64,000 nt of DNA, from assembly GCA_963843795.1 (NCBI GenBank), contig CAWJLW010000010.1, positions 186,001 to 250,000 on the forward strand, read 5' to 3'. Every line of letters starts with the position of its first letter. The stretch's first letter is position 1. This DNA is from an uncultured bacterium (GTDB lineage: Bacteria > Armatimonadota > Abditibacteriia > Abditibacteriales > Abditibacteriaceae). Positions 1-64,000 of the stretch are shown piece after piece. The translations under genes were made by a program, and so were the position numbers. Under the pieces are notes generated by a model. That model was not told the origin of the DNA, did no database searches, and was given only the letters and a program-made list of their open reading frames with translations.

Positions 1-957
1 TGCGGGCGTAATGTCGTCCAGCGTGCGCGAAAATAACGCTACGCGCACGCTTCCGTCCGATGCGATTTCGATGTGCGCCTGGCCGCGAATGCCATCGAAT
101 TTATCTTCGACCGCGAACTTGTCGGGCATTTGCTTGTCCACATCAGCCAAACTTTCCGTTGGCGAGGCGAGCATCGATTTCAGCGGATGAAACAATTGCA
201 TCTGCGCCGTCGCCAGCGCGCGCTGGCGCGCCAAAAGTGCGGTTTGTCCCAAATCGCCCAGCAGCATATTAGCGCGCTGCACTTCGCCGGTTTTCACGTC
301 GAACTGACGCGCCAAGGCGTCTTCGACGCCACTTTCTTTGAAGCCGATGCGCAGATCGTTGGCAAGCATACGCACCAGATATTTGGCTTCAAGCGGATGC
401 AGGCGTGCGAATTCCTGCGTCAACAATTGCTTTTTGGCACCGCTGCCCGCAGTGTCGGCGAGTTCGCCTAAAAATTGTTGAATATCGGCCAGCGTCCAAC
501 GATTTTCACGCAGCGCGCTGGGCGTTTCCGACAATAATTCAAAGGCCACATCGCCGGGATCGCCCAATTTTACCAGCCGCGCTTTGAGCGTATTTTCCTC
601 GACGTTGGCGGCTGAAGCCAGCGCGCTAAGGAGCATCGCGCTGCCAATGTTCACGGTGCGCGCATCGCGGCCGGGAAAGTTTTGACCTCCGAAAAAGCGC
701 GTCGCCAGTTGCAAGTTGTCATCGGACAAGGTGGCGAAATAGGTTTGCGCGAGAATCGCTTTTTCCAGTCGCTTGGTAGTCGCGCCAATGGCTTGCGCGG
801 TTTGCGCGAAATTCAAAAACGAGTCGGATTGGGTTTGTTCGGTTGGAGAATTTGACACGCGCGCCGGTTTTGCAAGTGGCGCGCCAGCCTTTTGAGCATT
901 GGCGATGGGCTGAAAAGCCAGTGGCGCGAGCGCGGCAGCGAAAAGAAAGCGTTTCAT
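1..957 (-). CDS. ATP-dependent DNA ligase (LigB-like, with N-terminal DNA-binding domain); runs off the window edge; N-terminus looks like a signal peptide
   Basis: Absent from the ORF track (no stop in window). Manual translation from ATG at 957 gives MKRFLFAAALAPLAFQPIANAQK...FAQTAQAIGATTKRLEK...DLRIG...MLASP...EDKFDGIRGQAH...LFSRTLDDIT. KxDG is ligase motif I. Confidence 0.9.
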   Translation of the reverse strand, partial: MKRFLFAAALAPLAFQPIANAQKAGAPLAKPARVSNSPTEQTQSDSFLNFAQTAQAIGATTKRLEKAILAQTYFATLSDDNLQLATRFFGGQNFPGRDARTVNIGSAMLLSALASAANVEENTLKARLVKLGDPGDVAFELLSETPSALRENRWTLADIQQFLGELADTAGSGAKKQLLTQEFARLHPLEAKYLVRMLANDLRIGFKESGVEDALARQFDVKTGEVQRANMLLGDLGQTALLARQRALATAQMQLFHPLKSMLASPTESLADVDKQMPDKFAVEDKFDGIRGQAHIEIASDGSVRVALFSRTLDDITPA

Positions 958-1104
958 GAAATTATCTTAACCGTTTTTTGCCGAAAATTTGTCGAAACGC
1001 GCCCTGCAAGTACTTGCAGCAAGTGTTTGTGTGCTTTGCCACATCGGTTATCTTACGTTTGCTGTATATGCGAGAACGGAATTTGCGCACGCTTCCATCA
1101 GTCA

Positions 1105-1143
1105 AAACAAAAGCCGCGACAAGAGTTGTCGCGGCCTTTGTTT
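1105..1143 (-). terminator. Rho-independent terminator after the DUF1559 gene
   Basis: Stem gccgcgacaa-gag-ttgtcgcggc with a T-rich tail on the minus strand. Confidence 0.7.
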
Positions 1144-1198
1144 CATGTTGCTCAGTCTCTATTGATTCAGGTGGCGGGAGCGCTTACGCCATCAAATT

Positions 1199-1957
1199 TT
1201 ATTCGTAGACAACGTTGCCGGGCACTGTGCATTCGACGCCGTTGCTGTCGTAGTCCAAGCCCCTGCAAGCGGCCCAGTTGCTGGTGGGCCCTTCGCCCTT
1301 GCGCGCCTTGACATGACCATCGGCAAACAGGTAGTTGGCGGTGTCCAAATGACGCCCGGGCGCCACGTTGCCGTTGGCCTGCGCCGGCCCTGCGCTTGTC
1401 CACACGCCCGTGCCCATGGTAGCGCCATTGGTGAGACGGCGACCATTGGTGTGAGGCGCATCTTTGAAGAACGCGATAGCTTCCAAGTTGGTCGCCGAAG
1501 GGTTGGCCGTGACCGCGCCCACACCGTCAATGAAAATCGGCGTGATAGCGGGCGTCTCAAAGGCGGCCAGAGCACGGCCCGAACTAGCGACGTTGGCATT
1601 CATGGTGTAGCCGACGGTCTTGTCGCTGGCGCTGGGACAGGCAAAAAGCTGGGTGCTTTTGATGTATGGCTGAAACGCCGTAGCCCAGTTATGCGAATAA
1701 CCGCCCGTACCGCCCGTGCTCGAATAAGGGACCACCAGTTCGTCGTAATCCTGCGTGTATTGCAGCCAACCCAGGCCGATCTGCTTCAGGTTGCTCTGGC
1801 AGGAAGACCGGCGCGCGTTTTCGCGTGCCCGCGCGAAAACCGGAAAGAGAATAGCAGCAAGGATCGCAATTATTGCGATGACCACGAGCAGCTCGATCAA
1901 GGTAAAGGCGCTCCGACGCCGTTTGCCGCCCGCGCGACCCATCAGCTCTTCCAACAT
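1199..1957 (-). CDS. Prepilin-type N-terminal cleavage/methylation, DUF1559 / H-X9-DG protein
   Basis: [46 protein letters not shown]...QDYDE and [23 protein letters not shown] before ATG 1957. Confidence 0.92.
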
Positions 1958-2143
1958 ATTATCTCCTTGAAATTCTAACGTCCTTTGTTTATAGCCCAAA
2001 CCTTTCGAATCCTAACCTCAAATTCAGAAAATTGAGGTTGAGAAGGCATCCGTTTCACTCTGAAGCCGCTTTGATTTGTCCACAATGGTGCTGCAAGAAC
2101 GGGTACAAAGACGGGTGCAAGTACTTGCAGCGCGCATTTCACT

Positions 2144-4318
2144 TCAATATTGCCACGAACGATAGTCTTCGGCTTGAAACGTTTCGATTGGCGTTTTCAA
2201 ACGCCCGAAAATCGGGTTATCGCCCGCAGTGAGCCCAGCCGAAACAGCGAATGAAGTTTGACGGCGCGCGGCGGCGCGTTGGCTTTGGTCGAGCAGCAGG
2301 CGCGCCAGTTCGACATGCGCCCACATAGAATTGTCGATGGCGATGGCGTGGCGATACATCTTTTCGGCGGCATACGCGTCGCGATACGCGTAATAAGTCA
2401 GGTCGGCCAGCGCGCACAGCGCGCCGGAATTATCGGAATCGCGCTGCAACACTTCCTGGTAATGGCGCTCGGCTTTGCGATACAAACGCATTTTGTAGTG
2501 CAACAGGCGGCCATACTCCAAGCGCGCGCTGTTATCCTCGGGTCGCGCTTTGAGATAGGCTTCAAATTCGCGCGCAGCCGCCGAAAATTGTTCGTCGTCG
2601 TAAAAGTCGCGCGCCAGATAAGCCAATCGCAAATGCGCGCCCGCGTCTTGCGGATTTTTCACCAAGGCTTTGTCATAATGCGCGGTCACGCGGTCGCGCA
2701 TGGCTTGCATTTCGCCGTTCAGGCCAGCTTCCTGCAACACCAACAAAGCATCGCTGTAAGCGACGTCCAAAGCTTCGGAATCGGCTTCGATGCGGTTGGA
2801 GACCCACAGCAATTTTTGACGGTCGGAGTGCCATTTGGGCGCAAACATTTCCATGCCCCACAGCAAAATGCGCGCATCGTGCGGCGCGAGCCTGACCGCT
2901 TTCCAAAACGCGGCATCAGCGAGATTTCTGTCGCTGCCAAAAGCCGCTGCAACCGCGACTTCGCGCCACGCTTGAGCATTGTTCGCATTCAAGCGCGTCG
3001 ATTCAAGCGCCGCGTTGCGCCAGTTGGGATAAATTGCGTGGAGATATTTCCATTCGCGGCTGTTCATCTGCGAGGCCGCGCGCCGCTGTCGCAATTCCTG
3101 CGCTTGATCGTTCAAACTCTTTGCCAGTTGCAGCCACATCAGACCGTTGCGCGGCGCACTGCGCACGGCAGTATCGAGCCATTTGCGCTCCTCTTGACGA
3201 TTGCGGAGCGCGCGGAATTGCAGCGCCGAAGCGCAGGAAACCAGAAAATTGTTCGGATATTTTTTCTGCGCCGCTTCCAGCAGCGCACCATTCTCGACGT
3301 TGTAAGCGAACTGATTGGCCTGAAGCCAGCCGATTTCGCCCAGCACCAGCGTGTTGTGTGACGCGCGTTTCAAAAGCTGCGCGACCACCTGTTTTTGCGC
3401 CTGATTGCTGCACTGCCCATCGCGCAACATCAGCAAAGCGGCCAAAGGTTCGCGCGCGGCAAGCTTTGTCAAACGCAGCGAAGTCGGCGCGTCCAACGGT
3501 TGGTCAGATGTCCATGGCACGCGGCCCAGAAATTCTAAATCTTCTGGTGTCGCGTAAATTTTTTCAATTTTTTCGTGCGCATTTGCGCCGGTTGCGCGGC
3601 CCAATCGCGCGGCCAAAACGGGTAATTGCGCCACGATTTGCGCGCGATTGCCGCTGATACTAAAAGTTTCGCCCGTGTTCGTGGACGGATGGGCGCGCCA
3701 GAGTTGATAGGTCAAAGTCGCGCGCCCATGATTTTCTTTCCACTCGCCAATCGCGACGTGCGAAGCGCCGCTTTGCGCGACAACCGGCAAATCGGCGGGC
3801 GCGAATTGCCGCGTGGCTTTCTTCAACTGGCGCCGCGCGTCATCGACTTGTCCCCATAGCGGCGTCGCAGACAGTTCGCCCTGTCCAGCGGCCCTCAAAT
3901 GCAGCCAGCGCGCACAACCCACACCAAATTTTTGCGCTTCATCGCTGATATTTTTAGCGGCGCGCGGCTCCGCGACGACCAAACCCAAACCCACAGCGCC
4001 GTTTGTGCCGACAAGTCGCGCGGCCCATTGCGCCGCTGCGTTTTGCGCTGCGGTTAAAATTTGCTTTTGCGCCAGATTATCGGGTGGCAGCGCCGGTAAA
4101 GGTGGCGGGGTGGAATTGAGAATGGGAAGCGCGAGAGTGCGGTGCGAGCCGATGGTTTGCACCGATGCAATTGGTTGTGGGAGATCAACTGGTGACCTGC
4201 GCGCACAACCGCCCAGAAGCGAAAGTACAAAAGCCCATGACAACGCGACCGAGTATCGCGCCTTCGTTTTTATCAAGATAACGATCACCTCCGCGCAATG
4301 CGCATGGTGGCGCGCCAA
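2144..4318 (-). CDS. Tetratricopeptide-repeat protein, possible lipoprotein (start uncertain)
   Basis: 724-aa ORF with hydrophobic stretch plus LLGGC, and TPR-like helices (ALVKNPQDAGAHLRLA, YLKARPEDNSARLEYG). Confidence 0.7.
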   Translation of the reverse strand: MARHHAHCAEVIVILIKTKARYSVALSWAFVLSLLGGCARRSPVDLPQPIASVQTIGSHRTLALPILNSTPPPLPALPPDNLAQKQILTAAQNAAAQWAARLVGTNGAVGLGLVVAEPRAAKNISDEAQKFGVGCARWLHLRAAGQGELSATPLWGQVDDARRQLKKATRQFAPADLPVVAQSGASHVAIGEWKENHGRATLTYQLWRAHPSTNTGETFSISGNRAQIVAQLPVLAARLGRATGANAHEKIEKIYATPEDLEFLGRVPWTSDQPLDAPTSLRLTKLAAREPLAALLMLRDGQCSNQAQKQVVAQLLKRASHNTLVLGEIGWLQANQFAYNVENGALLEAAQKKYPNNFLVSCASALQFRALRNRQEERKWLDTAVRSAPRNGLMWLQLAKSLNDQAQELRQRRAASQMNSREWKYLHAIYPNWRNAALESTRLNANNAQAWREVAVAAAFGSDRNLADAAFWKAVRLAPHDARILLWGMEMFAPKWHSDRQKLLWVSNRIEADSEALDVAYSDALLVLQEAGLNGEMQAMRDRVTAHYDKALVKNPQDAGAHLRLAYLARDFYDDEQFSAAAREFEAYLKARPEDNSARLEYGRLLHYKMRLYRKAERHYQEVLQRDSDNSGALCALADLTYYAYRDAYAAEKMYRHAIAIDNSMWAHVELARLLLDQSQRAAARRQTSFAVSAGLTAGDNPIFGRLKTPIETFQAEDYRSWQY

Positions 4319-4391
4319 AACATGGCGTGCGCAAAACTTTGTGTTACCTCAGATTGCCCCAAACTCCGATTTTTTCAACCTCAAACCGAAA

Positions 4392-4432
4392 AATCGCGTG
4401 GCAAGTACTTGCGCAGTACTTGCCACGCGATT
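4392..4432. repeat. Hairpin built from two copies of the palindrome between divergent genes
   Basis: aatcgcgtggcaagtact-tgcgc-agtacttgccacgcgatt, an 18-bp perfect stem. Confidence 0.9.
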
Positions 4433-4497
4433 GGAGTCTGGGTTCAAAATGGAGTGGTCGAGGTGGGCGCGAAAGCGTTGGTCTTTGATTTACAACC

Positions 4498-5709
4498 ATG
4501 AAAACTTTTAAATTAACCCAATCGTTTCAAGAATTTTTCGACAACGAGAAAGCTGCCGGTTTCGCCCTCATGGGCTGTTCGGTGATCGCCATGTTGCTGG
4601 CCAATTCGCCGTTTTCAGCGGCGTTTGTGAGCCTGTGGAAAACCTATGTTGGCGGGCTGACGCTTTCCTACTGGATTAATGATGGCTTGATGGCGATCTT
4701 TTTTCTGCTTATCGGCCTTGAACTCGAACGCGAGCTTTACAAAGGCGAGCTATCGAATTTGCGCAGCGCTCTGCTGCCGATTTTCGCCGCGCTGGGCGGC
4801 GTTTTGCTACCGGCTCTGATTCATTTCGGCTTTAATCGTGGCACGCCAACCCAAGCGGGCGTGGCGATTCCAATGGCGACCGACATCGCGTTCGCGCTCA
4901 GTGTGCTGGCTTTAATGGGCAGTCGAGTGCCCGCCGCGCTGAAAATTTTTCTCACCGCGCTGGCCGTCATCGACGATTTGTGCGCTATCATCGTCATCGC
5001 AATTTTTTACACTTCGAAACTGTCGATTTTGTATCTGGCATTGTCGCTGGGCGTGTTCGGTGGGCTGATGACATTGAATCGTCTGCGCGTGATGAAGCTG
5101 CCGTTTTATCTGGTCGGTGGCGCGCTCATGTGGTTTTTTATGCTGCGTTCGGGCATTCACGCCACGATCGCCGGAGTTCTACTGGCGTTTGCGATTCCCT
5201 TCACGCCCGCACCCGACGACCAGAAATCGCCTTCGTATCGACTGGAACACTGGCTTCACAAGCCGGTCGCTTTTCTGGTTTTGCCATTGTTCGCTTTGGC
5301 CAACGCGGGCATTGTCATCGGCAGTGATTGGGCGGCGACGCTGGGTTCGCCCAATAGTTTGGGCATTATTTTTGGTTTGCTGGGCGGCAAAGTTGTTGGT
5401 GTGGCCGTTGTGGCGTCGCTGGTGATTCGATTGGGCTGGTGTCGCGCGCCTTTGGGGCTGGGCTGGCCACAATTTGTGGGCGCAGGCTTTCTGGCTGGTA
5501 TCGGCTTCACGATGTCGATTTTCATCACCAATCTGGGCTTCAAGGGCAACGAAACACTTATCAACAATTCCAAAATGGCCGTGCTCGCCGCCTCGCTTTT
5601 GTCGGGCGTCATCGGTTATATCTGGCTCACGCTCGCCAGTAATTCCGATACCTCTGAGGCAGGAAAAGACAGAGCCAATACGATTTCTTACGGCGATTCC
5701 AACGATTGA
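4498..5709 (+). CDS. nhaA: Na+/H+ antiporter NhaA
   Basis: WINDGLMAIFFLLIGLELERE, AIPMATDIAFAL, LAVIDDL, GIGFTMSIFI motifs. Confidence 0.95.
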   Translation: MKTFKLTQSFQEFFDNEKAAGFALMGCSVIAMLLANSPFSAAFVSLWKTYVGGLTLSYWINDGLMAIFFLLIGLELERELYKGELSNLRSALLPIFAALGGVLLPALIHFGFNRGTPTQAGVAIPMATDIAFALSVLALMGSRVPAALKIFLTALAVIDDLCAIIVIAIFYTSKLSILYLALSLGVFGGLMTLNRLRVMKLPFYLVGGALMWFFMLRSGIHATIAGVLLAFAIPFTPAPDDQKSPSYRLEHWLHKPVAFLVLPLFALANAGIVIGSDWAATLGSPNSLGIIFGLLGGKVVGVAVVASLVIRLGWCRAPLGLGWPQFVGAGFLAGIGFTMSIFITNLGFKGNETLINNSKMAVLAASLLSGVIGYIWLTLASNSDTSEAGKDRANTISYGDSND

Positions 5710-6686
5710 GTCGCGCGCATAATGCGGTCGCGCACGCCTTGCCACGAACTTTCATCGGGCGGCATTTCAATCATGATTTCCTCGCAATGCGCCGCATCTA
5801 ATTCGTGCAGAGATTGGTACAAGAGGCTCGCGTAAATTGAGGCATCGCGTGGCAAAACAATGGCGCGCGTGTGGGCGAAGCCGTCGGCATTTTCTAGCAC
5901 CAGAGCGCCGATGTTGGCGAATTTTCGCTTCTGCAAGTACTTGCGGGCAGCTTCGCGGTTATCGAAACGCAAAGCGCGCGCGCGCGGCGCATAGTGGCGA
6001 TCCATCATGCCGGGCGCGGCGCGCGGCGCTTCATCGTTTTGGTGTTGTGCCTTTTCAATCGGGCCGATGATGCTTTCGATTTGCGCCTGCGAAATTGCGC
6101 CCGCGCGCAACAAAACCGGCGTTTGGCGTGATAAATCAAGAACCGTCGATTCGATGCCAATATTGGCCACGCCGCCATCGAGCAGCAAATCCAAACGCGG
6201 ACCGAGGGCGTTCCAAACGTGCGCGGCGCGCGTGGGCGAAAGTTGCATAAAACGGTTGGCGCTCGGTGCGGCGATGGGAATTTGCGCCGCTCGTAGCAAC
6301 TTTTGCGCGACCGGATGCGCGGGCACTCGCACACCGACAGTTTCCAATCCGGCACTCACAATGGCAGGGACGCACGACGCTTTGGGCAAGACCAGAGTGA
6401 GCGGGCCGGGCCAGAATTGCTCGGCAAGACGCTGCGCTTGCGCGGGCCAATCGGCAAGTACTTGCCGCGCGCTTGCGACATCGGGAAAATGCACGATAAG
6501 CGGATTATAAGCGGGACGTTCTTTGGCCGCGTAAATTTTGGCCACCGCAGTGGCGTCCAAAGCGTGCGCGCCCACTCCGTAAACGGTTTCGGTGGGAAAC
6601 GCCACCAGACCTCCCTCACACAAAATTTGTGCGGCGCGGGCGATATTGGCTTCAGTGGCGGGCACAACGATGGAATCGTGAGTCAT
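5688..6686 (-). CDS. sua5: L-threonylcarbamoyladenylate synthase (Sua5/TsaC with C-terminal Sua5 domain)
   Basis: VAFPTETVYG, KERPAYNPLIVH, AAPSANRF, GIESTVLD, PGMMDRHYAP. Confidence 0.93.
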   Translation of the reverse strand: MTHDSIVVPATEANIARAAQILCEGGLVAFPTETVYGVGAHALDATAVAKIYAAKERPAYNPLIVHFPDVASARQVLADWPAQAQRLAEQFWPGPLTLVLPKASCVPAIVSAGLETVGVRVPAHPVAQKLLRAAQIPIAAPSANRFMQLSPTRAAHVWNALGPRLDLLLDGGVANIGIESTVLDLSRQTPVLLRAGAISQAQIESIIGPIEKAQHQNDEAPRAAPGMMDRHYAPRARALRFDNREAARKYLQKRKFANIGALVLENADGFAHTRAIVLPRDASIYASLLYQSLHELDAAHCEEIMIEMPPDESSWQGVRDRIMRATQSLESP

Positions 6687-6708
6687 GATTTTGGCGCACA
6701 CTCAATTG

Positions 6709-7191
6709 ATGAGCACTGAACGGGACAAGCAAATTCTGACACATTTAGACGAACTGCTGCCGCACGCAGTCGCGTGGGTTCGCGAACAAGAACATGATAT
6801 TTTGCAGCACGGCGTCGCTTTGAATCCCAGAGAAATTCAAATCGCGCAAGCGTTGGGTGTAAAAAACAAGGCGCACGTCCGCTTATTAACAGTTGACGAA
6901 ATGCCGCAACCGCAGCATCCGATTTTACACGAGGCCGCGCAGCACAGCGGATTTTTCGCGCTCGGCACGCAAGGCATGACGCTGGGCGCGGGCATTTTCA
7001 TCGCCCGCGCCGCATGGCGCACGGAAGATTTACTGGCGCACGAACTGGTTCACATCGCGCAGTATGAGCGCCTGGGCATCGAAGAATTTTTGCGACGTTA
7101 TCTCAGCGAATGTCTCACGGTGGGCTACTGGAACTCACCGTTAGAAATGGAGGCGCGTCAAAGAAGTGCCCTTATTTTGCGGCAATTTTAA
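6709..7191 (+). CDS. Hypothetical HExxH protein (DUF4157/zincin-like)
   Basis: GMTLGAGIFI...LLAHELVHIAQYERLG...NSPLEMEAR. Confidence 0.65.
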   Translation: MSTERDKQILTHLDELLPHAVAWVREQEHDILQHGVALNPREIQIAQALGVKNKAHVRLLTVDEMPQPQHPILHEAAQHSGFFALGTQGMTLGAGIFIARAAWRTEDLLAHELVHIAQYERLGIEEFLRRYLSECLTVGYWNSPLEMEARQRSALILRQF

Positions 7192-10100
7192 GCGTTAGGT
7201 GAGCTTTGCGCTTGAACTTCAAAATCTGAGTTTTCATCTTCTGCGCCACGCCGGCGCGCCAGCCAATTAATCGCATCGTCAAACAGCGAATACACAACGG
7301 GCACGGCTAACAAAGTCAGCAGCAACGAAAGGGTTTGACCGCCAAAAATCACCGTACCGATGGCGCGGTTGGTGCCGGAACCGGCCCCGCTCGATAAAAC
7401 CAGCGGCAGCATGCCGGCCACAAAGGCCAGTGTCGTCATCAAAATTGGGCGCAAACGGTCGCGATTGGCCTGAATGATCGCGTCGTAGCGGTTCATACCT
7501 TGAGCGCGCAGTTGATTGGAATGATCGACTTGTAAAATCGCGTTTTTCTTCACCACGCCAAACAAAACCAAAATGCCCAACAGCGAGAAGATGTTCAATG
7601 ATTGGCCGAACAGCCAAAGCGAAAGCAAGGCAAATGGCACCGTTAAAGGAAGAGACGTGAGAATGGTGAGCGGATGAATCCAGCTTTCAAATTGCGCGGC
7701 CAAAATTAAATACATGAAAACCATCGACAGGCCCAGCGCGACCAGAAACGCTTGGTTAGTGCGCTGCTGTTCCAGTGAACTGCCCGAAGCCGAAACTTCG
7801 TAATCCGGCCCCAGATTCAAATTATCGACGATTTTTTCAATCGCCGCGCCAATCGCCGCTTCGCTCGCGCCTTCTTCGACATTGGCCGAAAGCGTGATCT
7901 GGCGACGCCGATTGTAGCGCTCGATAGTGGCCGGGCCACTGGTGCGCTCAAAGCTGACCACGCGTCCCAATTCAACGGTGCGCCCACTGCCATTCGACGG
8001 CGCGGCGCTGACGGCACCGGAACTGATTTCGGGAGGCAGGAAATCGGGGTTGGTCGGCACCGTCAACTGCGCGATGCCTGCTTCGGAAGTGCGGTCGCGC
8101 TCGGGTGCGCGCAGATGAACTTCGTACTGACGTCCGTCTTCGACGTAATCCGTCACGCGATTGCCGCCCACCAGATAGCGCAGAGTGTTTGACAAAACTG
8201 CGGGATCGACGCCCAGTTCGCCTGCCATCACGCGATTGATGCGCACTTTAATTTGCGGCTGCCCCAGCTTCAATGAACTGTCGGCATCGGCCACGCCATC
8301 GACTTTTTCGATCTGCGCCACTGCGCGGTCGGCGCCTTCTTTCAAGCGATTCAGGTTCGGCCCACTGAGAATATATTGAATGCGCCCCGCACCGCCGCCA
8401 CCGATGAGACCGAACGAGTTGATCGGCGAAACGCGCACTTTGGCGTTGCCTTCACGTCCGATTTTGCCCAGAGCCTTGCGCATCTTGTCGATGACTTCGC
8501 TTTGCGAAAGTTCGCGTTTATCGACATCTTTGAGGCGCACATAAATGTTGGCTTCGTTGGAACTGCCACCACCGCCGCCATAAACGCTGCCCGCCGTGTT
8601 CAACAGCGTGTAATCGACTTCCTTGAAGTTGCGCGTCGCCTTATCAACTTTTTGCGCCAATGCGCGTGTCACTTCCAACGCGGTGCCCTGAGGCGCGCGC
8701 AACGAAACCTGTAATTGCGATTCGTCTTCTTCGGGCAAAAAGTTGAACGGCAGCACGCGCAGCCCGAAGGGAATTGTCGCCAAGGCACCGGCACATACTA
8801 AAACAACAACCCAGCGATGCGCCAGACTCCATTTCAGCATCGACACATACGCGCTATCAATCAGACCATAGAAACCACTTTGGCGCGCCGAACTCTGGTT
8901 ATGCTGCGCGGCAAGTACTTGCGGTGCGCTTTTGGTTTCCTCCAGCGGCGCCTTTGATTTTTTGCCTTTGCCCAGCCAACGCGCGGTGAGCATTGGTGTG
9001 AGCGTGAAGGAAACGAACAGCGAAACCAAAATCGCGAACGACATCGTAAGGCCAAACGAAGCCAAAAAGCGGCCCACAATGCCGTTCATAAATGCGACTG
9101 GCAAAAAGACTGCAACCAAAGAAAGCGTGGTCGCCAAAACCGCGAACCCAATTTCGCGAGTGCCTTCAATGGCCGCCTGCATCGGTGGCATTTCTTTTTC
9201 TTCGATGAAACGATAAATATTTTCCAGAACCACAATCGCATCGTCGATCACGATACCCACTGCCAATGTAAGGGCCAAAAGTGTGATAACGTTGAGCGTC
9301 AAGCCCAAAATCCACATCAGGGCGAAAGTGGCGATAAGAGACGTCGGAATGGCAATCGACGCGATGAGCGTGCTGCGCCAGTTCCACAGAAAAAACAAAA
9401 CCACCAGAGAAGCCAGCAGCGAGCCGAGCAAAAGATGTTCTTCAACCGATTCGACTGCGGCACGAATAAAATCGTCCTGTGAACGCACGATGCTGGCATT
9501 GATGCCGGGCGGCGCGGTTTCCTGCGCCTTTTCGACGCGCTGACGCACGTTTTCAATCACTTCCAAGGTATTGAAACCGCTTTGCTTGTAAATCGCCAAT
9601 TGCACTGTCGGCTTGCCGTTAAGTTCTGAAGACGAAGTTTCGACTGCCAGACCATCTTCGACGCGCGCCACATCGCCCAGCCGGATGCGCACGCCGCCGC
9701 CCGAACGCAGCAGAATATCTTCAAACGCTTTCACCGATTTGATGCGACCTTCGACGCGCAGGCTCAGAGTTTCCTTGGGCTGTTCGACCAGACCGCCCGG
9801 AATATCGTTGTTTTGCGCTTGCAGAGCGCTGATTAAATCGGGCACCGCCAAATTGTAAGAGCGCATGCGCTCGGCATCGGGCGTGATATTGATCTGGCGC
9901 TCGCGGTCGCCGCGCAGTTGAACATCGCCCACGCCACCGGCATTTTCCACCATGTTACGCAACGTCACATCGGCATATTTAGTGATCGTGCCAATGGGCT
10001 GCGTGCCCGAAACCGCAATCGACAAAACCGGAATCTGATTGGGATCGAAGCGGCGCACGCTGGGCGGATCGACGTTTTCGGGCAACTGGCCTTGGACGCG

Positions 10101-10442
10101 CCCGATGCGGTCGCGCACTTCCTGCGTGGCGACATCAATATCGGTTTCCAGCGAAAACGTCACGCGCACCGACGAACTGCCTTCGCTCGAACTGGAGCGC
10201 AATTCTTCAATACCGGCGATAGTATTCACAGCTTCTTCGAGCTTGTCGGTGACTTCGACTTCCATCGTTTCAGGCGATGCGCCCGGTAAAGAAGCGCTAA
10301 CCGAAACCGTCGGCAGATCCACTTGTGGAAAGCGGTCGACGCCCAAACGCAAAAAGCCCGCCGTGCCAACGACGAGCAAAACTAAAATTAACACACAAGC
10401 GAAAACGGGGCGGCGCACGCACAATTCGGCTAATTTCTGCAT
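7188..10442 (-). CDS. RND efflux permease (AcrB/AcrD/AcrF family)
   Basis: MQKLAELCVRRPVF, GIVIDDAIVVLENI, GVVKKNAIL, RLRPILMTTLA. Confidence 0.95.
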   Translation of the reverse strand: MQKLAELCVRRPVFACVLILVLLVVGTAGFLRLGVDRFPQVDLPTVSVSASLPGASPETMEVEVTDKLEEAVNTIAGIEELRSSSSEGSSSVRVTFSLETDIDVATQEVRDRIGRVQGQLPENVDPPSVRRFDPNQIPVLSIAVSGTQPIGTITKYADVTLRNMVENAGGVGDVQLRGDRERQINITPDAERMRSYNLAVPDLISALQAQNNDIPGGLVEQPKETLSLRVEGRIKSVKAFEDILLRSGGGVRIRLGDVARVEDGLAVETSSSELNGKPTVQLAIYKQSGFNTLEVIENVRQRVEKAQETAPPGINASIVRSQDDFIRAAVESVEEHLLLGSLLASLVVLFFLWNWRSTLIASIAIPTSLIATFALMWILGLTLNVITLLALTLAVGIVIDDAIVVLENIYRFIEEKEMPPMQAAIEGTREIGFAVLATTLSLVAVFLPVAFMNGIVGRFLASFGLTMSFAILVSLFVSFTLTPMLTARWLGKGKKSKAPLEETKSAPQVLAAQHNQSSARQSGFYGLIDSAYVSMLKWSLAHRWVVVLVCAGALATIPFGLRVLPFNFLPEEDESQLQVSLRAPQGTALEVTRALAQKVDKATRNFKEVDYTLLNTAGSVYGGGGGSSNEANIYVRLKDVDKRELSQSEVIDKMRKALGKIGREGNAKVRVSPINSFGLIGGGGAGRIQYILSGPNLNRLKEGADRAVAQIEKVDGVADADSSLKLGQPQIKVRINRVMAGELGVDPAVLSNTLRYLVGGNRVTDYVEDGRQYEVHLRAPERDRTSEAGIAQLTVPTNPDFLPPEISSGAVSAAPSNGSGRTVELGRVVSFERTSGPATIERYNRRRQITLSANVEEGASEAAIGAAIEKIVDNLNLGPDYEVSASGSSLEQQRTNQAFLVALGLSMVFMYLILAAQFESWIHPLTILTSLPLTVPFALLSLWLFGQSLNIFSLLGILVLFGVVKKNAILQVDHSNQLRAQGMNRYDAIIQANRDRLRPILMTTLAFVAGMLPLVLSSGAGSGTNRAIGTVIFGGQTLSLLLTLLAVPVVYSLFDDAINWLARRRGAEDENSDFEVQAQSSPNA

Positions 10443-10507
10443 AACAATAGGAAAAAACGACCAAACAAGCGGACACAACTTCCGAACCCGCCACAAACAA
10501 AGCAACT

Positions 10508-10546
10508 ATGCCCTGCAAATACTTGCGGCAAGTACTTGCAGGGCAT
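10508..10546. repeat. Hairpin of tandem palindrome copies (one variant)
   Basis: atgccct-gcaaatacttgc-g-gcaagtacttgc-agggcat. Confidence 0.85.
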
Positions 10547-10652
10547 GGTGAATAGTCAATTGGAAACTTTGCTGCTTTTAAAGTTCCAACCAACTTCACC
10601 TCCGGGTTTTAGCTGAGAAAATTCTCAGTTGAATCACAAGTGCATCTCAACT

Positions 10653-11393
10653 TCATTTGGTTACAAAACCATACTTTTTGAACTGCGTTTTAGCGCGCGC
10701 GCTGCCCAGATAGCTGACGAAAGCGCGTGCCACGTTGATTTTGCGGCTATCGCTGACAACCGCTGCCGGATAGCGAATGGGCGCGTGCATCGAAAGCGGC
10801 GCGACCGAAACGATGCGCACGCGGGCCGAAATGAGGGCATCGGTGCGGTAAACCACACCCGCTTCGACGTTGCCCAGCGCGACCTGAGTCAGCACTTCGC
10901 GCACATCTTTTCCGCGCACCGCCTTGCGCTGTACCTGCGACCAAATTCCCAGCTTTGTGAAAACTTCCTGCGCGCGCAGCCCTGCGGGAACGCTTGGTGC
11001 GCCCATCGCGACATGAGTTACGGCATCCGACAGCACATCTTTGAAACGATGCAAGGGCAAACGATTGTTTTTGGGCACGATAAGAACCAGACGATTGCGC
11101 GCCACTTCGCGCCGCGTTTGCGGCAACACCAGCTTGCGCGCCGCCAATTCGTCCATATTTTTATCGGCAGCCGCGACGTAAACATCAATCGGCGCGCCCT
11201 GCTCGATTTGCCGCTGCAACGTGCCTGAAGACGCGAAATTGAATCGCACTTTCACCCCATGCTGCTGTTGATAATCCTTTGCAATCGCCGTCATGACATC
11301 GCCCAGACTTGCCGCTGCCGAAACGGTAAGTTCCAGAGCTCGCGCGTGCGCAACCCAGAGAAAAAAGCCAAAAAGCGTGAAAAGAAAACGCAT
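10653..11393 (-). CDS. modA: Molybdate ABC transporter substrate-binding protein
   Basis: TVSAAASL, NFASSGTLQRQIEQGAPIDV, GVVYRTDA; signal peptide from MRFLFTL. Confidence 0.93.
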   Translation of the reverse strand: MRFLFTLFGFFLWVAHARALELTVSAAASLGDVMTAIAKDYQQQHGVKVRFNFASSGTLQRQIEQGAPIDVYVAAADKNMDELAARKLVLPQTRREVARNRLVLIVPKNNRLPLHRFKDVLSDAVTHVAMGAPSVPAGLRAQEVFTKLGIWSQVQRKAVRGKDVREVLTQVALGNVEAGVVYRTDALISARVRIVSVAPLSMHAPIRYPAAVVSDSRKINVARAFVSYLGSARAKTQFKKYGFVTK

Positions 11394-11397
11394 ACTT

Positions 11398-12078
11398 TTA
11401 AGTGCGGCGGCGGCGCACATAGACATTGAGCGCGAGAATGAAAAGCAAATTAAAAATCGCCAGCGCAATCGAATACAAGCCGGCCAGCTTTAAATCACCA
11501 TTTTCGGCGGCCATGTAAATCGCGGTCGGCATCGTCGTAGTTTGTCCCGCGATGTTGCCCGCGACCATAATCGTCGCCCCGAACTCCCCTAAAGCCCGCG
11601 CGAACGAAAGTACGGCGCCCGCTACCAAACCCGGCCAAGAAAGTGGCAAAACAATGGTCCACAACACACGCAACGGTGAAGCGCCAAGAGCGCGCGCGGC
11701 CTCTTGCAATTGCGAATCGAGTGCGACAAAAGCGGCTTTGGCGCTTTGATACATCAGTGGGAAGGCCACGAAGCTCGATGCCAAAATCGCGGCATAGGGC
11801 GTAAAGATCAAACGAAAACCAAAAGTTTCTTGCAGCCAGCTTCCCAATGGACCTTGTTTTCCGGCCAAAACTAGCAGCGCGTAACCGGTGACAACGGGCG
11901 GCAAAACCAAGGGCAGCAAAAATACGGCTTCGAAAATTTCTTGGCCGCGAAACTGACGACGCGCCATGACCAGAGCGGCCCACGTGGCCGTCACGAAAAC
12001 CAGCGCCAAGGCGGCACTTGCGACCTTTAGCGACAGAAAAACCGGCTGCCAATCGAAATCTAAGCCGCTGAAATTCAC
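11398..12078 (-). CDS. modB: Molybdate ABC transporter permease
   Basis: LPLVLPPVVTGYALL, EAARALGA, FARALGEFGATIMVAGNI. Confidence 0.94.
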   Translation of the reverse strand: MNFSGLDFDWQPVFLSLKVASAALALVFVTATWAALVMARRQFRGQEIFEAVFLLPLVLPPVVTGYALLVLAGKQGPLGSWLQETFGFRLIFTPYAAILASSFVAFPLMYQSAKAAFVALDSQLQEAARALGASPLRVLWTIVLPLSWPGLVAGAVLSFARALGEFGATIMVAGNIAGQTTTMPTAIYMAAENGDLKLAGLYSIALAIFNLLFILALNVYVRRRRT

Positions 12079-13037
12079 AGCGTTTCAGTATGCTTGCTTT
12101 GCACCCGACTCTTGCGATCTTTGGGCGGCTTTTCGGGTAAAGCGACGTTTTGACACGACGGGCAGAAATAAATAATCCGCGTTTTATCTTCCTGGTCGCT
12201 GTCAATTTCGGCCACGCGCGTGGTCTGGCGCAACTGGCGAATCGTGCTCCCACAAATTAAACACGGCAAATTAGTGCGGCGAAAAACGTAGTGACGCGCG
12301 CCAAATTCGCGGCCCAGATTGTAAACCAGAGTGGCATCTTCGCGCATCCGCTGGCGTTGCTCGTCGGGCGCAGTCGCACCGCCGCTTTCATAAGCGTGAC
12401 GCACCACGCGCGGAATTGTCGTGCATAAGTTTTCCAGTTCAACCGGTTGCAAAGTTTCCGCGTGACGAAACGGGTCAATGCGGCACAGAAACAAAATTTC
12501 GGCGCGCAGATAATTGCCGATGCCCGCCAATACACCTTGGTCTAATAAAATTGCGCCGATTTCGCGGCTCGCATTTTCGGGTCGTTGTAAGCGCCGCACG
12601 AATTCAGCGCTATCGAAAGATTCGCCTGCGTAGGGCAAAGTTTCCGGGCCGAGTTCAATGATGCGCTGAAAACTGTGCGCGTCGCCGCGATGAATTTCAA
12701 AAACCGGTGCAGAAAATAAAATTGCGTGGTGCGTGCGCGTAGTGAGGCGCGCGCGTTCGCGGCGGTCGAAGGGTAAATCGCCCTCGTTGGGCACGATTTG
12801 CCAGCGGCCCCACATCATCAAATGGCTGTAGCAAAACACGCCGCTTTCGAATTCGATCAGCAGGTTTTTGCCGCGCGCCCACACGCGCGAAACGCGCGGG
12901 CCCAACAGCGCATCGGGAAATTCCAATAGCCACGCTTTGGCTTGTTTGGTGCGCGCCATCATCGCGCATAGCGGTTGATTAGATAAAGTTTCGTGGAGCA
13001 AATCGGCGTAGCGCCGTACTTCGGGGCCTTCGGGCAT
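12075..13037 (-). CDS. Fpg/Nei-family DNA glycosylase/AP lyase
   Basis: N-terminal MPEGPEV, RGKNL, HLMMWGRW, H2TH LLDQGVLAGIGNYLRAEILF, zinc finger CLIC...CPSCQ. Confidence 0.92.
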   Translation of the reverse strand: MPEGPEVRRYADLLHETLSNQPLCAMMARTKQAKAWLLEFPDALLGPRVSRVWARGKNLLIEFESGVFCYSHLMMWGRWQIVPNEGDLPFDRRERARLTTRTHHAILFSAPVFEIHRGDAHSFQRIIELGPETLPYAGESFDSAEFVRRLQRPENASREIGAILLDQGVLAGIGNYLRAEILFLCRIDPFRHAETLQPVELENLCTTIPRVVRHAYESGGATAPDEQRQRMREDATLVYNLGREFGARHYVFRRTNLPCLICGSTIRQLRQTTRVAEIDSDQEDKTRIIYFCPSCQNVALPEKPPKDRKSRVQSKHTETL

Positions 13038-13156
13038 AGGGCGCGGAACTGAAAGTTTGATGCCAAACATCTTGAGGGGCCGGCAAGTTACTCGCGGCAA
13101 GTACTTGCCGGCAATTTTCCAACGGGTTTTTCCCATCGCGGCTATACTCGCAGGCC

Positions 13157-14413
13157 ATGAAAACGCGAATTTTATTCCCGCGCCTTCTCGTTTGCGGCGC
13201 GATTCTTTACCTTAGCAACGCTTTTGCGCCGCGCGCGCACGCGGGCTGGTGGGAAAACTTTCGCGCACGCATGGGCATTTCGTCTTCGGTTTCGAGTGAC
13301 AAACGCGAATCGGCGCGTGCCGCGCGCGAGCGTGCCAGCCAGCTTAATGATCGCGCGCAAGCGGTGAAATCGAGTTTGGGCGGCGTGCAACGCACCCTGC
13401 TGCGCGCCAATCGCACTTATTTCGATCTCAGTCATCAGCTCAAGCGCACCGAAGCGCAAATCGTGCGCGAGCGCCACCGCAAACAAATTGTGACCGAGCG
13501 TTACAACCGCCGCCGCATTCTGTTCGGACGGCGCTTGGCCGCGATGCAGCGTTCGGGACAAGTCGGTTACTTGCAGGTGTTCTTGGGTTCCAGCACGCTC
13601 AGCGACTTGACGCGGCGCGTGTATCTGTTCCGCGCTTTGGTTGATCGCGATGCGCAATTGCAGGCCGATTTGAAAAGCGATAAGGCCGAACTGGAAGAAG
13701 TCAATAACAACCTGGCGCGCGAGTGGAACAAGCGTTATACGTTGCAGCGCGACGCGCAACGCGAACGCACGCGCGTCGCAAAGGCCGCACAGGAACAGAA
13801 CGCGGCGTTGAAAAAACTGGTCAATTCGCGCAATGCGCTGTTGGAATATTCCAGCAATCGCGAAAGCGAAATCAAGCAGATCGACATCGAAATCGCCGCT
13901 TATAACGCGCGTCAACGCGAAATGGCGCGTCAAGCCGCTATTGAAGAAGCGCAGCAAGAGCGCGAAGCCGAGGCGTACGCGCGCGCTCAGGCCGCCAGCC
14001 GTCGCACGCGCGTCGCGACTTATAGCACGCCACGCTCGTCGTATCGTTCGAGCAGTTCGACGCGGCGCAACACCAGCTATCGTTCGAGCAGATCAACACG
14101 AAATTCGAGTAGCTATCGTTCGCGACGCAGCACAGCAGCGAGTTCCAGTGCGCGCCGGCAGTATCGTAATGTTCAAGTCGCCAAACGTGTGAATCGCGTC
14201 GAATATGTACGCGTGCCTTCGCTGGGCGGCGTGTTGAAACCGATGTCGATTCCCGAAATCGTGTTCAAAAACGAGCGCGTGCCGGTCGCCAGCGGCAGCA
14301 CTGCAGGAACAGCGCGCAACGACAGCGCCCGCAGCGATGATGCGGGTAAAAGCGGCAAAAGTTCGGCGCCGCCACCACCCGCAGTGGACGATTTTCCGGC
14401 CAGCGATCCATAA
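13157..14413 (+). CDS. Exported coiled-coil protein (EnvC/PcsB-like stalk), no recognisable M23 domain
   Basis: Signal peptide ending AHA, long coiled coil with RLAAMQRSG.GYLQVFLGSSTLSDL, Ser/Arg-rich tail; lies upstream of ctpA. Confidence 0.7.
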   Translation: MKTRILFPRLLVCGAILYLSNAFAPRAHAGWWENFRARMGISSSVSSDKRESARAARERASQLNDRAQAVKSSLGGVQRTLLRANRTYFDLSHQLKRTEAQIVRERHRKQIVTERYNRRRILFGRRLAAMQRSGQVGYLQVFLGSSTLSDLTRRVYLFRALVDRDAQLQADLKSDKAELEEVNNNLAREWNKRYTLQRDAQRERTRVAKAAQEQNAALKKLVNSRNALLEYSSNRESEIKQIDIEIAAYNARQREMARQAAIEEAQQEREAEAYARAQAASRRTRVATYSTPRSSYRSSSSTRRNTSYRSSRSTRNSSSYRSRRSTAASSSARRQYRNVQVAKRVNRVEYVRVPSLGGVLKPMSIPEIVFKNERVPVASGSTAGTARNDSARSDDAGKSGKSSAPPPPAVDDFPASDP

Positions 14414-14575
14414 TTTCTGGGCGCTGCAAGTACTTGCAGCCCTCTTTCGCAGTTGAGCGGCAACCGCACCGCATCCCAAACCGTCAAAACCAGACGCACG
14501 CGCCTGATGTTGCAGGCAATGGGGAAAACAATGTGGAAAACACGCGTGTAGAAGGTATTATTTTGGAGTCTACCG

Positions 14576-16006
14576 ATGAATTCAAAGCAGAATAAGTTCA
14601 ATTCGATGCTGGCCACCGTCGTTGTGCTGCTGGCGTTCGGTGCCGGATACGCCGTGAACGGAGCGCGACAGGCCAATAGTTCGGGCTGGTCGCCGCCCTC
14701 TGATCCGGTCGCACGTTTGATTCGCACCGCCGATGGCAGCATGACGGCTGCGGTAACGGGCCAAACCCCCGACAAAACCCGCACTTTCAAGCCCGATCTC
14801 AAACCTTATGAAACGCTGGAAGAAGTGCGGCAAGCGATCAAGGAAAACTTCGTCAAAACCAAAGTCGATGACACCGAATTGACTTACGGCGCGGTGCGCG
14901 GAATGTTACGTTCTTTGGACGACCGCTTCACGCGATTCTTGACACCCAAAGAATATTCCGAATTTAACGAGCGCACCAGTGCGGAATTTGTCGGCATCGG
15001 CGCGCACATTTCGGTGAAAGACGATTACCGCGGTGGCCCGCAATCGAAGCCCTTCGGTGCCAGCCGCCCTTACATCGTGAAGCCGATTGCCGGTTCGCCC
15101 GCCGCGAAAGCTGGCATCAAGCAGGACGACGTGATTTTGGCGGTGAACGATAAAAGCACCGCCGATCTCAGCGATGAAGCCACCGTCGCCGCGATTCGCG
15201 GCGTGCGCGGCACCAAAGTCAAAATTAAAATCGAGCGTTTAGTTCCGAACAAAGACCCGAAAAACGTCGATCATTCGCGCCGTGATGGTTCGTCCGATGG
15301 CACTTTTGAAGTGCTGGATTTGGAAATTCCGCGCGATTTGATCGAGCTCAATCCGGTCGAATTGCAATGGTTGCCCAACAACGTGGCCTGGCTGCGTTTG
15401 GACGAATTCAACAAGAAAAGTGATGAAGAGATCGGAATCGCCCTCAAAGAAGTCGAGAAAGGCCACGAAGGCAAAGCTGCCAAAGGTTTGATTCTCGACA
15501 TGCGCAACAATCCCGGCGGTTTGTTGGATGTGGCGGTTGATGTTGGAAGCCGCTTTATTCCCAGTGGCCCCATCGTTTACACCCGCGAACGAACGGGCAG
15601 CGAGCAAGCCTTGAGCGCCGAACCCAAGCGTTTCATGAACTTGAAACTGCCGATTGTCGTGCTGATCAACCGATACTCGGCCAGCGCTGCGGAAATTATC
15701 ACCGGCGCGCTGAAAGATAAAGACGTAGCGACTGTAGTGGGCGAAACCACCTTTGGCAAAGCCAGCGTGCAAGTCGTAATCGAATTGAAAAACGGTGGCG
15801 CACTGATTATGACAACGGCGAAATATCTGACGCCCAGCAAAACCGATATTTCCGAAAAAGGCATCGCACCCGATATCGCTGTGCAAAGCAGCGACGAAGA
15901 CGATAAAAACGGGCGCGGCGCCCAATTGCAAAAAGCCATCGCCGTAATCGAAGGCAAAGCCGACCCGACCAAAACCAGTGCGACCGTTGCTAAATCGACT
16001 AATTAA
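14576..16006 (+). CDS. ctpA: Carboxyl-terminal processing protease (S41, PDZ)
   Basis: GSPAAKAGI PDZ, LDMRNNPGGLL, SASAAEI, TFGKASVQ. Confidence 0.93.
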   Translation: MNSKQNKFNSMLATVVVLLAFGAGYAVNGARQANSSGWSPPSDPVARLIRTADGSMTAAVTGQTPDKTRTFKPDLKPYETLEEVRQAIKENFVKTKVDDTELTYGAVRGMLRSLDDRFTRFLTPKEYSEFNERTSAEFVGIGAHISVKDDYRGGPQSKPFGASRPYIVKPIAGSPAAKAGIKQDDVILAVNDKSTADLSDEATVAAIRGVRGTKVKIKIERLVPNKDPKNVDHSRRDGSSDGTFEVLDLEIPRDLIELNPVELQWLPNNVAWLRLDEFNKKSDEEIGIALKEVEKGHEGKAAKGLILDMRNNPGGLLDVAVDVGSRFIPSGPIVYTRERTGSEQALSAEPKRFMNLKLPIVVLINRYSASAAEIITGALKDKDVATVVGETTFGKASVQVVIELKNGGALIMTTAKYLTPSKTDISEKGIAPDIAVQSSDEDDKNGRGAQLQKAIAVIEGKADPTKTSATVAKSTN

Positions 16007-16020
16007 AACGGTGCAAAGCG

Positions 16021-16066
16021 AAAACGGCGCTGCAAGTACTTGCGCAAGTACTTGCAGCGCCGTTTT
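16021..16066. terminator. Perfect 46-bp palindrome with two tandem GCAAGTACTTGC copies; probable terminator after ctpA
   Basis: aaaacggcgct-gcaagtacttgc-gcaagtacttgc-agcgccgtttt. Confidence 0.85.
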
Positions 16067-16228
16067 GTTAGAGAAATCTCCTGCAAGGTTCAGGTTTTAC
16101 ACTGGCGCGAAGGTTTTTGCATTGTTTTGAACTTTTGTAGATAGTTTGCCGTCTGCTGGGTTGTGAATCGCAGTGGCTTAGAATTTGCCATTGTAAAAAC
16201 AGCGAAACTTTCGCAACGGAGAAAAACT

Positions 16229-16588
16229 ATGAAAAACACAACTGCCAAGACCAATAGCATCCTTTCCACGCCGCGCGTGATTGCGCTGGCAACCATCGGC
16301 GCGATGAGCGTTTCAACGCTGGGTTTGGTCGGAACCGCCAATGCCAGTGTGAAAGGTCGCCGTAACACGACGCTTGCTGCGGGTGCGGTCACCGCTTACG
16401 GTTTGCTCAAAGGCAACAAGAAAGTCGCCATTGCCGGCGCTGTTGGCACCGCTTACGCTTACTCGCGTTACAGCAAGGCTAAAAAAGCCGACAAAAATAT
16501 CAATGGTCGCCGCATTCAGTGGTATAAAGATCGTTACGGACGCAACTGGCGCACGCATTACAACGCCGCTGGCCGCTCGGCTCGCTAA
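16229..16588 (+). CDS. Small exported basic Gly/Ala-rich protein
   Basis: GGAG RBS, signal peptide ending ANA, then SVKGRRNTTLAAGAVTAYGLL...AGAVGTAYAYSRY. Confidence 0.75.
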   Translation: MKNTTAKTNSILSTPRVIALATIGAMSVSTLGLVGTANASVKGRRNTTLAAGAVTAYGLLKGNKKVAIAGAVGTAYAYSRYSKAKKADKNINGRRIQWYKDRYGRNWRTHYNAAGRSAR

Positions 16589-16599
16589 ATTTCGAAATT

Positions 16600-16637
16600 C
16601 AAAAAAGCCCCTGCAAGTACTTGCAGGGGCTTTTTTG
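16600..16637. terminator. Bidirectional terminator centred on the palindrome, between convergent genes
   Basis: caaaaaagcccct-gcaagtacttgc-aggggcttttttg, a perfect 38-bp palindrome with T tracts on both strands. Confidence 0.9.
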
Positions 16638-16669
16638 TGGCTTTGGCAGTGAGTTTTCGGAGACAATCT

Positions 16670-18523
16670 CTAAAATTGCGAGCGAAATTCCAGGTTTAAA
16701 TCACGGCGCGCAGTTTCGTAAGTCAATCCATAAGCAAAGTTTTTATACGAGCGCAACAAGCCATACGTGGTATCGCGCACGCTATTGGCGTCCAAATCAT
16801 AGCGAAAATCCAAAGGCACGATATAGCGTGGTGTGACCTGCACATCAAAAGTTGTGCGCAGTTCGCGGGGAATCTCAACGCGATCAAAGCGAAACGGCGT
16901 TTGACCGCCCACGTTGTTAATGCGCAGCGAAAACAAGCCGCGCACGCGCGACGATAGGTTGCCCGCGTAACCGACTTCAAAACCCGTGTTGCTATATTGA
17001 CGGTCGCTGCCTGGTAGCGTCAGCGGTGAGGTGCCTCTCACACTGTTGTAGCGCGTCTGCGACAGAAACACATCGCCATAAAAACCATCGCTGTCTTGCA
17101 CGCGCGTAGTGAGCGCGACCACGCCCTGCGCGCGCGAACCGCGCACATTATAACCATTGACACCGAGCAGGCTTTCATTGTAACGTCCGGCGTTGAGCGA
17201 GGTATAAAAGCCCACTCCGCGCCGCTCGCCCACGCGCAGCAACGGTACGATGCCCGAATCGAACTGCACTTCGGGCGTTCGGTCGAGCGAAATGCGATTA
17301 GTCAATTGCGTGGTAACAATGTCCGAGTGACGCAAACGCAGGGCCGCAAAGCCCGCGGGCGATAAGTTTTCCAATGCGATACCACCGCGAAAACCACGTT
17401 TGACCGACAAACCAATATCGGTGTAAAACGTGGTGTCAATGGGCGCGCGCGCGCGCGGAGGCGCGTCTGCAGTTCCCGCGTTGGTCGAATTGTTGTCGGT
17501 TAAGGTTTCGGCGGCCACGCTACGACTGAGCGAGCGCACAGGAAATTCCAAGCGTGAAGTGAGAAGGAATCCATCGGCGGTATTGAAGCCGACGCGCGGA
17601 AAAACTCGGAATGGCGCATTGACGCGCGATGGCCCGATGTGGATAAGTTGCGGCACCAGCAGACTGGGAATCGGCAGAAGGCGCGTGCTTTTGTAATACA
17701 ATCCAGCGCCACGCGCCGAAACGCGTTGTCTACCGTTCTCGCGGCGCGTGATGTCGATAAGCCGTGCGCGCAGGGTGAAAGGCGGCGTGCCATAAATTTT
17801 GCGCTCTTCTTCGCTAAGGCCACCAGGCCGCAACACGACCTCGTTCGCGCTATAATTTTGCCCGTCGATGTTGATAGTTTTTGCGGTGAGGTCGAAACCC
17901 TGCGTGCGCAACGAAGCGTTATCGACACTGCCTTTTTTGCCAATCGCGTCGAAATTAAAATCTTCACCACGCACAATTTCGGTGAAATTTTCCTCGCGAC
18001 TCAAGCGCCCCACGCGCGAACGTCCGGCAACATCTGGCCCGATGAGAAAGCTACTATCGCGCGCCCGTTCGGGCGTATAAAGTTTGCGTTGGGCCACGAC
18101 TTGACGCGTAAGACTCACTTCACCCAGCGCCCGAATCGTGCGTTTAGCAAGGTCGATTTCGGCACGGCGCGCGCGCACCAGAGAACCGCCGCCTTCGATT
18201 TCCACAAAACCATCCGGCACAGCCTCCACAATCGCGCGCTGCCCGCCATAACTCACGCTACCCGCGCGCAACTCCAAACGCGCCGGTCGATTTGGTTTCT
18301 CCGTGGTCGTTGTCGAACTAGCGGATGTTGCCGAACCAATAGATGTTGCCGAACTGGAATTATCGGCTGTTATTTCGGTTGCGGCTTGGGGGGCTTGAGC
18401 TTGCTGGGCTTGAGCTTGGGTGGCAGTGGCATATGTGCACAGCGCAAAAAAGAGCGTGCCGGTGTAAACACCGTTAGCGACACGATGCGAGGGCGAAAAA
18501 AAATTTAAAGCGAACACGCGCAA
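16670..18523 (-). CDS. Exported protein with OstA/LptD-like features (putative outer-membrane beta-barrel)
   Basis: Signal peptide, beta-rich repeats, TPFRFDRVE..., DFRYDLD, C-terminal Phe. Confidence 0.6.
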   Translation of the reverse strand: MRVFALNFFSPSHRVANGVYTGTLFFALCTYATATQAQAQQAQAPQAATEITADNSSSATSIGSATSASSTTTTEKPNRPARLELRAGSVSYGGQRAIVEAVPDGFVEIEGGGSLVRARRAEIDLAKRTIRALGEVSLTRQVVAQRKLYTPERARDSSFLIGPDVAGRSRVGRLSREENFTEIVRGEDFNFDAIGKKGSVDNASLRTQGFDLTAKTINIDGQNYSANEVVLRPGGLSEEERKIYGTPPFTLRARLIDITRRENGRQRVSARGAGLYYKSTRLLPIPSLLVPQLIHIGPSRVNAPFRVFPRVGFNTADGFLLTSRLEFPVRSLSRSVAAETLTDNNSTNAGTADAPPRARAPIDTTFYTDIGLSVKRGFRGGIALENLSPAGFAALRLRHSDIVTTQLTNRISLDRTPEVQFDSGIVPLLRVGERRGVGFYTSLNAGRYNESLLGVNGYNVRGSRAQGVVALTTRVQDSDGFYGDVFLSQTRYNSVRGTSPLTLPGSDRQYSNTGFEVGYAGNLSSRVRGLFSLRINNVGGQTPFRFDRVEIPRELRTTFDVQVTPRYIVPLDFRYDLDANSVRDTTYGLLRSYKNFAYGLTYETARRDLNLEFRSQF

Positions 18524-18584
18524 AAATATAGCACAGGCGCCGCGAATTGGCGATGTGCCGGGTGCAAAAATCGTTCACACAAGT

Positions 18585-18636
18585 GCAAAAAGCGCGCAGC
18601 AAGTACTTGCACCCGTACTTGCTGCGCGCTTTTTGC
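18585..18636 (-). terminator. Palindrome-derived terminator hairpin
   Basis: gcaaaaagcgcgcagcaagtac-ttgcaccc-gtacttgctgcgcgctttttgc. Confidence 0.8.
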
Positions 18637-18653
18637 GAATTTCAAAGCAATGT

Positions 18654-19928
18654 TTAAAAGTTGATATTAATGCCGCCGGCAAACACGCGATTATTGGTCG
18701 CGTTCGCCGCGTCGCCGAACAATTGTTTGTAAAGCAGTTTTAATTTCAAGCGTTCGCCGCCCACAGCGACATTCAGCGCCGCCGTTGAAGACGCCAGACG
18801 ATCCGAATCTTCGGGCACCAGGCGCGAGAGATTCACCGAAAGCGCCAGACGATTTTGCCACGCCGACAAATCGACACCGCCCCCAAAGCGCGTTCCAGCT
18901 AAGCTTTGGGTCGCGCCAAAATCGCGCAACGCGACGCGCTCGACATCGCCGCTTAAACGCAAACCCGGACGCACTTCGATATCCAGACCGCCACCAATCG
19001 ACTGGCTTTGTGCGCCGCCGATCAGCGAAGGGGCGCGCGTGTTGCCCAACTGCGAACGAATGCCTAATGCTTCGGGCGTGGCGCTGCTTTCTTCCATGCC
19101 AGCGCGCAAACGCAGCCAATCGGTTATGTCCAATGTCGCTCCAGTCCCCACAGTTTCGCTCACCACATCCGAACTGACATTGGCCATGCCTCGATAACTG
19201 AATGGATCGCTGGCGGTGCGCTCGAGTGAACTTTGCGCCGCCGAAATGCGCAAGCGCTGCGATAGCGGCATCATGATTTCGCCGCCCGTCAAGCGCGTCT
19301 CGCGGCCCACAGCCAAAGCGCTGGCACTGGAACCATTATCGCTATTGCGATTATCGCTATTGCGATTATCGCTATTGCGATTCGTCAGACCGCTCGTTGT
19401 GTTGGGTCGCGCCAATGCATCGGCAGCTGCTGCGTTGCTCGCATTTCCACCAGAAGCTAAAAGGTTGGTGCGTTCGGGAGTTTTTTGATCGCTGAGGAGG
19501 GTTGTGCACAACGCCAGCGCGCTCTCGACATCGACATCCAAACGCTGCAATTCGGGGCGCAAAGCCAGCACCATTTCGCGCAGGGCGCGCACGCTTGAAG
19601 CCGGTTGCGCGCGCCAGTTCGCGTCGGCTTTGTAACGCGCATTAAGCGCCAGATAAGCGCGCGCGGCTTCCAAAGCCATTTCGTAGCGCGTGAGAGTATT
19701 GGGCGTGCGCGCCGCGCCGCGCCCGGGCGTCCACGACGCGCTTTGAATTTGCTTGAGTTGTCCGTATAAAGCATCTCCTGCGGGCACGGTGGAAAAATCG
19801 TCGGCACGCACCAAAGGCGTCGAAATTGACGTTGCCAGCCAGGACGTGCCCACGCAAGCCGTGATGACCAAAGTTTTGAAAAGCGAATTCACTGAAAAAG
19901 GCACCGAAATCCTCGTAAAGTATGCCAA
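18654..19928 (-). CDS. Exported protein with SLH-like N-terminus and beta-barrel-like C-terminus
   Basis: DFSTVPAGDALY...LTRYEMA (SLH-like), LRPELQRLDVD, amphipathic strands ending GININF. Confidence 0.6.
   Translation of the reverse strand: MAYFTRISVPFSVNSLFKTLVITACVGTSWLATSISTPLVRADDFSTVPAGDALYGQLKQIQSASWTPGRGAARTPNTLTRYEMALEAARAYLALNARYKADANWRAQPASSVRALREMVLALRPELQRLDVDVESALALCTTLLSDQKTPERTNLLASGGNASNAAAADALARPNTTSGLTNRNSDNRNSDNRNSDNGSSASALAVGRETRLTGGEIMMPLSQRLRISAAQSSLERTASDPFSYRGMANVSSDVVSETVGTGATLDITDWLRLRAGMEESSATPEALGIRSQLGNTRAPSLIGGAQSQSIGGGLDIEVRPGLRLSGDVERVALRDFGATQSLAGTRFGGGVDLSAWQNRLALSVNLSRLVPEDSDRLASSTAALNVAVGGERLKLKLLYKQLFGDAANATNNRVFAGGININF
19335..19382. repeat. In-frame 15-bp tandem repeat x3 (NRNSD)
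   Basis: attatcgctattgcg three times. Confidence 0.9.
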
Positions 19929-20024
19929 AAATATGCCACGCCTCTACAGGCGCACGGACAACATAATTTACTACAAACGCCAGCCCAAATGACAACTATT
20001 TTTGAAAAATAACAGCCAGAACCT

Positions 20025-21326
20025 TCAATTGTCAAAACGACCGAGTTGCACCACGGTTTCCACATGAGCAGTTTGGGGAAATAAATCCAGCGGCACGACT
20101 TCTTCCACGCGGTAATCCGCGGCCAAATCCGCCACATCGCGCGCCAACGTCGCCGCATCGCACGAAACGTAAACAATTGTTTTGGGCTTCAAACGCTTCA
20201 GTTCGGCGATGCAAGTACTTGCACCGGCGCGTGGCGGGTCGAGAACTACGAGATCGGGCGCCAGAGAAATTTTCTTCAATGCGCGCGCCGCATCACCACT
20301 GACGAACTCCGCCCCCAATTTGTTGCGTCGCGCGTTCAATTTCGCATCACGAATCGCTTGGTGCCCGCTTTCGATTCCCAAGACGCGCGCGCCGCTGCGC
20401 GCCATATCCAAAGCGAACAGGCCCACGCCGCAAAATAAATCCAGCGCGCGCTGCCCGCTTTGCACCCGTGCCAAGCGCCGCACAGTTGCCAAAAGCAGCG
20501 GCGTAATGGAGGAATTGACTTGAAAAAATCCGCCGCCTGTCACGCGCAGTTCTAAACCATCGACAGTTTCTTGGAGCCAATCGCGCCCATCCAAAACGCG
20601 CGCGGACGATTTTTCGCTGTGGCGCAAGACGCCAACACATTGCGGCATTTGAGCACGAAAACTTTTGGCCCAAGCCGTTTCGTCGTTCCAATTCGCAGCC
20701 GAAGTTTGCAACACCAACAGCGAATTTTCCGAACTATCAGCGCGCATCACCGCGCGTTTTACCAAACCAGGCGGTAATGCGGGCAACCTGGCACGCACAA
20801 GTTCCAGAACGCGATTATTGAGCGTGTTTTGAATCGGACAAGTTTCTACCGCCACCAGATCGTGCGAATTGCGCGCGTAAAAACCGATTTGTGGGCGGCA
20901 AGTACTTGCCGCCGAACTTTCAATGGTTTCGACCACGAAATCGGCCTTGTTGCGATAATTGTAGCTCGCGGGCGATGGCTGGCACGGCGCGGTAATTTCT
21001 TCTAAAATTTCGCGTTTGATGTGGCCGATGCGATTCAAGGCGTCGATGACGAAGCCGCGCTTAATTTCCAGCTGCGCTTCATAATTGAGATGCTGCCACT
21101 GACAGCCGCCGCAGCGTCCGAAAATTGGACAGTTGGGCGAGGTGCGCAGCGGGGCAAGTACTTGCAAGTCGAGCAAATGGCCGCGCGCGAAAGTTTTGCG
21201 TTCGTCGTCGATGGCGACGCGGGCCACATCGCCTGGCGCGGCGAACGGCACAAAAGTCACGCGCTCGTTTTCGTCACGCCCGACGGCATCGCCGCCGACT
21301 GCCATGCCGTGAAAAGAAACCTGCAT
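20025..21326 (-). CDS. rlmD: 23S rRNA (uracil-C5)-methyltransferase RlmD/TrmA family
   Basis: TRAM domain, CPIFGRCGGCQWQH, FFQVN, DLFCGVG, LDPPRAG, YVSCD, DLFPQTAHVE. Confidence 0.92.
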   Translation of the reverse strand: MQVSFHGMAVGGDAVGRDENERVTFVPFAAPGDVARVAIDDERKTFARGHLLDLQVLAPLRTSPNCPIFGRCGGCQWQHLNYEAQLEIKRGFVIDALNRIGHIKREILEEITAPCQPSPASYNYRNKADFVVETIESSAASTCRPQIGFYARNSHDLVAVETCPIQNTLNNRVLELVRARLPALPPGLVKRAVMRADSSENSLLVLQTSAANWNDETAWAKSFRAQMPQCVGVLRHSEKSSARVLDGRDWLQETVDGLELRVTGGGFFQVNSSITPLLLATVRRLARVQSGQRALDLFCGVGLFALDMARSGARVLGIESGHQAIRDAKLNARRNKLGAEFVSGDAARALKKISLAPDLVVLDPPRAGASTCIAELKRLKPKTIVYVSCDAATLARDVADLAADYRVEEVVPLDLFPQTAHVETVVQLGRFDN

Positions 21327-21339
21327 TTTAGAATTTTCT

Positions 21340-21439
21340 GTAGGGCGCGGGTTTCTGACCCGCCCTTTTTCAATCTTGCTACCAAACGCTCGAGAAATCA
21401 AATCACAAATACAGGGCGGGTCAGAAACCCGCGCCCTAC
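21340..21439. repeat. GTAG-type REP inverted pair (REPIN-like)
   Basis: gtagggcgcgggtttctgacccgccct (21340-21366) and its perfect reverse complement (21413-21439), 46-bp spacer. Confidence 0.8.
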
Positions 21440-21453
21440 GACATGCTTTCGAA

Positions 21454-22602
21454 TCAGCGAATCAAACCCTGCTCGCGCGCCCATTGGTCATAAGCCGAGG
21501 GCGCGATTTCGCTGGGCTTAATTTCACTGCGCCCGCCCCAAAATACGTTGGTATAGCTGATTGGCACGCCGCATTCTTCGAGATGTTTGTCGATGGCATC
21601 TTTGTGGCGCAGCAGCAGATTTTTGTCGGTTCCGTGCGCGACGCCCATGATGTTGACGTTGTTGAATTCCGGCCCACCTTCGCGCCAATACGCGTGCGTC
21701 ATAATGTGAAAACGCCCGACCTGACGGCCCGCGTAAATTTCGCGGCCTTCCGGAACGGCCCAGTGGAATAGCGCATTAAAACGCGTCACGCGCTCGCCGC
21801 TTTGCAAAGTTTTCGCGTGCTCCAAAAAGGTCGCGAAACGCCCGATAACGCTGCGTTCGTCCAAACTGCGCGCAACTTGAAGAAAAGTTTCGTAATCGAC
21901 GCCGGCTTCTTCGGCACGCGCGCGCCAGATTTCGGGCACCAGTTCTTCGGGTTCGAATTCGCGTTTCAACGCCGTCAAAACTTGCCATTCGAGCGCGTCC
22001 AAAGTCGCGACATTCACTTCCAACGCCGTCGCCAGTGCTGCAGTTTTATCACCCGGTGTGAGCACGCGGCGGCGCACATGGCCTACGCCCAACGCGAACA
22101 AGCGCTTGGCGGGCATGATACGAAAATCGGTCGCGCCGGTTTGCTCACACAAAAATTTGCAGTGCGCTTCCATCGAATAGGGCGCGGGCACTTTAAGCGT
22201 TGTCCACAAACGATAGCGCGCGCCTTCAATCGGCGCATCGGTGGTGCGAATCACGACGTGGCCGGAAAACGGGTCTTGCTGGAACATGTAATCGAATGCC
22301 GATTGCAGCTTGTCTTCCGGCACACACCACGCGATCAAAGCGCCCGGCGCGAGGTTGGTGGCGAGAAGCGTTTGGCGAATACGACGAATTGTGCCCGCGA
22401 CTAGCATCGCGCGCAAGCGTTCGATCACGACGTCCAATTCCACGCCGCTCTGGCGCGCAATTTCGCCCAGAGGGTCGACGGTGAAACCGGCGATCTTGTC
22501 TTCGGAAACCGCCAAAATGCGCGCGTTAATCGCGTCATCGGTGCGAATCGAAATTTCGTCCGAGCTTTCTAAAGTGTTTTCGGGTGTGCAAGTACTTGCC
22601 AT
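21454..22602 (-). CDS. Lrp/AsnC-like two-domain protein (siroheme decarboxylase NirDL/AhbAB-like)
   Basis: Probable start MASTCTPE at 22602; EIARQSGVELDVVIERLRAM HTH-like segment repeated in second half; THAYWR...NIMGVAHG. Confidence 0.7.
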   Translation of the reverse strand: MASTCTPENTLESSDEISIRTDDAINARILAVSEDKIAGFTVDPLGEIARQSGVELDVVIERLRAMLVAGTIRRIRQTLLATNLAPGALIAWCVPEDKLQSAFDYMFQQDPFSGHVVIRTTDAPIEGARYRLWTTLKVPAPYSMEAHCKFLCEQTGATDFRIMPAKRLFALGVGHVRRRVLTPGDKTAALATALEVNVATLDALEWQVLTALKREFEPEELVPEIWRARAEEAGVDYETFLQVARSLDERSVIGRFATFLEHAKTLQSGERVTRFNALFHWAVPEGREIYAGRQVGRFHIMTHAYWREGGPEFNNVNIMGVAHGTDKNLLLRHKDAIDKHLEECGVPISYTNVFWGGRSEIKPSEIAPSAYDQWAREQGLIR

Positions 22603-22639
22603 AAGATTTTTAGTTATTGGTCGAGCGCGTAGGCGCTCG

Positions 22640-23876
22640 TTAAGCGCGTGGCGCACGACGCTGGTCATCGAACGCGCGCCGATTTCCATCGCGGCTTCGT
22701 CGATATTGAATTTGGGATGGTGATGCGGATACGTCGCACCGATGCTCTCGTTGCGCCCGCCCACGAAAAAGTAACAGCCCGGCACGCGCTGTAAAACCAT
22801 CGACATATCTTCGGCGCCCATCGTCGGCGTCCATTCAATGACATTCTCTGCGCCAATCGCCACACCGATGCCGCGCCGCGCAATGGATGTCGCAGTTTCG
22901 TCATTGACGGTTGCCGGATAACCGTCTTCAAAAAAGCACGAGCCAGTCGCGCCAAAAACTTTGGGGCAGCGATTCGATCATTTCGCGAATGCGGCGTTCG
23001 AGTTCGTCGCGCACTTCGCTATCAAAAGCGCGAAACGTGCCTTCCAAGGTCGCTTCGTCGGGAATGACGTTGAACACATCGCCCGCTTTCACGCGCCCGA
23101 TAGTGACCACAGCCGGTTGCAACGGGTTGATGTTGCGCGCGACAATGGTTTGCAAAGCCGTAATCAGATGCGCCGAAACGACGACCGGATCGACGGTTTG
23201 GTGAGGCAGCGCGCCATGACCGCCGCGCCCGAAAATGCGCGCGCGAAACGTGTCGGCTGAGGCCATGACCGGGCCGGGCGCAATCGCGACTTTGCCAACT
23301 TCCACGTCGCTCCAAACGTGCAGCGCGAACGCCATATCGGGCGCGGGATCGTTTAATAACCCATCTTTGATCATGCGTCCCGCGCCCGCGCCACCTTCTT
23401 CGGCGGGCTGAAACATGAAAACGACTGTGCCTTTCCATTCATCGCGCGATTCAGACAACAAGCGCGCCACGCTGAGGCCAATCGCCATGTGCGCATCGTG
23501 GCCGCACGCGTGCATTTTGCCTTTGACGGTCGATTTCCATTCCCAGTCGTTCTGTTCTTCGACCGGCAGCGCGTCCATATCGGCGCGCACCAGAATCACC
23601 GGCCCGTCACCATTGCGCAAAACGCCTTTCACGCCGGTCACACCAACATTTTCCTGCACTTCAATTCCCAGATCGCGCAAGTCGTTGCGCGACGATGCCC
23701 GCCGAGCGCGTTTCTTCGTAGCCCAGTTCGGGATGCGCGTGAAAATCGCGACGCAACGCGATAATATCCTGCTCCCACGGCAAATTGAGCGACGGCTCAA
23801 CAAAACGCTGGCGCAGCTCGCTCAAAGGATCGGCGGCAGATTTGGGCGGCGTTCGCAATTCAAGTGATTGGCTCAT
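22640..23876 (-). CDS. M20-family amidohydrolase (split across frames by probable sequencing indels)
   Basis: RRDFHAHPELGYEE, RADMDALP, MHACGHDAH, FQPAEEG, GRGGHGALPH, MGAEDM, HHHPKFNIDE across three frames. Confidence 0.88.
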
Positions 23877-23993
23877 GGGGGAAAGTATGACAGATGCCGC
23901 AAGTTCGTTTCGTGCGCCGAAAATGAGAAACTACTCCGCAAGTACTTGCCACAGCTTTTGCTTTATTCTTTTCCACTGTATTCTTTTGCAACT

Positions 23994-24904
23994 ATGCGTA
24001 TTGCCAGTCTGATTCCGTCCGGCACCGACATCGCTATCGCGCTCGGTCTGGGCGACAATTTAATCGCCCGCTCGCACGCCTGCGACCATCGCCAAGCCCA
24101 GCATTTGCCAATTATCACACGTAGCATCATCAGCGCCGATTTAACGCCCGCGCAAATCGACGAACAAGTGACCCAAACGATTCAAGATGGCGCGAGCCTG
24201 TATCAAACCAATCGCCAACTTTTGCGCGATTTGCAACCCGATTTGGTGTTCACCCAGGCAATTTGCGACGTGTGCGCTGTCAACGCTTCGACTGCGCGCG
24301 ATGCCGTGCCCAAAGGCGCGAAACTTTTATCTTTGGATGCAACTGATTTCGACGGATTGTGGCGCGACATCTCGCGCGTCGCCGAAGCCGCCGAACGTGC
24401 CCGAACGCGCGCAAGTACTTGCCGACGATTTGCAAGTCGCGTTTAGGGCGCGTCGAGAAATTTGTTGCGGGGAAAGCCGCGCCCGAAAGTGTTGGTTTTG
24501 GAGTGGAGCGAACCGCCATTTCTGGGCGGCCATTGGGTGCCGGAAATTATCGCTCGCGCAGGCGGCCGAACACGTTCCCCACACCGAAAATGCGCCCAGT
24601 CGCCGCGCCGAATGGTCACGAAATTACCGCCTGCGACCCCGATTTCATTTTTCTCGCCCCATGCGGCTACGACCTGGCGCAAACTCTGGAACAAGGTCGC
24701 GACTTGCTGCGCGATGAACCTCGTTTCGCCGCCTTGCGCGCTGTGCGCGAAAAGCGCGTCTGGGCGACAAATGCCACGCATTTGTTTTCGCGCTGCACAC
24801 CCAAAATCGTGCGCGCCGTGGAAATCGCCGCGACAATCTTGCACGATTACACTGGCGCTATCGAAAGCGATGAGGCGCGCAATCTCGCTCAGATGATGCG
24901 GTAA
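23994..24904 (+). CDS. Cobalamin/iron-siderophore ABC substrate-binding-like protein (frameshifted)
   Basis: MRIASLIPSGTDI..RSHACD, QAICDVCAV, LEWSEPPFLGGHWVPE, APCGYDL, FSR across frames. Confidence 0.8.
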
Positions 24905-25072
24905 ATTGATAGGGCTTTACGGCTAGAGACTTGCTATACGGACTTGCTATAGTGAAATCCGCCGCGCAAAATTTAAATGCGAAACGATCAAAAGAAACTT
25001 TTGGGTCATTGCGGCCACCATTTTGCGCGCGCCCCAGATTAACCGTGACAGCCCTAAATTTCACCACTTTCT

Positions 25073-25312
25073 ATGAAACCATTTCTCATCAAAATCGCAA
25101 TTTTTGTTTCTGCAACGGCAGCTCTGGCCGGTTGCGGCGGCACGCAGGACACAACAAATTCTGCGTCATCCCCAGCAGTGGCTCCTCGGCCTCTGCCACC
25201 GGCAGACACGCCCCCGGTGGGTGGAGTCAACACCAACAGCACTCCCGCTGCGGCCATGCCCAACGCCGGCGGCGGCGATAGACGACTTCGGGATGCTGGC
25301 CCCCAGCAATGA
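25073..25312 (+). CDS. Small Pro-rich lipoprotein
   Basis: MKPFLIKIAIFVSATAALAGC lipobox. Confidence 0.65.
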   Translation: MKPFLIKIAIFVSATAALAGCGGTQDTTNSASSPAVAPRPLPPADTPPVGGVNTNSTPAAAMPNAGGGDRRLRDAGPQQ

Positions 25313-25446
25313 AGCCGTTCCAAGTCGGAAATCAAACCAACATCGCCACAAAACAATTTTTCGGATTTGAGCGCATGTCAAACGCCCCGCAAGCACTGCG
25401 CAAATACTTTGGCAGAGCGGGTGTTTGATGCAGGAAATTTTCGGTT

Positions 25447-27078
25447 TCAGCGTTCGCCGCGAATGAGAGTCATCATTTCCATGCGCGTCGGGCCTTTGAG
25501 AAACGCGCCACGCATCGCCGAAGTCGTCATTTTCGAGTGTTGTTTTTCCACGCCGCGCATCACCATGCACAAATGCACGCCCTCCGCGACCACACCGACG
25601 CCCATCGGTTCAAGCGCTTCTTCAATGGCTTGGGCGATCTGGTGAGTCATGCGCTCTTGCACTTGCAAGCGGCGCGCATACATATCAACGATGCGGGCGA
25701 TTTTCGAGACGCCGACGATTTTGCCGTTGGGAATATACGCGACGTGACATTTGCCAAAAAATGGCAGCATATGATGTTCGCAGATGTGCGTCAAATGGCC
25801 CGCGACAAGGAAAGTTGGATATGGCTCGCATTGGAAGGAATAAACCGTAAAGGGTTTCAATCTATCGGCAGCAATTGGCGTGACGCGGCGCACGTTGACA
25901 AAACTTGATTCAACTAAATCGGTGCGGTGCGATTCTTGTTTAAAACCGTGACGCCGCTCCCAACTGTCAGCGACATAAAGCCTTGATGCCGACGACTTGA
26001 GATTGGGCGTAAAGCGCGCGCCGATAAGTTGGGACATTTCGTGCAGAAATTCTATATTGCCACTGACGATTGTCGCTCCTGCGCTGTTTTTGTGTCGAAA
26101 GCCATCGCCGTCGATATAGCCGTCCAAAAAGCCTTTGAAAATATCGGGCGAATTCAGCACCACGCGCGGAAAAATCTGGCGCATATGATGCGCATCGCCG
26201 CCCAGATACTGGCGAAATAAATCGGCCAGATATGAGGAAACCGCGCGCACGCGAAAGCCTGGTGTATCGCGCCCGGTGAAACCCGAAGGACGCGATACCG
26301 GCTCGATGCGCGCTTCCACGCCAAACGCTTCGCGCAAGTGCAGTGCGAAGCGCTGGGCGAAGCTTTCGCTGTTGACGACAAGCGAAATCAAGCGTTTGCC
26401 GACAGTGCCATCGGAACAAACCGCACCCACAACGTAGCCGTAAGAATAGCCCGATTCCGGTGAATAGCGACGACGGCACAAACTTCTCGGCTGCGTCCAT
26501 TCGATTTTTTGTCCCGCGACATCGGCAGCTTCCATCCAGCCTTGGGGCGTAGCAACGGGATGATCGGGCGTGCAACGAAAAGTGCCTTCATCAGTTTCGA
26601 CTTCGACTAATGCACGCGTCTTGTGACTGTTGATTTGCGTCACTGTCGTGGGCACCACGCGCCCTTCGTGCAATGTCCACAATTGATCGCCCACGCGAAC
26701 GCTCGCCGCCTGTTTCGCTCTTCCAACCGCATTGACGATTTGTTTGGAAGGAATGCACATCGAATAGAATTCGATGTCGCGCAGCAGCACCATCTGGTTG
26801 TTGTCTTCTTCGAAAATCGCGTTGTTGAGAATGTTTTCCAGCGTTTGGCGATAGCCTTGGGTCAGAAAATTCATCGCGCTCGCCGCGCGCATCGGAGTTT
26901 TAATCAGGCCTTCGCGCTCGACATCTTCGCCGATTTCACTCAACAGTTCGCGATACAATTCGGCCATGCGCGCCACTTCGGGCACTTGCACGGTCGGTTC
27001 GCTCAGGCCGGTAATCGTGCCTTCTTCGTCGCTGGAAATGCCCTCAGCGGGAAATTCGATTTCAAAGTTACGCGACAT
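25447..27078 (-). CDS. folE: GTP cyclohydrolase I interrupted by an intein
   Basis: [17 protein letters not shown]|...|[51 protein letters not shown] before ATG 27078. Confidence 0.95.
25783..26757 (-). mobile_element. Intein (325 aa) with LAGLIDADG homing endonuclease in folE
   Basis: Starts CIPSKQIV; block B CTPDHP; LAGLIDADG-like [10 protein letters not shown] and [10 protein letters not shown]; block [23 protein letters not shown]; +1 residue Cys. Confidence 0.92.
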
Positions 27079-27892
27079 CAGCGGCCTCCACTTCAAAGTA
27101 ATTTTTCTGGGTTTCGTGCAAACCGATTTTCGCCAAACGATAATTTGCGCCTTGCAGGCGCGCATCCAGCAAGTCGAAAATCACGCGCGCTAAATTTTCG
27201 CTGGTCGGCACCATGCCCTTAAATTCGGGACAATCTTCGTTGAGATGGCGATGATCGAAGCGCGCAAAGACTTCCTCGTTCACCAGTTCGTCCAGTTCGT
27301 CGCGCGCGACGATTTGCCCGTTTTCGTCGGGTTGTCCGGCGATTGTCACTTCAAGGCCGTAGTTGTGGCCATGCCCGCGCGGGTTGTTGCATTTGCCGTA
27401 AAGCTCTTCGTTTTGCGCTTGGCTCAGCTGCGGAGAATGCAAACGATGCGCGGCGGCGAATTCGTATTTGGTAGTCAGTTTCATAGTTTTGGGTGTCCAT
27501 TCGATCCAACGCGTCGCGCTTTCGCGCAGATGCACGCGCCGCAAAATTCCCGCGCCCAACTGCGACGGCAACTGCTGCTGCAGATAAAGGCAAAGGTTTT
27601 CCAGAGTGGGAACGTGAGTTTCAAAGGCGAACAAATCGTTCAAAAATGCGCCATCGAGCGGCGCGATAACGCGTTGCAACAAGGGCTTAAGCTCGTCCAG
27701 ATTGACAATCATGCCATCCGAACCGACGTGACCGGCATAAAAAACGGTTAGCACGTAATCGTGACCGTGCGCGCGCGCGGCTTTGCCCCAGATTTGCGCG
27801 TTTTGTGGCGCGTCGAAATCGGCACGCGCGAGTTGCGCGCCACAGGAAAAAGCGGCGCGTCGGGCGAGCGAAATGATCGGTGATGGATTCAT
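27068..27892 (-). CDS. Tandem-domain 6-pyruvoyl-tetrahydropterin / 6-carboxytetrahydropterin synthase (PTPS/QueD)
   Basis: Two T-fold domains: AHGHDY...PTLENL and AAHRLH...[12 protein letters not shown]...PTSENL...ETQKN. Confidence 0.88.
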
Positions 27893-27940
27893 TGTGGTGG
27901 TGGTTGTGATTTGATTTTAGTTTCACCTAAAACACGCGGC

Positions 27941-27974
27941 GAAAGCGTGCTGCAAGTACTTGCAGCACGCTTTC
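27941..27974. terminator. Palindrome-centred hairpin
   Basis: gaaagcgtgct-gcaagtacttgc-agcacgctttc. Confidence 0.8.
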
Positions 27975-28011
27975 TTTGATTACGGGCGCGAAATCAATTC
28001 AAGATGCGAAA

Positions 28012-28947
28012 TTAATTCAAGATAATGATGTCGCTGCCACGAGCGTCGGGCGCGCCGATTTTTTCTTTGGGTGCTGTGGGTTTGCCTGTATTCGACCTCG
28101 TTTGATTTGGAGTCCTTTTTGTGGTTTTGGGCGCGGGCAAAACCGTTTTGGCACCGTAGCGTTGCAAATCGCGCGCGATCGTTGTGAAACCATAATAACG
28201 CGCGACGGTGAGCATCGGATAATTGTTGAGCGGCGTGTTGGGATCAGCTTTGTGTTGCAGCAGATATTTCACGACGGGCGCGTGACCGTTCAAAACCGCG
28301 ACCGCCAGAGCCGTTTCGCCGCGACTGTTTTTCGCATTGACTTGCGCGCCGCGCTCGACCAAAGTTTTCACCAGGGGTAAATAACCTTTGAAACATGCGG
28401 CTTCGAGGGCGCTTTCGCCGCTCGTCGAACGCAGATTCACCCCGGCGCCACGCTTCAAAAGTTCCTGTGCCGCCAAATTCCAGCCGCCCGCCGAAGCCAG
28501 CATTAGCGGCGTGACCCCATTGTTGGCGCTCAGAAAAAATGCCGTCGCGCTCGGTGCGGCCTCGCCGTTTTCCTCGGTCGCAGTTGCCACAGTTCGGGTT
28601 TCGCGCGCGGGCAAAGTCGCCAGCGCCATGTAAGTTTTGGCGCTGCCCACACTGCGCGCATTGACGCGCGCGCCGCGTTGCAACAAAACGCGCACCGTCG
28701 CCACATGACCGCCGCGCGCCGCCATCATCAGGGGCGTCCAGGTAGTTTGAGCGTCGCGGGTTTCGATCTTCGCGCCCTGCTTGAGCAAAGTTCCGACGCG
28801 CACCGAATCGCCCATCGCGGCGGCGTTTAGCAGATCGGCTTCAATATTCAAATCGGTGCGCCGCGTATCGGCGTGCGCGCTTTGCGTGGTGAATGTCAAG
28901 GGCGCCATAAGAGTGGCGCACAACGTTATTTTGAGGATTAATTTCAT
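28012..28947 (-). CDS. Exported ankyrin-repeat protein
   Basis: Signal peptide from MKLILK; TPLMMAARGGH, TPLMLASAGG, ETALAVAVLNGH repeats. Confidence 0.9.
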   Translation of the reverse strand: MKLILKITLCATLMAPLTFTTQSAHADTRRTDLNIEADLLNAAAMGDSVRVGTLLKQGAKIETRDAQTTWTPLMMAARGGHVATVRVLLQRGARVNARSVGSAKTYMALATLPARETRTVATATEENGEAAPSATAFFLSANNGVTPLMLASAGGWNLAAQELLKRGAGVNLRSTSGESALEAACFKGYLPLVKTLVERGAQVNAKNSRGETALAVAVLNGHAPVVKYLLQHKADPNTPLNNYPMLTVARYYGFTTIARDLQRYGAKTVLPAPKTTKRTPNQTRSNTGKPTAPKEKIGAPDARGSDIIILN

Positions 28948-29041
28948 AGGTTCTCCCTGCAAGTACTTGCAGCACAGCGCAACGCATTTTATCAGACCTT
29001 TGCAATGATTTCTCGTTCGCGATTGATATACTCGCGCCGCT

Positions 29042-29483
29042 ATGAATTCATTGTCAACCAAACTGAAAAGCGCCGCCAATGCCGTGCGCATGTGGCCGCC
29101 GCTCAATAAATTCGCCACCACGAACGCGCGCCGCTTATTAAATCTCAGTGGACGCCAATCGGAATGGCTCGTCGCGCATCTGCCGCGTTCGGGCGTCACG
29201 CAGGAACGTTTGCCCAATGGCCGCATGTTTCGCTTGTGGTCACGCGGCGACGACTGGGTTTCCAATCAGGTTTTCTGGCGCGGTTGGCGCGGATACGAAG
29301 CCGAAACATCGAGCCTGTTTTATCGGTTGGCCACGCAAGCCGGAATGGTTTTCCATATGGCGCGCACGTCGGTTTTTTCAGAATTTTGGTCGCGACGCCA
29401 ACCCGCGCGCGCGGGTTTTCGCTTTTGAACCAATGCCACCAGTGCGCGCGCGTTTGCAAAACAATCCGCTAAACGCGTGCTGA
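29042..29483 (+). pseudogene. FkbM-family methyltransferase fragment (truncated)
   Basis: VFWRGWRGYEAET, (D)xGAHVGFF, RVFAFEPMP across frames; C-terminal half absent before livM ends. Confidence 0.6.
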
Positions 29484-29510
29484 CTGTAGTACTGCAACGG
29501 TATTTTGTAA

Positions 29511-30777
29511 TCACGACACTTTCTCACGCCTACGGAACAAATTTTTGATACCGCTCCAGCTCAATTCGCTGCTGCCGAACAAACCCTGTGGGCGCAACAG
29601 CATCAGCACAATCAGAATCAGCGCGTAGATAATGTAGCGCAGCGCAGAAACGTTGCTCGCCAGCCAATCGCGCCCGAACAGGAAAATCAAGATCAGGCCC
29701 ACTAAGGAAACGACCGGCCAGCGCAACCATTGAAACCAACCGCCCGCGCTGTTCATTTGCGCACGATAGCGCGGATAAGAAAGCAGTGCGGCCAACAAAA
29801 CTAACCCAAGCCGACGCCAAACGCCCAATCGGGATCGCGCAAACGTTCTTCCAGAACACGCAGAATGACTGCGGTCGAAGCCGCGCCGGTAATCGAACCC
29901 AAACCGCCCAAAACCACCATGACGACGATTTCGATACTTTTCAAAAACAGAAAATCGTTGGGATGCGCGAGCTGGACGTAATGCACATACAAACCGCCCG
30001 CGACGCCCGCCCACATCGCCGAAATCACGAATGCCAGCACTTTGACGCGCGTGGTGTCGATGCCAGCGGCTTCGGCAGCGATTTCGTCATCGCGAACGGC
30101 GCGCATCGAGCGGCCCAGCTGCGAATCGGCCAAGTTGCGCATCGACAAAATGCACACCACAACCAAGCCAAAAACCCACGCCAGATTGGTGTAACGGCCC
30201 AAACCGGTAAAGCCCGAAGCGTCGCCGACTTCTTTCACGGTGCGAATAATCGAAACCACGATTTGCCCGAAACCCAGCGTCACAATCGCCAGATAATCGC
30301 CGCGCAAACGCAGCGAGGGCAAACCCACCAACAAGCCCGCCAATCCCGCGCAAATCGCGCCGATCACTAAGGCGATGGCGAAAATCAGCGGGTCGATGAG
30401 CGCCAAACGCGGCCCGGCGTAAAAAGTGAAAGCCGCGCTGGTATACGCGCCAACCGCCATGAAACCGGCGTGGCCCAGCGAAAACTGGCCCGTCACGCCG
30501 TTGATGAGATTCAAGCTCACGGCCAGAATCACGTTGATGCCCGCCAAGGCGATAATTTGTTGATTGTAGGGATCGACGCTGCCGCGAACAAGTTTGGCGC
30601 CCAGAAGTCCCGAAGACGATGGCGCCGACGAGGCAGCGGCAGAAGGCCTACAAGCACACGCACCGGCGCCCACAATGCGCAGCGCGCCAGTGCTCAACGC
30701 GCCGTGCCAGATGCAGCGACACGCAGTCGGAGCAAGTCGGAAGCATTTTCGACGGCGTTACCAGCGGGAGAACTCAT
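29511..30777 (-). CDS. livM: Branched-chain amino-acid ABC permease (frameshifted)
   Basis: LNLINGVTGQFSLGHAGFMAVGAY, LRLRGDYLAIVTLGFG, AVRDDEIAAEAAGI, LRPQGLFG. Confidence 0.88.
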
Positions 30778-30818
30778 AGCAAAAAGAACAAAAGAAAAGG
30801 ACAAAGGAACGCGGTCGT

Positions 30819-31736
30819 TCAGACTTTTTCCGCCACATTACGCCCCAAAATGCCCGCCGGACGCAACAGCAAAACCACGATCAAAACCGCGAAAGCAATT
30901 GCATCGCGATACTGCGAATACGGCGTAGCGGCGACCGCCGTTTCGGCAAAACCCAGCAACAGACCGCCCAAAACCGCGCCACCAATGCTGCCGATGCCGC
31001 CCAGAACCGCCGCGACAAACGCTTTGAGACCGGCCATGCTGCCCATCAGCGGATCAATCGAGGGCTGATAAACCGAATTCATCACGCCCGCCGCGCCGCC
31101 CAGGGCCGAACCCAGAGCAAAAGTGAACGCGATCACGACATCGGTGTTGATGCCCATCAAAGACGCGGCCTGACGGTCTTGCGCGACAGCGCGCATCGCG
31201 CGGCCCATCGGCGTTTTGAAGATAATGAATTGCAGCAGCAGCATCAAACTCAACGCGACGACGACGATAGCGATTTGCGTCCACGTCAGACGAAAATCGG
31301 GCGTATCAATCACCGCGCCGGGCGGAATCAGGGCGGGAAAGCCGCGCGGATCGGGCGAAAAAATCATCTGCCCGCCGAATTGCAGCAGCATCGAAACGCC
31401 GATGGCGGTAATCAAAGCGGTCAGGCGCGGCGAGTTGCGCAGCGGTCGATACGCCAAACGCTCGGTGAGCATTCCGGCCAGCGCACAAGCGATCATCGAA
31501 AACAAAAACACGCCCGCGACGGCGAGGGGGTTGGCGTTCAAGCCTTTGTTGGTGGCTGCCGTAATGCCCAACCATTGCGAAGCGTAAAAGCCGCCGAACG
31601 CGCCCAGCATATAAATTTCGCCGTGCGCGAAGTTGATGAAGCGCAGCACACCATAAACCATGGTGTAGCCCAGCGCGATGAGAGCGTAAATCGAACCCTG
31701 CATCAAACCGTTGACAAACTGTTGAAGCAATTCCAT
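30819..31736 (-). CDS. livH: Branched-chain amino-acid ABC permease
   Basis: NGLMQGSIYALIALGYTMVYGVLRFINFAHGE, GLKAFVAAVLGGIGS. Confidence 0.94.
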   Translation of the reverse strand: MELLQQFVNGLMQGSIYALIALGYTMVYGVLRFINFAHGEIYMLGAFGGFYASQWLGITAATNKGLNANPLAVAGVFLFSMIACALAGMLTERLAYRPLRNSPRLTALITAIGVSMLLQFGGQMIFSPDPRGFPALIPPGAVIDTPDFRLTWTQIAIVVVALSLMLLLQFIIFKTPMGRAMRAVAQDRQAASLMGINTDVVIAFTFALGSALGGAAGVMNSVYQPSIDPLMGSMAGLKAFVAAVLGGIGSIGGAVLGGLLLGFAETAVAATPYSQYRDAIAFAVLIVVLLLRPAGILGRNVAEKV

Positions 31737-31858
31737 AAGAAAAATCCGCACCACAAAGAGAACTTCACGCACGGCATCCCCAATTTTAGCAGATGAAGCC
31801 TATCAATGTGTTAGCACTAAGTGTTAGCGCTAAGTCTCACAGCACGAAAACCAATAGC

Positions 31859-31892
31859 AAAAGGCTTCTGCAAGTACTTGCAGAAGCCTTTT
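31859..31892. terminator. Palindrome-centred terminator
   Basis: aaaaggcttct-gcaagtacttgc-agaagcctttt. Confidence 0.85.
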
Positions 31893-31930
31893 CAACCCGT
31901 CTTTCCTAACGAAAAGAGTCAGTAAGTTAT

Positions 31931-32752
31931 TTAAGAGACAATAAATGGCTTGACGCGCTCTAAAATGGCATCCATCGGCAGTGGCAGTTCAAGGTCGCGC
32001 GGCGCAAAAACGCTGCCGTAGTAGAAACGAATCAGGCCGGTGTGACGCGTTTCATTGCCGTAAATTGAGGCCGCGAAGTTCAGCACATCGCGACGGCGCA
32101 CGAGAGCAGCCTGTCCCAGATACGCGCTGACGCCAGTTTCTTCCAAAGCCGTTGCCGTTTTCAAAAACGCGACCTGCGAAATAAAGGCTTCACTGGGGAA
32201 CTGAAAATTCGGCTTCTCGACTGGCGTGCCGCCCAGTTTGCGAATTGCATCGGAGACGGCGCCGACGTGCGTGGTTTCATCGCGCTGTAAGACGCGCGCG
32301 ATTTCTTTGGGACGACCCTTCAAGAATTCGCGGTTGGTATCGGCCTCAACCACGCGAGTGTAGAATTCAGCTTCCAAATACTCCAGCGTCAAAGCGTAAT
32401 TCAAAATCGCCACATCATTGGCTTCATTAGCGCCGGGATTTTCGACCTGCATAACCATTCCGGCTTCAGGAATTCCGCCCGGGCCACTCATCGTGCCCAT
32501 CGGCGCGGCGTTCATTGCAGATTCACCTGGGGATAAGGGCTGCGTATCCTTGGCCGTGTTGCCCATCGTGTCTTGCGCGAGGGCACTACGAGCTACGCCC
32601 AATCCGCTTATGGCAGCGGCTGCGGCACCCAAACCAGAGCGTAAAAACAAGCGGCGTGAGGCGGGGGACTCATTGTGATCCCGCTCGCGGTGATCCTGCT
32701 CGCGGTGATCCTGCTCGCGTTCGTCATGAAAATTAAGTTCGTGATTCATCAA
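31931..32752 (-). CDS. Tat-exported ferritin-like domain protein
   Basis: SRRLFLR Tat motif; LNYALTLEYLEAEFY, DETTH, ALEETGVSAYLG, NETRH. Confidence 0.88.
   Translation of the reverse strand: MMNHELNFHDEREQDHREQDHRERDHNESPASRRLFLRSGLGAAAAAISGLGVARSALAQDTMGNTAKDTQPLSPGESAMNAAPMGTMSGPGGIPEAGMVMQVENPGANEANDVAILNYALTLEYLEAEFYTRVVEADTNREFLKGRPKEIARVLQRDETTHVGAVSDAIRKLGGTPVEKPNFQFPSEAFISQVAFLKTATALEETGVSAYLGQAALVRRRDVLNFAASIYGNETRHTGLIRFYYGSVFAPRDLELPLPMDAILERVKPFIVS
32675..32719. repeat. In-frame 15-bp tandem repeat x3 (REQDH)
   Basis: gtgatcc(c/t)gctcgcg three times. Confidence 0.9.
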
Positions 32753-33519
32753 AGACCTCCTCGGCGGGCGCCACCCTTAAAACCATATTTTGCCAAACGG
32801 TTGCCCACGGTTTGCGGTGAAATCTGCACTTCGAACGACATTGGAATCGGGTCTAGGCCCGCCAATTCGCGCAGCACCACTAGATGACGGCCATCGACCC
32901 CAGCAATCGCCGCAGCGGGTTCGAGCAAGGTGCGCTTTTCGCGCAACAAATCAACCGCACCGTGATAAGCACCCACCGAATTTTCTTTGATTTCCACGGC
33001 CAAATTGTACATTTTCTGGCGGTCGCGGAACGCGCTGCCCGGAAAAGTAAAGTTGCGCGGACGGCTCGAAGCCGACGCGTTGGACGAATTGAAACGCCCA
33101 CCGGCACGCGCACCGATGCGGTTGCGCAGAGCTTCCAGCGCTTCAAAATGAGCGCGATCTTGCGAAGCAATCGCGTTGAAAACGCCGCGTTCGCGCGAGG
33201 TCAATTCCTGATAAACCGCGGAAACCGTGACGCGCGTAAAAAACTCGGATTGAAATTCTTCCAGTTCGTGCGCATAATTAAGCACGATGGGATCCAAATC
33301 CAGAAACTTTTTCAAGCCATCCAGAATGTCGGCGCGTGCGCCACTGGCAATTACAGTTGTAGCGCCAGCGACTGCGCCCAAAGCCAGAAAACGGCGACGC
33401 GTCAGGCTATCGAAACCGGTGCGTTCGAGAATCGACTCCAGTTTTGTATCCGCTTCATGGACCGGAATTTCGTCTAGCGAAATTTCCGCTGCGGAGTGTG
33501 ACAAAGAATTTTGCGACAT
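32749..33519 (-). CDS. Tat-exported ferritin-like domain protein (paralogue of neighbour)
   Basis: TRRRFL Tat motif; LNYAHELEEFQSEFF, QDRAH, KENSVGAYHG, VDGRH. Confidence 0.82.
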   Translation of the reverse strand: MSQNSLSHSAAEISLDEIPVHEADTKLESILERTGFDSLTRRRFLALGAVAGATTVIASGARADILDGLKKFLDLDPIVLNYAHELEEFQSEFFTRVTVSAVYQELTSRERGVFNAIASQDRAHFEALEALRNRIGARAGGRFNSSNASASSRPRNFTFPGSAFRDRQKMYNLAVEIKENSVGAYHGAVDLLREKRTLLEPAAAIAGVDGRHLVVLRELAGLDPIPMSFEVQISPQTVGNRLAKYGFKGGARRGGL

Positions 33520-33762
33520 ATCGAGCTCCTCATTGGGGAGAATTTCTTCGCGCGATGCCCTTTCTTTTATCTGGTCGGCATACGCACTCAGATATAACCC
33601 CTTTTCATTACAAGATGCGGGCCACGTTCCCCAAAAAATAAACTTTTGTCGAAAAAACGTTAAGCCTTGATAGCCATCCCATTTTGAATTAATTTGTCAA
33701 AATCGCTGTTACACTGAGAGTTGTAGTTGCGGATACTTGCTGTTGAATTTCGGGGAAAACTT

Positions 33763-35196
33763 ATGGCATTGATGGAATCGGCTCCATGGGAAGACGATGC
33801 AGAGCTGCGTTCAACGCTTGGGCTGTTAGCGGGAGCGCTCTGGGAACAACACGATCAGGTGTTGCAGTTGTGGCGCACCAATATGGAAAATGACGCCACA
33901 TTGGATACCAGCGCCAAGTTTTCGTGGAGCCAGTTCGCCGACCATGTTCCCGATATTTTGCGGCTTTTATGCGATCAATGGCGCAATTGGCCGCATTCCA
34001 ATCACGAAACCGAGCGCGAGCGCCAGACCGCGCGAGCGCATTCCCAGCATCGCTGGCAACAAGGCTATGACATTCGGTCGTTAACGCGCGAATGGGGACA
34101 TTTCAATGCGGCGCTGCTGGCGATCATCGACCATATCATTTTCGATCAGGCCACCGTTTCGTCCAATGGCAAGGTTCACTCGATGGTATCTGATGAAGTC
34201 GCCGCGCATCCGGTTAGCCTGGGACAAGCCGGACGTTTGGCACGGGCGATGGCCGCGCAAATGCTGACCGAAAGCATGAGCGGAAGCATTGTGCAATATT
34301 CGGAACTGCTGCAAACCGAAGCCTTGGTGCGCGGACGCGAAATGGAAGCGGTTATTGAACATTTGCGCCAAGAAGAGCGCGCTCGCGGGCAGATTTTGCG
34401 CGAAGCCGCTCACGATTTGCGCGGCAGTCTGGGTATCTTGACCGGTAGCACTTCAATTATTGACCACGAAAATTTGCAGGGCAATGAACGTGCTCAAGTA
34501 CATCGTTTGCTGCAAAGCGGCGTGCGTTCGCTCCAAGATATGATGACCGATCTCATCGACTTATCGCGCCTTGAAGCCGGTGCCGAAAAGTTGCACCTGC
34601 AAACGTTCGACGTGGCGCGCGCACTGCGCGAACTGTGCGAAACCACGCGCCCGCTCGCCCACAGCAGAAATCTCGAGCTGCACTGTCTGGGAACGGAAAC
34701 TTTGCAGGTCGAAGGCGACGAAATCAAAGTGCGCCGCATCGCCCAAAATTTGCTGCTCAATGCCATCAACTATTCGCAAGACGGCCACATTTATTTGAAG
34801 TGGCAAGAGCACGACAAAGATCACTGGGCGCTCACTGTGCAAGACAACGGGCCCGGTTTTCTCGACGATTCGCCCATTGCCAGCGCCATCAAACGGGCAA
34901 CTGATGTGGCACGCGATGTCGACCAGAGCCACGCTGGCGAGAACGAACCAACCGTCGCGAGCCACATCGAAAACGCGCAAAGCGCAGCCACTGCAAACGC
35001 AAATACAACCAGTCAATCCGCTTCGCGCGCGCAGGGCGAAGGCGTGGGTTTGACGATTGTCAAGCGTTTGTGCGCGCTGATGAACGCCCGCATCGAACTC
35101 GATTCTCAGCCCGAAACCGGTTCCACATTCCACATCATCCTGCCGCGCAGTTATTCCACTTATCACGCCGACGAATTCACCAGCACCACGACATAA
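33763..35196 (+). CDS. Sensor histidine kinase (RsbRD-like N-terminus)
   Basis: AHDLRG H-box, NLLLNAINYS, VQDNGPG, GVGLTIVKRL. Confidence 0.9.
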   Translation: MALMESAPWEDDAELRSTLGLLAGALWEQHDQVLQLWRTNMENDATLDTSAKFSWSQFADHVPDILRLLCDQWRNWPHSNHETERERQTARAHSQHRWQQGYDIRSLTREWGHFNAALLAIIDHIIFDQATVSSNGKVHSMVSDEVAAHPVSLGQAGRLARAMAAQMLTESMSGSIVQYSELLQTEALVRGREMEAVIEHLRQEERARGQILREAAHDLRGSLGILTGSTSIIDHENLQGNERAQVHRLLQSGVRSLQDMMTDLIDLSRLEAGAEKLHLQTFDVARALRELCETTRPLAHSRNLELHCLGTETLQVEGDEIKVRRIAQNLLLNAINYSQDGHIYLKWQEHDKDHWALTVQDNGPGFLDDSPIASAIKRATDVARDVDQSHAGENEPTVASHIENAQSAATANANTTSQSASRAQGEGVGLTIVKRLCALMNARIELDSQPETGSTFHIILPRSYSTYHADEFTSTTT

Positions 35197-35323
35197 GGCG
35201 CGCAATAAAGCGCGCAGCAAGTAGCGGCAAGTACTTGCTGCGCGCGCTCGTCACGGTTTCACGACGAGAATGTATGCCGTCAAACTGATTTTCTCCATTT
35301 TCCGACATTTTCCGATTTTTATA

Positions 35324-36007
35324 ATGCTTTCTTCAATTTCCAACGCTTCAGACAAATCGACCGCGCTGAGAACCGAAGCCATCGTTTTCGATTTCGACGG
35401 TACACTCGCCGATACTTTGCCCTTAATTACCGCTTCGTGGAACGCCGCCCTGCGCGATTTTCTGCCGCGTCCGCATACCGTCGAAGACGTGGTCGCACGC
35501 TTTGGCCCGACCGAAGAAAATATGCTGCGCGCTCATCTGCACGCTCACGACCAAGCCACAGTCGATGCCGCCATCGAGCGTTATTTCGCGCACTACACCA
35601 GCGCGCACGCTTTGGTGCAGCCGTTCGAGGGCGTAACGGAAATGCTGCATCAAACGCGCGCGCGCGGTTATAAGTGCGGTTTAATGACCGGCAAAGCGCA
35701 CCGTGCCGCGATGATTACCCTGGAACTTTTGGGCTGGCAAGACGAGTTCGAAGTCATCATTACCGGCGACGACATCGCGCGCGCCAAGCCCGACCCTGAA
35801 GGCATTTTTAAAGCCTTGCAAGTACTTGCCACACCGCCCGAACGCGCGATTTATCTTGGCGATATGGAGTTCGATATCGAAGCCGCCCGCGCCGCCGGCT
35901 GCCGCGCCTTTGCCGCGGGCTGGCACGCCCACGACGCCGCCTCTTTGCGCGCTACCCAACCCGATGCATGGCTGGAAAAACCCGAAGATTTGTGGCGTTT
36001 TGTGTAA
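35324..36007 (+). CDS. HAD-superfamily hydrolase
   Basis: FDFDGTLADT, TGK, KPDPEG, GDMEFD. Confidence 0.92.
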   Translation: MLSSISNASDKSTALRTEAIVFDFDGTLADTLPLITASWNAALRDFLPRPHTVEDVVARFGPTEENMLRAHLHAHDQATVDAAIERYFAHYTSAHALVQPFEGVTEMLHQTRARGYKCGLMTGKAHRAAMITLELLGWQDEFEVIITGDDIARAKPDPEGIFKALQVLATPPERAIYLGDMEFDIEAARAAGCRAFAAGWHAHDAASLRATQPDAWLEKPEDLWRFV

Positions 36008-36040
36008 ATTTGTGTAAATCAGGGCGCGAAACCAACCGAA

Positions 36041-36072
36041 AAATCCCGCTGCAAGTACTTGCAGCGGGATTT
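36041..36072. terminator. Bidirectional palindrome-centred terminator between convergent genes
   Basis: aaatcccgct-gcaagtacttgc-agcgggattt. Confidence 0.85.
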
Positions 36073-36128
36073 GTGCTTTCGATGAGGCTTCAGAATGAGA
36101 CTTCAGAATGAAGCTTCACGACGAGCAT

Positions 36129-37462
36129 TCACTCGTCTTCGTAATCGCTCATATCGTCGCCCATGCCGTTGGCATTATTACCATTGGGGCTTTGGATGAA
36201 AGCGGTGCGCGTGGCACCGTCCCAACGCACGATGGCGCCGCCACTTTCGGCGATGAAGCGCAGCGGCACCAGCACGCTACCCGCATACAATCACCGGTGG
36301 AGCTTGGAGCGAAAAAATGCGGCCATTGAGTGGCGGCTTGGGCCACTCCGACTTGCATGAGCAATTGATCCTGACCCACGGTCGCTAAAATGGTGCGATT
36401 GGCCGCATTGTATTGAACGTGCGCGCCCATCGCTTCGAACACGCCGCGCAGTGGAACCATGACCGCGCCATTGACTTCGACCGCGCCGGGCAACATTTTG
36501 CCGTCAATCGAAACATTGACCGGGCGCACCGCAGCGCCAGAATTCGTGGTCGGTTGTGCGTTCATCACATCAAAGGCGAAAACGACAATCATTGAAGCGC
36601 CTTTAGATTTGCGATTGGCAACCGTCATCGAGTAATTTTGGTCGCCTTGGGTTTGGCCATTCAGCATTGCAGTCGCACCTTGCTTGGTGGATTCGGCAAT
36701 GCGCTGACCGGCGCCATTGCTAAGATAAAGGTCGATATCGGTGGCACGTTCATCACCACTACCAGCAAATATTAGGTGCGGTGCGGTCTCAAATTTCACG
36801 TTGGGAATTCGAGCTGTCCCGTCTTGTTTAAGAACGGTTCCATACATGGCCCACGCGTTGTGAGCGTGATGGAAGCGCAACAAATTATCGAGGCTTTTAA
36901 GCTCTGCGGTCATTCCTTCTTCGGGTTTGGCCGCTTCGTTGAGCACGCTTAGCGGCAACGCGTATCCACCAGTGCGCCGCATTACAACCAGTGCGCACAT
37001 GCCCGAAGCATTGCGCGATTTGCGCAAACGCATCAGCAAATTATAGTTTCCTGTTGACTGAGGCACGTAACTGATGACCGACGGTTTGTTGGTGGGGGCC
37101 ATATCACGCGACAACAGCTTCCCAACCGAATTAGACACTTCCAGATCGATATTTTGCACCGTTTTATCGCCCGCCGCAAATATCAAATATTCCACACCTT
37201 TTTCCAGCGGATGAGTGGAGCGAATGAAGTCGCCGCGCTTAAGAACAGCCAGACCAAAACATACGCCGGTATCGAATCGATAAGGTTTGCTCGCCACCAG
37301 ATTGCGTGCTGCGCCCATTACACGCGTAACCGCTTGTTCGGCCAATAGAAATTCGCTGCTCAAAGTGGCGTTTGCAACCCGCACATTCGCCATGAGACCC
37401 AGCGCACTTGCCAGTAAGCAGCAGAGCGCTTTGAAAATTTGACGCTTGTATTTGAGATTCAT
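36129..37462 (-). CDS. Exported protein with two PPC-like repeats and a copper-amine-oxidase N-terminal (stalk) domain (C-terminal frameshift)
   Basis: Signal peptide; two DIDL-type repeats; VMVPLRGVFEAMGAHVQY, then VLVPLRFIAE in a shifted frame. Confidence 0.72.
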
Positions 37463-37515
37463 AACCTTTTCCTTGAAGATCAACAATTCACGAATTCCTG
37501 ATGATATCCACTGCA

Positions 37516-39157
37516 TCACGTCCGCACCGCCACCCGATGGACGCGAACGTTTGGGCGTGGTGCGACGGGGTGTTGTGCGAGGGCGTGGTGGAGTGGTGTT
37601 GTGCGACGTGGCGCGGGACGGCTGGGCGTTGATCCGCGCGTGGTCGATTTTCTCTCAACCGGTTGGCTTTCACGTCGCACCGGTCTCGCGGTAGGTCTGG
37701 CCGTTGGCTTTGGTGTCGGTCTGGCCGTCGGTGTCGGTGCGGGCCGTTCGGTTGCCAGCGGCGTAATCGCCGGTTCGGGCATGTTGTTAATTGGGAAGCC
37801 ACTGCCAAACGACGGATCATCCGCGTTATCGTCTTTTTTCGTCCCGCTCGATGTGGGGGCCGAAGTGGATGCGGAAGCCGGCGCGCGAGTTGGTTCGCCC
37901 GACAAGGCTTCGGTCACCGGTGCGCGGGTAACGGTGTTGTCGGTCACAGCATTGGTGGCTCCAGCGCCAGTTCCACCGCGCGATGAGAGGGCGATAAAAA
38001 GCATCACAACCAAAAACGTCAGCGCCGCACCCAGCGCAATTTGGGGCGAAAGCCACGGCGGCGGCCACTGCATTGGTGCTTTGGCAATCGGTGACTTGCG
38101 AGAGTGAACCTTGCGAGAGTGGCGCTTGTGTGGTTGTTGCCTGGGGCACTTCGGAGGTGGGAACAATCAGGGAATTGGTTGGGTTGATGACGCCATTCAC
38201 TGCATCAGGGTGGTCGGCCACGCTGGTTTCGGGCTCTGAGGCGCGAGGTGCGCCTTTGGCAAACGAGGTAAATTCGCCGATGGTCGGCTCTTGCGATAGA
38301 TTTTGGCTGGGCAAAGCGACCACGACTTTCTCGGCTGGCAAGCTGGTCAGTGTTGGCTCGATGCTGGCGCGGAACTCCGCGACCGATTGAAAGCGGTCGG
38401 AAGCTTTTTTGGAAAGCGCTTTGAGGATGGCCGCTTCGATGGCGGGCGGCAGATCCTCGCTCAGTTCGCGCGGCGGGCGCGGCGCCAGTTCGAGATGCGA
38501 GCGCATGATTTCGTAATCGCTCGTCCCCGAAAACGGCACTTTGGCCGTTGTGAGTTCGTGCAGCAGAATTCCCAGCGCATAAATATCGCTGCGCGCGTCC
38601 TGCTCTTCGCCGCGCACCTGTTCGGGCGACATATATTCGAGCGTGCCAATGACTTTGCCGGTTTTGGTCAGATGCTGACCACCCATCACGCGCGCGATGC
38701 CGAAATCGGTGATTTTCACCAGACCTTCGTCGTTCAACATCAAGTTGGCGGGTTTGATGTCGCGGTGAATCACGTTGCGCGCGTGCGCGTGCTCGAAACC
38801 GCGCAGCGCCTGACAAAACCAGTCCAGCGCGGTGCGCAAAGGCAGTTTGCCCTCGCGTTTCAACAATTCTTCGAAAGTCGCGCCCTGCACGAACTCCATC
38901 ACCATGTAATAATCCTGCCCAACTTCGAGAAAGTTGTGCAGAATGGCGATATTGGGATGATTCAAACGCGCCAACGTCACGGCTTCGGAACGGAAACGTT
39001 CGAGCCAACCGGCGTCTTGCGTGGCGAAGCGGTGAAGTACTTTGAGCGCGACTTCGCGTTCGAGCATGGTATCGAGCGCGCGGTAAACTTCGCCCATTCC
39101 GCCCGCGCCCAGCTTGTTCTCGATGCGATATTGGCCAATCGTACTCCCGATCATCAT
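37516..39157 (-). CDS. Membrane Ser/Thr protein kinase (PknB-like; frameshift near 38090)
   Basis: LGAGGMGEVY, VALKVL, HRDIKPANL, DFGIAR, YMSPEQ; TM helix and Pro/Thr/Arg-rich tail in the next frame. Confidence 0.92.
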
Positions 39158-40245
39158 GCCGTTTCCTCCGCCGACAACGCAATTTCTCGCGCCGCTGGCA
39201 ATTCTTTGGTTTCTGGCAATTCCTTGGTTTCGGACAATTCTTTGGTTTCGGGTATCTCAACGTTCGGGGCTTCTTCCACATCCGACGGCTCCGACGCGGA
39301 AACTTCCGGCGTGGAAATTTCTGCCGTAGAAATTTCTTGCTTGGTCAGCTCGCGCGCGTGCAGAATGGCAACGGTGATATTGTCGTAGCCTCCGCGCGCT
39401 TTGGCTTGTTCGACCAAGGTTTCGCAGGCGGCTTGTGGCTCGTGGGCAAGTACTTGCGCGGCGATAAAATCGTCGTCGAGCAGATCGCACAAACCATCCG
39501 AGCACAATAAAAACCGATCATCATCGCGCACGATCATCGCTTCGCTCCAAACCTCGACTTCAACAGTGGGATGCAAACCCAAAGCGCGCGTGATCAGATT
39601 TTTTTCCGGATGATGGCGTGCCTGCTGGGTTGTGAGCGCGCCCTGTCGCACCATTTCCATGACCGCCGAATGATCTTGCGACAATTGATAAATCGCGCCG
39701 CCGCGCACCAAATACAAACGGCTATCTCCGACGTGCGCGGCAAACGCGTGGTGTCCGCGCACCAGAAGCGTCGTGCAGGTCGTGCCCATGCGATGTTGAT
39801 TTTTTTCCGCGCTGGCCGCACTATGAATCGCCGCATTGGCATTTTCCAACGCCGTGCGCAAAAGCTCGGTGGGCGCGTTCAAATATGGGGGCGCTGCCGC
39901 GTAATACTCGCGACACACGGTTTCGACTGCCAGCGCGCTGGCGATTTCGCCACCCGCGTGACCTCCCATGCCATCGGCCACGATTACGAAAACTCCGCGC
40001 TGCGCCCGCTCTGACGCGCTTTCGGGCACAATGGCACGCGCGCTATCTTCGTTGCCTTCGCGCACGCAACCCACATCGGTGTGCAAGCCGATCACGCACT
40101 CGAAAATTTCCTTGTCGGGGAAAATATCATATGGCGAAGAATCGCTTTGAGAAGAATCGAAAGATGGCGCTTCAACGGGCAATGCCTCGAATGCCTCGAA
40201 TGCCTCGTGAGTTTTGACAGCGCGCTTTTTCCACCAATCGAACAT
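39154..40245 (-). CDS. PP2C-family Ser/Thr phosphatase
   Basis: DVGCVREGNED, VADGMGGH, HVGDSRLY, LCSDGL, GYDNIT. Confidence 0.94.
   Translation of the reverse strand: MFDWWKKRAVKTHEAFEAFEALPVEAPSFDSSQSDSSPYDIFPDKEIFECVIGLHTDVGCVREGNEDSARAIVPESASERAQRGVFVIVADGMGGHAGGEIASALAVETVCREYYAAAPPYLNAPTELLRTALENANAAIHSAASAEKNQHRMGTTCTTLLVRGHHAFAAHVGDSRLYLVRGGAIYQLSQDHSAVMEMVRQGALTTQQARHHPEKNLITRALGLHPTVEVEVWSEAMIVRDDDRFLLCSDGLCDLLDDDFIAAQVLAHEPQAACETLVEQAKARGGYDNITVAILHARELTKQEISTAEISTPEVSASEPSDVEEAPNVEIPETKELSETKELPETKELPAAREIALSAEETA
39195..39252. repeat. In-frame 18-bp tandem repeat x3 (PETKEL)
   Basis: ctggcaattc(t/c)ttggttt-type units. Confidence 0.85.
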
Positions 40246-40379
40246 AATGAGCCTTTGTCAAATCGTAGATTTAGGTCATCGAACTCACTTCGCCGTTTTC
40301 AATCCAACGAAATTATCCCAGCAAGTACTTGCGGCAAGTATTTGCAAGCGGGAGCCCTTGGCAAGCTACTGACGGGAAG

Positions 40380-42194
40380 CTACTGCGCGGAATCTTGAGC
40401 GTTTTGATCGCCAGATTTTTCGTCGCCCGATTTGGCATCGCCGCTCGATTTGGCATCATCGCCCGATTCGGTGCTGGTTGCATCGGTACCCATGAGCTTG
40501 AGGCCGTAGCGAATCGGAACAGCGAAGTTCGCGCCTTGCACATCTTTCATTCCCGCGTAATGCACCGCGATGACGCGCCCGCGCAGATCGCACACCGGGC
40601 CACCGCTGTTGCCGGGATTCGTGCCCGCCGTGTGCTGATAAACGTCGCCCGCGATATTGACGTATTTGAGCGGATTGTCGCCGCCCTCGATGACGCGCGC
40701 GATAGTGCCGGTCGTAACGGTGGGTTCGGGCACAAAAATTACTTTGGATTTGTTGCTGCCCGATTGATCGCGCACTGCGGTCACGCCCGCGCCCAGTTCG
40801 CCCGCGAACGGATAACCGATGACGACCATCGATTTGCCCTGCTCAGCTTCTTCAGGCTCAGCGTTCAACTTCACGGCGGGCATTTTCGAGGGCAGATCGA
40901 CTTTAATGAGCGCGACATCGTGTTCATCCGAAGCGCGAATCAAGCGCGCGGTCGTGCTGTTTTTTTCTTTGGGAAAAGTCACTTCGAGATAATCGTTGCG
41001 CCCTTCTAAGGCCTTGCCGGTCAGGCTGCGACGCGAATCGCCATCCAGCGCATCGGCGGGAATCCAGTTGCTGGGGCCCGCATCGACTGTTCCAACAATC
41101 TTGAGCGAAACCTTGCCACCTTCCTGCGTGGGCTGCACCACAACGCCCGCGGGCAACGAAAGCGGCGAATACCACGGCGCGCCCACATGACGATTGGTCA
41201 GAATAAAGCCATCTTCGGTCACCACGAAACCGCTGCCCCCGCCGCTGCTGCCGATGGCTTTGTTGCCCTGCGAATCCAAAGTCAGCCACGGCTGATAGCT
41301 ACCGTCCTGATTCAGCACATAAGCCGCCACGCGCTGCCCTTCTTTGCCCGCCAAGTACTGGTGATAAACGATGCCGCCCGAATCGGTGTCGATGAGCTTC
41401 CAGCTCATTTTGATGAAAACGACACTCGGCACGACCTGCTTGGCGACTTCTGAAGCGGTGAGATAACGGTTCGATTTCTCGTCTTCTATCGACTGCTTGG
41501 TTTCGACGAGCTGATTTTCGGTCGATGCCAGCTTGCCCGCCAAAACTTCTTCCGAAGCGCGATTATTCCACGCCAGAAATCCCACCATCAAAGCTGCCGC
41601 GCACGCTAATCCCGCGCCGCCCCACATCATCGAACTGCGCGTATCCGATTTGGCGCGCGTGATTTCGCGCTCCAGCGTCGCCTTGCCCACCCCTACTTTA
41701 GCGGGCTCGTTCGTAACTGGAGTGGCCGGAACAGCTGGAACAGAAGCAGACGGAACAGCGGCAGAAGCCATGGGAGTTGCGGGCAGGGGCGAGCTTTCGC
41801 GTGTGGAAGGCGCGACAGCACCCACAGCTTCAGTTGCACGCGTCGCGGCGAAAGCGTTGGGACGCGGGTCGAGGTCGAACTGAAATTCCGGGCCGCCCGC
41901 TCCGAACTGCACCACGTCGCCCGGCTGCAAAACGGTTTGACCGCTCACGCGCTGTTTGTTGAGAAAAGTCCCGTTGCGGCTACCCAGATCGTGCAAGAGA
42001 AAACGCGTCGGATCGGCAGAGTCGCGCACGATACGAGCCTGCTGACGACTGACCAAGTCGTCCTGCTGAGGGTCGTAGCGGACATTGGCAGACGGATCGC
42101 GGCCCAGAGTCAGTTCGGAATGTTCGGCGATTAAAAACTCATCGACCTGATCGCTTTTGGAACCACTCAAATGCCTGAGAACAATTCGCTCCAT
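40380..42194 (-). CDS. FHA domain + TM + trypsin-like serine protease
   Basis: LGRDP...VSRQQA...DLGSRNGTFLN (FHA); GSGFVV, TNRHV, DVALIK, PGNSGGP. Confidence 0.92.
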   Translation of the reverse strand: MERIVLRHLSGSKSDQVDEFLIAEHSELTLGRDPSANVRYDPQQDDLVSRQQARIVRDSADPTRFLLHDLGSRNGTFLNKQRVSGQTVLQPGDVVQFGAGGPEFQFDLDPRPNAFAATRATEAVGAVAPSTRESSPLPATPMASAAVPSASVPAVPATPVTNEPAKVGVGKATLEREITRAKSDTRSSMMWGGAGLACAAALMVGFLAWNNRASEEVLAGKLASTENQLVETKQSIEDEKSNRYLTASEVAKQVVPSVVFIKMSWKLIDTDSGGIVYHQYLAGKEGQRVAAYVLNQDGSYQPWLTLDSQGNKAIGSSGGGSGFVVTEDGFILTNRHVGAPWYSPLSLPAGVVVQPTQEGGKVSLKIVGTVDAGPSNWIPADALDGDSRRSLTGKALEGRNDYLEVTFPKEKNSTTARLIRASDEHDVALIKVDLPSKMPAVKLNAEPEEAEQGKSMVVIGYPFAGELGAGVTAVRDQSGSNKSKVIFVPEPTVTTGTIARVIEGGDNPLKYVNIAGDVYQHTAGTNPGNSGGPVCDLRGRVIAVHYAGMKDVQGANFAVPIRYGLKLMGTDATSTESGDDAKSSGDAKSGDEKSGDQNAQDSAQ

Positions 42195-42393
42195 AGCACA
42201 ACTCCTGAGAATCAATTTTTCGCATCAACGCCAGCGCGCTACATTCGGATTTCTGCACTATCACCCGAACATGGCCTTATTATGAACCATACCAACAAGA
42301 AACACAACACATTTTTCAATCGAACAAGTTCACAAGACGCTTTTATCTATCGAATTGCCTGATTTACAAGTGCTGCTCAGCAACAAATCCCAC

Positions 42394-42434
42394 AAAAAAC
42401 AGAGCCATCATCTTTAAAGACGATGGCTCTGTTT
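42394..42434 (-). terminator. Terminator after the wzc-like gene
   Basis: aaacagagccatc...gatggctctgttt stem with A run on plus (U run on minus). Confidence 0.75.
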
Positions 42435-42525
42435 CTCGCGGAAGTCTGGTGTTCAAACTGCGTATCTGGTTCACAGGATGCCAAGCAAAAGCGGGCTGTT
42501 TCTCGCGGAAGTCTGGTGTTCAAAC
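42429..42525. repeat. Two exact 30-bp direct repeats separated by 37 bp
   Basis: ctgtttctcgcggaagtctggtgttcaaac at 42429-42458 and 42496-42525. Confidence 0.9.
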
Positions 42526-44977
42526 ACCTATGGTTCTGCTACTGTCAGTTTTGTCGGCGTCGGTCGCTTCGGCATTATCCATTGATTTCTCATTGGGTGA
42601 TCGCGAGAAGCGTCGTTCTTCATTGTCTTCGTAGCGTCCGTAATAGCCGCTGTAGTAATAGCCACCGTAATCATTGCTGTGCGAAGTTTTGGAATCAATT
42701 TTGTTCAAAGCGATGCCCAGCACCTCGGCGCGCGCCTGAGCTAATAATTCGAACGAGCGCGCAATCGAAGATTTGGCCACGCGTCCCAATTGCATCACAT
42801 ACAAAACGCCATCGACCTTCGACGCAAGTACTTGCGCGTCTGAGGTGGCCAGCAAAGGCGGTGAATCAAAGATAATCACATCGGTTTGTGTCTTCAATTC
42901 TTCCATCACAGCTTCCATCGAAGGCGAATTCAACAATTCGACCGGGTTGGGCGGCAAAATACCAGCCGCCAGAAAGCGCAGGTTATAAATGCCAGTCTCG
43001 TGCAGACAATCGCTGAGCTTCGCCTGTCCAACCAAGATATTGGTCAAGCCCGGCTGAACCGGCACATCAAAAACATCATGTTGACGCGGACGGTGCAAGT
43101 CGGCATCGATCAACACCACTCGCTTGCCATCCAGCGCCATTGCGGCGGCCAAGTTGGAAGCCGTATAACTTTTGCCTTCTTGGGGCACCGAAGAAGTGAC
43201 CAAAATCGTCGCGTGCGGTTTATCCAGAAGCGTGAACTGCACATTCGAACGCAAAACGCGGAATTTTTCCAGCAAATTGCGTTCGTGACCCTGGCGATAG
43301 CCACCAGCCAGAGGATCGCTGACTAGACGGATTGTCATCTTTATCCAATTCGGTAATTAGCACATCGAAGGGCAAGCCTTCATCGTTCGAAACCGGAGCC
43401 GAACCATTGGCACTTAGACCATTGACTCCCGAACCATTAGGAGAACTGCCATTGGCCACCGGCAAGGCGCCTTTTTTCAAAGCTTTGGCCTGAGCATCGC
43501 GCAAGATAACCGGCAAAGATTTGTGCTCGGCAGACATGAGCGGAAAATGTCCCAGAATCGGCACGCCCAGCATCCGACGCACTTCTTCTTCATCGCGGAT
43601 ATGATCGTCCAGCGATTCCTGCAACATCGCCGCACCACACGCCAGCAACAAGCCCAGAGCAATCGACAGAATAATATTGCGCTGCACGTTGGGCGAAATT
43701 TTCACCGCAGGACTGGCGTCTTCAATGACGTTGATAGGATCATTGGCCGCTTCCATCGCTTTTTTGCCGTAGTGACAGATCGTTGACATTTTGCCCCATC
43801 GATAAGACTGTGGCGGCACTGCTTTCGACATCCCGCTGCAATTGAGCTTGTTCGCGCTCAATCGGATTATAGCGACCCAAATCTTTAGCCAAATTATCAG
43901 CACGAACTGATAAAGCCTGCGCATTGGCTTGAGCGGCTCGTAGCGGAGCTTGCGCTTCGGCAATTTTGCCATCGTATTCGACAATAGCCGGATTGGGAAC
44001 CCGAGTTTCGGTTGTGACATCGCGCGGTGTGCGATTCAAGCGCGCTTGCAAATCGGTGATCTGGCGGTCGATCTTACGAATTTCATCGTCAGTGGGCTTG
44101 TACAAAAACAACGAGCTTTGACGCTGCGATTTAAGGTCCGCAATTTTTTGACGAAGCTCTTGAAGCTCTGCCGTGTTGGTCGTCGTGGTGGGCGTGGTAA
44201 TCGTTGCCGGCAATTGCTGACGCGTAGCCACTAACGATTCGAGTTGAGCGCTCAGCCTGTCCACATCGGCCTCAGCACTGCTGACTCCGGCCCGCGCTGC
44301 TGGCAGCGGCTTCGAGATCGCCTGCGCGCTGTGCCGTAGGATCAACAATGTTGGCCTTCTGTTTGAAATTGAGCAGGGCCCGCTCACTGGTTTTTAAACG
44401 GGCGTTCTCTTCTGTCAAACGTTTTTGAGCAAAAGCTAAAGCCGAAGAAACTTCGCGCATGCGATCAGCTCGCAAATCGTTTAGATAAACCCTCGGCACC
44501 GCTTTGAGATACTCGAAAGCTGCGGTTGCGGATTGCGAAACCGTGCTCAACTCAATGACATTGGTGTCTGCCACACGGCGGACTTCCAGAAAAACACTTC
44601 CCGGCTGCACATTAGCATCCTTGGCAGCTTTGGCGGCGATATCGGATGCCCGCAAAATTTCGACTTGCGTTTCCACACGCTGACCACTCGAGGGCAGTAG
44701 CAAGTCTGAAAACGGGTTGGTCGTGTTATTGAGCGCCATCACCGTCACTTTGTTTTCAACCAGGATGCGTGACGTCGAGCGATAAGTTGGCTTGGCCATA
44801 AAGGTCAGCACAGCTCCTAAAGCAACGACAACGATAAACGCTTGAATCGCAATCGCTTTGCGGCGCTTGAGAATCACCAAAAAATCGCGCAAGTGAGGGG
44901 GCTTGTTCGGTGGCGGCCTCATCAGGCATGGCATAAGTCGGGCTATGCGATTCGGAAATATTGGCTAACTGATTCAT
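42520..44977 (-). CDS. wzc: Polysaccharide co-polymerase / tyrosine autokinase (Wzc-like; split across frames)
   Basis: LRDFLVILKRRK + TM (Wzz), coiled coil, second TM, TSSVPQEGKS, IDADLHRP, DSPPLL, C-terminal YGGYYYSGYY cluster. Confidence 0.88.
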
Positions 44978-45601
44978 GGCAAGTACTTAATCTATCTAAA
45001 GGCGTATCCTCTTTGCGCCTTCAGCTCTACCTCATTCTTTACTTTGGCTTAAAACTAACTATTGAGTTAAAGCTAAATCCAGATCACTTTTTCTGTGACA
45101 AAATTTAGTTTAAAACAAATATGCAACAGTCAAATCTGAAGGTTTACACCCGATTTCCTCAAGCAGTTCCCTGAAGTGCATGGTTTCCGACAACTATCTT
45201 TGCCTCATATCCCGTAATCATGACACGCACACAAGTGTCCGAAACTCTGGCGCAAACCATCAGATATTTAGAAAACTGCTTGCCAAAAAAGTTGTCATTG
45301 AGCGACATCGAGAATTACCTGGGCACCCCTAACCTTCCCCCAGATGGCTCTACAGATGTCTCTAGATCGCAGCACTTCTCTTTTCCTACCACTTTAATAA
45401 CACAAAAATTAATACTAATCAAATACTGGTAATTTTATGCGCGCCAAATTTGGATCGAAACGTTTATCGATAATTTGATGAAGGCTGTCTTATAAATCAC
45501 ACTTCACATTTTACTATTTGCCACTTAACATACAAAAATGTTTTCTGTTATATTTAGACGACTTCTGTCATGTTACAGAATTTATATCAGAAGGAAAATT
45601 T

Positions 45602-48600
45602 ATGTCAAAAAAGTGCTTCGATTCGAATTTTCAGGCCACAGTACGCTCCTTGGCTACCACTGGCCAATGGTCAAGGTTTTTTATCCTCGCAATGACAATT
45701 GTCGGGTTCTTCCTGGGTACAAAAGCCAAGCATGTGTGGCGCGCAACTCCTTCTCACAGCAATAGTTCGATAAGCCTCTTTTCACTTAACAAACCTGACT
45801 CAGCTCGCAAACCATACGGGCTTCGATTGGCAGCTTTGGACACGCGTAAAAACGAAGCTAATGAGAGCGCTGTTCCGACTTCTGTACGATACGAAGTGGC
45901 ACATATCGAGCAGCGGGCACGGGCACGGTGGATCAAAAATAACCCAACATTGGCGCGGTCGGCAGCGCGGTCGGGGATAAGGCTGGCTCCTATATAGAAG
46001 TTGCCCACTTGCTTCCCGAGCGCGATTGGAATGGCTTATCTTCCGAACATCGCGGCATGATTCGCCGCCTGATGCTAGGCGCACGCGCAGGCAAGGTCGG
46101 CGTTATGCCGTGCTTCGCACCTGGTACTAATCTCAAAACAGTGCGCGCTTTCGAAAGCGCAAATAGCCAGTTGCAGTTCTTCCGTGCTTCGAACTACTGG
46201 AGCAGCACATCGGCAGGGGCACATGCTGCGGGCGCCACAATGACACTGCGTTGGAGCATTGTGCCGGATGGAACGACACTGCCCAATGGAGCCGGTGAAA
46301 CCACGGCCCCTTCCAATTTAAAAGCTCGCCTCAATCAGATTTACGGCAACGAAACGACTTGGCGCGCCCTGTTTCGCCAAGTTTTCGCGCGCTACTCTGC
46401 GCTTTCAGGTATCACATACCTCGAGGAAACCAATGACGACGGCGTACCCATTACTGATACCAACACCAATCTTGGTGTCGCTGGTGTACGAGGCGATGTC
46501 CGTATCGGAGGTCATCATATTGATGGGAATAGCGGCATCTTAGCCTACAACTATTTCCCCAACAATGGCGACATGGTCATCGATACCAACGACACTTTTT
46601 ACAACAACACAAGCAGCAGTTCGCTGGGATTTCGCAACGTGTTAGCGCATGAGCACGGACATGGTTTGGGCTTTGCCCACGTTTGTCCCACCAATCAAAC
46701 CAAATTGATGGAGCCGTTTGTTTCCTACCAATTTGACGGCCCACAAGCCGACGATTTGCAAAACCTACAGCGCGGTTACAGTGACCCAACGAACCCAACA
46801 ATACGCAGGCCACCGCGACCGATTTGGGTAACTTGGGCAACGGCACCGTTTCGCGCACCAACATTTCAATTCACAATACCGCAGACCAAGACTTTTTTCG
46901 CTTTGCTACCAGCGGCACCAAGCTGCTGACCGCTACAGTGCGCCCCATTGGGGGCAGTTACCTTGAGGGCGCACAAAATTCCGATGGCTCCTGCTCGGCG
47001 GGCACAACCTTCGATGCTCAGGCACAACGCAACTTGAAGCTGGGGGTTTATGACAAAAATGGCAACGAGTTGGCGATTGCCGATGCCAACGGCACAGGGA
47101 GCATCGAAACATTATCGGGCGTTGCGTTGAATGCCAGTGCGGGGCCTTTCGCAGTGCGGGTGGCAGCTGATGCCGTGGACAAAATTCAGCTCTACAGTCT
47201 GGAAATCAACTTGGTCGATTCAGGTCCAGCGGCTTCTTTTATCACCAATGGTGCTCCCATAGTTAATGACAGCACAGGCAACGGCAATAATAATGGCAAG
47301 CCCGATCCAGGGGAAGCCAGCGTAAATCTCAGCATTCCGATTCGCAACAACGGCACTTTGGACGCCACCAATGTGCGCGCCACTCTGGTTTCGCTTTCCA
47401 GTGGAATCACAGTGACCCAAGCCAATTCGGCTTATCCTAATCTGGCCCAGAATGCCACCGGCAACAACACAACGCCCTACATAATTTCAGTGGATGCCAG
47501 TTTTGCATGCGGTAACAACATCGCGTTGCGGCTTGATGTGCAAAGCGATCAGGGCAATAGCCCAGTGAGCTTCTCACTTTCTACGGGAAGCACGGTAGCA
47601 AACGACATTTTCCTACTCGGGTTCGGCGGTTCCGATTCCCGATGGAAACGGCACTAGCTCGCCTTCTCCTGGTGCCGCTGTAGAAGTACCTGTTACCGTC
47701 AGTGGATCGGGTAAGATTACGGACATTGATCTCGTGCTAAACGATGTGAGACATTCTTACGTTGGCGATTTGGTTATCACGCTGATTTCGCCGACCGGTA
47801 CACAGCTTCAAGTCGTGGTCAACATGAATGATGGCGCAAACCTGACACAAGGCCCCAATTTCCTCAACACAGTTTTGGACGACGCGGCCAGTTCCAGCAT
47901 TCAAAGCGCCACTAATGCGCAAGCTCCTTACACTGGTTCTTATCGTCCGGCCAACCCATTGAGTGTTTTCAACGGACAAGACGCCAACGGAGCTTGGAAA
48001 CTGCGTTTTCAAGACTTTTATGCGGGTGACGTAGGAACAGTCAACGCTTATTCGCTGCGTATTTCGACCACAGTCTGTGGCACTCCCGTAACCAGCACGC
48101 CTCCTGTAGTTGATTTGAACGGACCCAATAATGCGGGAATTGACAACAATATCACTTACAATGAGCGCCAATCTCCTCTAGCTATCGCCGCTGCCGACGC
48201 CACAATTTCCAACGATCCGGGCGAGAACCTGCAAGTGATGACGGCCACGATCACCAATCTCAAGGACGGCGACTTAGAAAAGTTAGTAGTCAGCACTTCG
48301 GGCACCACGATTTCGCAAGAATACAACGCCGCAACTGGCACTCTGACACTGCGTGGCCCCGATTCGGTGGACAACTTCCAAAAAGTCTTGCGCTTGGTTA
48401 AATATCGCAACTTATTCGACAATCCCGATACCACACCGCGCCGCATCGAAGTCGTGGCTGGCGACGGTTTCGCCAACAGTGCGGTAGCGATCACAACGGT
48501 CAACATCGTTTCGATCAATAATGCACCGGTGGCCTTGGTGACGACCGATGCAAACAACGCCCCCATTGCACAAACTACTACTCAGAACACACCGCTCACT

Positions 48601-50009
48601 TTGAGCAGCACCAATGGCAACCAAATCGGCGTCTTTGATCTCGACGACGGAGGTAACGTTGAAGAAGTGCAAGTGAGCGTGCAGAATGGCACTTTGACTC
48701 TCAATGGCACAACCGGCCTCACTTTCACCCAAGGCGACGGCACTGCGGATGCAACGATGACTTTTCGCGGCACGGTCAATCTGGAAAACAACCAGATCGG
48801 CGGCAATGCCAACCGAGCTTTGAACGGCATCGTTTACACGCCAAACACCAACTTTACCGGTGCCGATACCCTGACCCTCAACATCAACGATCTGGGCAAT
48901 ACCGGAACCGGCGGCGCGCTGAGCGGCACAGCCACCCTCACCATCAATGTCGTTCCACAAGTGGCTACTACCGGTGCGATTATCAGCGAATTCCGCTTAC
49001 GTGGCACGACTTCCAACGATGAGTACGTTGAAATTTACAACACGACCAGCGCGCCGCTGAGTATTGGAGGCTGGTCGATTGCGTATCGAACCGCAGCTGG
49101 CGATGCCACAACCGCAGTTCCATCCAACACGATCCTGCCCGCAGGCGGCCACTTCCTGTTCGTAGGTAGCGGTTACACACTGACAACTTTGGCTGCTGGA
49201 AATGCCACTATCGCTAATGATATCCTGGACAATTCAAGTCTGGTGTTGCGCAATGCTGGGGGCGTCACGCAAGATGCGGTAGCGTTTTCGGGTTCGGGTT
49301 CCACAGTGGCGGGCGAGGGCACAGCGCTTCCCGCGCCCCCCAACACCGCTGGCGAATACGCTTTTGTGCGCGATGAGTCGACCGGCGCTCCCCAGGATAC
49401 CAACAACAACGCCGCCGACTTTCTCTTCGTCTCGACCAACGCTGGCCTCTACAACGGTCGCCAATCCCAACTCGGCGCACCCGGCCCCGCCAACCTCAGC
49501 AGCCCCGCTCTCACTCCAGCACTGACCGTGAGTGGCATCGACCCCAAGGCCGACATCAACTACTCGCCCAACCGCATCCGCGTGGCCGCAACCACCCCGG
49601 CCGCTACCAACGCCACATTTGGCACGCTCATCTTCCGGCGCAACCTCAAGAACAACACCGGCAAGACCATCACCCGCCTGCGCTTCCGCTTCTCGCGCCT
49701 GACTACGCTCAACAGCCCCACCCTCAACCCTAGCTCAACCCAGGCCGACCTGCGCTTTTTGAGTTCGAGCAGCGGTACGGTGCCCTCGCGCGATGGCAGC
49801 AGCACACTGTCTTATGTCGGCACCACACTGGAGGAGCCACTGGCACAGACTTGGGAGGCGGAGTCAACTCTTCGGCCAGTGGCTTCACCACCGTCACCCT
49901 GCCCGCGGGCCTGGCTCCGGGAGCCAGCGCCAACTATCAGTTCGTGTTCGGGGTCGAGAAAAACGGCGGATTCACCGCTATCTTCAACATCGAAGCCCTC
50001 AACGATTGA
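45602..50009 (+). CDS. Large secreted matrixin (M10-like) metalloprotease with PPC, proprotein-convertase P, cadherin-like and lamin-tail domains (several indels)
   Basis: PCFAPGT, HEHGHGLGFAH (46648-46680) and LMEP Met-turn; HSYVGDLVITLISPTG...GAWKLRFQD; IISEFRLRG..DEYVEIYN. The frame restored by comparison with the duplicate ends IEALND* at 50009. Confidence 0.8.
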
Positions 50010-50054
50010 ACACAAAGTGACTTGGAAATTAACACATTCGACAATTTGTAGACA

Positions 50055-50090
50055 CAAAAGCGCCCTGCAAGTACTTGCAGGGCGCTTTTG
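50055..50090. terminator. Palindrome-centred terminator
   Basis: caaaagcgccct-gcaagtacttgc-agggcgcttttg. Confidence 0.85.
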
Positions 50091-50460
50091 GTATTTGTAT
50101 CACAGCCCAGAATCTCGGAGGCCTTGGTTGGATGCTATAAAACCCTCTCACTGGCTGCATTGACTTGCATACCTCAACAACAGAAGTTTCTACCAATGAA
50201 TCACTCACATCACTTGTGGGAAATATTTTTTGCATTAAGTGTAAAGCGCTTTACTACAGGGGAAAAATAATTTTTATATTCTTAATAAGGTGTGCTACAA
50301 TACACGAAACAATTCGAAAATTCGGTTGGACAAATGTCCTGCCCCCTACAATCCAGGGGCGCAAGTTCGCACATTACTTGATTTAATGCTGAAACATTGA
50401 CTATTGCAAACGGTAGGTAGTTATACCAAAGTTTACAGATCGTCTGAGAGGAGTATCATT

Positions 50461-53004
50461 ATGAGAAAACTGTTTGGTGACGGGCACTGCCCGCGTATAG
50501 AGCCTCGCCGGGGTATAGGGCTGATAGCTGGAGTATTGGGCTTGATTATGGGTACGGCTCAAGCAGACCCTTTTGCAGCGGGCAATGTGGTGATTTACCG
50601 TGTCGGTACGGGCAGTAGCGCGCTATCGGGAACGGCAACGGAGGTATTTTTAGACGAATACACCACCAGTGGCGCTCTGGTGCAATCCCTCGCGCTGCCC
50701 ACGGCAGACGCGAGCGCGAATCAAACGCTGACGGCTTCGGGCACAGCGACTTCGGAAGGTCTCATCTCGCTTTCTAAAGACGGCAGGTTTATCTTGCTGA
50801 CTGGCTACGACGCTCCAGTGGGCACGGCAATGGTGAGCGCCAGCAACACAAACAGCATATTGAGAGTAATCGGTCGAGCAGCGTCCAATGGCACGATTGA
50901 TACCTCCACTACAACTACAAGTTTCAGCGGCACCAATATCCGCAGCGCTGCTTCTTCTGATGGCACCAATTTGTATGCTACAGGGGGCAATAGTGGAGTT
51001 GTGCTTCAAGCTCTGGGTAGCAGTGGATTGGGTACTTCCATCAGTACGACCTTTAATAACTTGCGTCAGATCAACATCTTCAACGGGCAGCTTTACGTTT
51101 CCTCCACCTCAGGCTCTGGGCTAGCTACCGTGGGCAGCGGCGTGCCCACTACCACTGGGCAGACCACCACTCCGGTAACAGGAATTCTGACCACCCTCAA
51201 TTTGAATCAGTTTGTGCTCTTAGATCGTGACACGGGCATTCCAGGGCCAGATACGCTTTATATCGCGGACGAGTCCGCGCTGATTCGCAAATATTCTTCC
51301 GCCGACGGCACCAACTTCACAGAGAAAGGTTCGGTTGCTTTAACTTCAGTGCGAGGTCTAACAGGGGCCGTATCAGGCAACAACGCGGTTTTGTATGCCA
51401 CTAACGGCAGCACTCTGGTTTCGCTGACAGACAGCGCCGCCTTCAATGCCCCGATGACTCAAAGCGCTCCGACCGTGCTGGCCACGGCACCCACCAACAC
51501 CGCTTTTCGTGGCATTGCCTTCGCTCCGGCAGCTCCGACTATCACCGGCTTCACACCGACCAGCGGCGCACCAGGCACTTCGGTGACAATTACCGGCACT
51601 AACTTTACCGGCGCGACGAGCGTGAGTTTCAACTATGTCAGTGCCACGTTCACCGTCAACTCCGCAACGCAGATCACTGCTACGGTGCCCTCCAACGCGG
51701 GCACTGGAAAAATCCGTGTCACGACGCCCGTTGCTACCGCCACCAGCGCGGCCAACTTCACACCCATCTTGCCCGTTGCTACTACAGGTGCAATTATCTC
51801 CGAGTTCCGTACGCGTGGTATCAATGGCGCCACCGATGACTATATCGAGCTTTACAACACCTCCAGTACCCCAATCAACATCGGAGGATGGCGCTTGGAT
51901 TACGTCGGCATCGTTGATCGAAACCCACCCCCAGGCATCCAAATCAACCCGATCCAAACCGACCTGAGTGACCCTGGCTTCACTCTCCCTGGCTCCACTT
52001 CATCCGGCTCCTTCGTCTCCAAAAGCAGCACTTTCGCGGCACGGCGCCCCGCGATGATCGCCACGCCTTCTCTGGATTTCATTACGGCTACCGAAGACCA
52101 ATCGACCACCATTCCCGCGAACACTGTCATTCCTCCGCGCGGTCATTATCTGCTGACCGGCAGCGGTTATTCTTTGACTGCTACTGCCAGCAGCAACCAG
52201 TCACTGGCTAATGATATCTTGGACAATTCAAGTCTGGTGTTGCGCAATGCTGGGGGCGTCACGCAAGATGCGGTAGCGTTTTCGGGTTCGGGTTCCACAG
52301 TGGCGGGCGAGGGCACAGCGCTTCCCGCGCCCCCCAACACCGCTGGCGAATACGCTTTTGTGCGCGATGAGTCGACCGGCGCTCCCCAGGATACCAACAA
52401 CAACGCCGCCGACTTTCTCTTCGTCTCGACCAACGCTGGCCTCTACAACGGTCGCCAATCCCAACTCGGCGCACCCGGCCCCGCCAACCTCAGCAGCCCC
52501 GCTCTCACTCCAGCACTGACAGTGAGTGGCATCGACCCCAAGGCCGACATCAACTACTCGCCCAACCGCATCCGCGTGGCCGCAACCACCCCGGCCGCTA
52601 CCAACGCCACATTTGGCACGCTCATCTTCCGGCGCAACCTCAAGAACAACACCGGCAAGACCATCACCCGCCTGCGCTTCCGCTTCTCGCGCCTGACTAC
52701 GCTCAACAGCCCCACCCTCAACCCTAGCTCAACCCAGGCCGACCTGCGCTTTTTGAGTTCGAGCAGCGGTACGGTGCCCTCGCGCGATGGCAGCAGCACG
52801 CTGTCTTACGGCGGCACCACACTGGAAACGCCACCGACACAGGATTTGGGAGGCGGAGTGAACTCTTCGGCCAGCGGCTTCACTACCGTGACCCTGCCCG
52901 CGGGTCTGGCTCCAGGTGCCAGCGCCAACTATCAGTTCGTCTTCGGGGTTGAAAAGAATGGTGGATTCACCGCCATCTTCAATATCGAAGCCCTCAACGA
53001 TTGA
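50461..53004 (+). CDS. Secreted protein: beta-propeller-like N-terminus, IPT/TIG, lamin-tail domain, shared C-terminal module
   Basis: GAGGAG RBS; signal peptide ending AQA; NVVIYRVG..VFLDEYT; PTITGFTPTSGAPGTSVTITGTNF; IISEFRTRG..DDYIELYN; ends IEALND. Confidence 0.85.
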   Translation: MRKLFGDGHCPRIEPRRGIGLIAGVLGLIMGTAQADPFAAGNVVIYRVGTGSSALSGTATEVFLDEYTTSGALVQSLALPTADASANQTLTASGTATSEGLISLSKDGRFILLTGYDAPVGTAMVSASNTNSILRVIGRAASNGTIDTSTTTTSFSGTNIRSAASSDGTNLYATGGNSGVVLQALGSSGLGTSISTTFNNLRQINIFNGQLYVSSTSGSGLATVGSGVPTTTGQTTTPVTGILTTLNLNQFVLLDRDTGIPGPDTLYIADESALIRKYSSADGTNFTEKGSVALTSVRGLTGAVSGNNAVLYATNGSTLVSLTDSAAFNAPMTQSAPTVLATAPTNTAFRGIAFAPAAPTITGFTPTSGAPGTSVTITGTNFTGATSVSFNYVSATFTVNSATQITATVPSNAGTGKIRVTTPVATATSAANFTPILPVATTGAIISEFRTRGINGATDDYIELYNTSSTPINIGGWRLDYVGIVDRNPPPGIQINPIQTDLSDPGFTLPGSTSSGSFVSKSSTFAARRPAMIATPSLDFITATEDQSTTIPANTVIPPRGHYLLTGSGYSLTATASSNQSLANDILDNSSLVLRNAGGVTQDAVAFSGSGSTVAGEGTALPAPPNTAGEYAFVRDESTGAPQDTNNNAADFLFVSTNAGLYNGRQSQLGAPGPANLSSPALTPALTVSGIDPKADINYSPNRIRVAATTPAATNATFGTLIFRRNLKNNTGKTITRLRFRFSRLTTLNSPTLNPSSTQADLRFLSSSSGTVPSRDGSSTLSYGGTTLETPPTQDLGGGVNSSASGFTTVTLPAGLAPGASANYQFVFGVEKNGGFTAIFNIEALND

Positions 53005-53019
53005 ACACAAAGTGACTTG

Positions 53020-53091
53020 GAAATTAACACACATAAGTTGCAGGTGAGAAGAGAGTTTTCTTCTCACCTGCAACTTATGTGTGTTAATTTC
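53020..53091. repeat. Perfect 33-bp inverted repeat with 6-nt loop
   Basis: gaaattaacacacataagttgcaggtgagaaga-gagttt-tcttctcacctgcaacttatgtgtgttaatttc. Confidence 0.92.
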
Positions 53092-53156
53092 GCTTTGCAA
53101 CCTGTGGTTTTTACGTCATAATATCTTAAACTGCAAAAAGTGGAAGGAGATTGACA

Positions 53157-53381
53157 ATGACAGCTTATGACCAAAACGTATCGGAATTTGATGGCACTCC
53201 ACCGTCCGCTACATGTGGAGTGACAAAGCGTCTTTACAAAACACCCAGCTTGAGTTTCAATGGAAAGCTGGAAAGCGTGACCTTGCAATACGCTTTCGGC
53301 GCTGATGGAGTATGCGCTCCAGGAGGTCAAGGCTTTGACGATACGGCACCCAATTACGATCCTGACTGCACTGGTATGTAG
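53157..53381 (+). CDS. Putative lasso-type RiPP precursor peptide (74 aa)
   Basis: AAGGAG RBS; leader YKTPSLSFNGKLESVT matches YxxPxLxxxGxxxxxT; near HPr-type kinase, PqqD and nucleotidyltransferase genes. Confidence 0.78.
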   Translation: MTAYDQNVSEFDGTPPSATCGVTKRLYKTPSLSFNGKLESVTLQYAFGADGVCAPGGQGFDDTAPNYDPDCTGM

Positions 53382-53398
53382 ACTGACCGCCAATTGTT

Positions 53399-54366
53399 GT
53401 GGATTACAACGTTTATAATTTGATCGTGCGCTGCGATTTGCCGTTGCCGGATTTATTTCCGCCAGCGGCGACTTTGTCTGTGCTATCGGGGGGTTGCACA
53501 AACGGCATTCCTGACATCGTGCTTCGAGAAGGCGAGGTAATTTTCCCCTCAGTAATTCCGGTTGATGCACATTACGTCAAGATCACCCGCAGCGAAGCGT
53601 GGCTTTTCTGGCCCCAAGTCGGCGCTTTTCATCTGATCACGGGCCAAAAAATCATCGTAGAGCCAGTCCAAAAGGTGACGCTACAACACGCTCTGCGCCT
53701 GTCTATCAGGCCCGGTGATGGCAGTGGCTTTGTATCAACGTGGACTTTTGCTTTTGCACGCGAGTGCAGTTGCTTTGAGCAATAGCAACGGTTCGTGGGG
53801 CGCAGTGGGGTTTTTGGGAAATTCGGGTGAAGGCAAATCGACAATGGCAGCCACCCTACATGCGCGCGGTCACCTTTTGATGACGGACGATTTTCTGGCG
53901 GTGCCGACTTTGACATCCAGGGGAAATTTCCCATTGGTCGCGCCAGGAGTAGGGCAGTTGAATTTATGGCCAGAAACATTGGAAGCGCTTTGCAATTTTC
54001 AATCTTTCACTCATAATTCGACTAACGAATCAGCATACCCACAATTATGGGCACACGAAGACAAGCGTGTATGGCGCACTGAGGAAAGATTTGCTAACCA
54101 ATCGGTACCTCTACGCAGGCTCTATATTTTAGAAACTAACGATGTAGTTGCCTGTCAAAAGCTGTCAACGGCACAAGCCCTGAAACATTTGATGCAACAT
54201 TCCTATTGTGCTGGTTTTCTCCCATCCTGTGGAAATGGCGCAGCATTTCAAAGAATTAACAGCGCTGATAGAACACGTATCAGTGTCTCGCCTGACAAGG
54301 CCCCGTGATTTGAGAAAGTTGAGCCAGGTAGCTCAAACCGTTGAAGACGATTTTTCCACACTTTAA
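53399..54366 (+). CDS. HPr kinase-like protein (lasso-cluster kinase type; frameshifted)
   Basis: YNVYNLIVRCDLPLP; QRGLLLLHASAV; GNSGEGKST Walker A; LMTDD; LTRPRDL tail. Confidence 0.82.
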
Positions 54367-54437
54367 CACCATCGCACGGGTAAAGAGTGCTGTGCAAGTA
54401 CTTGCAGAGAGTGTTCAAGTTCGTGACAGGAAAACTT

Positions 54438-56373
54438 ATGTTTAAAGCCACCATCACGTTCGTAAGTCCAATCGTAAGGCGCAACCGCTTGGATTCACAA
54501 AATAAGGTCGATATTTTCATTCTGTTAGCGCTTAGTTGTGCTTGGTTTTCGATGCCCGCAGGAGCAGCACCAACCTTGTCAAACCAAAACAAAGTTGACG
54601 GCGAAGTGAGATCGGGCACAGCGAATGATGCCGCACAGAATGCAGCTGGATATATTCTCATCAGCGAACTGCGCACTCAAGGGCCAAATGGCGCGCGCGA
54701 CAGCTTTGTGGAATTGGCTAATACTTCTGCGCAGAAAGTAGAAATCAGTGGTTGGTCGTTGAATTTCGAGGCTGCCGACGGAGCGTTCAAGATTCAAATT
54801 CCCCACGGCATCTCGATTCCTGCTTATGGACATTTTCTGCTGGCAGGCGCCCAATACTCTCTGGCGAGAGAATACTCCTGCCGATTTAAAAATCGAACGG
54901 TCTTTCACAGGTGGCGTTCAACTACGCGATGCACAAAATCGCCCCATCGATGCCGTTGGCCCGCGACGCGCCAGCAGTGCGTTTCGGGAAGGCGACGGTT
55001 TGGATGACGCTTTTTTCAATGAAACAGTCGTGCTTTCTTCATCAAAACTTCTGCAAGAACAATTCTCCTGCGTGCGCCGCTTCGAAGTTGGCAAATTGAA
55101 AGACAGTAACGATAACCAAAATGATTTTGTCTTCGTCAGCACTCTCGGTAAAATAGGGAAAAGTGCCGTGAGTATCGGCGCGCCTGGCCCTGAAAACCTC
55201 CATAGCCCACCGCTGAACCAAGTTTCGCCCAATCCAAAACCTTTAAACGTCTCACAGCCAGAAGCCCAAAATGCCAATGCTGCAAAAGTTATTGCGGCGA
55301 ATAGTTCTACGTCTCATTCGGCGACATCGCCAGTTGAAGTTTTTCATCGCCCCGCGCTGCGAGACCCCGAAAATGTGGGAATTAACAAAACGTTTGGCGT
55401 GCTCAAGCTGCGCTGTCGTTTGGTCAATATCACCGATGATCCCATCACACGATTAAATTTCCGTATCAATGGCATTACTAACATTCCCACTTCCGACGGC
55501 ATCGACGAAGATGTCGCTCAGACTGCCGATGTGCGCCTGCTACCAGCCTTCAAAGAAAGCAAACCAGATAGTATCAGCAACACCTCTTCAAACCTCAAAA
55601 GCGATAAAAACGAGCCGAAACTGTGGGAAGCGGTTTTGGATGAACCGCCGTTGCAACCTTTGGGCGGTGGTTTCAACTCGCGCGTCACCATAAATTTACC
55701 CAAAGGTGGCTTAATGCCGGGAGCGGCGTGCGATGTGGAGTGGGATTTAGGGGTTGAGCGGCGCGGACACTATCAAGTGATTTTAGATAGCGAGCATTTT
55801 CATATCACCTTCGACGGTGATACCGAAGATATATCACGCTCTACACTGCTGAACCACCAAAACGTTGCTTCCGCAGAAATGGGACTCACTAATGGATACA
55901 ATCCTGCGCCGCTTTCTTCCGCCAACAACGCGCGACCTGTTGACAATAGCCCCTCGCCTTCAAAAACAACGACAAATCCCACGCAGATCCCTCGTAGCCA
56001 GCAGGCTTCTGTGGCGACTGCCATTATTATCTTCGAGGGCAACACCGAAGACGAATTTGAACCAGTTGAACCGACGCACTCGACACTAACTATTTCTTCG
56101 TTTCAGGTTCGAGGTCAAACCATCGCACTGCGCTTTGGCGGCGCACTCGACCCGCAAAGCGCCAGCGATATTGGACACTATACAGTGCAAATCAATGGCG
56201 AAACGGTTGAATTAGAAAGCGCACAGTACGATGTCGGAAGCAATACGGTCTCTCTGTTATTACCTCAGGGCGCAGCCAAGCGCGGCGATACCGTTTTTGT
56301 CCAGTGGGTCGCTCTCAAAGACACCAAAGGTGGCGTTTTGAATGGGCAAGCTGGCCCTGCCAAAGTGTCCTGA
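54438..56373 (+). CDS. Secreted lamin-tail-domain protein with a diverged copy of the shared module and an Ig-like C-terminus (frameshift near 54870)
   Basis: LISELRTQGPNGARDSFVELAN; GAPGPENLHSP; ITRLNFRI; ADVRLL; DEPPLQPLGGGFNS; LGVERRG. Confidence 0.78.
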
Positions 56374-56377
56374 TTCG

Positions 56378-56758
56378 TCATTTTAGCTTCTGACAAGTAC
56401 TTGTAGAGGCAATAGAGGGAGTTTCAATGGTAATGAGTTCGGCTTCAATCATTGCACTTAACAAAATCATCAGATCGCTTTCAAGAAGCTCGGTATCTAC
56501 CTCATAAAGTTTCAGTAATTCACGATGAATGTCACAAAAAGCCAGTGGGACTTCGATAAGCTTCCATAGGGCGACACCGACTTCGTCCAGCGTGTAATAT
56601 GAGCCGCTGGACAGTTGCAACAAAACCACTTCATCAGCGAGTTGGCACGACACGACCTCATTCTCGCCACGAGAGCATACCATCGAAGCCTGTGAAATTG
56701 CCGTCTGCACATCCATTTGCGAAAGAGTTGCTTTATCCATTCCACCAAGTTTATCCAC
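56378..56758 (-). CDS. PqqD-family protein (RiPP recognition element)
   Basis: VSCQLADEVVLLQLSSGSYYTLDEVGVALWKLI...LLKLYEVD...D...L...ELI. Confidence 0.88.
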   Translation of the reverse strand: MDKLGGMDKATLSQMDVQTAISQASMVCSRGENEVVSCQLADEVVLLQLSSGSYYTLDEVGVALWKLIEVPLAFCDIHRELLKLYEVDTELLESDLMILLSAMIEAELITIETPSIASTSTCQKLK

Positions 56759-56790
56759 AAAATAGTCCTCAAGCTCGGACTCGCCCGATT

Positions 56791-57899
56791 ATGCCATTAT
56801 CTTCAATATCAACTTCAAACAGTGAGTTAATGGCGCGTGCACTCAAAGGTTGTTGGCGTGCTTCACCACCGCCCAACGAAATTGAAGCGGAGCTATGGCC
56901 ACGACTGACACCTTTGCTGATCGGCTCGGGCGCGGGTGCATTGGCGTGGCGCCGTCTGCGTGGCGAAATGCAGCACGAATTGCCTGCAGGTGAGGTATCA
57001 GACGTTGCGGCGCTGCGCGAGTCTCATCGCACGCAGGCATTGCACACTTCACTTCAGGAGCGCCTAATTGCCAGCGTCTTCGTTCGTTTGCAACAACATA
57101 GCCTCGCGGCGATTCTGCTCAAAGGTTGGTCGAGTGCGCGCTTATATCCCGAAGCTGGTTTGCGACCTCTGGGCGACATCGACCTTTTGGTGCAACCCTC
57201 TCAAAAAGAGTTGGCAGGCCAAATTTTGCAGGTGAATGTCGATGATGAAAGCCAGGCCGAAGGCTGATTTTATCGACACAAAATCTGGCGTTACGCCCGA
57301 TTTATGGGTTCGACGAGACGCGTGTCTGGCAGGCGTGCCAAACCGTGACTTTGCACGGTGCGCCGCTTGCGCTTTTGTGCGAAGAAGATCAATTGCGGAT
57401 GTTGTGTCTTCATTTTCTGCGTCACGGAGGCTGGCGCCCTTTGTGGTTGTGCGACATCGCCGTCGCTTTGGAAGCGCGTTCTGACGATTTCGATTGGGAA
57501 CGCTGTCTGGGCCAAGACCGTCATCGTGCCGATGCCATCGCCTGCGCTCTGGGCTTGGCCCATCAATTGTTGGAGGCGCGTATCGACGACACGCCCATCG
57601 CACAACGGGCACGCGCTCTGCCTTCGTGGCTGGTACCAGCCGTTTTGCGGCAATGGGAAACTCCACTGCTGAGCCAACATCAGGTGCCGGAATTAATGAG
57701 TAGTTTGCTGCAGCGTGGTCAGATTGTGCGAGCGCTGCGCGAGCGCTGGCCCAATGCCATTGAAGCCACGGTGACACAACAGGCCTCGTTCGACCGGCCT
57801 CCTGTGGTGTCACAAGTGCACTGTTTCACTCAAATGAGTTGGAATTTCCTCAAACGCGTGCCACAGACCAAACCCAATGCGAACAAAATGCTGCCTTAA
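56791..57899 (+). CDS. Uncharacterised nucleotidyltransferase family protein (NTP_transf_5-like; frameshifted)
   Basis: ILLKGWSSARLYPEAGLRPLGDIDLLV; LCLHFLRHGGWRPLWLCDI; DFDWE. Confidence 0.85.
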
Positions 57900-58060
57900 A
57901 ACCACTGTGGATACAAAATATGATGCATACTTTACGCAGGTTTCTGATTTCTTGCGATTTTTTGTCTTTACCGACTCAATTCGACCAAAGCTATTTCAAA
58001 CGCAACATCATTTAGCAAGAAATCTCTCACAAATCTACGCAGAAACCAGCACGTTGTTAC

Positions 58061-58085
58061 CGCTACGCTACGCTACGCTACGCTA
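58061..58085. repeat. Simple sequence repeat (CGCTA)x5
   Basis: cgctacgctacgctacgctacgcta, 25 bp upstream of ATG 58111. Confidence 0.9.
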
Positions 58086-58110
58086 CCGCTGATATTTAAA
58101 GGCCTTAACT

Positions 58111-60172
58111 ATGTCGTTTTTTCATTCCGACTTTCTTTCTTTCGCTCCGCGTAAGCAGCGCTGCAAGTATTGCAAGCCAGAACCGCAATCGCCTGTGGCA
58201 TCTTGTTGAGCACCCTGTTAGCGCCCACCCTTTCCAGTTGGAACGCGGCGCACGGTGCATCACTTTCCACGGCACCACTCGTGAAACCTTTCTCTTATCT
58301 TCCGACTCAAGCGGCAGCCTATAAACTGGGCGCGGAAGACGTGCTGGATATACGCATGGCCAACCATCCTCAATTTGATCGCACCGTGACGATTCGGCCC
58401 GATGGCAAAATCACTTTTCCTCGTCTGGGCGATGTGCAGGTGTCGGGGCTGACGACTTCGCAGGTAGCCGCGAAGATGAAAGCTCAGTTGGAGCGCACCT
58501 TGAATAACGTGCGCGTCGAAGTTCAAGTCAAAACCGCGCGCCCGCTTTTGGCACGCATCATCGGTGCGGTTAAATCGCCCAATTCTTATGACATCAAACC
58601 CGACTGGCGCGTCGTCGATCTGATCGCTGCCGCAGGAGGCTTGAGCGCGCAGTCCGGACGAATTAGCGGACGCGTTATTCGCGGTGACAAAACCTTGCCA
58701 ATCGACGTATCGAGTGCCATGACACGCCCCAACAGCGCGGCCAACTTTCCTGTGCTCCCTCAAGACTTGTTGGTTTTAGAGGAAAGCACAGTTCCTTACC
58801 AAGTCACAGTTTCGGGCAACGTTGGTAAATCCGGCCCTTATGAATTGGAAGACGGCCTGACGTTACCCAAACTTTTGGCGCGCGCCGGTGGAACTACCTC
58901 GGGCGCGGCCTTGAAAGAAGCACAAATTTCGCGCAAGGGCGAGACGATCACGCTCGATATCTCTCCCGACCAGTTGCAGGACCCAACTTCGCCCGCTGCG
59001 CGCTTCATTATGCAGCAGGGCGATGTTTTGACCGTGCCGCAAAACAAGAAATTCTATCTTTTACAAGGCCGCGTCGCGCAGCCCAATTTGTATCCCCTCC
59101 CCGAAAATCCCGTTGATGCCACTCTGTTGCGTTTGCTGACCGAAGCCGGTGGCGCGCTGCCGGATGCGGACTTAAAAAATGCCGTCGTGACGCACACGGT
59201 CAATGGCGTGCAAGAGCGAACCAAAGTCGATCTCAGCGCGATTCAACAAGGTTTGGCGCCCGACACGCAGCAGTTGCAAGATGGTGATATTCTGCTGATT
59301 CCGGCTCGGGACGATCAAGTTCATGTTCTGGGACAAATCGGCAAACCGGGATCGTATGAGCTGACCGACAAGATGACTTTGCTGTCTTTGATTTCCGAGG
59401 CGGGCAGTTCGACTTCCAATACTGGTCTGGCCAAAGCCTACATCCAGCGCGGGCAAACGCAAATTCCGGTCGATTTGAATAAAGCGCTCAACAAGGGCGA
59501 TCTCGACCCACAAATCGCGCAGTTCAAGTTGCAAGCGGGCGATGTGCTGGTGATTCCCGATGTCACCACGCCACAAATCACGATTTCGGGCGAAGTCGTC
59601 GCGGCCCGGTTTGTTCAAACTGGACAACAACGCCAGCGTGGCGGCTTTGCTGGCGCAGGCGGGCAACGGCACGACCGACGCGGCCTATTCCAAAGCCTAT
59701 GTGCAGCGCGGCAATGCGCGCATTCCGATCAATCTGAACGCCTTTTTGCCCAATGGCACGCCCAACACGCAAGCTGGAAAACTTCCAATTTCAAGAAGGC
59801 GATGTGCTGACCGTTCCGAAAAATGAAGTGCAATACGCCATTATGGGTGCCGTGGGCAAACCGGGTAATTATCCTTATCCCGACGACCCCAAAGAGGCGA
59901 CTATTCTCAAAGTGCTGAGCAAAGCTGGCGGCCCGGTGGCTGCAGGGGTCGATGGCGGTGCCAATCTCAAAGGCGCCACGATCGTGCGTATCGTCAACGA
60001 GCAACCGACCACGATTCCCATCAATATCGACGATCTGTTCAAGAAAAATGCCCAGGGCGAAAACGTCGTATTGCAGCCTGGTGATGTCCTGTTTATCCCG
60101 CCCAAAAAAGCTGGTTTCAGTATCAATACCTTGCTTGGCCCACTGTCCGCGCTCTCGTTCCTGTTACGCTAA
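58111..60172 (+). CDS. Polysaccharide export protein with multiple SLBB domains (Wza-like; indels)
   Basis: YKLGAEDVLDI..IRPDGKITFPRLGDVQVSGLT (Poly_export), repeated G.V.KPG.Y...L..AGG / LQ.GDVL.IP units. Confidence 0.88.
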
Positions 60173-60250
60173 ATTCTAGATACTGACGTGCTCCCCGAAA
60201 GAGTCCTCGATTATAAAATAGAGAGCAAGGGCCAAATAAGGAGCAGGAAG

Positions 60251-60517
60251 ATGAAAGGGAGCCGTTTCAGCGAAGAACAGATCATCGGGATCATCAAGCA
60301 GCAAGAAGGTGGGCGCACCACCGCCGAGGTGTGCCGCGAAGCGGGCATCAGCCAGGCGACTTTTTACGCCTGGAAAGCCAAGTTCGGTGGTATGAGCGTC
60401 AGCGATGCCCAACGCCTCCGCCAACTCGAAGCCGAGAACGCCAAGCTGCGGCGCGTGGTCGCCGATCTGACTATGGACAACGTGGCGTTGAAGGATGTGG
60501 TCTCAAAAAAGTGGTGA
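60251..60517 (+). CDS. IS3 transposase OrfA
   Basis: [16 protein letters not shown]...[20 protein letters not shown]...[10 protein letters not shown]...KKW; ends at AAAAAAG. Confidence 0.93.
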
Positions 60518-61370
60518 CGCCACCACCCGCAAGGGGTACCGGCTAAAAAGCAGGTGGCGGGCTACTTACAAGAAACAGCTATGGCTTTGTCCCAGCGACG
60601 GGCGGCGACTCTGGTCAAAACCGCGCCGCGGGTGTTGCGTTACAAAAGCAAGCGAAGTGACGATGCGCCTATCCGAACTCGGCTGCGCGAGTTGGCGAGT
60701 GAGCGTCCGCGCTGGGGCTATCGGCGTTTGCACGTATTGTTGCGGCGCGAAGACGTGGCTAATCAACCGCAAGAAGACGCATCGGCTTTACCGCGAGGAG
60801 AATCTGCACCTGCGCCCCAAAAAGCGCAAGCGCCTCACCAGCAGTGCGCGTGTAATGCCCGGAGCACCCACAGGTATAAACCAAACGTGGACGATGGATT
60901 TTATCCATGACAATCTGGCCAATGGGCGCACCTTTCGGGCTTTGAATGTGATGGATGCCTGGAGCCGCGAAGCTTTGGCCATCGAAGCTGATACCAGTTT
61001 GAATGGCGCACGCGTGGTGCGAGTGTTGGACGAGTTGATTGCGCAACGGGGCAAGTCTGGGTTGATTCAGGTCGATAACGGCGCGGAGTTCCGGGGCATT
61101 GCTCTCGACCAGTGGGCATATCGCCATCAAGTGAAGTTGCACTTTATCGAACCGGGCAAACCGACTCAAAACGGCAAGATCGAATCGTTCAATGGCAGGT
61201 TGCGCGATGAATGTCTCAATCAGGAATGGTTTGCTTCACTCTTCCACGCCCGCTGTGTGTTGGCGGCGTGGAAAGAAGATTACAACACCGTGCGGCCACA
61301 CAGCGCACTCGACTACCAAACGCCCATGCAATGGGCGCAATCTCAAACCGAGGTCTCTACTTTTGAGTGA
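60505..61370 (+). pseudogene. IS3 transposase OrfB, disrupted by a 16-nt insertion and a +1 indel
   Basis: [54 protein letters not shown] spread over three frames. Confidence 0.8.
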
Positions 61371-61392
61371 GGACTACTTGGGGAGCACGTCA

Positions 61393-61440
61393 ATACGATA
61401 AAAGCCCGCTGCAAGTACTTGCAACGGGCTTTTGTCGTAT
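61393..61440. terminator. Palindrome-centred terminator between convergent genes
   Basis: atacga-taaaagcccgct-gcaagtacttgc-aacgggcttttg-tcgtat. Confidence 0.8.
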
Positions 61441-61448
61441 CTGCGAAG

Positions 61449-63175
61449 CTATTTCTTGACCATGTAATTGCCCAGCACAATCGTATCCATGTGCGTGCGC
61501 TCAAAGCAATTGATCGCTTCATCGGGCGTGCAAACAATCGGCTCGTTATCGTTGAACGAAGTATTCAGCACGACTGGCGTGCCGGATTTTTCACCAAAAG
61601 TTTTGATCAAATCGTGATAGCGCTCGTTCACATCGCGTTCGACAGTTTGCACACGCCCCGTGCCATCAACGTGGGTCACGGCAGGAATTTCGTCGCGTTT
61701 ATCTTCGCGCACTTTATAGACTTTGAGCATGAACGGATCGGGATAGCTTTGCTCGAAATAATCGCCGCACGCGCTGCCCAAAACCGAAGGCGCAAAAGGC
61801 CGGAAAGCTTCGCGATGCTTGATGCGCGCATTGAGAATTTCTTTCATATCGGTGCGACGCGGATCGCAGACAATCGAACGATTGCCCAGCGCGCGTGGCC
61901 CCCACTCTGCCGCGCCCTGAAACCAGCCGACCACATTGCCCGCCAACATCTCATCCGCCGTGGTCTTGAATAAATCGTCGCCATCGAGCGTTTGATAAGT
62001 CAGATTGCGTTCTTTCAAGCGCGCTTCAATTTCGCGCATTGGAAAACTCTGGGCCGGTATAGGAATGCGTCATTTCAAAAGTGCGCGGCTGCCCCAGCAC
62101 TTGATGCAACACGTAATAGGCCGCGCCAATCGCCGTACCCGCATCGCCCGCTGCGGGTTGAATATAGATATCCTCGAAATCGGTTTCCGGCAAAATTTTG
62201 CCATTGAACGAAGAATTCAAGGCCACGCCACCGGCCAGACAAAGCGCCTTTTTTCCGGTGCGTTTGGCCGCATCGCGCACGATGTGAAATTCGGCCTCTT
62301 CCAACATCGCCTGCATCGAAGCCGCGACATCGTAATGTTTCTGCGTGTATTCGCTGCGCACAGCGCGCGGTTCGCCCAGTAATTTCACCACTTCGGGCGA
62401 ATACAGCGTGCCAATCGTCGGCGAGCCATCGTCCCAACTCATCTCGACGCCTTGCGCGTGATGCACGAAATACTTGAGATCGAGTTCAAACTGTCCGTTG
62501 GGCAGCAAGCGCACCATTTTGTGCATTTCTTCCAGATACTTCGGCTCGCCATACGGCGCTAAACCCTGCACTTTGCCCTCGTCGCCATAATTGGGAAAGC
62601 CCAGCCACTGCGTGAGCGCGGTAAAAAAGATGCCCAGCGAATGCGGAAACAACACTTGGTCATCGACTTCAATTTTGTTATCTGCGCCCGACCCGACCAT
62701 CGTGGAAACAAAGTCGCCCATGCCATCAATCGACAAAATCGCCGCATCTTGAAACGGCGAAACGAAAAACGCGCTCGCCATGTGCGCGCGATGATGCTCG
62801 ACGCGATGAAATTCAGCTTTCAAGTCATCGACTTGAAGGCCCAATTCTTCGCACAAAGTACTCTTTCACATCTTTGACCGCGCCCATATTCTGCACGCGG
62901 TCACGAATCGCGCCAAACGAAGGCCGCTTGCGGAGGGTGAATAGGACTTTTTGCGACAAATGCGCTTTGGGGTCGCGCGAAATCGCGACGTGATCGAGAT
63001 CATGCGCGGTGATGCCGGCTTGTTGCAGACAGAATTTGATGGATTCGGTGGGAAAACCGGCCCAATATTTCAAGCGACGAAAGCGTTCGTCTTCAACCGC
63101 CGCGAGCAGTTGTCCGTCGCGCACGATACAGGCGGAAGCGCCGCCGTGATAAGCGTTGATTCCAAGAATATGCAT
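61449..63175 (-). CDS. Carbamoyltransferase (NodU/CmcH family; frameshifted)
   Basis: MHILGIN..H, EDERF, EHHRAH, IDGMGD, LAGGVALN, PAAGDAG, EWGPRALGNRS, RPFAPS, HVDGTGR, LNTSFN. Confidence 0.92.
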
Positions 63176-63183
63176 AATTTTTG

Positions 63184-64000
63184 CTAATTCGTTTTTTTAC
63201 TTTTTTTAGATTGAACGTAAATACTATCTGCAAACAGCACCATCCAACGCAGGTAACGGCTCATAGCACGCAGAATTTCGGAAGTGCCAACGATAAGTTG
63301 GTGGGTGGGCGGTAGCGTATGCAAATCACTTTTTTGCACTCTAAGACCAAAGTAACCATCAACGGACAGTCGCGTCGGCCCGATATTTTCGGTGAATTCT
63401 TTTCTCATTTCGCGAAGATTCCAATATCGCACTTCAAAATCTTGGGCTTCGCGGAAACGTTCCTTGAACTGATGGTACAAGCAGCGAATGCCATAAATAT
63501 TGGGAAGTTGAATGAGGCAAGTGCCTTCGGATTTCAAGACTCGGCCTGCTTCTGCGATGCTGAGTTTGGCGTTCTCCTTACTGAAGTGCTGCAACACACT
63601 TTAAGAAAATACGACATCAAAAGTATGAGGTGCAAAAGGCAAATACCGAGCATCGGCCACTACGTAAATGGCATCAACTTTCAGGTGTTGGCTAACGCGC
63701 CGCGCCGCGACAACACTCTCCAAAGCCGGATCAATTCCCACGGGCTTGTAACCTTTGCGCGAGGCCGCCACGCACCAACGGCCCCGATTACAAACGACGT
63801 CGAGTAGGGTTTTGCCATTGCCGAGCGGCAGACGCATTTCGGGAATGGGATAGCACTTTAACTTGCCAGTTAGTGATGTGTACAAAATCCCGCAGGTCGC
63901 CACCACATTATTTTGGACGTGGGGATCAATCGTTTCATCATCGGCAGTCTGCACACTAACGTCATCTTCGAGACTAAGCTCGCCCTCAATAGAAGAAGCT
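63184..64000 (-). CDS. Class I SAM-dependent methyltransferase (partial, frameshifted)
   Basis: LLDVxCxxGRW, GIDP, ADARYLPF..FDVVFS, VLQHFSK, RVLK.EG; start lies beyond the window. Confidence 0.8.

Follow-up and report, generated by a model that had tools for sequence, protein, structure and literature searches.

A highly iterated 12-bp palindrome, a possible self-DNA tag in an uncultured bacterium of the family Abditibacteriaceae

Results

A 12-bp palindrome recurs across the window

The window is the whole stretch of DNA that was analysed, 64,000 nucleotides from an uncultured bacterium (assembly GCA_963843795.1, contig CAWJLW010000010.1, positions 186,001 to 250,000). Its genes include those for a Sua5/TsaC-like protein, an AcrB-family transporter and a ParA/MinD-like protein. 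Between 1006 and 61422 it contains 31 exact copies of the palindrome GCAAGTACTTGC, with 0 expected (Table 1). None of 100 dinucleotide-preserving shuffles of the window contained one. An earlier note on this DNA had given the same count and a chance expectation far below one copy, and both were borne out. Allowing up to two mismatches yields 36 sites (2.68 expected), only five more.

Coding context was taken from crude longest-ORF calls, and domains from Pfam matches. These calls place 16 copies between ORFs and 15 inside them. Two of the latter, at 13097 and 50067, are doubtful as coding, so the earlier estimate of about 20 intergenic and 11 coding copies is roughly right. The flanks were said to differ at each site. 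This is true of their sequence, but a symmetric flank preference exists (A-run, cgcgCT / AGcgcg, T-run). No transposase accompanies the word, as the note had observed; the IS3-family ORFs at 60188-61370 are unrelated to it. All five hairpins of at least 14 pairs at positions 1-40000 contain the word.

Table 1. Copies of the 12-bp word in the window, with their context ([12], the word itself; pairs, base pairs by which the palindrome continues)
Position	Match	Context	Further detail
1006..1017	exact	intergenic, between ORF ending 957 and ORF 1199-1999(-)	+2 pairs
2117..2128	exact	intergenic, between ORFs 1199-1999(-) and 2144-4318(-)	
4401..4412	exact	paired with degenerate second copy	terminator-like 18-pair hairpin 4432-4392
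5933..5944	exact	Sua5/TsaC-like ORF 5688-6701(-)	K-Y-L, frame 1, residue 253; Sua5_C 202-329
6454..6465	exact	same ORF, 5688-6701(-)	Q-V-L-A, frame 2, residue 79; Sua5_yciO_yrdC 25-200
8911..8922	exact	AcrB-family transporter ORF 7188-10505(-)	Q-V-L-A, residue 528; ACR_tran 25-1074
10515..10526	one mismatch, GCAAATACTTGC	adjoins exact copy 10528-10539	
10528..10539	exact	intergenic	18-pair hairpin 10546-10508 together with 10515..10526
13097..13108	exact	codon 10 of Fpg-like longest ORF	Pfam match from residue 33, so probably upstream of the true start
14426..14437	exact	intergenic, 13 nt after ORF 13157-14413(+)	
16032..16055	two exact, head to tail	hairpin tip after S41 peptidase gene, A-run and T-run	aaaacggcgct[12][12]agcgccgtttt; 52-nt RNA fold -33 kcal/mol
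16613..16624	exact	tip of bidirectional terminator-like hairpin, between convergent ORFs 16163-16588(+) and 16670-18523(-)	+13 pairs, AAAAAA/TTTTTT flanks
18599..18610	exact	hairpin with degenerate second copy	aaaaagcgcgca[12]acccgtacttgctgcgcgcttttt; fold -31.2 kcal/mol
20211..20222	exact	tRNA(U5)-methyltransferase-like ORF 20025-21401(-)	A-S-T-C, residue 394; Pfam match 272-453
20898..20909	exact	same ORF, 20025-21401(-)	A-S-T-C, residue 165
21154..21165	exact	same ORF, 20025-21401(-)	Q-V-L-A, residue 79
22588..22599	exact	ORF 21454-22863(-)	A-S-T-C, residue 89
23938..23949	exact	putative ORF 23868-24446(+)	K-Y-L, residue 24; ORF without Pfam match, so coding status uncertain
24411..24422	exact	near end of putative ORF 23868-24446(+)	A-S-T-C, residue 182/192
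27952..27963	exact	tip of terminator-like hairpin 27941-27974, 15 pairs	+11 pairs
28959..28970	exact	ankyrin-repeat ORF 28012-29265(-)	K-Y-L, residue 99
31870..31881	exact	tip of terminator-like hairpin 31892-31859, 15 pairs	+11 pairs, AAAA/TTTT flanks
35227..35238	exact	14-pair hairpin 35245-35210 with degenerate second copy	
35818..35829	exact	HAD-hydrolase gene	Q-V-L-A, residue 183; within HAD_2 38-215
36051..36062	exact	hairpin tip between convergent genes	+10 pairs, AAAA before
39446..39457	exact	PP2C phosphatase gene	Q-V-L-A, residue 263; within PP2C 65-289
40321..40345	exact, one base, then one mismatch, GCAAGTATTTGC	intergenic	
42824..42835	exact	ParA/MinD-like gene	Q-V-L-A, residue 168; within ParA 43-219
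50067..50078	exact	terminator-like hairpin tip inside last 32 codons of ORF 47734-50163(+)	+12 pairs, AAAA/TTTT flanks; fold -30.5 kcal/mol
54394..54405	exact	intergenic	
61411..61422	exact	hairpin tip after IS3-family transposase ORF	aaaagcccgct[12]aacgggctttt; fold -31.4 kcal/mol

The word is abundant and exact throughout the genome

The genome (4,299,948 bp; G000 below) contains 2,567 exact copies of GCAAGTACTTGC, on 11 of 11 contigs. The genome-wide k-mer count proposed in the earlier note was run, and the top of the 12-mer list is taken up by the word and extensions that overlap it. Base composition predicts 0.25 exact copies. Sites with one mismatch number 506 (9 expected), those with two 371 (150 expected), and those with three 1,534, which is background (1,504 expected). 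The 5:1 ratio of exact to one-off copies suggests active drive. Summed over symmetric positions, the one-off variants number 110, 40, 62, 154, 60 and 80.

The copies are evenly spaced. In 426 bins of 10 kb their mean number is 6.0 and the variance 5.0, and short gaps are depleted, the fraction of at most 500 nt being 0.174 versus 0.264 under an exponential distribution. The densest grouping is five copies in 1.5 kb, and no dense cluster surrounds any gene. In four soil runs, which may represent the source sample, contigs derived from short reads match parts of the window with zero differences and cover motif sites; soil-run contig record 21 spans 15972-16165 with one difference. The word is therefore not an artefact of the assembly record.

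Copies in genes, between genes and in acquired DNA

Copies in coding sequence align ungapped to ordinary codons of orthologues, and 20 of 31 aligned coding sites have no gap within two residues. The same alignments show that copies sometimes change protein residues. The peptide QVLA occurs 712 times in G000 (39 expected) and the reversed AVLQ 28 times. QVLA is spelt CAAGTACTTGCN in 641 of the 712, versus a share of 0.005 predicted from codon usage. ASTC occurs 320 times, versus 6 expected. The codons used include the rare GTA (8.4% of Val codons) and CTT (10% of Leu codons). Among 768 sites deep in coding sequence, frames 0, 1 and 2 are found 142, 172 and 454 times. These deep sites have A at a frequency of 0.40 at position -10 and T at 0.40 at the mirror position, and their mean palindrome extension is only 1.16, a flank preference without pairing. 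As judged from these alignments and counts, GCAAGTACTTGC is a genome-wide tag spread by point substitution.

Many intergenic copies cap terminator-like hairpins whose stem sequence differs from site to site. In about a third of all intergenic copies (419 of 1,202) site-specific sequence continues the palindrome by at least four pairs. Of convergent spacers 54% contain the word, as do 46% of tandem and 29% of divergent ones. A/T preferences in the flanks repeat at intervals of about 10 bp.

The four largest motif-free stretches, 25-33 kb long, are all acquired DNA with zero copies. They comprise a Type I R-M/integrase island, a T4SS conjugative element, an eCIS cluster and a transposase island. 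Three metagenomic mobile-element contigs with replication modules carry the same dialect of the word, with 37 copies in 22.6 kb, or 2.7 times the chromosomal density. Most of these copies are not hairpins.

Relatives use dialects of the word

A survey of the phylum, also proposed in the earlier note, found AAGTACTT abundant only in G000 (2,965 copies) and G001 (2,725), a species of the same genus. Each of the other 399 genomes in the phylum sample has at most 110. The dialect of G001 is CAAAGTACTTTG, and that of a metagenomic relative at about 66% amino-acid identity is gCAAGTACTTGc. In the sister genus g6, AGTACT is raised in four of six genomes (2,813-4,733 versus 236-1,045 for controls), whose words are aTCGAGTACTCGAt or cGAGTACTCg. 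AGTACT, which the earlier note had singled out as the core, proved to be the invariant centre of all these dialects. The fifth g6 genome, G006, has a non-palindromic 10-mer, GTACGGTCGA, in 1,473 + 1,508 copies (about 2,980), often as inverted pairs. An 80-kb sample of it contains 26 such pairs, at 2-nt spacing and forming terminator-like hairpins, and 14 single copies.

Some sites are shared between species, each in the local spelling. This was found for five of 12 sites with the metagenomic relative and three of 19 with G001, versus about 0.2 expected in either case. At one such position QVLA (cAA GTA CTT Gcx) corresponds to KVLS (AAA GTA CTT TCx).

Discussion

The earlier note had proposed a genome signature like HIP1 or DUS, and our analysis supports this. 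Three findings that would speak against it were each tested, and none applies. The enrichment extends far beyond the window. Nor does the word belong to a longer REP/MITE mobilised by a cognate transposase, as stems vary and coding copies are substituted in place. Literature searches found no published description.

We tentatively favor, at a little under an even chance, the explanation that GCAAGTACTTGC is a self-DNA tag similar to DUS or USS, amplified by biased uptake and recombination. Amplification by biased gene conversion, as for DUS in Neisseriaceae and USS in Pasteurellaceae, serves as the model. A protein would read the word, either as a symmetric reader or as two copies of an asymmetric one, and the half-sites GCAAGT, CAAAGT and TCGAGT would suit both. 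The reader may belong to the type IV pilus/competence apparatus. Fragments bearing the word would be taken up preferentially and then replace homologous DNA, leading to thousands of copies held exact; the natural-transformation machinery would in this way amplify the word through biased gene conversion. Its frequent positions, at hairpin tips and in tolerant codon strings (L-Q-V-L-A), would be those of least cost. Frame bias is reported for DUS/USS, and coding copies of GCAAGTACTTGC are likewise biased. About half of DUS/USS are reported to lie in predicted terminators, and intergenic copies here are often at terminator-like hairpin tips. However, proven uptake sequences are asymmetric, whereas GCAAGTACTTGC is a perfect palindrome.

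The machinery that the earlier note suggested looking for is in part present. G000 has ComEC, a ComEA-type HHH_3 protein and DprA, in addition to 8 secretin matches and 7 PilB/PilT-type ATPase matches. These genes do not discriminate, since they are also found in motif-less relatives: G005 has ComEC, DprA, secretins and ATPases, and HHH_3 is present in 25 of 27 family genomes. We know of no report of natural competence in this lineage, and to our knowledge such tags have been proven only in relatives of Neisseria and Haemophilus. If the explanation is true, this would be an undescribed tag of the DUS/USS type outside those groups, in an uncultured soil bacterium.

Repair of the HIP1 type is a fairly unlikely alternative. 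It would involve two enzymes, a methylase acting on the AGTACT core and a mismatch nuclease through which near-matches become the word. Like HIP1, GCAAGTACTTGC is palindromic, is found in coding and non-coding DNA and spreads by substitution. Its invariant AGTACT inside varying outer letters resembles HIP1, whose inner CGATCG/GATC is reported to be read by methylases. Family relatives are nearly void of AGTACT (G005 has 1 site versus 654 for the control), which shows that the family has enzymes in circulation that read this hexamer. However, the avoiding genomes are short of many 6-bp palindromes, not AGTACT alone, and one-off variants do not cluster in the outer letters. No C5 methylase (PF00145) is found in G000 or G001, and no Dam-type methylase in the five genomes searched (G000, G001, G002, G005, G006). 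Vsr (PF03852) is found in none of six AGTACT-rich genomes and in 4 of 27 family genomes overall. The sole N6_N4 methylase of G000 has orthologues in G006 (65% identity), which is without an AGTACT word, and in G005 (58% identity), with its one AGTACT site in 6 Mb, so it is unlikely to be AGTACT-specific. N6_Mtase matches are present in G000 and absent from G006, and no lineage-specific methylase was found. Among the mechanisms listed in the earlier note, the methylation/VSP variant has thus lost support. Selection on a binding site is likewise unlikely. The site would be read either as DNA, by a dimeric protein that organises the nucleoid or is linked to termination, or as the RNA hairpin tip GCAAGUACUUGC, by a termination or stability factor. 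The even spacing, the 10-bp recurrence in the flanks and the position of many copies on terminator-like hairpins, about half of all copies being intergenic, are consistent with this, and the conservation of positions between species is explained just as well by functional selection. By analogy, Xu et al. argued that HIP1 is under selection and has a nucleoid role. On the other hand, at least 768 copies are found far inside ORFs, with no hairpin extension, and force rare codons and residue changes, which would be expensive for a signal acting in termination or in RNA. The word is also present in divergent spacers, where promoters lie. Selection would have to keep 12 letters exact at each of 2,567 sites, where the ratio of exact to one-off copies points to drive, and the acquired regions function with zero copies.

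It is highly improbable that the word is a REP/MITE, a miniature mobile repeat with a RAYT-type transposase to copy it, or that an Ssn-type single-strand nuclease uses it as its target repeat. The word forms hairpins in spacers, G000 has one Y1_Tnp match, and the family has REP-like elements, such as one of about 55 bp with conserved 16-nt arms in G016. However, only 12-16 letters are common to the copies, the Y1_Tnp match covers just part of the model (positions 40-119, 31.8 bits) and is located among short broken ORFs, and G006, despite the abundance of its own word, has no such match. The absence of motif clusters around any gene also argues against it. The GIY-YIG matches of G000 are a 672-aa ORF and a 450-aa ORF only, with no small single-domain SsnA-like gene; neither an intact RAYT nor an Ssn-like nuclease was found among its Y1_Tnp and GIY-YIG domain matches. 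Together with the ungapped coding alignments and the site-specific stems, this led us to reject GCAAGTACTTGC as a mobile element. Quite improbable, too, is a Chi-like or protective ‘self’ mark, recognised in DNA end processing or sparing DNA from a defence nuclease. Known Chi sites are 5-8 nt long, asymmetric and skewed in orientation, whereas GCAAGTACTTGC is a palindrome, and the side of the A-run, its sole asymmetric feature, has no replication-linked bias. Four acquired regions, one of them an integrated conjugative element, persist without copies, and the partner nuclease would be purely hypothetical. A precedent exists in the Chi-like component of the HIP1 effect described by Kamoku and Nielsen. 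The raised density on the mobile-element contigs is not predicted by biased uptake and would fit a protective mark, as expected if invaders mimic ‘self’.

The word is abundant, sharply defined and evenly spread

The earlier note had counted 31 copies of the 12-bp palindrome GCAAGTACTTGC (the word), built on an AGTACT core, in the window. All 31 were found at identical coordinates, and none appeared in 100 dinucleotide-preserving shuffles. Allowing one or two mismatches added only five sites in the window. The note had also proposed the word as a candidate genome signature, and the enrichment does extend beyond the window: the source genome G000 (4,299,948 bp, with the window at C10:186001-250000) contains 2,567 exact copies, distributed over every one of its 11 contigs. 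The word and its overlapping extensions top all k-mer lists of G000 from 8 to 16 letters. Only 0.25 exact copies are expected from base composition. Sites with one, two and three mismatches number 506, 371 and 1,534 in G000, compared to 9, 150 and 1,504 expected on the same basis. The exact-match peak is therefore very sharp. Copies are spaced more evenly than chance, with a mean of 6.0 and a variance of 5.0 in 10-kb bins. The densest 1.5 kb of the genome holds five copies at most, and none are clustered around any gene.

The word is also present in an independent assembly, metagenome contig L106, which is 97.7% identical to G000 and carries two copies. In addition, parts of the window, motif sites included, are matched perfectly by low-depth short contigs from four soil runs, which are possibly the source sample itself. 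Apparent joints between motif sites in the soil runs have sides of just 20-23 letters and were rejected as alignment effects caused by the repeat.

Copies cap hairpins in spacers and lie deep within genes

Placement was assessed from crude gene calls that took the longest ORFs (3,555, covering 90% of G000). By these calls, 1,202 copies are intergenic, 140 lie across an ORF edge and 1,225 are within ORFs, 768 of these 150 nt or more past the start of the ORF. The deep coding copies favor one reading frame, with 142, 172 and 454 in frames 0, 1 and 2. In the window, at least eight copies are located within Pfam-matched parts of ordinary genes, with matches to Sua5 (twice), AcrB, a tRNA U5-methyltransferase-like protein, a HAD hydrolase, PP2C and a ParA-like protein.

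The typical intergenic copy forms the tip of a hairpin. Its complementary stem is specific to the site, and an A-run and a T-run are located outside it (one example is given in the table). The palindrome is prolonged by at least four pairs in 419 of the 1,202 intergenic copies and by at least nine pairs in 296. Among the spacers of G000, the word is found in 54% of the convergent ones, 46% of the tandem ones and 29% of the divergent ones. A simple terminator scan, which predicts terminators from sequence, identified five hairpins of at least 14 pairs in window positions 1-40000, and all five contain the word; the scan total was no higher than in shuffles.

The flank consensus is symmetric and consists of an A-run (-11 to -8), cgcgCT, the word, AGcgcg and a T-run. 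A weaker form of it persists around unpaired deep coding copies (A = 0.40 at -10, mean extension 1.16). In frame 2, the A-run favors one side relative to transcription (79 vs 24), which codons can account for. No replication-linked bias of its side was found along the 3.6-Mb contig.

Copies are made by substitution in place

Proteins containing the word in G000 were aligned to orthologous DNA of two relatives, giving 31 sites. Twenty of the aligned coding sites are gap-free within two residues, and the partner codons are ordinary and similar (for example, ALQVLAGQ vs ALQELRGQ and WVQVLAST vs WVQPLSTD). The peptide QVLA occurs 712 times in G000 compared to 39 expected from residue frequencies, and the reversed peptide AVLQ occurs 28 times. 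QVLA is spelt CAAGTACTTGCN in 641 of the 712 cases (expected share 0.005), a spelling that includes the rare codons GTA (8.4%) and CTT (10%). Similarly, the peptide ASTC occurs 320 times compared to six expected. In G000, the DNA word thus takes precedence over codon choice and alters the proteome. One tetrapeptide is 18-fold over-represented, which illustrates the power of a DNA-level signal over a proteome. The gap-free alignments and the codon override together indicate that the word spreads by point substitution and not by insertion of an element.

Relatives carry different dialects around a common core

The exact G000 12-mer is found zero to three times per genome in 40 relatives. These include the sole congeneric species, G001, which shares about 60% amino-acid identity with G000 over 70 orthologues. 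In G001, a different word, CAAAGTACTTTG, reaches a density similar to that of the word in G000. The two genomes share the 8-mer AAGTACTT, with 2,965 copies in G000 and 2,725 in G001; each of 399 other sampled genomes of the phylum has at most 110. A metagenomic relative uses gCAAGTACTTGc. It has a G+C content of 0.65 and about 66% amino-acid identity to G000, with which it is syntenic. The dialect spellings include GCAAGTACTTGC, CAAAGTACTTTG and ATCGAGTACTCGAT, with outer letters GCA, CAA and TCG.

The AGTACT hexamer was counted across 27 genomes of the family together with a reversed control. It is strongly raised in both genomes of this genus (g1) and in four of six genomes of the genus g6 (2,813-4,733 vs controls of 236-1,045). 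In these g6 genomes, the word is aTCGAGTACTCGAt (G009, G015 and G019) or cGAGTACTCg (G012). Five AGTACT-centered spellings are thus found over G000, G001, the metagenomic relative and the four g6 genomes. In the two remaining g6 genomes, AGTACT stays under the control (166 and 175 vs 587 and 745), as it does in the genera g3 and g4 (285 and 215 vs 1,320 and 1,068). The g2 and g5 genomes are nearly devoid of it (for example, 1 site in 6 Mb vs 654; G005, G008, G011, G022, G262 and others). A mechanistic tie between this avoidance and the enrichment in g1 and g6 was considered and rejected. Many other 6-bp palindromes are missing as well from 80-kb samples of the avoiding genomes, and therefore no specific link to AGTACT was read. 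The samples (L204-L223) point to a very strong and broad palindrome avoidance in the g2 and g5 genomes.

One g6 genome with no AGTACT excess, G006, carries an asymmetric 10-mer, GTACGGTCGA. It is present in 1,473 + 1,508 copies, and at most 11 are found in any other genome of the family. An 80-kb sample of G006 (L212-L215) contains 26 inverted pairs 2 nt apart and 14 single copies. The pairs fold into terminator-like hairpins, the outer stems of which differ from site to site. No Y1_Tnp match was found in G006. No words at 0.2 per kb or more were seen in 80-kb samples of G002, G003, G004, G005, G007, G010, G014 and G017. A different, REP-like element of roughly 55 bp is present in G016 (L250-L253), with conserved inverted arms GACACCAGCCACGTCC and a variable inner hairpin. 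Its arm core occurs 42 times in 80 kb, in places in tandem arrays.

Some positions are shared between dialects. At orthologous positions, the relative's own spelling of the word was found at 5 of 12 sites for the metagenomic relative and at 3 of 19 sites for G001, compared to about 0.2 expected in each. Residue changes at shared positions track the dialect, for example QVLA vs KVLS. Among 12 syntenic spacers of G000 and the metagenomic relative, four have the word in both, five in one only and three in neither, and the stems are unrelated. For G000 and G001, the short contigs (234 kb) offered just 10 conserved gene pairs, which did not suffice for a comparison of syntenic spacers. The family, part of a largely uncultured phylum, constitutes a natural comparative series, with at least four palindromic spellings, an asymmetric inverted-pair word in one genome and word-less sister genomes. 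This contrast makes the reader and the amplifier of such words directly testable.

Outside these lineages, the 16-mer CTGCAAGTACTTGCAG gave at least 36 matches in a public genome collection that did not include G000, all single and in unrelated taxa among the matches listed. In a viral collection, it gave six single matches, which is the chance level.

Acquired DNA lacks the word and some mobile elements are rich in it

The four longest word-free stretches of G000 measure 25-33 kb, some with deviant G+C, and are described in the table. The right-hand third of the window holds just 3 of the 31 copies; its G+C is lower, and it contains genes for polysaccharide export as well as an IS3-family element. 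Three metagenome contigs (L119, L134 and L148) carry 37 copies in 22.6 kb (1.6 per kb), with G000 spelling and flanks. Most of these copies are not hairpins. The contigs encode a D5 primase-helicase, DnaB, a primase, VRR-NUC and PIN proteins and an excisionase-like HTH protein, a gene set of phage or plasmid-type replication, and show near-zero similarity to G000 proteins. The contigs probably derive from phages, plasmids or integrative elements hosted by the lineage of G000. In these genomes, the word can serve to tell acquired DNA apart from resident DNA and ties mobile-element contigs to their host lineage.

Likeness to uptake sequences and HIP1

The word resembles the DNA uptake sequences of Neisseriaceae and Pasteurellaceae (DUS/USS), whose signature was drawn from the available parts of PMC3630211 and 10.1101/2025.10.24.684340 and from the title of PMC7371117. 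Shared features are thousands of exact copies at roughly one per 1-2 kb, copies made by substitution in spacers and genes with a reading-frame bias, and acquired islands without the word. By the available parts of the same sources, they also include a large share (about half) in predicted terminator hairpins and species dialects around a common core, CTG in DUS and AGTACT here. The asymmetric 10-mer of G006, in inverted pairs, is a further likeness to DUS. Unlike DUS and USS words, which are asymmetric, the G000 word is a perfect palindrome, so one copy caps a hairpin and no inverted pair is needed. Its dialects shift between congeners with about 60% amino-acid identity. It also belongs to a different lineage, probably of Armatimonadota, in which competence is not known. 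This phylum was assigned through one protein and the taxa of its nearest Atlas clusters.

The cyanobacterial HIP1 (GCGATCGC) is similar in being a hyper-abundant palindrome of genes and spacers, with an inner core plus outer letters and, in the portions of the literature available, sites conserved between genomes. HIP1 has 8 letters compared to 12 here. It is one word throughout its phylum, whereas the word here has species-level dialects and AAGTACTT is high in just 2 of 401 genomes. The word is also strongly placed at terminator-like tips. As far as the available text goes, recent work connects HIP1 with transformation and suggests that it is an uptake sequence, which would make it a third case of sequence-specific uptake; an older study favored selection and a function in the nucleoid.

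The set of DUS/USS-type features and the closeness to HIP1 led us to favor the reading of the word as a self-DNA tag. The word would mark self DNA, and biased uptake followed by recombination would amplify its copies. We consider the chance that this reading is correct to be slightly below even. More tentatively still, the word may represent a third independent family of uptake sequences, outside the Proteobacteria and the first that is palindromic, in uncultured soil bacteria (probably Armatimonadota), whose invariant AGTACT core and species-level dialects would limit gene exchange among congeners. To our knowledge, sequence-specific DNA uptake is proven in two proteobacterial families only. 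A third family of this kind would, if real, imply that natural transformation and the discrimination of self DNA occur in a phylum never shown to be competent. The earlier note knew of no description of the word. Likewise, no account was found in the literature, in a search that did not extend to subscription journals or to some 1.7 million articles of PMC. Literature on uptake sequences of Armatimonadetes and on palindromes of Fimbriimonas gave no description within the same coverage.

Candidate partner genes and rival explanations

REP/RAYT elements and the NTS/SRM repeats of Ssn are also short, hairpin-forming and spacer-rich repeats, often near gene ends. In the available descriptions, they are 20-40-nt extragenic units with conserved stems and a repeat-flanked cognate gene. 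Here only the 12-16-nt tip is common, hundreds of copies are intragenic and a cognate gene was not found. A REP/RAYT origin was rejected on the stems that vary by site and the 768 deep-ORF copies. No intact RAYT was found in G000, where the sole Y1_Tnp match is partial and lies amid broken ORFs. A target repeat of Ssn was rejected as well, on the lack of a small GIY-YIG gene and of a word cluster around any gene in G000. GIY-YIG matches in G000 are confined to ORFs of 672 and 450 aa; the search used the Pfam model, which is broader than cd10448 and could miss a very divergent member.

The weight not given to a self-DNA tag is shared by three alternatives. A methylation-linked, HIP-like drive could maintain the word, and the DmtA and DmtC methylases are known for HIP1. 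In G000, no cognate methylase was found, and none of the C5 or Dam type. The one N6_N4 methylase of G000 is shared as an orthologue across the family and is also present in G005, which has one AGTACT site, and N6_Mtase matches do not track the presence of the word. No Vsr match was found among the six AGTACT-rich genomes. RE_ScaI (PF09569) has no match in five genomes and none in 14 control genomes either, which makes this result uninformative. Part of the weight falls to a selected protein- or RNA-binding site. The word could also be a Chi-like protective mark, which is favored by the motif-rich mobile elements L119, L134 and L148. Chi sites are asymmetric words with an orientation skew relative to replication. 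The word differs from them in being palindromic, and the side of its flanking A-run has no replication-linked bias.

For a self-DNA tag, G000 encodes the competence proteins ComEC, HHH_3 (ComEA-type), DprA, secretins and PilB/T ATPases. These are equally present in relatives without the motif, so their presence does not discriminate. More generally, the earlier note had suggested a search for co-occurring genes, and none of the candidate families (methylases, Vsr, GIY-YIG, Y1_Tnp, ComEA) has a presence that follows the word. The defining property of DUS and USS is functional, namely preferred uptake or transformation of DNA with the word and its binding by a receptor. ComP is the receptor for DUS. 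For USS, the available text gives ComN/PpdA as predicted. In the window, a DUF1559 prepilin-like protein belongs to one of the pilin-like families where a DNA receptor could be sought.

Other features of the window and the genome

The remaining features with coordinates are collected in the table.

Features of the window and of G000 (C, contig; positions without a contig are those of the window)
Position	Strand	Feature	Remarks
1199-1999	-	Protein with prepilin-type N-terminal methylation motif and DUF1559
16613		Copy of the word in hairpin context	aaaaaagcccct, word, aggggctttttt
25447-27165	-	GTP cyclohydrolase I gene, 571-aa ORF	LAGLIDADG-type domain splits the enzyme match in two; the insertion is probably an intein
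21454-23803; 61449-63175; C6:748574-752209		Split genes in adjacent ORFs: peptidase M20, three-piece carbamoyltransferase, Type IIG-like methylase/nuclease	Either pseudogenes or assembly indel errors
		Word-free stretch: Type I restriction/integrase island
		Word-free stretch: conjugative element	VirB4 and coupling protein (T4SS type)
C3:1-32022		Word-free stretch: contractile-injection-system cluster (loci L258, L259)	eCIS looks complete: sheath, Pvc16_N, AAA ATPase, eCIS core, gp25, baseplate J; 0 word copies
		Word-free stretch: island with four transposases

The same 12-mer is also found in unrelated metagenome contigs of lower G+C, as two or three direct copies exactly 22 bp apart from start to start. 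The loci are L105, L111-L113, L115, L118, L121, L123, L127-L129, L133, L135, L137, L138, L152, L153, L156 and L157. The copies are located in spacers between different housekeeping genes. Neighboring genes for a TonB receptor, DUF4923 and GH127 suggest that these contigs are from Bacteroidota. In this arrangement, the copies resemble a phased operator or an iteron whose dimeric binding protein would read this 12-mer. In L125 and L117 (G+C about 0.43), the 12-mer recurs every 37 bp in tandem arrays, and L122 contains a dense patch of degenerate copies.

Follow-up and report, generated by a model that had tools for sequence, protein, structure and literature searches.

The systems closest to the word described here are the HIP1 palindrome and the alternative HIPs of cyanobacteria (PMC4390886, PMC5861425, bioRxiv 10.1101/2024.09.10.611283, PMC13756078), with HIP1-type palindromes reaching 300 to 2,700 per Mb (PMC4390886 Table 2), and the DUS of Neisseriaceae and USS of Pasteurellaceae, for which an origin by mutation and recombination and a location at poorly conserved residues have been reported (PMC2817400, PMC3630211, PMC7811141). 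DUS and USS are not palindromic (PMC2817400).

The window analysed here, a 64,000-nucleotide stretch from an Abditibacteriaceae genome (G000), contains 31 copies of GCAAGTACTTGC, a 12-letter perfect palindrome around a GTAC core, against ca. 0.01 expected under an order-3 Markov model; 11 of them are coding and 20 intergenic. The whole genome has 2,567 perfect copies (597 per Mb), of which 754 are coding, 1,792 are intergenic (70% of all copies) and 21 straddle or lie at contig edges, the coding counts being approximate because the gene calls came from our own hexamer model. All three frames are used (xQVLA, 495; xKYLx, 144; ASTC, 115), and ca. 600 proteins have GCAAGTACTTGC-encoded residues. 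One-off variants numbered 506 against the 2,567 perfect words, and 53 against 495 among the QVLA codings, which points to maintenance of the word at the DNA level. GATC and CGATCG were depleted in this genome. The 12-mer was not found in the largely open-access literature searched. Among the matches listed, no paper related by title was found for five dialect words, nor any relevant title on an over-represented palindromic motif in armatimonads, and a search on Abditibacter and palindromes gave unrelated matches only.

An earlier note on this DNA had compared the word with HIP1 and DUS, and the comparison was apt. Like HIP1, the word has a density of ca. 600 per Mb, is found in spacers as well as in every reading frame, has lineage variants, and has a tetramer core for which there is a conserved orphan adenine methyltransferase, with the specificity in G000 predicted from homologues. 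Unlike HIP1 (GCGATCGC, 8 bp around GATC), it is 12 bp long around GTAC, goes with a PabI-type enzyme in a different phylum with no C5 methyltransferase found in G000, is mostly intergenic with terminator use, and has sister lineages that purge its core; AT-phased flanks, present in G000, were not met in the consulted portions of two HIP1 accounts (PMC4390886, PMC5861425). It shares with DUS and USS a near-perfect over-represented word, a core that stays fixed while dialects differ by species, AT tracts in phase, distorted peptide frequencies, rarity in acquired DNA, even spacing and terminator use. In contrast to these, the G000 word is a perfect palindrome and the dialects are mostly palindromic, the core is a predicted methylation site, and tetrapeptides are in 15- to 33-fold excess as compared to about twofold for tripeptides in the DUS and USS accounts.

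All 11 coding positions cited in the earlier note are starts of perfect copies, and its gene labels agree with Pfam domains apart from two refinements given below. In sua5 (5688-6686, minus strand), the copy at 5933..5944 is read as KYL at residue 248, colinear in 17 of 18 orthologues with an adjoining 3-residue insertion in the relative G001, and the copy at 6454..6465 is read as QVLA at residue 74, a substitution at a variable helix where all 18 orthologues were gap-free over the motif. The three copies that the note had attributed to rlmD (20025-21326, minus strand) were all present: ASTC at 20211..20222, following DPPRAG (residue 369), with no gap against AAC, ASC or ADC in orthologues; ASTC at 20898..20909 (residue 140), in a loop of varying length where substitution and insertion are indistinguishable; and QVLA at 21154..21165 (residue 54), without a gap in 17 of 17 orthologues. 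The RND transporter gene (7188-10442, minus strand) carries QVLA in a variable loop (8911..8922); in the relative G009, the corresponding loop of the orthologue contains that genome's own dialect. QVLA is likewise read at 35818..35829 in a HAD hydrolase (35324-36007, plus strand), colinear with one distant homologue, at 39446..39457 in a PP2C-type phosphatase (39154-40245, minus strand), whose homologue (only 34%) has a 3-residue gap right after the site, and at 42824..42835 in a wzc-like ATPase (42520-43338, minus strand), with no gap against AQIAA of the G009 homologue. The gene labelled 'Lrp-like' (21454-22602, minus strand) does have ASTC at codons 2-5 (22588..22599), directly after the ATG at 22600-22602, within an unconserved N-terminal tail; its domains (AsnC_trans_reg2 and NirdL-like_HTH) refine the label to an AsnC/NirDL-type gene of the siroheme-decarboxylase type. 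The copy at 24411..24422 in the periplasmic binding-protein gene (approximately 23994-24904, plus strand) is perfect, and is probably read as QVLA as the note had it, the frame being plausible rather than direct since this gene is frameshifted in the assembly. Taken together, six of these sites are colinear with orthologues (both in sua5, rlmD residues 54 and 369, HAD and wzc), five are variable or poorly alignable (the RND loop, rlmD residue 140, the tail at 22588, PP2C and the binding protein), and none is a clean 4-residue insertion.

The earlier note had suggested that the palindrome entered proteins by substitution rather than insertion, and genome-wide alignments bore this out. Against orthologues of G009, 97 of 155 scored G000 sites were gap-free over ±6 residues, a gap of at least 3 residues over the motif was seen at 10, and a net gain of 4 residues at only 6 (20 of 2,978 controls). 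The reciprocal test gave 195 of 313 gap-free sites for G009 and 33 of 43 for G001. The gap-free share was 63% at sites against 88% at controls, and only 6 of 22 in the ASTC frame; because sites are thus enriched in indel-prone stretches, a small minority of coding copies may have come from insertion. Coding sites occupy variable rather than conserved alignment columns. Since G009 carries its own dialect, comparison with truly repeat-free outgroups is that of sua5 and rlmD, the two genes for which such outgroups were used. Coding copies arose mostly through point substitution, at positions that tolerate it. The excess of peptides and the codon bias for which the note had proposed a test were both found: QVLA was 15-fold and ASTC 33-fold in excess, 503 of 566 QVLA used CAA GTA CTT GCN (ca. 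0.4% expected for the QVL codons) and 115 of 133 ASTC were the exact 12-mer (0.2% expected), so that ca. 88% of these tetrapeptides stand on the motif's own codons.

It is extremely improbable that a REP/MITE-type element, mobilised by a RAYT, Ssn or a transposase, left the copies as insertions or footprints, and this explanation is refuted for the majority of copies by the gap-free sites. In its favour are the sites with a net gain of 4 residues, a general excess of gaps near sites and the tandem and nested spacer copies; as with REP/RAYT and NTS/Ssn repeats (PMC11893778), hundreds of copies form intergenic hairpins. However, flanks are unrelated from copy to copy, with no conserved element beyond 12-16 bp and none of the 20-40 bp kind, the word is abundant in coding DNA via substitution, and no linked nuclease or transposase was seen. 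G000 has one weak Y1_Tnp match (E 4e-7), while the repeat-free genomes G005 and G007 have 6-8, and no short single-domain GIY-YIG protein was found in G000 (open frames of 450 and 672 aa). Concerted rewriting of inherited sites was also considered: 10 of 162 G000 sites met a full G009 dialect word in the same column (0.07 expected). This looked strong but failed a same-peptide control (9 of 98 vs 5 of 105, p=0.27), and convergence at permissive xVLx peptides therefore explains the shared columns as well.

Along the 3.6-Mb contig, 35 of 36 full 100-kb bins held 47-83 copies, the exception being the first bin (30 copies), which holds an island. The word is absent from the IS-rich islands of G000, and islands of 26 kb make up the two longest stretches without a copy. 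A 16-mer scan of species genomes returned, among the matches listed, 36 single hits, all in unrelated taxa, and six viral contigs had one copy each; no phage or second lineage with the G000 dialect was found among these species-genome matches or viral contigs. The SlmA binding site GTGAGTACTCAC is likewise a 12-bp palindrome, with an AGTACT centre. Unlike the SlmA, Noc, MatP and parS sites, the G000 word has thousands of copies with no single-domain restriction or exclusion, and there is no nucleoid-occlusion pattern because copies are spread evenly over the chromosome and the GC-skew switch region is no exception (55-65 copies per 100 kb).

Density in G000 was 4.5/kb between convergent genes, 1.9/kb between divergent genes and 0.2/kb in coding DNA. 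The 20 intergenic copies of the window (span 1006..61422) start at 1006, 2117, 4401, 10528, 13097, 14426, 16032, 16044, 16613, 18599, 23938, 27952, 28959, 31870, 35227, 36051, 40321, 50067, 54394 and 61411. Many of these copies are built into GC-rich hairpins with A/T tails, either at the apex or in an arm (e.g. 16613, 27952, 31870, 36051 and 50067), and such hairpins are predicted two-way intrinsic terminators. Tandem and nested copies are present in spacers. Across the genome, intergenic copies lie a median of 27 bp past a stop codon and are predicted to have been built into terminator hairpins secondarily in the G000 species. That the word is primarily an RNA-level terminator-loop signal, carried over into genes through gene conversion or template switching, is very unlikely and already largely refuted as a primary cause. 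The intergenic majority, its position after stop codons and the hairpins with A/T tails at 64% of convergent copies would fit, but such hairpins occur at only 7% of divergent and 1% of coding copies, the left and right flanks of coding copies do not covary, and in G009, where 757 of 1,402 copies lie inside long ORFs, hairpin arms are seldom extended. The flank phasing described next also persists at non-hairpin sites.

The word is flanked on both sides, to ca. 50 bp, by an AT periodicity of 10.4-10.7 bp, which was present in all three coding frames and at 1,013 non-hairpin intergenic sites, and is common to G000, G009 and G001. Periodicity of the encoded peptide helix was rejected as its cause, as identical peptides without the motif had no AT phasing around them, and general genome periodicity was rejected by ten anchor controls. 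A weak echo of the periodicity was seen at GCAA-N4-TTGC and at GC-rich anchors. The word in G000 fills gaps of approximately 0.5-1.5 kb, coding copies falling where an intergenic one is missing: they occurred at 0.131/kb beside a gap with a copy and 0.226/kb beside a gap without one (p=3.6e-4), and the value for DNA more than 1 kb from a copy (0.187) was below all of 200 random placements (minimum 0.212). Coding-coding pairs in G000 were mildly clumped (1.2-1.7 times null) with no repulsion; its intergenic copies cluster in phased pairs, with neighbours 18-100 bp apart in helical phase (137 pairs, Rayleigh R=0.35, best period 10-11). In G009, pairs of copies less than 200 bp apart were depleted 3- to 20-fold. 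The earlier note had left biased mutation, conversion and selection open; of the three, mutation bias alone is the weakest candidate, given the helical phasing of the flanks and the way coding copies occupy gaps.

Alternatively, the word could be where a dimeric protein inside the cell binds and bends or wraps ca. 100 bp, with selection keeping about one site per kilobase; this might be a nucleoid protein, gyrase recruited to the site, or a protein that recognises hemimethylated GTAC behind the fork. The two-fold symmetric phased flanks (period 10.6-10.7 bp), the helical phase of close neighbours and the density peak between convergent genes, where positive supercoils collect, argue for it, and it fits gap-filling equally well. 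A gyrase motif shows phased 10-bp G/C variation (PMC6379681), and HIP1 has been argued to be under selection with a role in chromosome structure (PMC5861425). Nevertheless, we consider a wrapping site unlikely: per-site selection would be weak over thousands of sites set against the amino-acid cost, many family members live without the word, and the outer letters change fast between close species, which a self barrier explains more readily than a structural site does. A histone fold was found in 0 of 31 genomes (the control matched in 3). Gyrase of E. coli is not known to have a strict 12-bp consensus, which also counts against such a site.

Relatives of G000 have approximately eight dialects, all around GTAC (carried by G001, G009, G012, G015, G019, G006 and metagenome loci). 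Two of them (G006 and L244/L246) are asymmetric and arranged as inverted pairs like DUS. The proteomes carry the corresponding signature peptides, RVLD/RVLE/SSTR/EYSN in G009 and KVL/QSTL/KYF in G001. Other relatives have almost purged GTAC, which is the most depleted of the 256 tetramers (O/E 0.35) in 53 loci outside the dialect clade. G000 has a single PF01555 gene, an orphan beta-class methyltransferase with unrelated gene neighbours and orthologues in 21 of 26 family relatives; the cultured family member Abditibacterium utsteinense encodes the enzyme too. It is 57-62% identical to enzymes beside R.PabI-like genes (the methyltransferase tree being a quick version), and an R.PabI-like gene lay beside such a methyltransferase at 9 of 80 metagenome loci. 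PabI systems target GTAC, producing GTm6AC (PMC10273834), and because the orphan enzyme resembles methyltransferases encoded beside GTAC-specific R.PabI genes, the core is likely methylated as GTm6AC. The methyltransferase family and the avoidance of GTAC in hosts are as in the PabI/HpyAXII systems (PMC10273834); unlike there, no R.PabI-like gene was found in G000 by local HMM and tblastn, and GTAC is hoarded in some lineages. R.PabI-like genes were also not found among 31 genomes of the class in a search run without a positive control genome. The methyltransferase is retained in repeat-free genomes as well, and in G016 and G025, where it was not found, GTAC is nevertheless avoided.

An enzyme of this kind is the starting point of Elhai's HIP1 model, in which a methyl-directed mismatch repair ratchet lengthens a methyltransferase site into a larger palindrome without any reader of the full word, and under which sites should level off near one per 1,000 nt (PMC4390886). 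The orphan methyltransferase for the central tetramer, MutL in 5 of 5 genomes and a spacing that matches the predicted saturation are in keeping with it; MutH and NucS were not found in searches whose controls matched. We regard it as quite unlikely here. An enzyme with a 4-bp site cannot specify four more letters per side, nor dialects differing there, AT phasing to 50 bp is not predicted, one-off variants are spread beyond the outermost position (A4G being the commonest), and relatives with the same enzyme purge GTAC instead.

The explanation we prefer, tentatively and with somewhat less than even confidence, is that the word is a protein-read duplex tag spread by biased transformation. The PabI-type orphan enzyme, whose GTAC specificity we infer from close homologues beside R.PabI genes, would methylate the core; a putative bending protein would read the methylated word on double-stranded DNA as 'self'; and during natural transformation, uptake or recombination would favour fragments with a better copy, spreading the word. 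Both the reader and the uptake or recombination step are postulated. Methylated HIP1 raises transformation up to 100-fold (bioRxiv 10.1101/2024.09.10.611283). USS likewise require bent AT tracts (PMC7811141). Substitution, the predominance of perfect copies, the dialects, the phased flanks, the gap-filling spacing and the copy-free islands, all described above, also argue for a tag. The symmetric AT phasing to ca. 50 bp exceeds a pilin footprint and recalls a wrapping enzyme, which counts against a transformation tag. So do the palindromic form of the word, the mild clumping of coding pairs and the phased intergenic pairs in G000, the methyltransferase in repeat-free genomes and the GTAC avoidance in G016 and G025. 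ComEC, ComEA and DprA genes are present in G000 but do not discriminate, because ComEC and DprA are also present in a GTAC-purging repeat-free genome, with ComEA too in G005. Prepilin-like proteins numbered 34 in G000 by pattern. Unlike in DUS systems, ComP (ComP_DUS, PF16732) was found in 0 of 5 genomes, where no control genome matched either, and no DpnI-type reader was found in a search in which no control matched. A fuller version is somewhat doubtful: a self-tagging system independent of those in cyanobacteria, Neisseriaceae and Pasteurellaceae. In it, GTAC would be marked by a methyltransferase that remained from a PabI base-excision restriction system, the methylated core and the outer letters peculiar to each species would be recognised on bendable DNA by a reader evolving alongside, and one gene in six would have acquired the word through biased transformation.

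The function of HIP1 has been an open question for 30 years, and few families are known to have uptake-type words. This Abditibacteriaceae lineage is an independent case that unites HIP1-type features (a palindrome and an orphan methyltransferase) with uptake-word features (dialects, phased AT flanks and terminator use), and one in which a DNA-level force lifts single tetrapeptides 15- to 33-fold in a proteome. With approximately eight dialects and close repeat-free relatives, the putative reader gene is searchable by phylogenetic profiling, and the same plus/minus contrast separates uptake, chromosome-structure and repair models. The dialects also provide species-diagnostic words for binning uncultured Abditibacteriaceae. 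If the self-tagging system is real, one family would show both end states, GTAC hoarded in dialects or purged ca. 100-fold, and HIP1 and DUS would be united as one kind of process.

The word of the window's genome (G000; 4.30 Mb, 11 contigs) is GCAAGTACTTGC, a perfect 12-bp palindrome with 2,567 copies. Judging by the names of homologues, the organism belongs to the Abditibacteriaceae. A copy began at all 11 coding coordinates for which the earlier note had claimed one; the window contains 31 copies, and just two further sites in it differ from the word by one mismatch, and one-off variants number 506 in total genome-wide, A4G being the most frequent. By our own gene calls (3,546 genes), on which the coding and intergenic counts rest, 754 copies were coding (within 608 genes), 1,792 were intergenic and 21 were straddling or at edges. 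The coding copies used all three frames, as claimed (ASTC, 115; xKYLx, 144; xQVLA, 495). The density was 0.20 copies per kb in genes and 1.9, 3.2 and 4.5 in divergent, co-directional and convergent gaps, respectively.

The encoded peptides were in large excess in the proteome: QVLA occurred 566 times vs 38.7 expected (27-39 in shuffled orders), ASTC 133 vs 4.0 and KYLQ 105 vs 5.1. QVLA codons were biased, 503 of 566 being written CAA GTA CTT GCN, and 115 of the 133 ASTC were exact copies of the word. Since GTA and CTT are rare in this genome (7.6% and 8.8% of codons for their residues) and QVLA codings were perfect in 495 cases vs one-off in 53, upkeep of the word acts at the DNA level. In aligned orthologues, RVLD, RVLE, SSTR and EYSN were over-represented in place of these peptides in the relative G009, and KVL, QSTL and KYF were in excess in the relative G001.

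The palindrome had also been claimed to enter proteins by substitution. Four of five sites in sua5 (18 orthologues) and rlmD (17 orthologues) were colinear; the rlmD ASTC after DPPRAG aligned with AAC, ASC or ADC, and one of rlmD's sites fell in a loop of variable length. The claim also held for HAD and wzc, whose sites were colinear, while alignment could not decide RND, PP2C, the N-terminal site and the frameshifted binding-protein gene. The comparison with G009 (2.0 of 3.83 Mb; 785 orthologue pairs, median identity 61%) held 180 sites, 155 of them scorable: 97 were gap-free over ±6 residues (controls, 88% gap-free), 10 had a gap of at least 3 residues over the motif and 17 a net gain of at least 4, exactly +4 in six (controls, 20/2,978). 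With G001 (0.23 of 3.1 Mb used), 10 of 15 sites were gap-free. By these gap counts, substitution is the rule in coding copies; a small minority may have arisen by insertion, also after flank-identity matching, and it is extremely improbable that the copies are insertions. Coding sites prefer variable stretches: identity was lower at sites than at controls in the flanks (0.43 vs 0.59) and motif residues (0.30 vs 0.61). Genes of at least 75% identity carried 0.051 copies per kb, a quarter of the usual density. It is very probable that the word is a signal at the DNA level and that substitution has written it into proteins.

Copies were spread evenly over the 3.6-Mb contig, GC-skew switch included. 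The exceptions were two islands of 26 kb each, which carry IS-like ORFs, and a 23-kb end rich in GC. The last 23 kb of contig C6 (GC 67%, zero copies) are either foreign DNA or a mis-joined end. Window 42836-61410 (18.5 kb; capsule-type and large secreted-protein genes) has just two copies, consistent with recently acquired DNA. The ORFs at 60251-61370 (+), which we take from their sequence to be IS3-like transposase ORFs, stop shortly before a palindrome hairpin at 61411, and ORFs of a similar kind are also present in the largest islands of the genome that lack copies. In the window, the M20 amidohydrolase gene (22700-23900, -) and the periplasmic binding-protein gene (23994-24904, +) are each split over three frames, and a presumed carbamoyltransferase-like gene (61449-63175, -; identity assumed from its N-terminus) was called as three overlapping pieces, probably further frameshifts. 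Apparent frameshifts in 13 of 206 long orthologous genes of G000 suggest assembly indel errors, not decay.

The exact 12-mer had 0-3 copies in all 40 relatives, although the GTAC core is common to the family. The dialect of G001 is (C)AAAGTACTTT(G), with 2,725 copies of AAGTACTT; that of G009, G015 and G019 is TCGAGTACTCGA (1,402 copies in 2.0 Mb of G009); G012 has a looser GAGTACTC (4,733 AGTACT) and G006 an asymmetric TCGACCGTACT arranged in inverted pairs. Of the 80 metagenome loci that surround the methyltransferase of the family, seven had AAAAGTACTTTT, three TCGAGTACTCGA, one CAAGTACTTG, two the asymmetric AAAAGTACGCC in inverted pairs and a few mixed forms. At the two AAAAGTACGCC loci (L246, 11,952 bp, and L244), the units of an inverted pair are separated by a short GAAT, so that their GTAC sites lie some two helical turns from each other; unpaired units are present as well. 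Outside the family, AGTACT did not exceed 1,197 copies in any of the 227 phylum genomes sampled. G017 (genus g6) lacks a genome-wide repeat, but 59 of its 175 AGTACT are AAGTACTT, several closely paired, which may represent remnants or else a small family of REP type. By alignment column, 10 of 162 G000 sites coincided with the full G009 dialect; this coincidence lost significance against same-peptide controls (9/98 vs 5/105) and so does not show that sites are inherited.

GTAC was almost purged from all four g5 genomes (G005, G008, G011 and G014) and eight g2 genomes, where CGTACC numbered 2-55 per strand vs ca. 600-2,200 for the reversed control; G005 had one AGTACT, and CGTACC 2-4 per strand vs ca. 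1,900. Pooled GTAC observed/expected ratios in g5 and g2 loci were 0.02 and 0.0. No R.PabI-like gene was found in these genomes (3-6 Mb), whose tetramer depletion is extreme.

Relative to codon-position baselines, A+T around coding copies had maxima ca. 9-10, 20 and 30 bp outside either edge (z up to 11). This pattern recurred in every frame, in G009 and G001, and at 1,013 intergenic copies that are not hairpins (fitted A+T periods, 10.4-10.7 bp); it was missing around QVL, VLA, KY and ST peptides that are not encoded by the word. Left and right A-tracts of coding copies were independent, which rules out hairpin selection as the source of the phasing. Adjacent G000 copies 18-100 bp apart were in helical phase (137 pairs), and the main contig has 85 pairs less than 50 bp apart. 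In G009, depletion was 3- to 20-fold for pairs closer than 200 bp, and pair numbers were back to normal at distances above 500-700 bp. Coding density in G000 was 0.085/kb close to an intergenic copy and reached 0.35-0.47/kb at a distance of 1.5-3 kb; at gene ends, it was 0.131/kb beside a gap with a copy, 0.226 beside a gap without one and 0.353 where there was no gap, the first contrast disappearing in the genes that are most codon-typical. Spacing of the word saturates, although coding-coding pairs in G000 were mildly clumped. Phased flanks and spacing are signs of a putative protein reading duplex DNA. An intracellular wrapping or supercoiling site, for which parts of PMC6379681 and PMC5861425 are cited, is a rather unlikely reading. 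The share of copies in terminator-like hairpins was 64% in convergent gaps, 20% in co-directional gaps, 7% in divergent gaps and 1% in coding DNA; such hairpins are a secondary use, weak in G009, and terminator spill-over is a very doubtful origin. Longer hairpins from tandem, nested and half copies lie at window 16032-16055, 4401, 10515-10539, 18599, 35227 and 40321.

G000 has a single PF01555 methyltransferase (C6:2517365-2518135; 256 aa, DPPY type) with no restriction partner beside it, and no C5 methyltransferase was found in this genome. Orthologues occur in 21 of 26 family relatives. An R.PabI-like gene adjoins a homologue in 9 of 80 metagenome loci (two matches being contig-end fragments), PF09522 was confirmed in three of five such ORFs tested, and three linked homologues had 57-62% identity to the G000 enzyme. 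Seemingly complete PabI-type restriction-modification pairs lie at L297:9274-10759, L289:1092-2572 and L286:9264-10759 (also L295, L301, L311 and L278), on environmental metagenome contigs of GC 37-69%, several of which contain GTAC at 0-10% of the expected frequency. PabI systems recognise GTAC and methylate it to GTm6AC; the tetramer is avoided in the genomes of their hosts (PMC10273834). Of all tetramers, GTAC showed the strongest depletion in 53 loci lying outside the dialect clade (three duplicates dropped). In a quick tree, dialect-bearing loci all fell inside one 26-row clade (SH-aLRT 97) that also includes loci without evident repeat. Judged from homology, we infer that the G000 enzyme is specific for GTAC. 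Two results speak against a simple link: repeat-free genomes also keep the enzyme, and G016 and G025 avoid GTAC with no orthologue detected. By contrast, the three least-avoiding g2 genomes, which may be one clade, lack it.

The HIP1 and DUS comparison of the earlier note was borne out: the word works like HIP1 and DUS/USS, yet belongs to neither. HIP1 shares the architecture of palindrome and orphan methyltransferase (PMC4390886, in part) but has another core; the word falls outside that class because it is neither GATC-centred nor cyanobacterial, and outside DUS/USS because it is palindromic and no ComP was found. No published description turned up in the literature searched, main texts rather than supplements. 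Overall, the observation is real and its interpretation supported. A repair ratchet seems an improbable origin of the word. Of the repair genes, MutL is present, and neither MutH nor NucS was found. Uptake sequences originate through mutation and recombination; they are evenly distributed, scarce in acquired genes and located at variable residues, and they serve in terminators (PMC2817400). Their dialects surround a fixed core (PMC3630211); USS requires bent AT tracts and acts over ca. 600 bp (PMC7811141); methylated HIP1 improves transformation (bioRxiv 10.1101/2024.09.10.611283), and a role for it as an uptake signal has been suggested (PMC13756078). ComEC, ComEA and DprA were found in G000, and likewise in a repeat-free relative. 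On this literature and these genes, we place above its rivals, tentatively and at somewhat less than an even chance, the reading that the word would be a self tag spread by transformation.

Follow-up and report, generated by a model that had tools for sequence, protein, structure and literature searches.

Organization of the locus

Within the window, the 64,000-nucleotide stretch of DNA analyzed here, a short precursor peptide gene stands at the head of a cassette that also encodes a kinase, an accessory secreted protein, a stand-alone RRE, and a nucleotidyltransferase (Table 1). The initial annotation of this DNA had described a precursor with an exact YxxPxLxxxGxxxxxT leader; it is present as claimed, in a 74-residue reading frame, with the motif beginning at 53235 and the leader ending in Thr (position -2) and Leu (position -1). 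Equally faithful to the sequence was its description of the predicted core, which begins with Gln1, has Asp7, Cys10, and Cys28, and ends in TGM. To these features we add Ala3, Gly8, Val9, Thr20, and Thr29, a total of five Asp among the 31 residues, and no Ser at all. The strict leader pattern occurred eight times in a six-frame search of the 4.3-Mb genome, and six of these matches, including the window precursor, lie within open reading frames of about 90 codons or fewer. When the precursor was used as a protein query among 5.8 billion proteins (lengths 40–130, word-seeded), only the query itself was retrieved. The hairpin that precedes the gene is probably the terminator of the upstream surface-protein gene; sites matching the consensus of the promoter-like pair number 10 in the region vs. 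4.7 expected.

Table 1. Features of the precursor cassette and its upstream flank (positions in the window).
Feature	Position	Strand	Basis and remarks
Large predicted-secreted protein, LTD and unnamed C-terminal beta-sandwich domain	50404..53004	+	PF00932 E 3.6e-10; C-terminal domain alignment
20-bp hairpin past surface-protein stop	53032..53079	.	Sequence
Promoter-like pair TTGCAA-16-CATAAT	53095-53122	+	Consensus match only
Ribosome-binding site AAGGAG	53144-53149	+	Consensus match only
Precursor peptide gene	53157..53381	+	74-aa ORF: 43-aa leader and predicted 31-aa core
HprK-like peptide kinase, three frames	53399..54366	+	Breaks near 53700, 54240; motifs; clade of six
Accessory predicted-secreted protein, one break	54438..56373	+	Break near 54865; domains, motifs, conservation
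Stand-alone RRE (PqqD/B1), intact	56378..56758	-	PF05402 E 5.7e-11, 43 bits vs. cut-off 23.4; start may be 56722
NTP_transf_5 nucleotidyltransferase (PsmN-like)	56791..57899	+	PF14907 E 4.6e-15 and 2.5e-08; two breaks near 57265-57295

The enzymes named in that annotation were also recovered. The HPr-type kinase retains its Walker A motif, the His of HASAV, and the DD motif, though it scores below the Pfam and NCBIfam cut-offs. Profile matches corroborate both the RRE and the nucleotidyltransferase. The former is inverted relative to the precursor and the kinase, is divergent from the nucleotidyltransferase gene, and can be aligned, with E-values near 1e-9, to two solved lasso RREs, PbaB1 (9x90) and TbiB1 (5v1u). 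The latter has an intact GDIDL (DxD) motif and its nearest relatives at loci L210 and L211. The accessory protein comprises a hydrophobic N-terminal stretch, an LTD, an SWM-like repeat, two EGNT/DGDT motifs (at 55807 and 56029), and the same C-terminal domain as the upstream surface protein. An IS3-family element lies 2.3 kb downstream of the cassette. Neither a B2 peptidase nor a lasso cyclase was found on contig C10, bearing out the observation that the window has none, and a profile search gave no ABC-transporter match at the window cassette or at three related loci (L041, L045, and L206).

Frame breaks

Five frame breaks fall within the 4.7 kb of the cassette. All are changes of frame, and the catalytic motifs are intact; among the contigs listed from run X1, none spans any of the five. 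Such breaks are common in this part of the assembly: 16 are predicted in the window, contig C10 has 11.8 per 100 kb vs. about 5 on contig C6, and wzc, wza, a matrixin-like gene, and a carbamoyltransferase gene in the neighborhood are broken as well. At two neighboring breaks (49849 and 59600), indels in contigs of a near strain restore the frame, and 7 of the 10 nucleotidyltransferase differences listed for that strain are synonymous. The five breaks are probably assembly errors. The window copy may nonetheless be dead, because they crowd into 4.7 kb and are spanned by none of the listed contigs. The initial annotation had overlooked these breaks, as well as the minus-strand orientation of the RRE, the Ser-free core, and a complete lasso cluster elsewhere in the genome.

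A separate lasso cluster in the same genome

This cluster, on contig C6, has the gene order B1-B2-C-A1-A2-A3-K-ABC-N and is an ordinary member of the paeninodin/pseudomycoidin type, with Asp9 cores that end in Ser. Its B1, B2, and cyclase are intact (the cyclase matches NF033535 with 678 bits vs. a cut-off of 525), and its B2 and cyclase are the only ones of lasso type found in the assembly, which is 92% complete. A second PF13471 match (C6:232237) was rejected as a lasso B2, being a generic transglutaminase-like gene; a third PqqD match (C6:3465251) sits in an unrelated operon and was likewise set aside. The profile search for remote maturases that had been proposed thus located both of them on C6, but their use by the window peptide is weakened by the comparisons given below. 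The C6 leaders share the register of the window leader (Tyr at -17, Thr at -2), and the Tyr-binding Asp, read against PMC13381572, is present in both RREs, so cross-talk between the two systems is conceivable. Four of the 31 genomes of the class carry the window kinase type, and all four also hold a full lasso cluster, which could lend B2 and an exporter.

Comparison of the precursor with lasso cores

Is the window peptide itself a lasso? We compared its core with 94 distinct cores encoded no more than 9 kb from a cyclase. The features that had been considered unusual proved to be common in this set: 12 of the 94 begin with Gln, 51 have at least 30 residues, at least two Cys occur in 41, and a terminal Ser in just 35. 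Asp or Glu occupies positions 7–9 in 80 of them, and position 7 in six.

The window precursor was also considered together with six others of its type, all encoded at cyclase-free loci; these seven loci are kin, five of them from one genus, and the counts that follow are not independent. An acidic residue at positions 7–9 is present in only one of the seven cores (the window's own Asp7). All 14 cores from lasso clusters of this family carry Asp9 and end in Ser; none of the seven does. Thr is found in all seven, and Asp-Pro in six vs. 0 of the 14. The cores could not be aligned with one another, and only three have two Cys. Every leader (7/7) retains the Thr at -2 that B2 recognizes, partly by construction since the search pattern demands it. 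The end of the window leader scored 21.8 against the cyclase-free leaders vs. 10.6 against those of lasso clusters. A Fisher test gave a p of 8e-4, but kinship among the loci, and a grouping based in part on neighborhood, keep us from reading this value as a probability.

A true lasso would have a seven-residue ring closed between Gln1 and Asp7 and a Cys10–Cys28 disulfide, with B2 and cyclase supplied in trans from C6 and tailoring by the local kinase and nucleotidyltransferase. The Asp7-Gly8 pair, the precedent for an acidic residue at position 7, the shared leader register, the intact C6 enzymes, and the Tyr-binding Asp of both RREs speak for this arrangement. Yet the window core has Val9 at the position of the family's invariant Asp9, a ring closed at positions 7–9 is impossible for six of the seven precursors, and the end of the leader falls with those of the cyclase-free loci. 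Further, an Asp at positions 7–9 is unsurprising, because the core has five. We therefore regard a lasso matured in trans as improbable, and the new disulfide-containing subtype with remote maturases that had been put forward is weakened.

Relatives of the cassette

Kinase trees were built from 70 and 33 of 173 rows. In these, the window kinase falls in a clade of six (window, L041, L045, L206, L210, and L211; support 99/99), and no cyclase was found in the DNA examined at the six loci. A tree constrained to join the window kinase with that of the C6 lasso cluster was rejected (p-AU 2e-5). The window cassette thus does not duplicate the C6 cluster: its kinase belongs to a separate clade of cyclase-free loci that lie beside LTD surface-protein genes. 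In the B2 and RRE trees, the cyclase-free loci were not recovered as a single clade, and the window RRE sits on a long branch. Because the nucleotidyltransferases of genomes G010 and G022 belong to a clade other than that of the window enzyme, the cassette is, as judged from these trees, a mosaic.

The composition of the relatives varies. Locus L210 has the window gene order and, within it, an intact B2 (NF033537, 97 bits vs. a cut-off of 33) without a cyclase; it has the enzymes, but no precursor was found in the 15.9 kb examined of its 19.4-kb contig. Intact cassettes in G010, G021, and G022, like the window cassette, have no local B2, and two of the three also have an inverted RRE. G010 and G021 keep stand-alone B2 genes; no second B2 was found in G022. 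Loci L046 and L302 have precursors without enzymes, hence no kinase by which either could be placed in the clade.

These comparisons bear on the notion that the window copy is a decaying relic, in which an ancestral kinase-accessory-RRE-B2-nucleotidyltransferase cassette lost its B2 when the RRE was inverted and its other genes have broken since. The five frame breaks, the loss of B2 where L210 has it, the inverted, long-branched RRE, the loss of Ser from the core, and the nearby IS3-family element are what decay might leave behind. However, breaks are dense across the whole neighborhood, near-strain indels mend two breaks outside the cassette, the cassette's catalytic motifs are intact, and the three intact cassettes also lack a local B2, two of them with an inverted RRE as well. 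We judge decay to be an unlikely account of the locus.

Association with surface-protein genes

Each of the seven precursors is preceded, at a distance of 94–693 nt, by a surface-protein gene, always from the LTD family to which the protein encoded at 50404..53004 belongs. An EGNT-motif secreted protein accompanies the cassette at five of the six clade loci and also the lone precursor at L302. The surface protein that had been described as interleaved with the cassette is indeed there, but it is not incidental: it is a conserved cassette member bearing an EGNT motif. The proposed tie to capsule assembly fared less well, as wzc is near only two of the four genome loci with the enzyme cassette (window and L206), and at the remaining two none turned up within about 30 kb. 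The genetic link is stronger to surface-protein genes than to wzc/wza. When the accessory protein of G010 was compared with the atlas, the best value was 0.85, and neither a family nor a usable structure match emerged. The AlphaFold model of the C-terminal 300 residues of the window accessory protein had a mean pLDDT of 48, and a fold search with this low-pLDDT model found nothing more specific than generic beta-sandwiches (best match: Z 6.4, rmsd 3.0, 96 aligned), with cohesin and Ig-like rows tied below the best match. This outcome speaks neither for nor against a cohesin or donor-strand role.

This association might mean that the leader is never cut and that the peptide, still bound to the RRE, serves the kinase and nucleotidyltransferase as a carrier or regulatory substrate while neighboring surface proteins or capsule are assembled or glycosylated. 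No free small molecule would then be made. Beyond the constant surface-protein and EGNT partners, the low complexity and variability of the cores and the absence of a local peptidase or exporter from five of the six clade loci would fit such a role. It is countered by the retained Thr at -2 (in part a product of the search), by the B2 within the L210 cassette and the stand-alone B2 genes of G010 and G021, and by the want of a mechanism joining a cytoplasmic RRE system to secreted proteins. We find this proposal doubtful.

Relation to known systems

HPr-rel-A three-part cassettes combine an HprK-related kinase with a PqqD-family protein and have no known product. Membership was rejected for the window cassette: its kinase piece scored 23.5 bits and intact relatives 21.6 and 30.8 against a TIGR04352 cut-off of 200, and its RRE had no match to TIGR04353, the HPr-rel-A PqqD profile.

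The clusters for linear polyphosphorylated peptides (LPPs) are cyclase-free systems of kinase, RRE, and NTP transferase in capsule loci; one is lppA-K-B-S-D-N of Paenibacillus alginolyticus (Popov et al. 2026, PMC13381572). The window cassette resembles them in its YxxP leader, discrete RRE, HprK-like kinase, NTP transferase, and absence of a cyclase, as well as in its variable core, its capsule-locus setting, and the kinase-bearing lasso cluster in the same genome. In contrast, its leader is of the B2 type (YxxPxLxxxGxxxxxT vs. YxxPxVLxHQxIxFETxxS in LPPs), its core has no Ser where LPP cores have Ser3, and it has neither a SipW-like peptidase nor a local MsbA-like exporter. No match to the SipW-like profile TIGR02228 exceeded the cut-off of 51.85 in the genome (one C6 match, far from the cassette, reached 39.5 bits), and Pfam found no such peptidase in L041 or L045. 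Moreover, LPPs are restricted to Bacillota in their published description (PMC13381572), whereas the window's host lies outside that phylum. Its cassette is also associated with surface proteins of the LTD family and with the accessory protein that bears the EGNT motif.

With the paeninodin/pseudomycoidin lassos (PadeK/PsmK, PsmN; PMC6993621), the cassette shares leader grammar, RRE fold, and its kinase and NTP_transf_5 families, but genes for B2, cyclase, and ABC transporter are absent from it, the kinase and nucleotidyltransferase belong to other clades, and none of the seven window-type cores has the C-terminal Ser that is the kinase site there, nor Asp9. The Bsf cluster of Bradymonas has, like the window cassette, a Gram-negative host; its RRE-stimulated kinase BsfK phosphorylates an internal Ser and tolerates Thr but not Tyr (PMC10368454). 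It differs in being described as a lasso cluster, in its site (Ser3 vs. Ala3 in the window core), and in having Ile at -2. No account of such a cassette, either from this lineage or alongside LTD proteins, was found in the open-access literature.

A model for the cassette

The reading that we favor, with slightly better than even confidence, is that of a cyclase-free satellite cassette whose product is likely not a lasso but a linear peptide, phosphorylated and perhaps phospho-glycosylated. Of the two options offered initially, one was a peptide system that depends on an RRE and has no cyclase. It is supported by the absence of a local cyclase and B2, the separate kinase clade, the ring-incompatible cores of the relatives, and the constant placement after a surface-protein gene. 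The RRE would bind the YxxPxL leader, and the kinase would phosphorylate the core at Thr20 or Thr29, the necessary targets in a core without Ser. The nucleotidyltransferase would then add a hexose to the phosphate in the manner of PsmN, which is required for that modification in its own system (PMC6993621). A B2-type protease would cut after Thr-Leu; it would be encoded in cis in L210, perhaps by the stand-alone genes in G010 and G021, and, for the window, by the C6 cluster only. The C6 ABC transporter would export the product, and the Cys10–Cys28 disulfide may form at that stage. Judging by gene order alone, the peptide would act at the cell surface, in concert with LTD-family proteins and the EGNT-bearing accessory protein.

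Several observations weigh against this reading. Alone among the cores of its type, the window core places an Asp where a ring could close (Asp7-Gly8), and the genome has a cyclase; the locus itself encodes neither a peptidase nor an exporter. LppK did not take Thr as a target, and LppN was inactive in a heterologous test (PMC13381572). The window copy has five breaks, no precursor was found at L210, and L046 and L302 have no enzymes.

More speculatively, and at rather long odds, the cassettes could represent a Gram-negative class of linear, Thr-phosphoglycosylated peptides that borrow B2 and exporter in trans from a lasso cluster, are co-expressed with LTD surface proteins and a secreted EGNT partner, and have a structural or tethering role at the surface, not an antibiotic one.

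Published examples already exist of cassettes broadly like this one that have no cyclase, and the window copy is frame-broken in the assembly. A linear product would nevertheless amount to a second, independent route to a cyclase-free kinase/nucleotidyltransferase peptide system, in a little-studied phylum, and the core, having no Ser, points to Thr as the target. The cassette also shares its genome with a true lasso cluster, raising the question of how the pathways are discriminated: both systems have the same YxxP leader, so the published Tyr/Trp discrimination rule cannot apply. What paeninodin-type lassos and LPPs do for the cell is, according to the Discussion of PMC13381572, unknown, and the surface-protein family and accessory protein described here offer a concrete genetic link. 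Should the class of Thr-phosphoglycosylated surface peptides prove real, it would provide a direct test of the role of phosphorylated lasso-like peptides in capsule loci.

The precursor gene and its neighbors

The small precursor gene proposed in the initial annotation was recovered as first described, and Gln1, Asp7, Cys10 and Cys28 of its core were read from the sequence as stated there. The gene is preceded by a promoter-like pair and by an AAGGAG 7 nt 5' of the ATG; a 20-bp hairpin lies 3' of the gene upstream. The strict leader pattern occurs eight times genome-wide, six times in short ORFs. An HprK-like kinase, an LTD protein, an RRE and an NTP_transf_5 protein (the nucleotidyltransferase, NTase) were all found downstream. 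The initial annotation had made no mention of the kinase's split over three frames, the breaks in the NTase and LTD genes, the minus-strand RRE or the missing Ser in the core.

Features of the window, the host genome (G000) and related loci; plain coordinates refer to the window
Feature	Position	Strand	Remarks
FolE (GTP cyclohydrolase I) gene	25447-27165	-	split by in-frame ~330-aa insert
Ser/Thr kinase, PP2C-like phosphatase, FHA-plus-trypsin-like protease genes	36149-42215		consecutive, upstream of wzc
Matrixin-like (M10)/P-domain/LTD gene, then second LTD gene	45518-53004	+	first gene in several frames
Identical ORFs	49173-49805; 52167-52799	opposite to LTD genes	within shared LTD-gene stretch
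Promoter-like pair	53095-53122
Precursor gene	53157-53381	+	74 aa (leader 43, core 31)
Kinase gene	53399..54366		three frames
Surface-protein (LTD) gene	54438-56373		frame-broken
RRE gene	56378..56758	-
NTase gene	56791..57899		frame-broken
IS3-family transposase pair	60188-61370	+	between wza and carbamoyltransferase gene; NF033516 over cut-off
Lasso cluster	G000:C6:549048-558291 (L012:9049-18289)		B1 (RRE), B2, cyclase, three precursors, kinase, ABC transporter, NTase
Two lasso-type leaders	G000:C6:1683100-1683750 (L014:8157, 8614)		between ABC permease and CrtC-like gene
Stand-alone B2 genes	L076:9919-10383; L089:1426-1845; L082:9474-9950		in G010, G021 and G003
Different cyclase-free cassette	L039:8050-10639 (also L040, L043)		in relatives; adjoins large surface protein

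The five frame breaks in the cassette are likely assembly errors, because two neighboring broken genes regain their frame in near-strain contigs from one sequencing run, which have indels at 49849 and 59600, and because 7 of the 10 differences listed between the NTase gene and the near strain are synonymous. Among the pieces listed from that run, none crosses the five breaks. A codon-model scan predicted 16 frame changes in the window, at a density of 11.8 per 100 kb on its contig (C10, of which the window is 186001-250000) vs. about 5 on contig C6; it missed all five cassette breaks, so these counts are rough. The reading of the window copy as a relic, which such broken frames invite, we consider unlikely.

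Several genes of the 36149-42215 stretch, identified by reading ORF translations, also have predicted frame breaks. The insert in FolE, which leaves FolE matches in two stretches, resembles by eye an intein that includes an endonuclease domain.

A complete lasso cluster elsewhere in the genome

The initial annotation, seeing neither cyclase nor B2 leader peptidase in the window, had raised the possibility of remote maturases. A genome-wide search did find a complete lasso cluster, in a second polysaccharide locus on C6. Its B2 scores above the NF033537 cut-off and its cyclase matches NF033535 at 678 bits; two of its precursors are identical, the third has two tail Cys, and Asp9 and a C-terminal Ser are present in all three. 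Pfam models, queries with four other B2 proteins and models built for this analysis detected no lasso B2 or cyclase outside this cluster in the 92% complete genome, and no SipW-like peptidase there exceeded its cut-off. Similar clusters occur in 7 of 31 class genomes, and six other genomes of the family have the same cluster.

The two further leaders on C6 precede cores that are Gly/His/Cys-rich or Cys/Pro-rich, with no acidic residue at positions 7-9, and no maturation genes were found near them. In G012 (locus L079), a similar precursor occurs with a kinase, at a distance of about 4 kb from this same CrtC-like gene; in this 93% complete genome no lasso B2 over the cut-off and no lasso-type cyclase were found.

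Cyclase-free loci in relatives

Four of the 31 class genomes (G000, G010, G021 and G022) encode a second kinase besides that of the lasso cluster; in each, precursor, RRE and NTase genes accompany it amid genes for LTD surface proteins, and no B2 or cyclase was present at these loci within the DNA examined. Two metagenome loci resemble them: L211 has a surface gene, precursor, kinase and NTase before its contig ends shortly after, and L210 has a kinase, LTD protein, RRE, B2 and NTase, with neither cyclase nor precursor seen in the DNA examined. The six kinases group in a single clade (SH 99 in a tree of 70 of 173 rows; 99/99 in a 33-row tree). A constrained tree uniting the window and C6 kinases was rejected (p-AU 2e-5). 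Trees of RRE, B2 and NTase are less tidy: the window NTase clusters with those of L210 and L211, and those of G010 and G022 fall elsewhere.

Cyclase loss seems recurrent, since five additional loci giving RRE, B2, kinase and NTase matches and no cyclase in the DNA examined (L117, L224, L239, L243 and L252, the last two showing only part of the set) carry kinases outside the window clade. Their cores are Gly- or Gly/Arg-rich and have no ring acceptor. In the L039-type cassette, the RRE carries a Cys-rich peptide tail as a fusion, the kinase comes from a different family and the NTase falls in the same clade as the window NTase. The stand-alone B2 genes have no RRE, cyclase or precursor nearby; those of G010 and G021 follow aroC and a bifunctional-nuclease gene.

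The surface-protein link

Sequence comparison indicates that the surface-protein gene is part of the cassette: it is an orthologue (35–52% identity) of the L210 gene between kinase and RRE, and both proteins contain two copies of an IFEGNTED-like motif. At the G021 and G010 cassettes a small protein, predicted to be secreted, terminates in this motif, and at the G022 cassette in a looser form of it judged by eye. The pattern occurs in no other G000 gene and, across 2.8 Mb of examined loci, is confined to these cassettes. Queried against the 31 genomes, the G010 accessory protein matched in G010, G021 and G022, weakly in G019 (stop-interrupted), and revealed a new locus, L302, with a surface gene, accessory gene and precursor and no enzymes; it did not match the window's longer accessory form.

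All seven window-type precursors follow, at 94–693 nt, a gene on the same strand whose product ends in one shared unnamed domain, nearness to surface-protein genes having partly defined this group at the outset; no lasso-cluster precursor sits behind such a gene. A low-confidence model suggests that the domain is a beta-sandwich, without a clear match. The proposed tie to capsule assembly is weak: wzc lies near only the window cassette and L206, a locus in another genome.

A near-identical stretch recurs in the two LTD genes upstream of the precursor, at a spacing of about 2,994 nt.

Core and leader comparison

The seven precursors are five beside clade kinases, L046 (detected through its resemblance to the window precursor) and L302 (found via the accessory protein). 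An Asp or Glu at core positions 7-9 occurs in one, the window's own; Asp9 and a terminal Ser occur in none. Five start with Gln, six have Leu at -1, and the cores contain Thr (7/7), Asp-Pro (6/7) and two Cys (3/7). The 14 distinct cores encoded in lasso clusters of the same family share Gly5, Asp9 and a Ser at the C-terminus, and Asp-Pro is absent from all of them. The window's last 11 leader residues score 21.8 against the window-type group vs. 10.6 against the lasso-cluster group. Because the loci are related, these counts and those of the wider set below are to be read as a pattern, not as a statistical test. Although Asp7 and the C6 enzymes could allow the window peptide alone to be cyclized in trans, a lasso so matured seems to us improbable.

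A wider set comprised 14 own or family loci, 77 of the 80 loci of one set (three duplicates dropped) and all 80 of another, counting only precursors that match the leader pattern. Among its 94 cores near a cyclase, 80 have Asp/Glu at 7-9, 12 start with Gln, 51 are at least 30 aa long, 41 contain at least two Cys, a terminal Ser occurs in 35 and one is Ser-free. The length, Gln start, Cys pair and non-Ser end, called unusual in the initial annotation, are thus ordinary for this kinase family; the rare feature is that the window core has no Ser.

Proposed function

By analogy, the RRE would hold the leader while the kinase acts. It aligns with PbaB1 and TbiB1, and mapping onto the pocket residues listed in PMC13381572 suggests a hydrophobic pocket with Asp at the Tyr-binding position. 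In PMC10368454, BsfK is reported to act on an internal Ser, to tolerate Thr in its place though not Tyr, and to be stimulated by its RRE; LppK, according to PMC13381572, did not accept Thr. As the window core has no Ser, Thr20 or Thr29 would be the candidate target. The NTase may add a hexose to the phosphate in the manner of PsmN, a member of its family that PMC6993621 describes as required for this step.

Leader cleavage would need a B2, encoded in cis in L210 and possibly supplied by the stand-alone genes in G010 and G021; in G000 and G022, only that of the lasso cluster would serve among the B2 enzymes found. Export would also be borrowed. We give little weight to the peptide being an uncleaved substrate.

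The cassette would work like the linear polyphosphorylated peptide systems of PMC13381572, but differs from those described there in its leader motif and in having no SipW-like peptidase, local exporter or Ser3 in the core. By gene content it is not a lasso cluster either. Of the two readings in the initial annotation, the cyclase-free, RRE-dependent system is supported and the new lasso subtype is weakened. The cassette is real and conserved, and we view it as a satellite of the kinase/NTase lasso toolkit that lacks a cyclase; its most likely product, with moderate confidence, is a linear phospho(glyco)peptide. We did not find it described in the open-access literature searched. The system is of a recently described kind; what is new is that it constantly accompanies a family of LTD surface proteins and an EGNT accessory protein.
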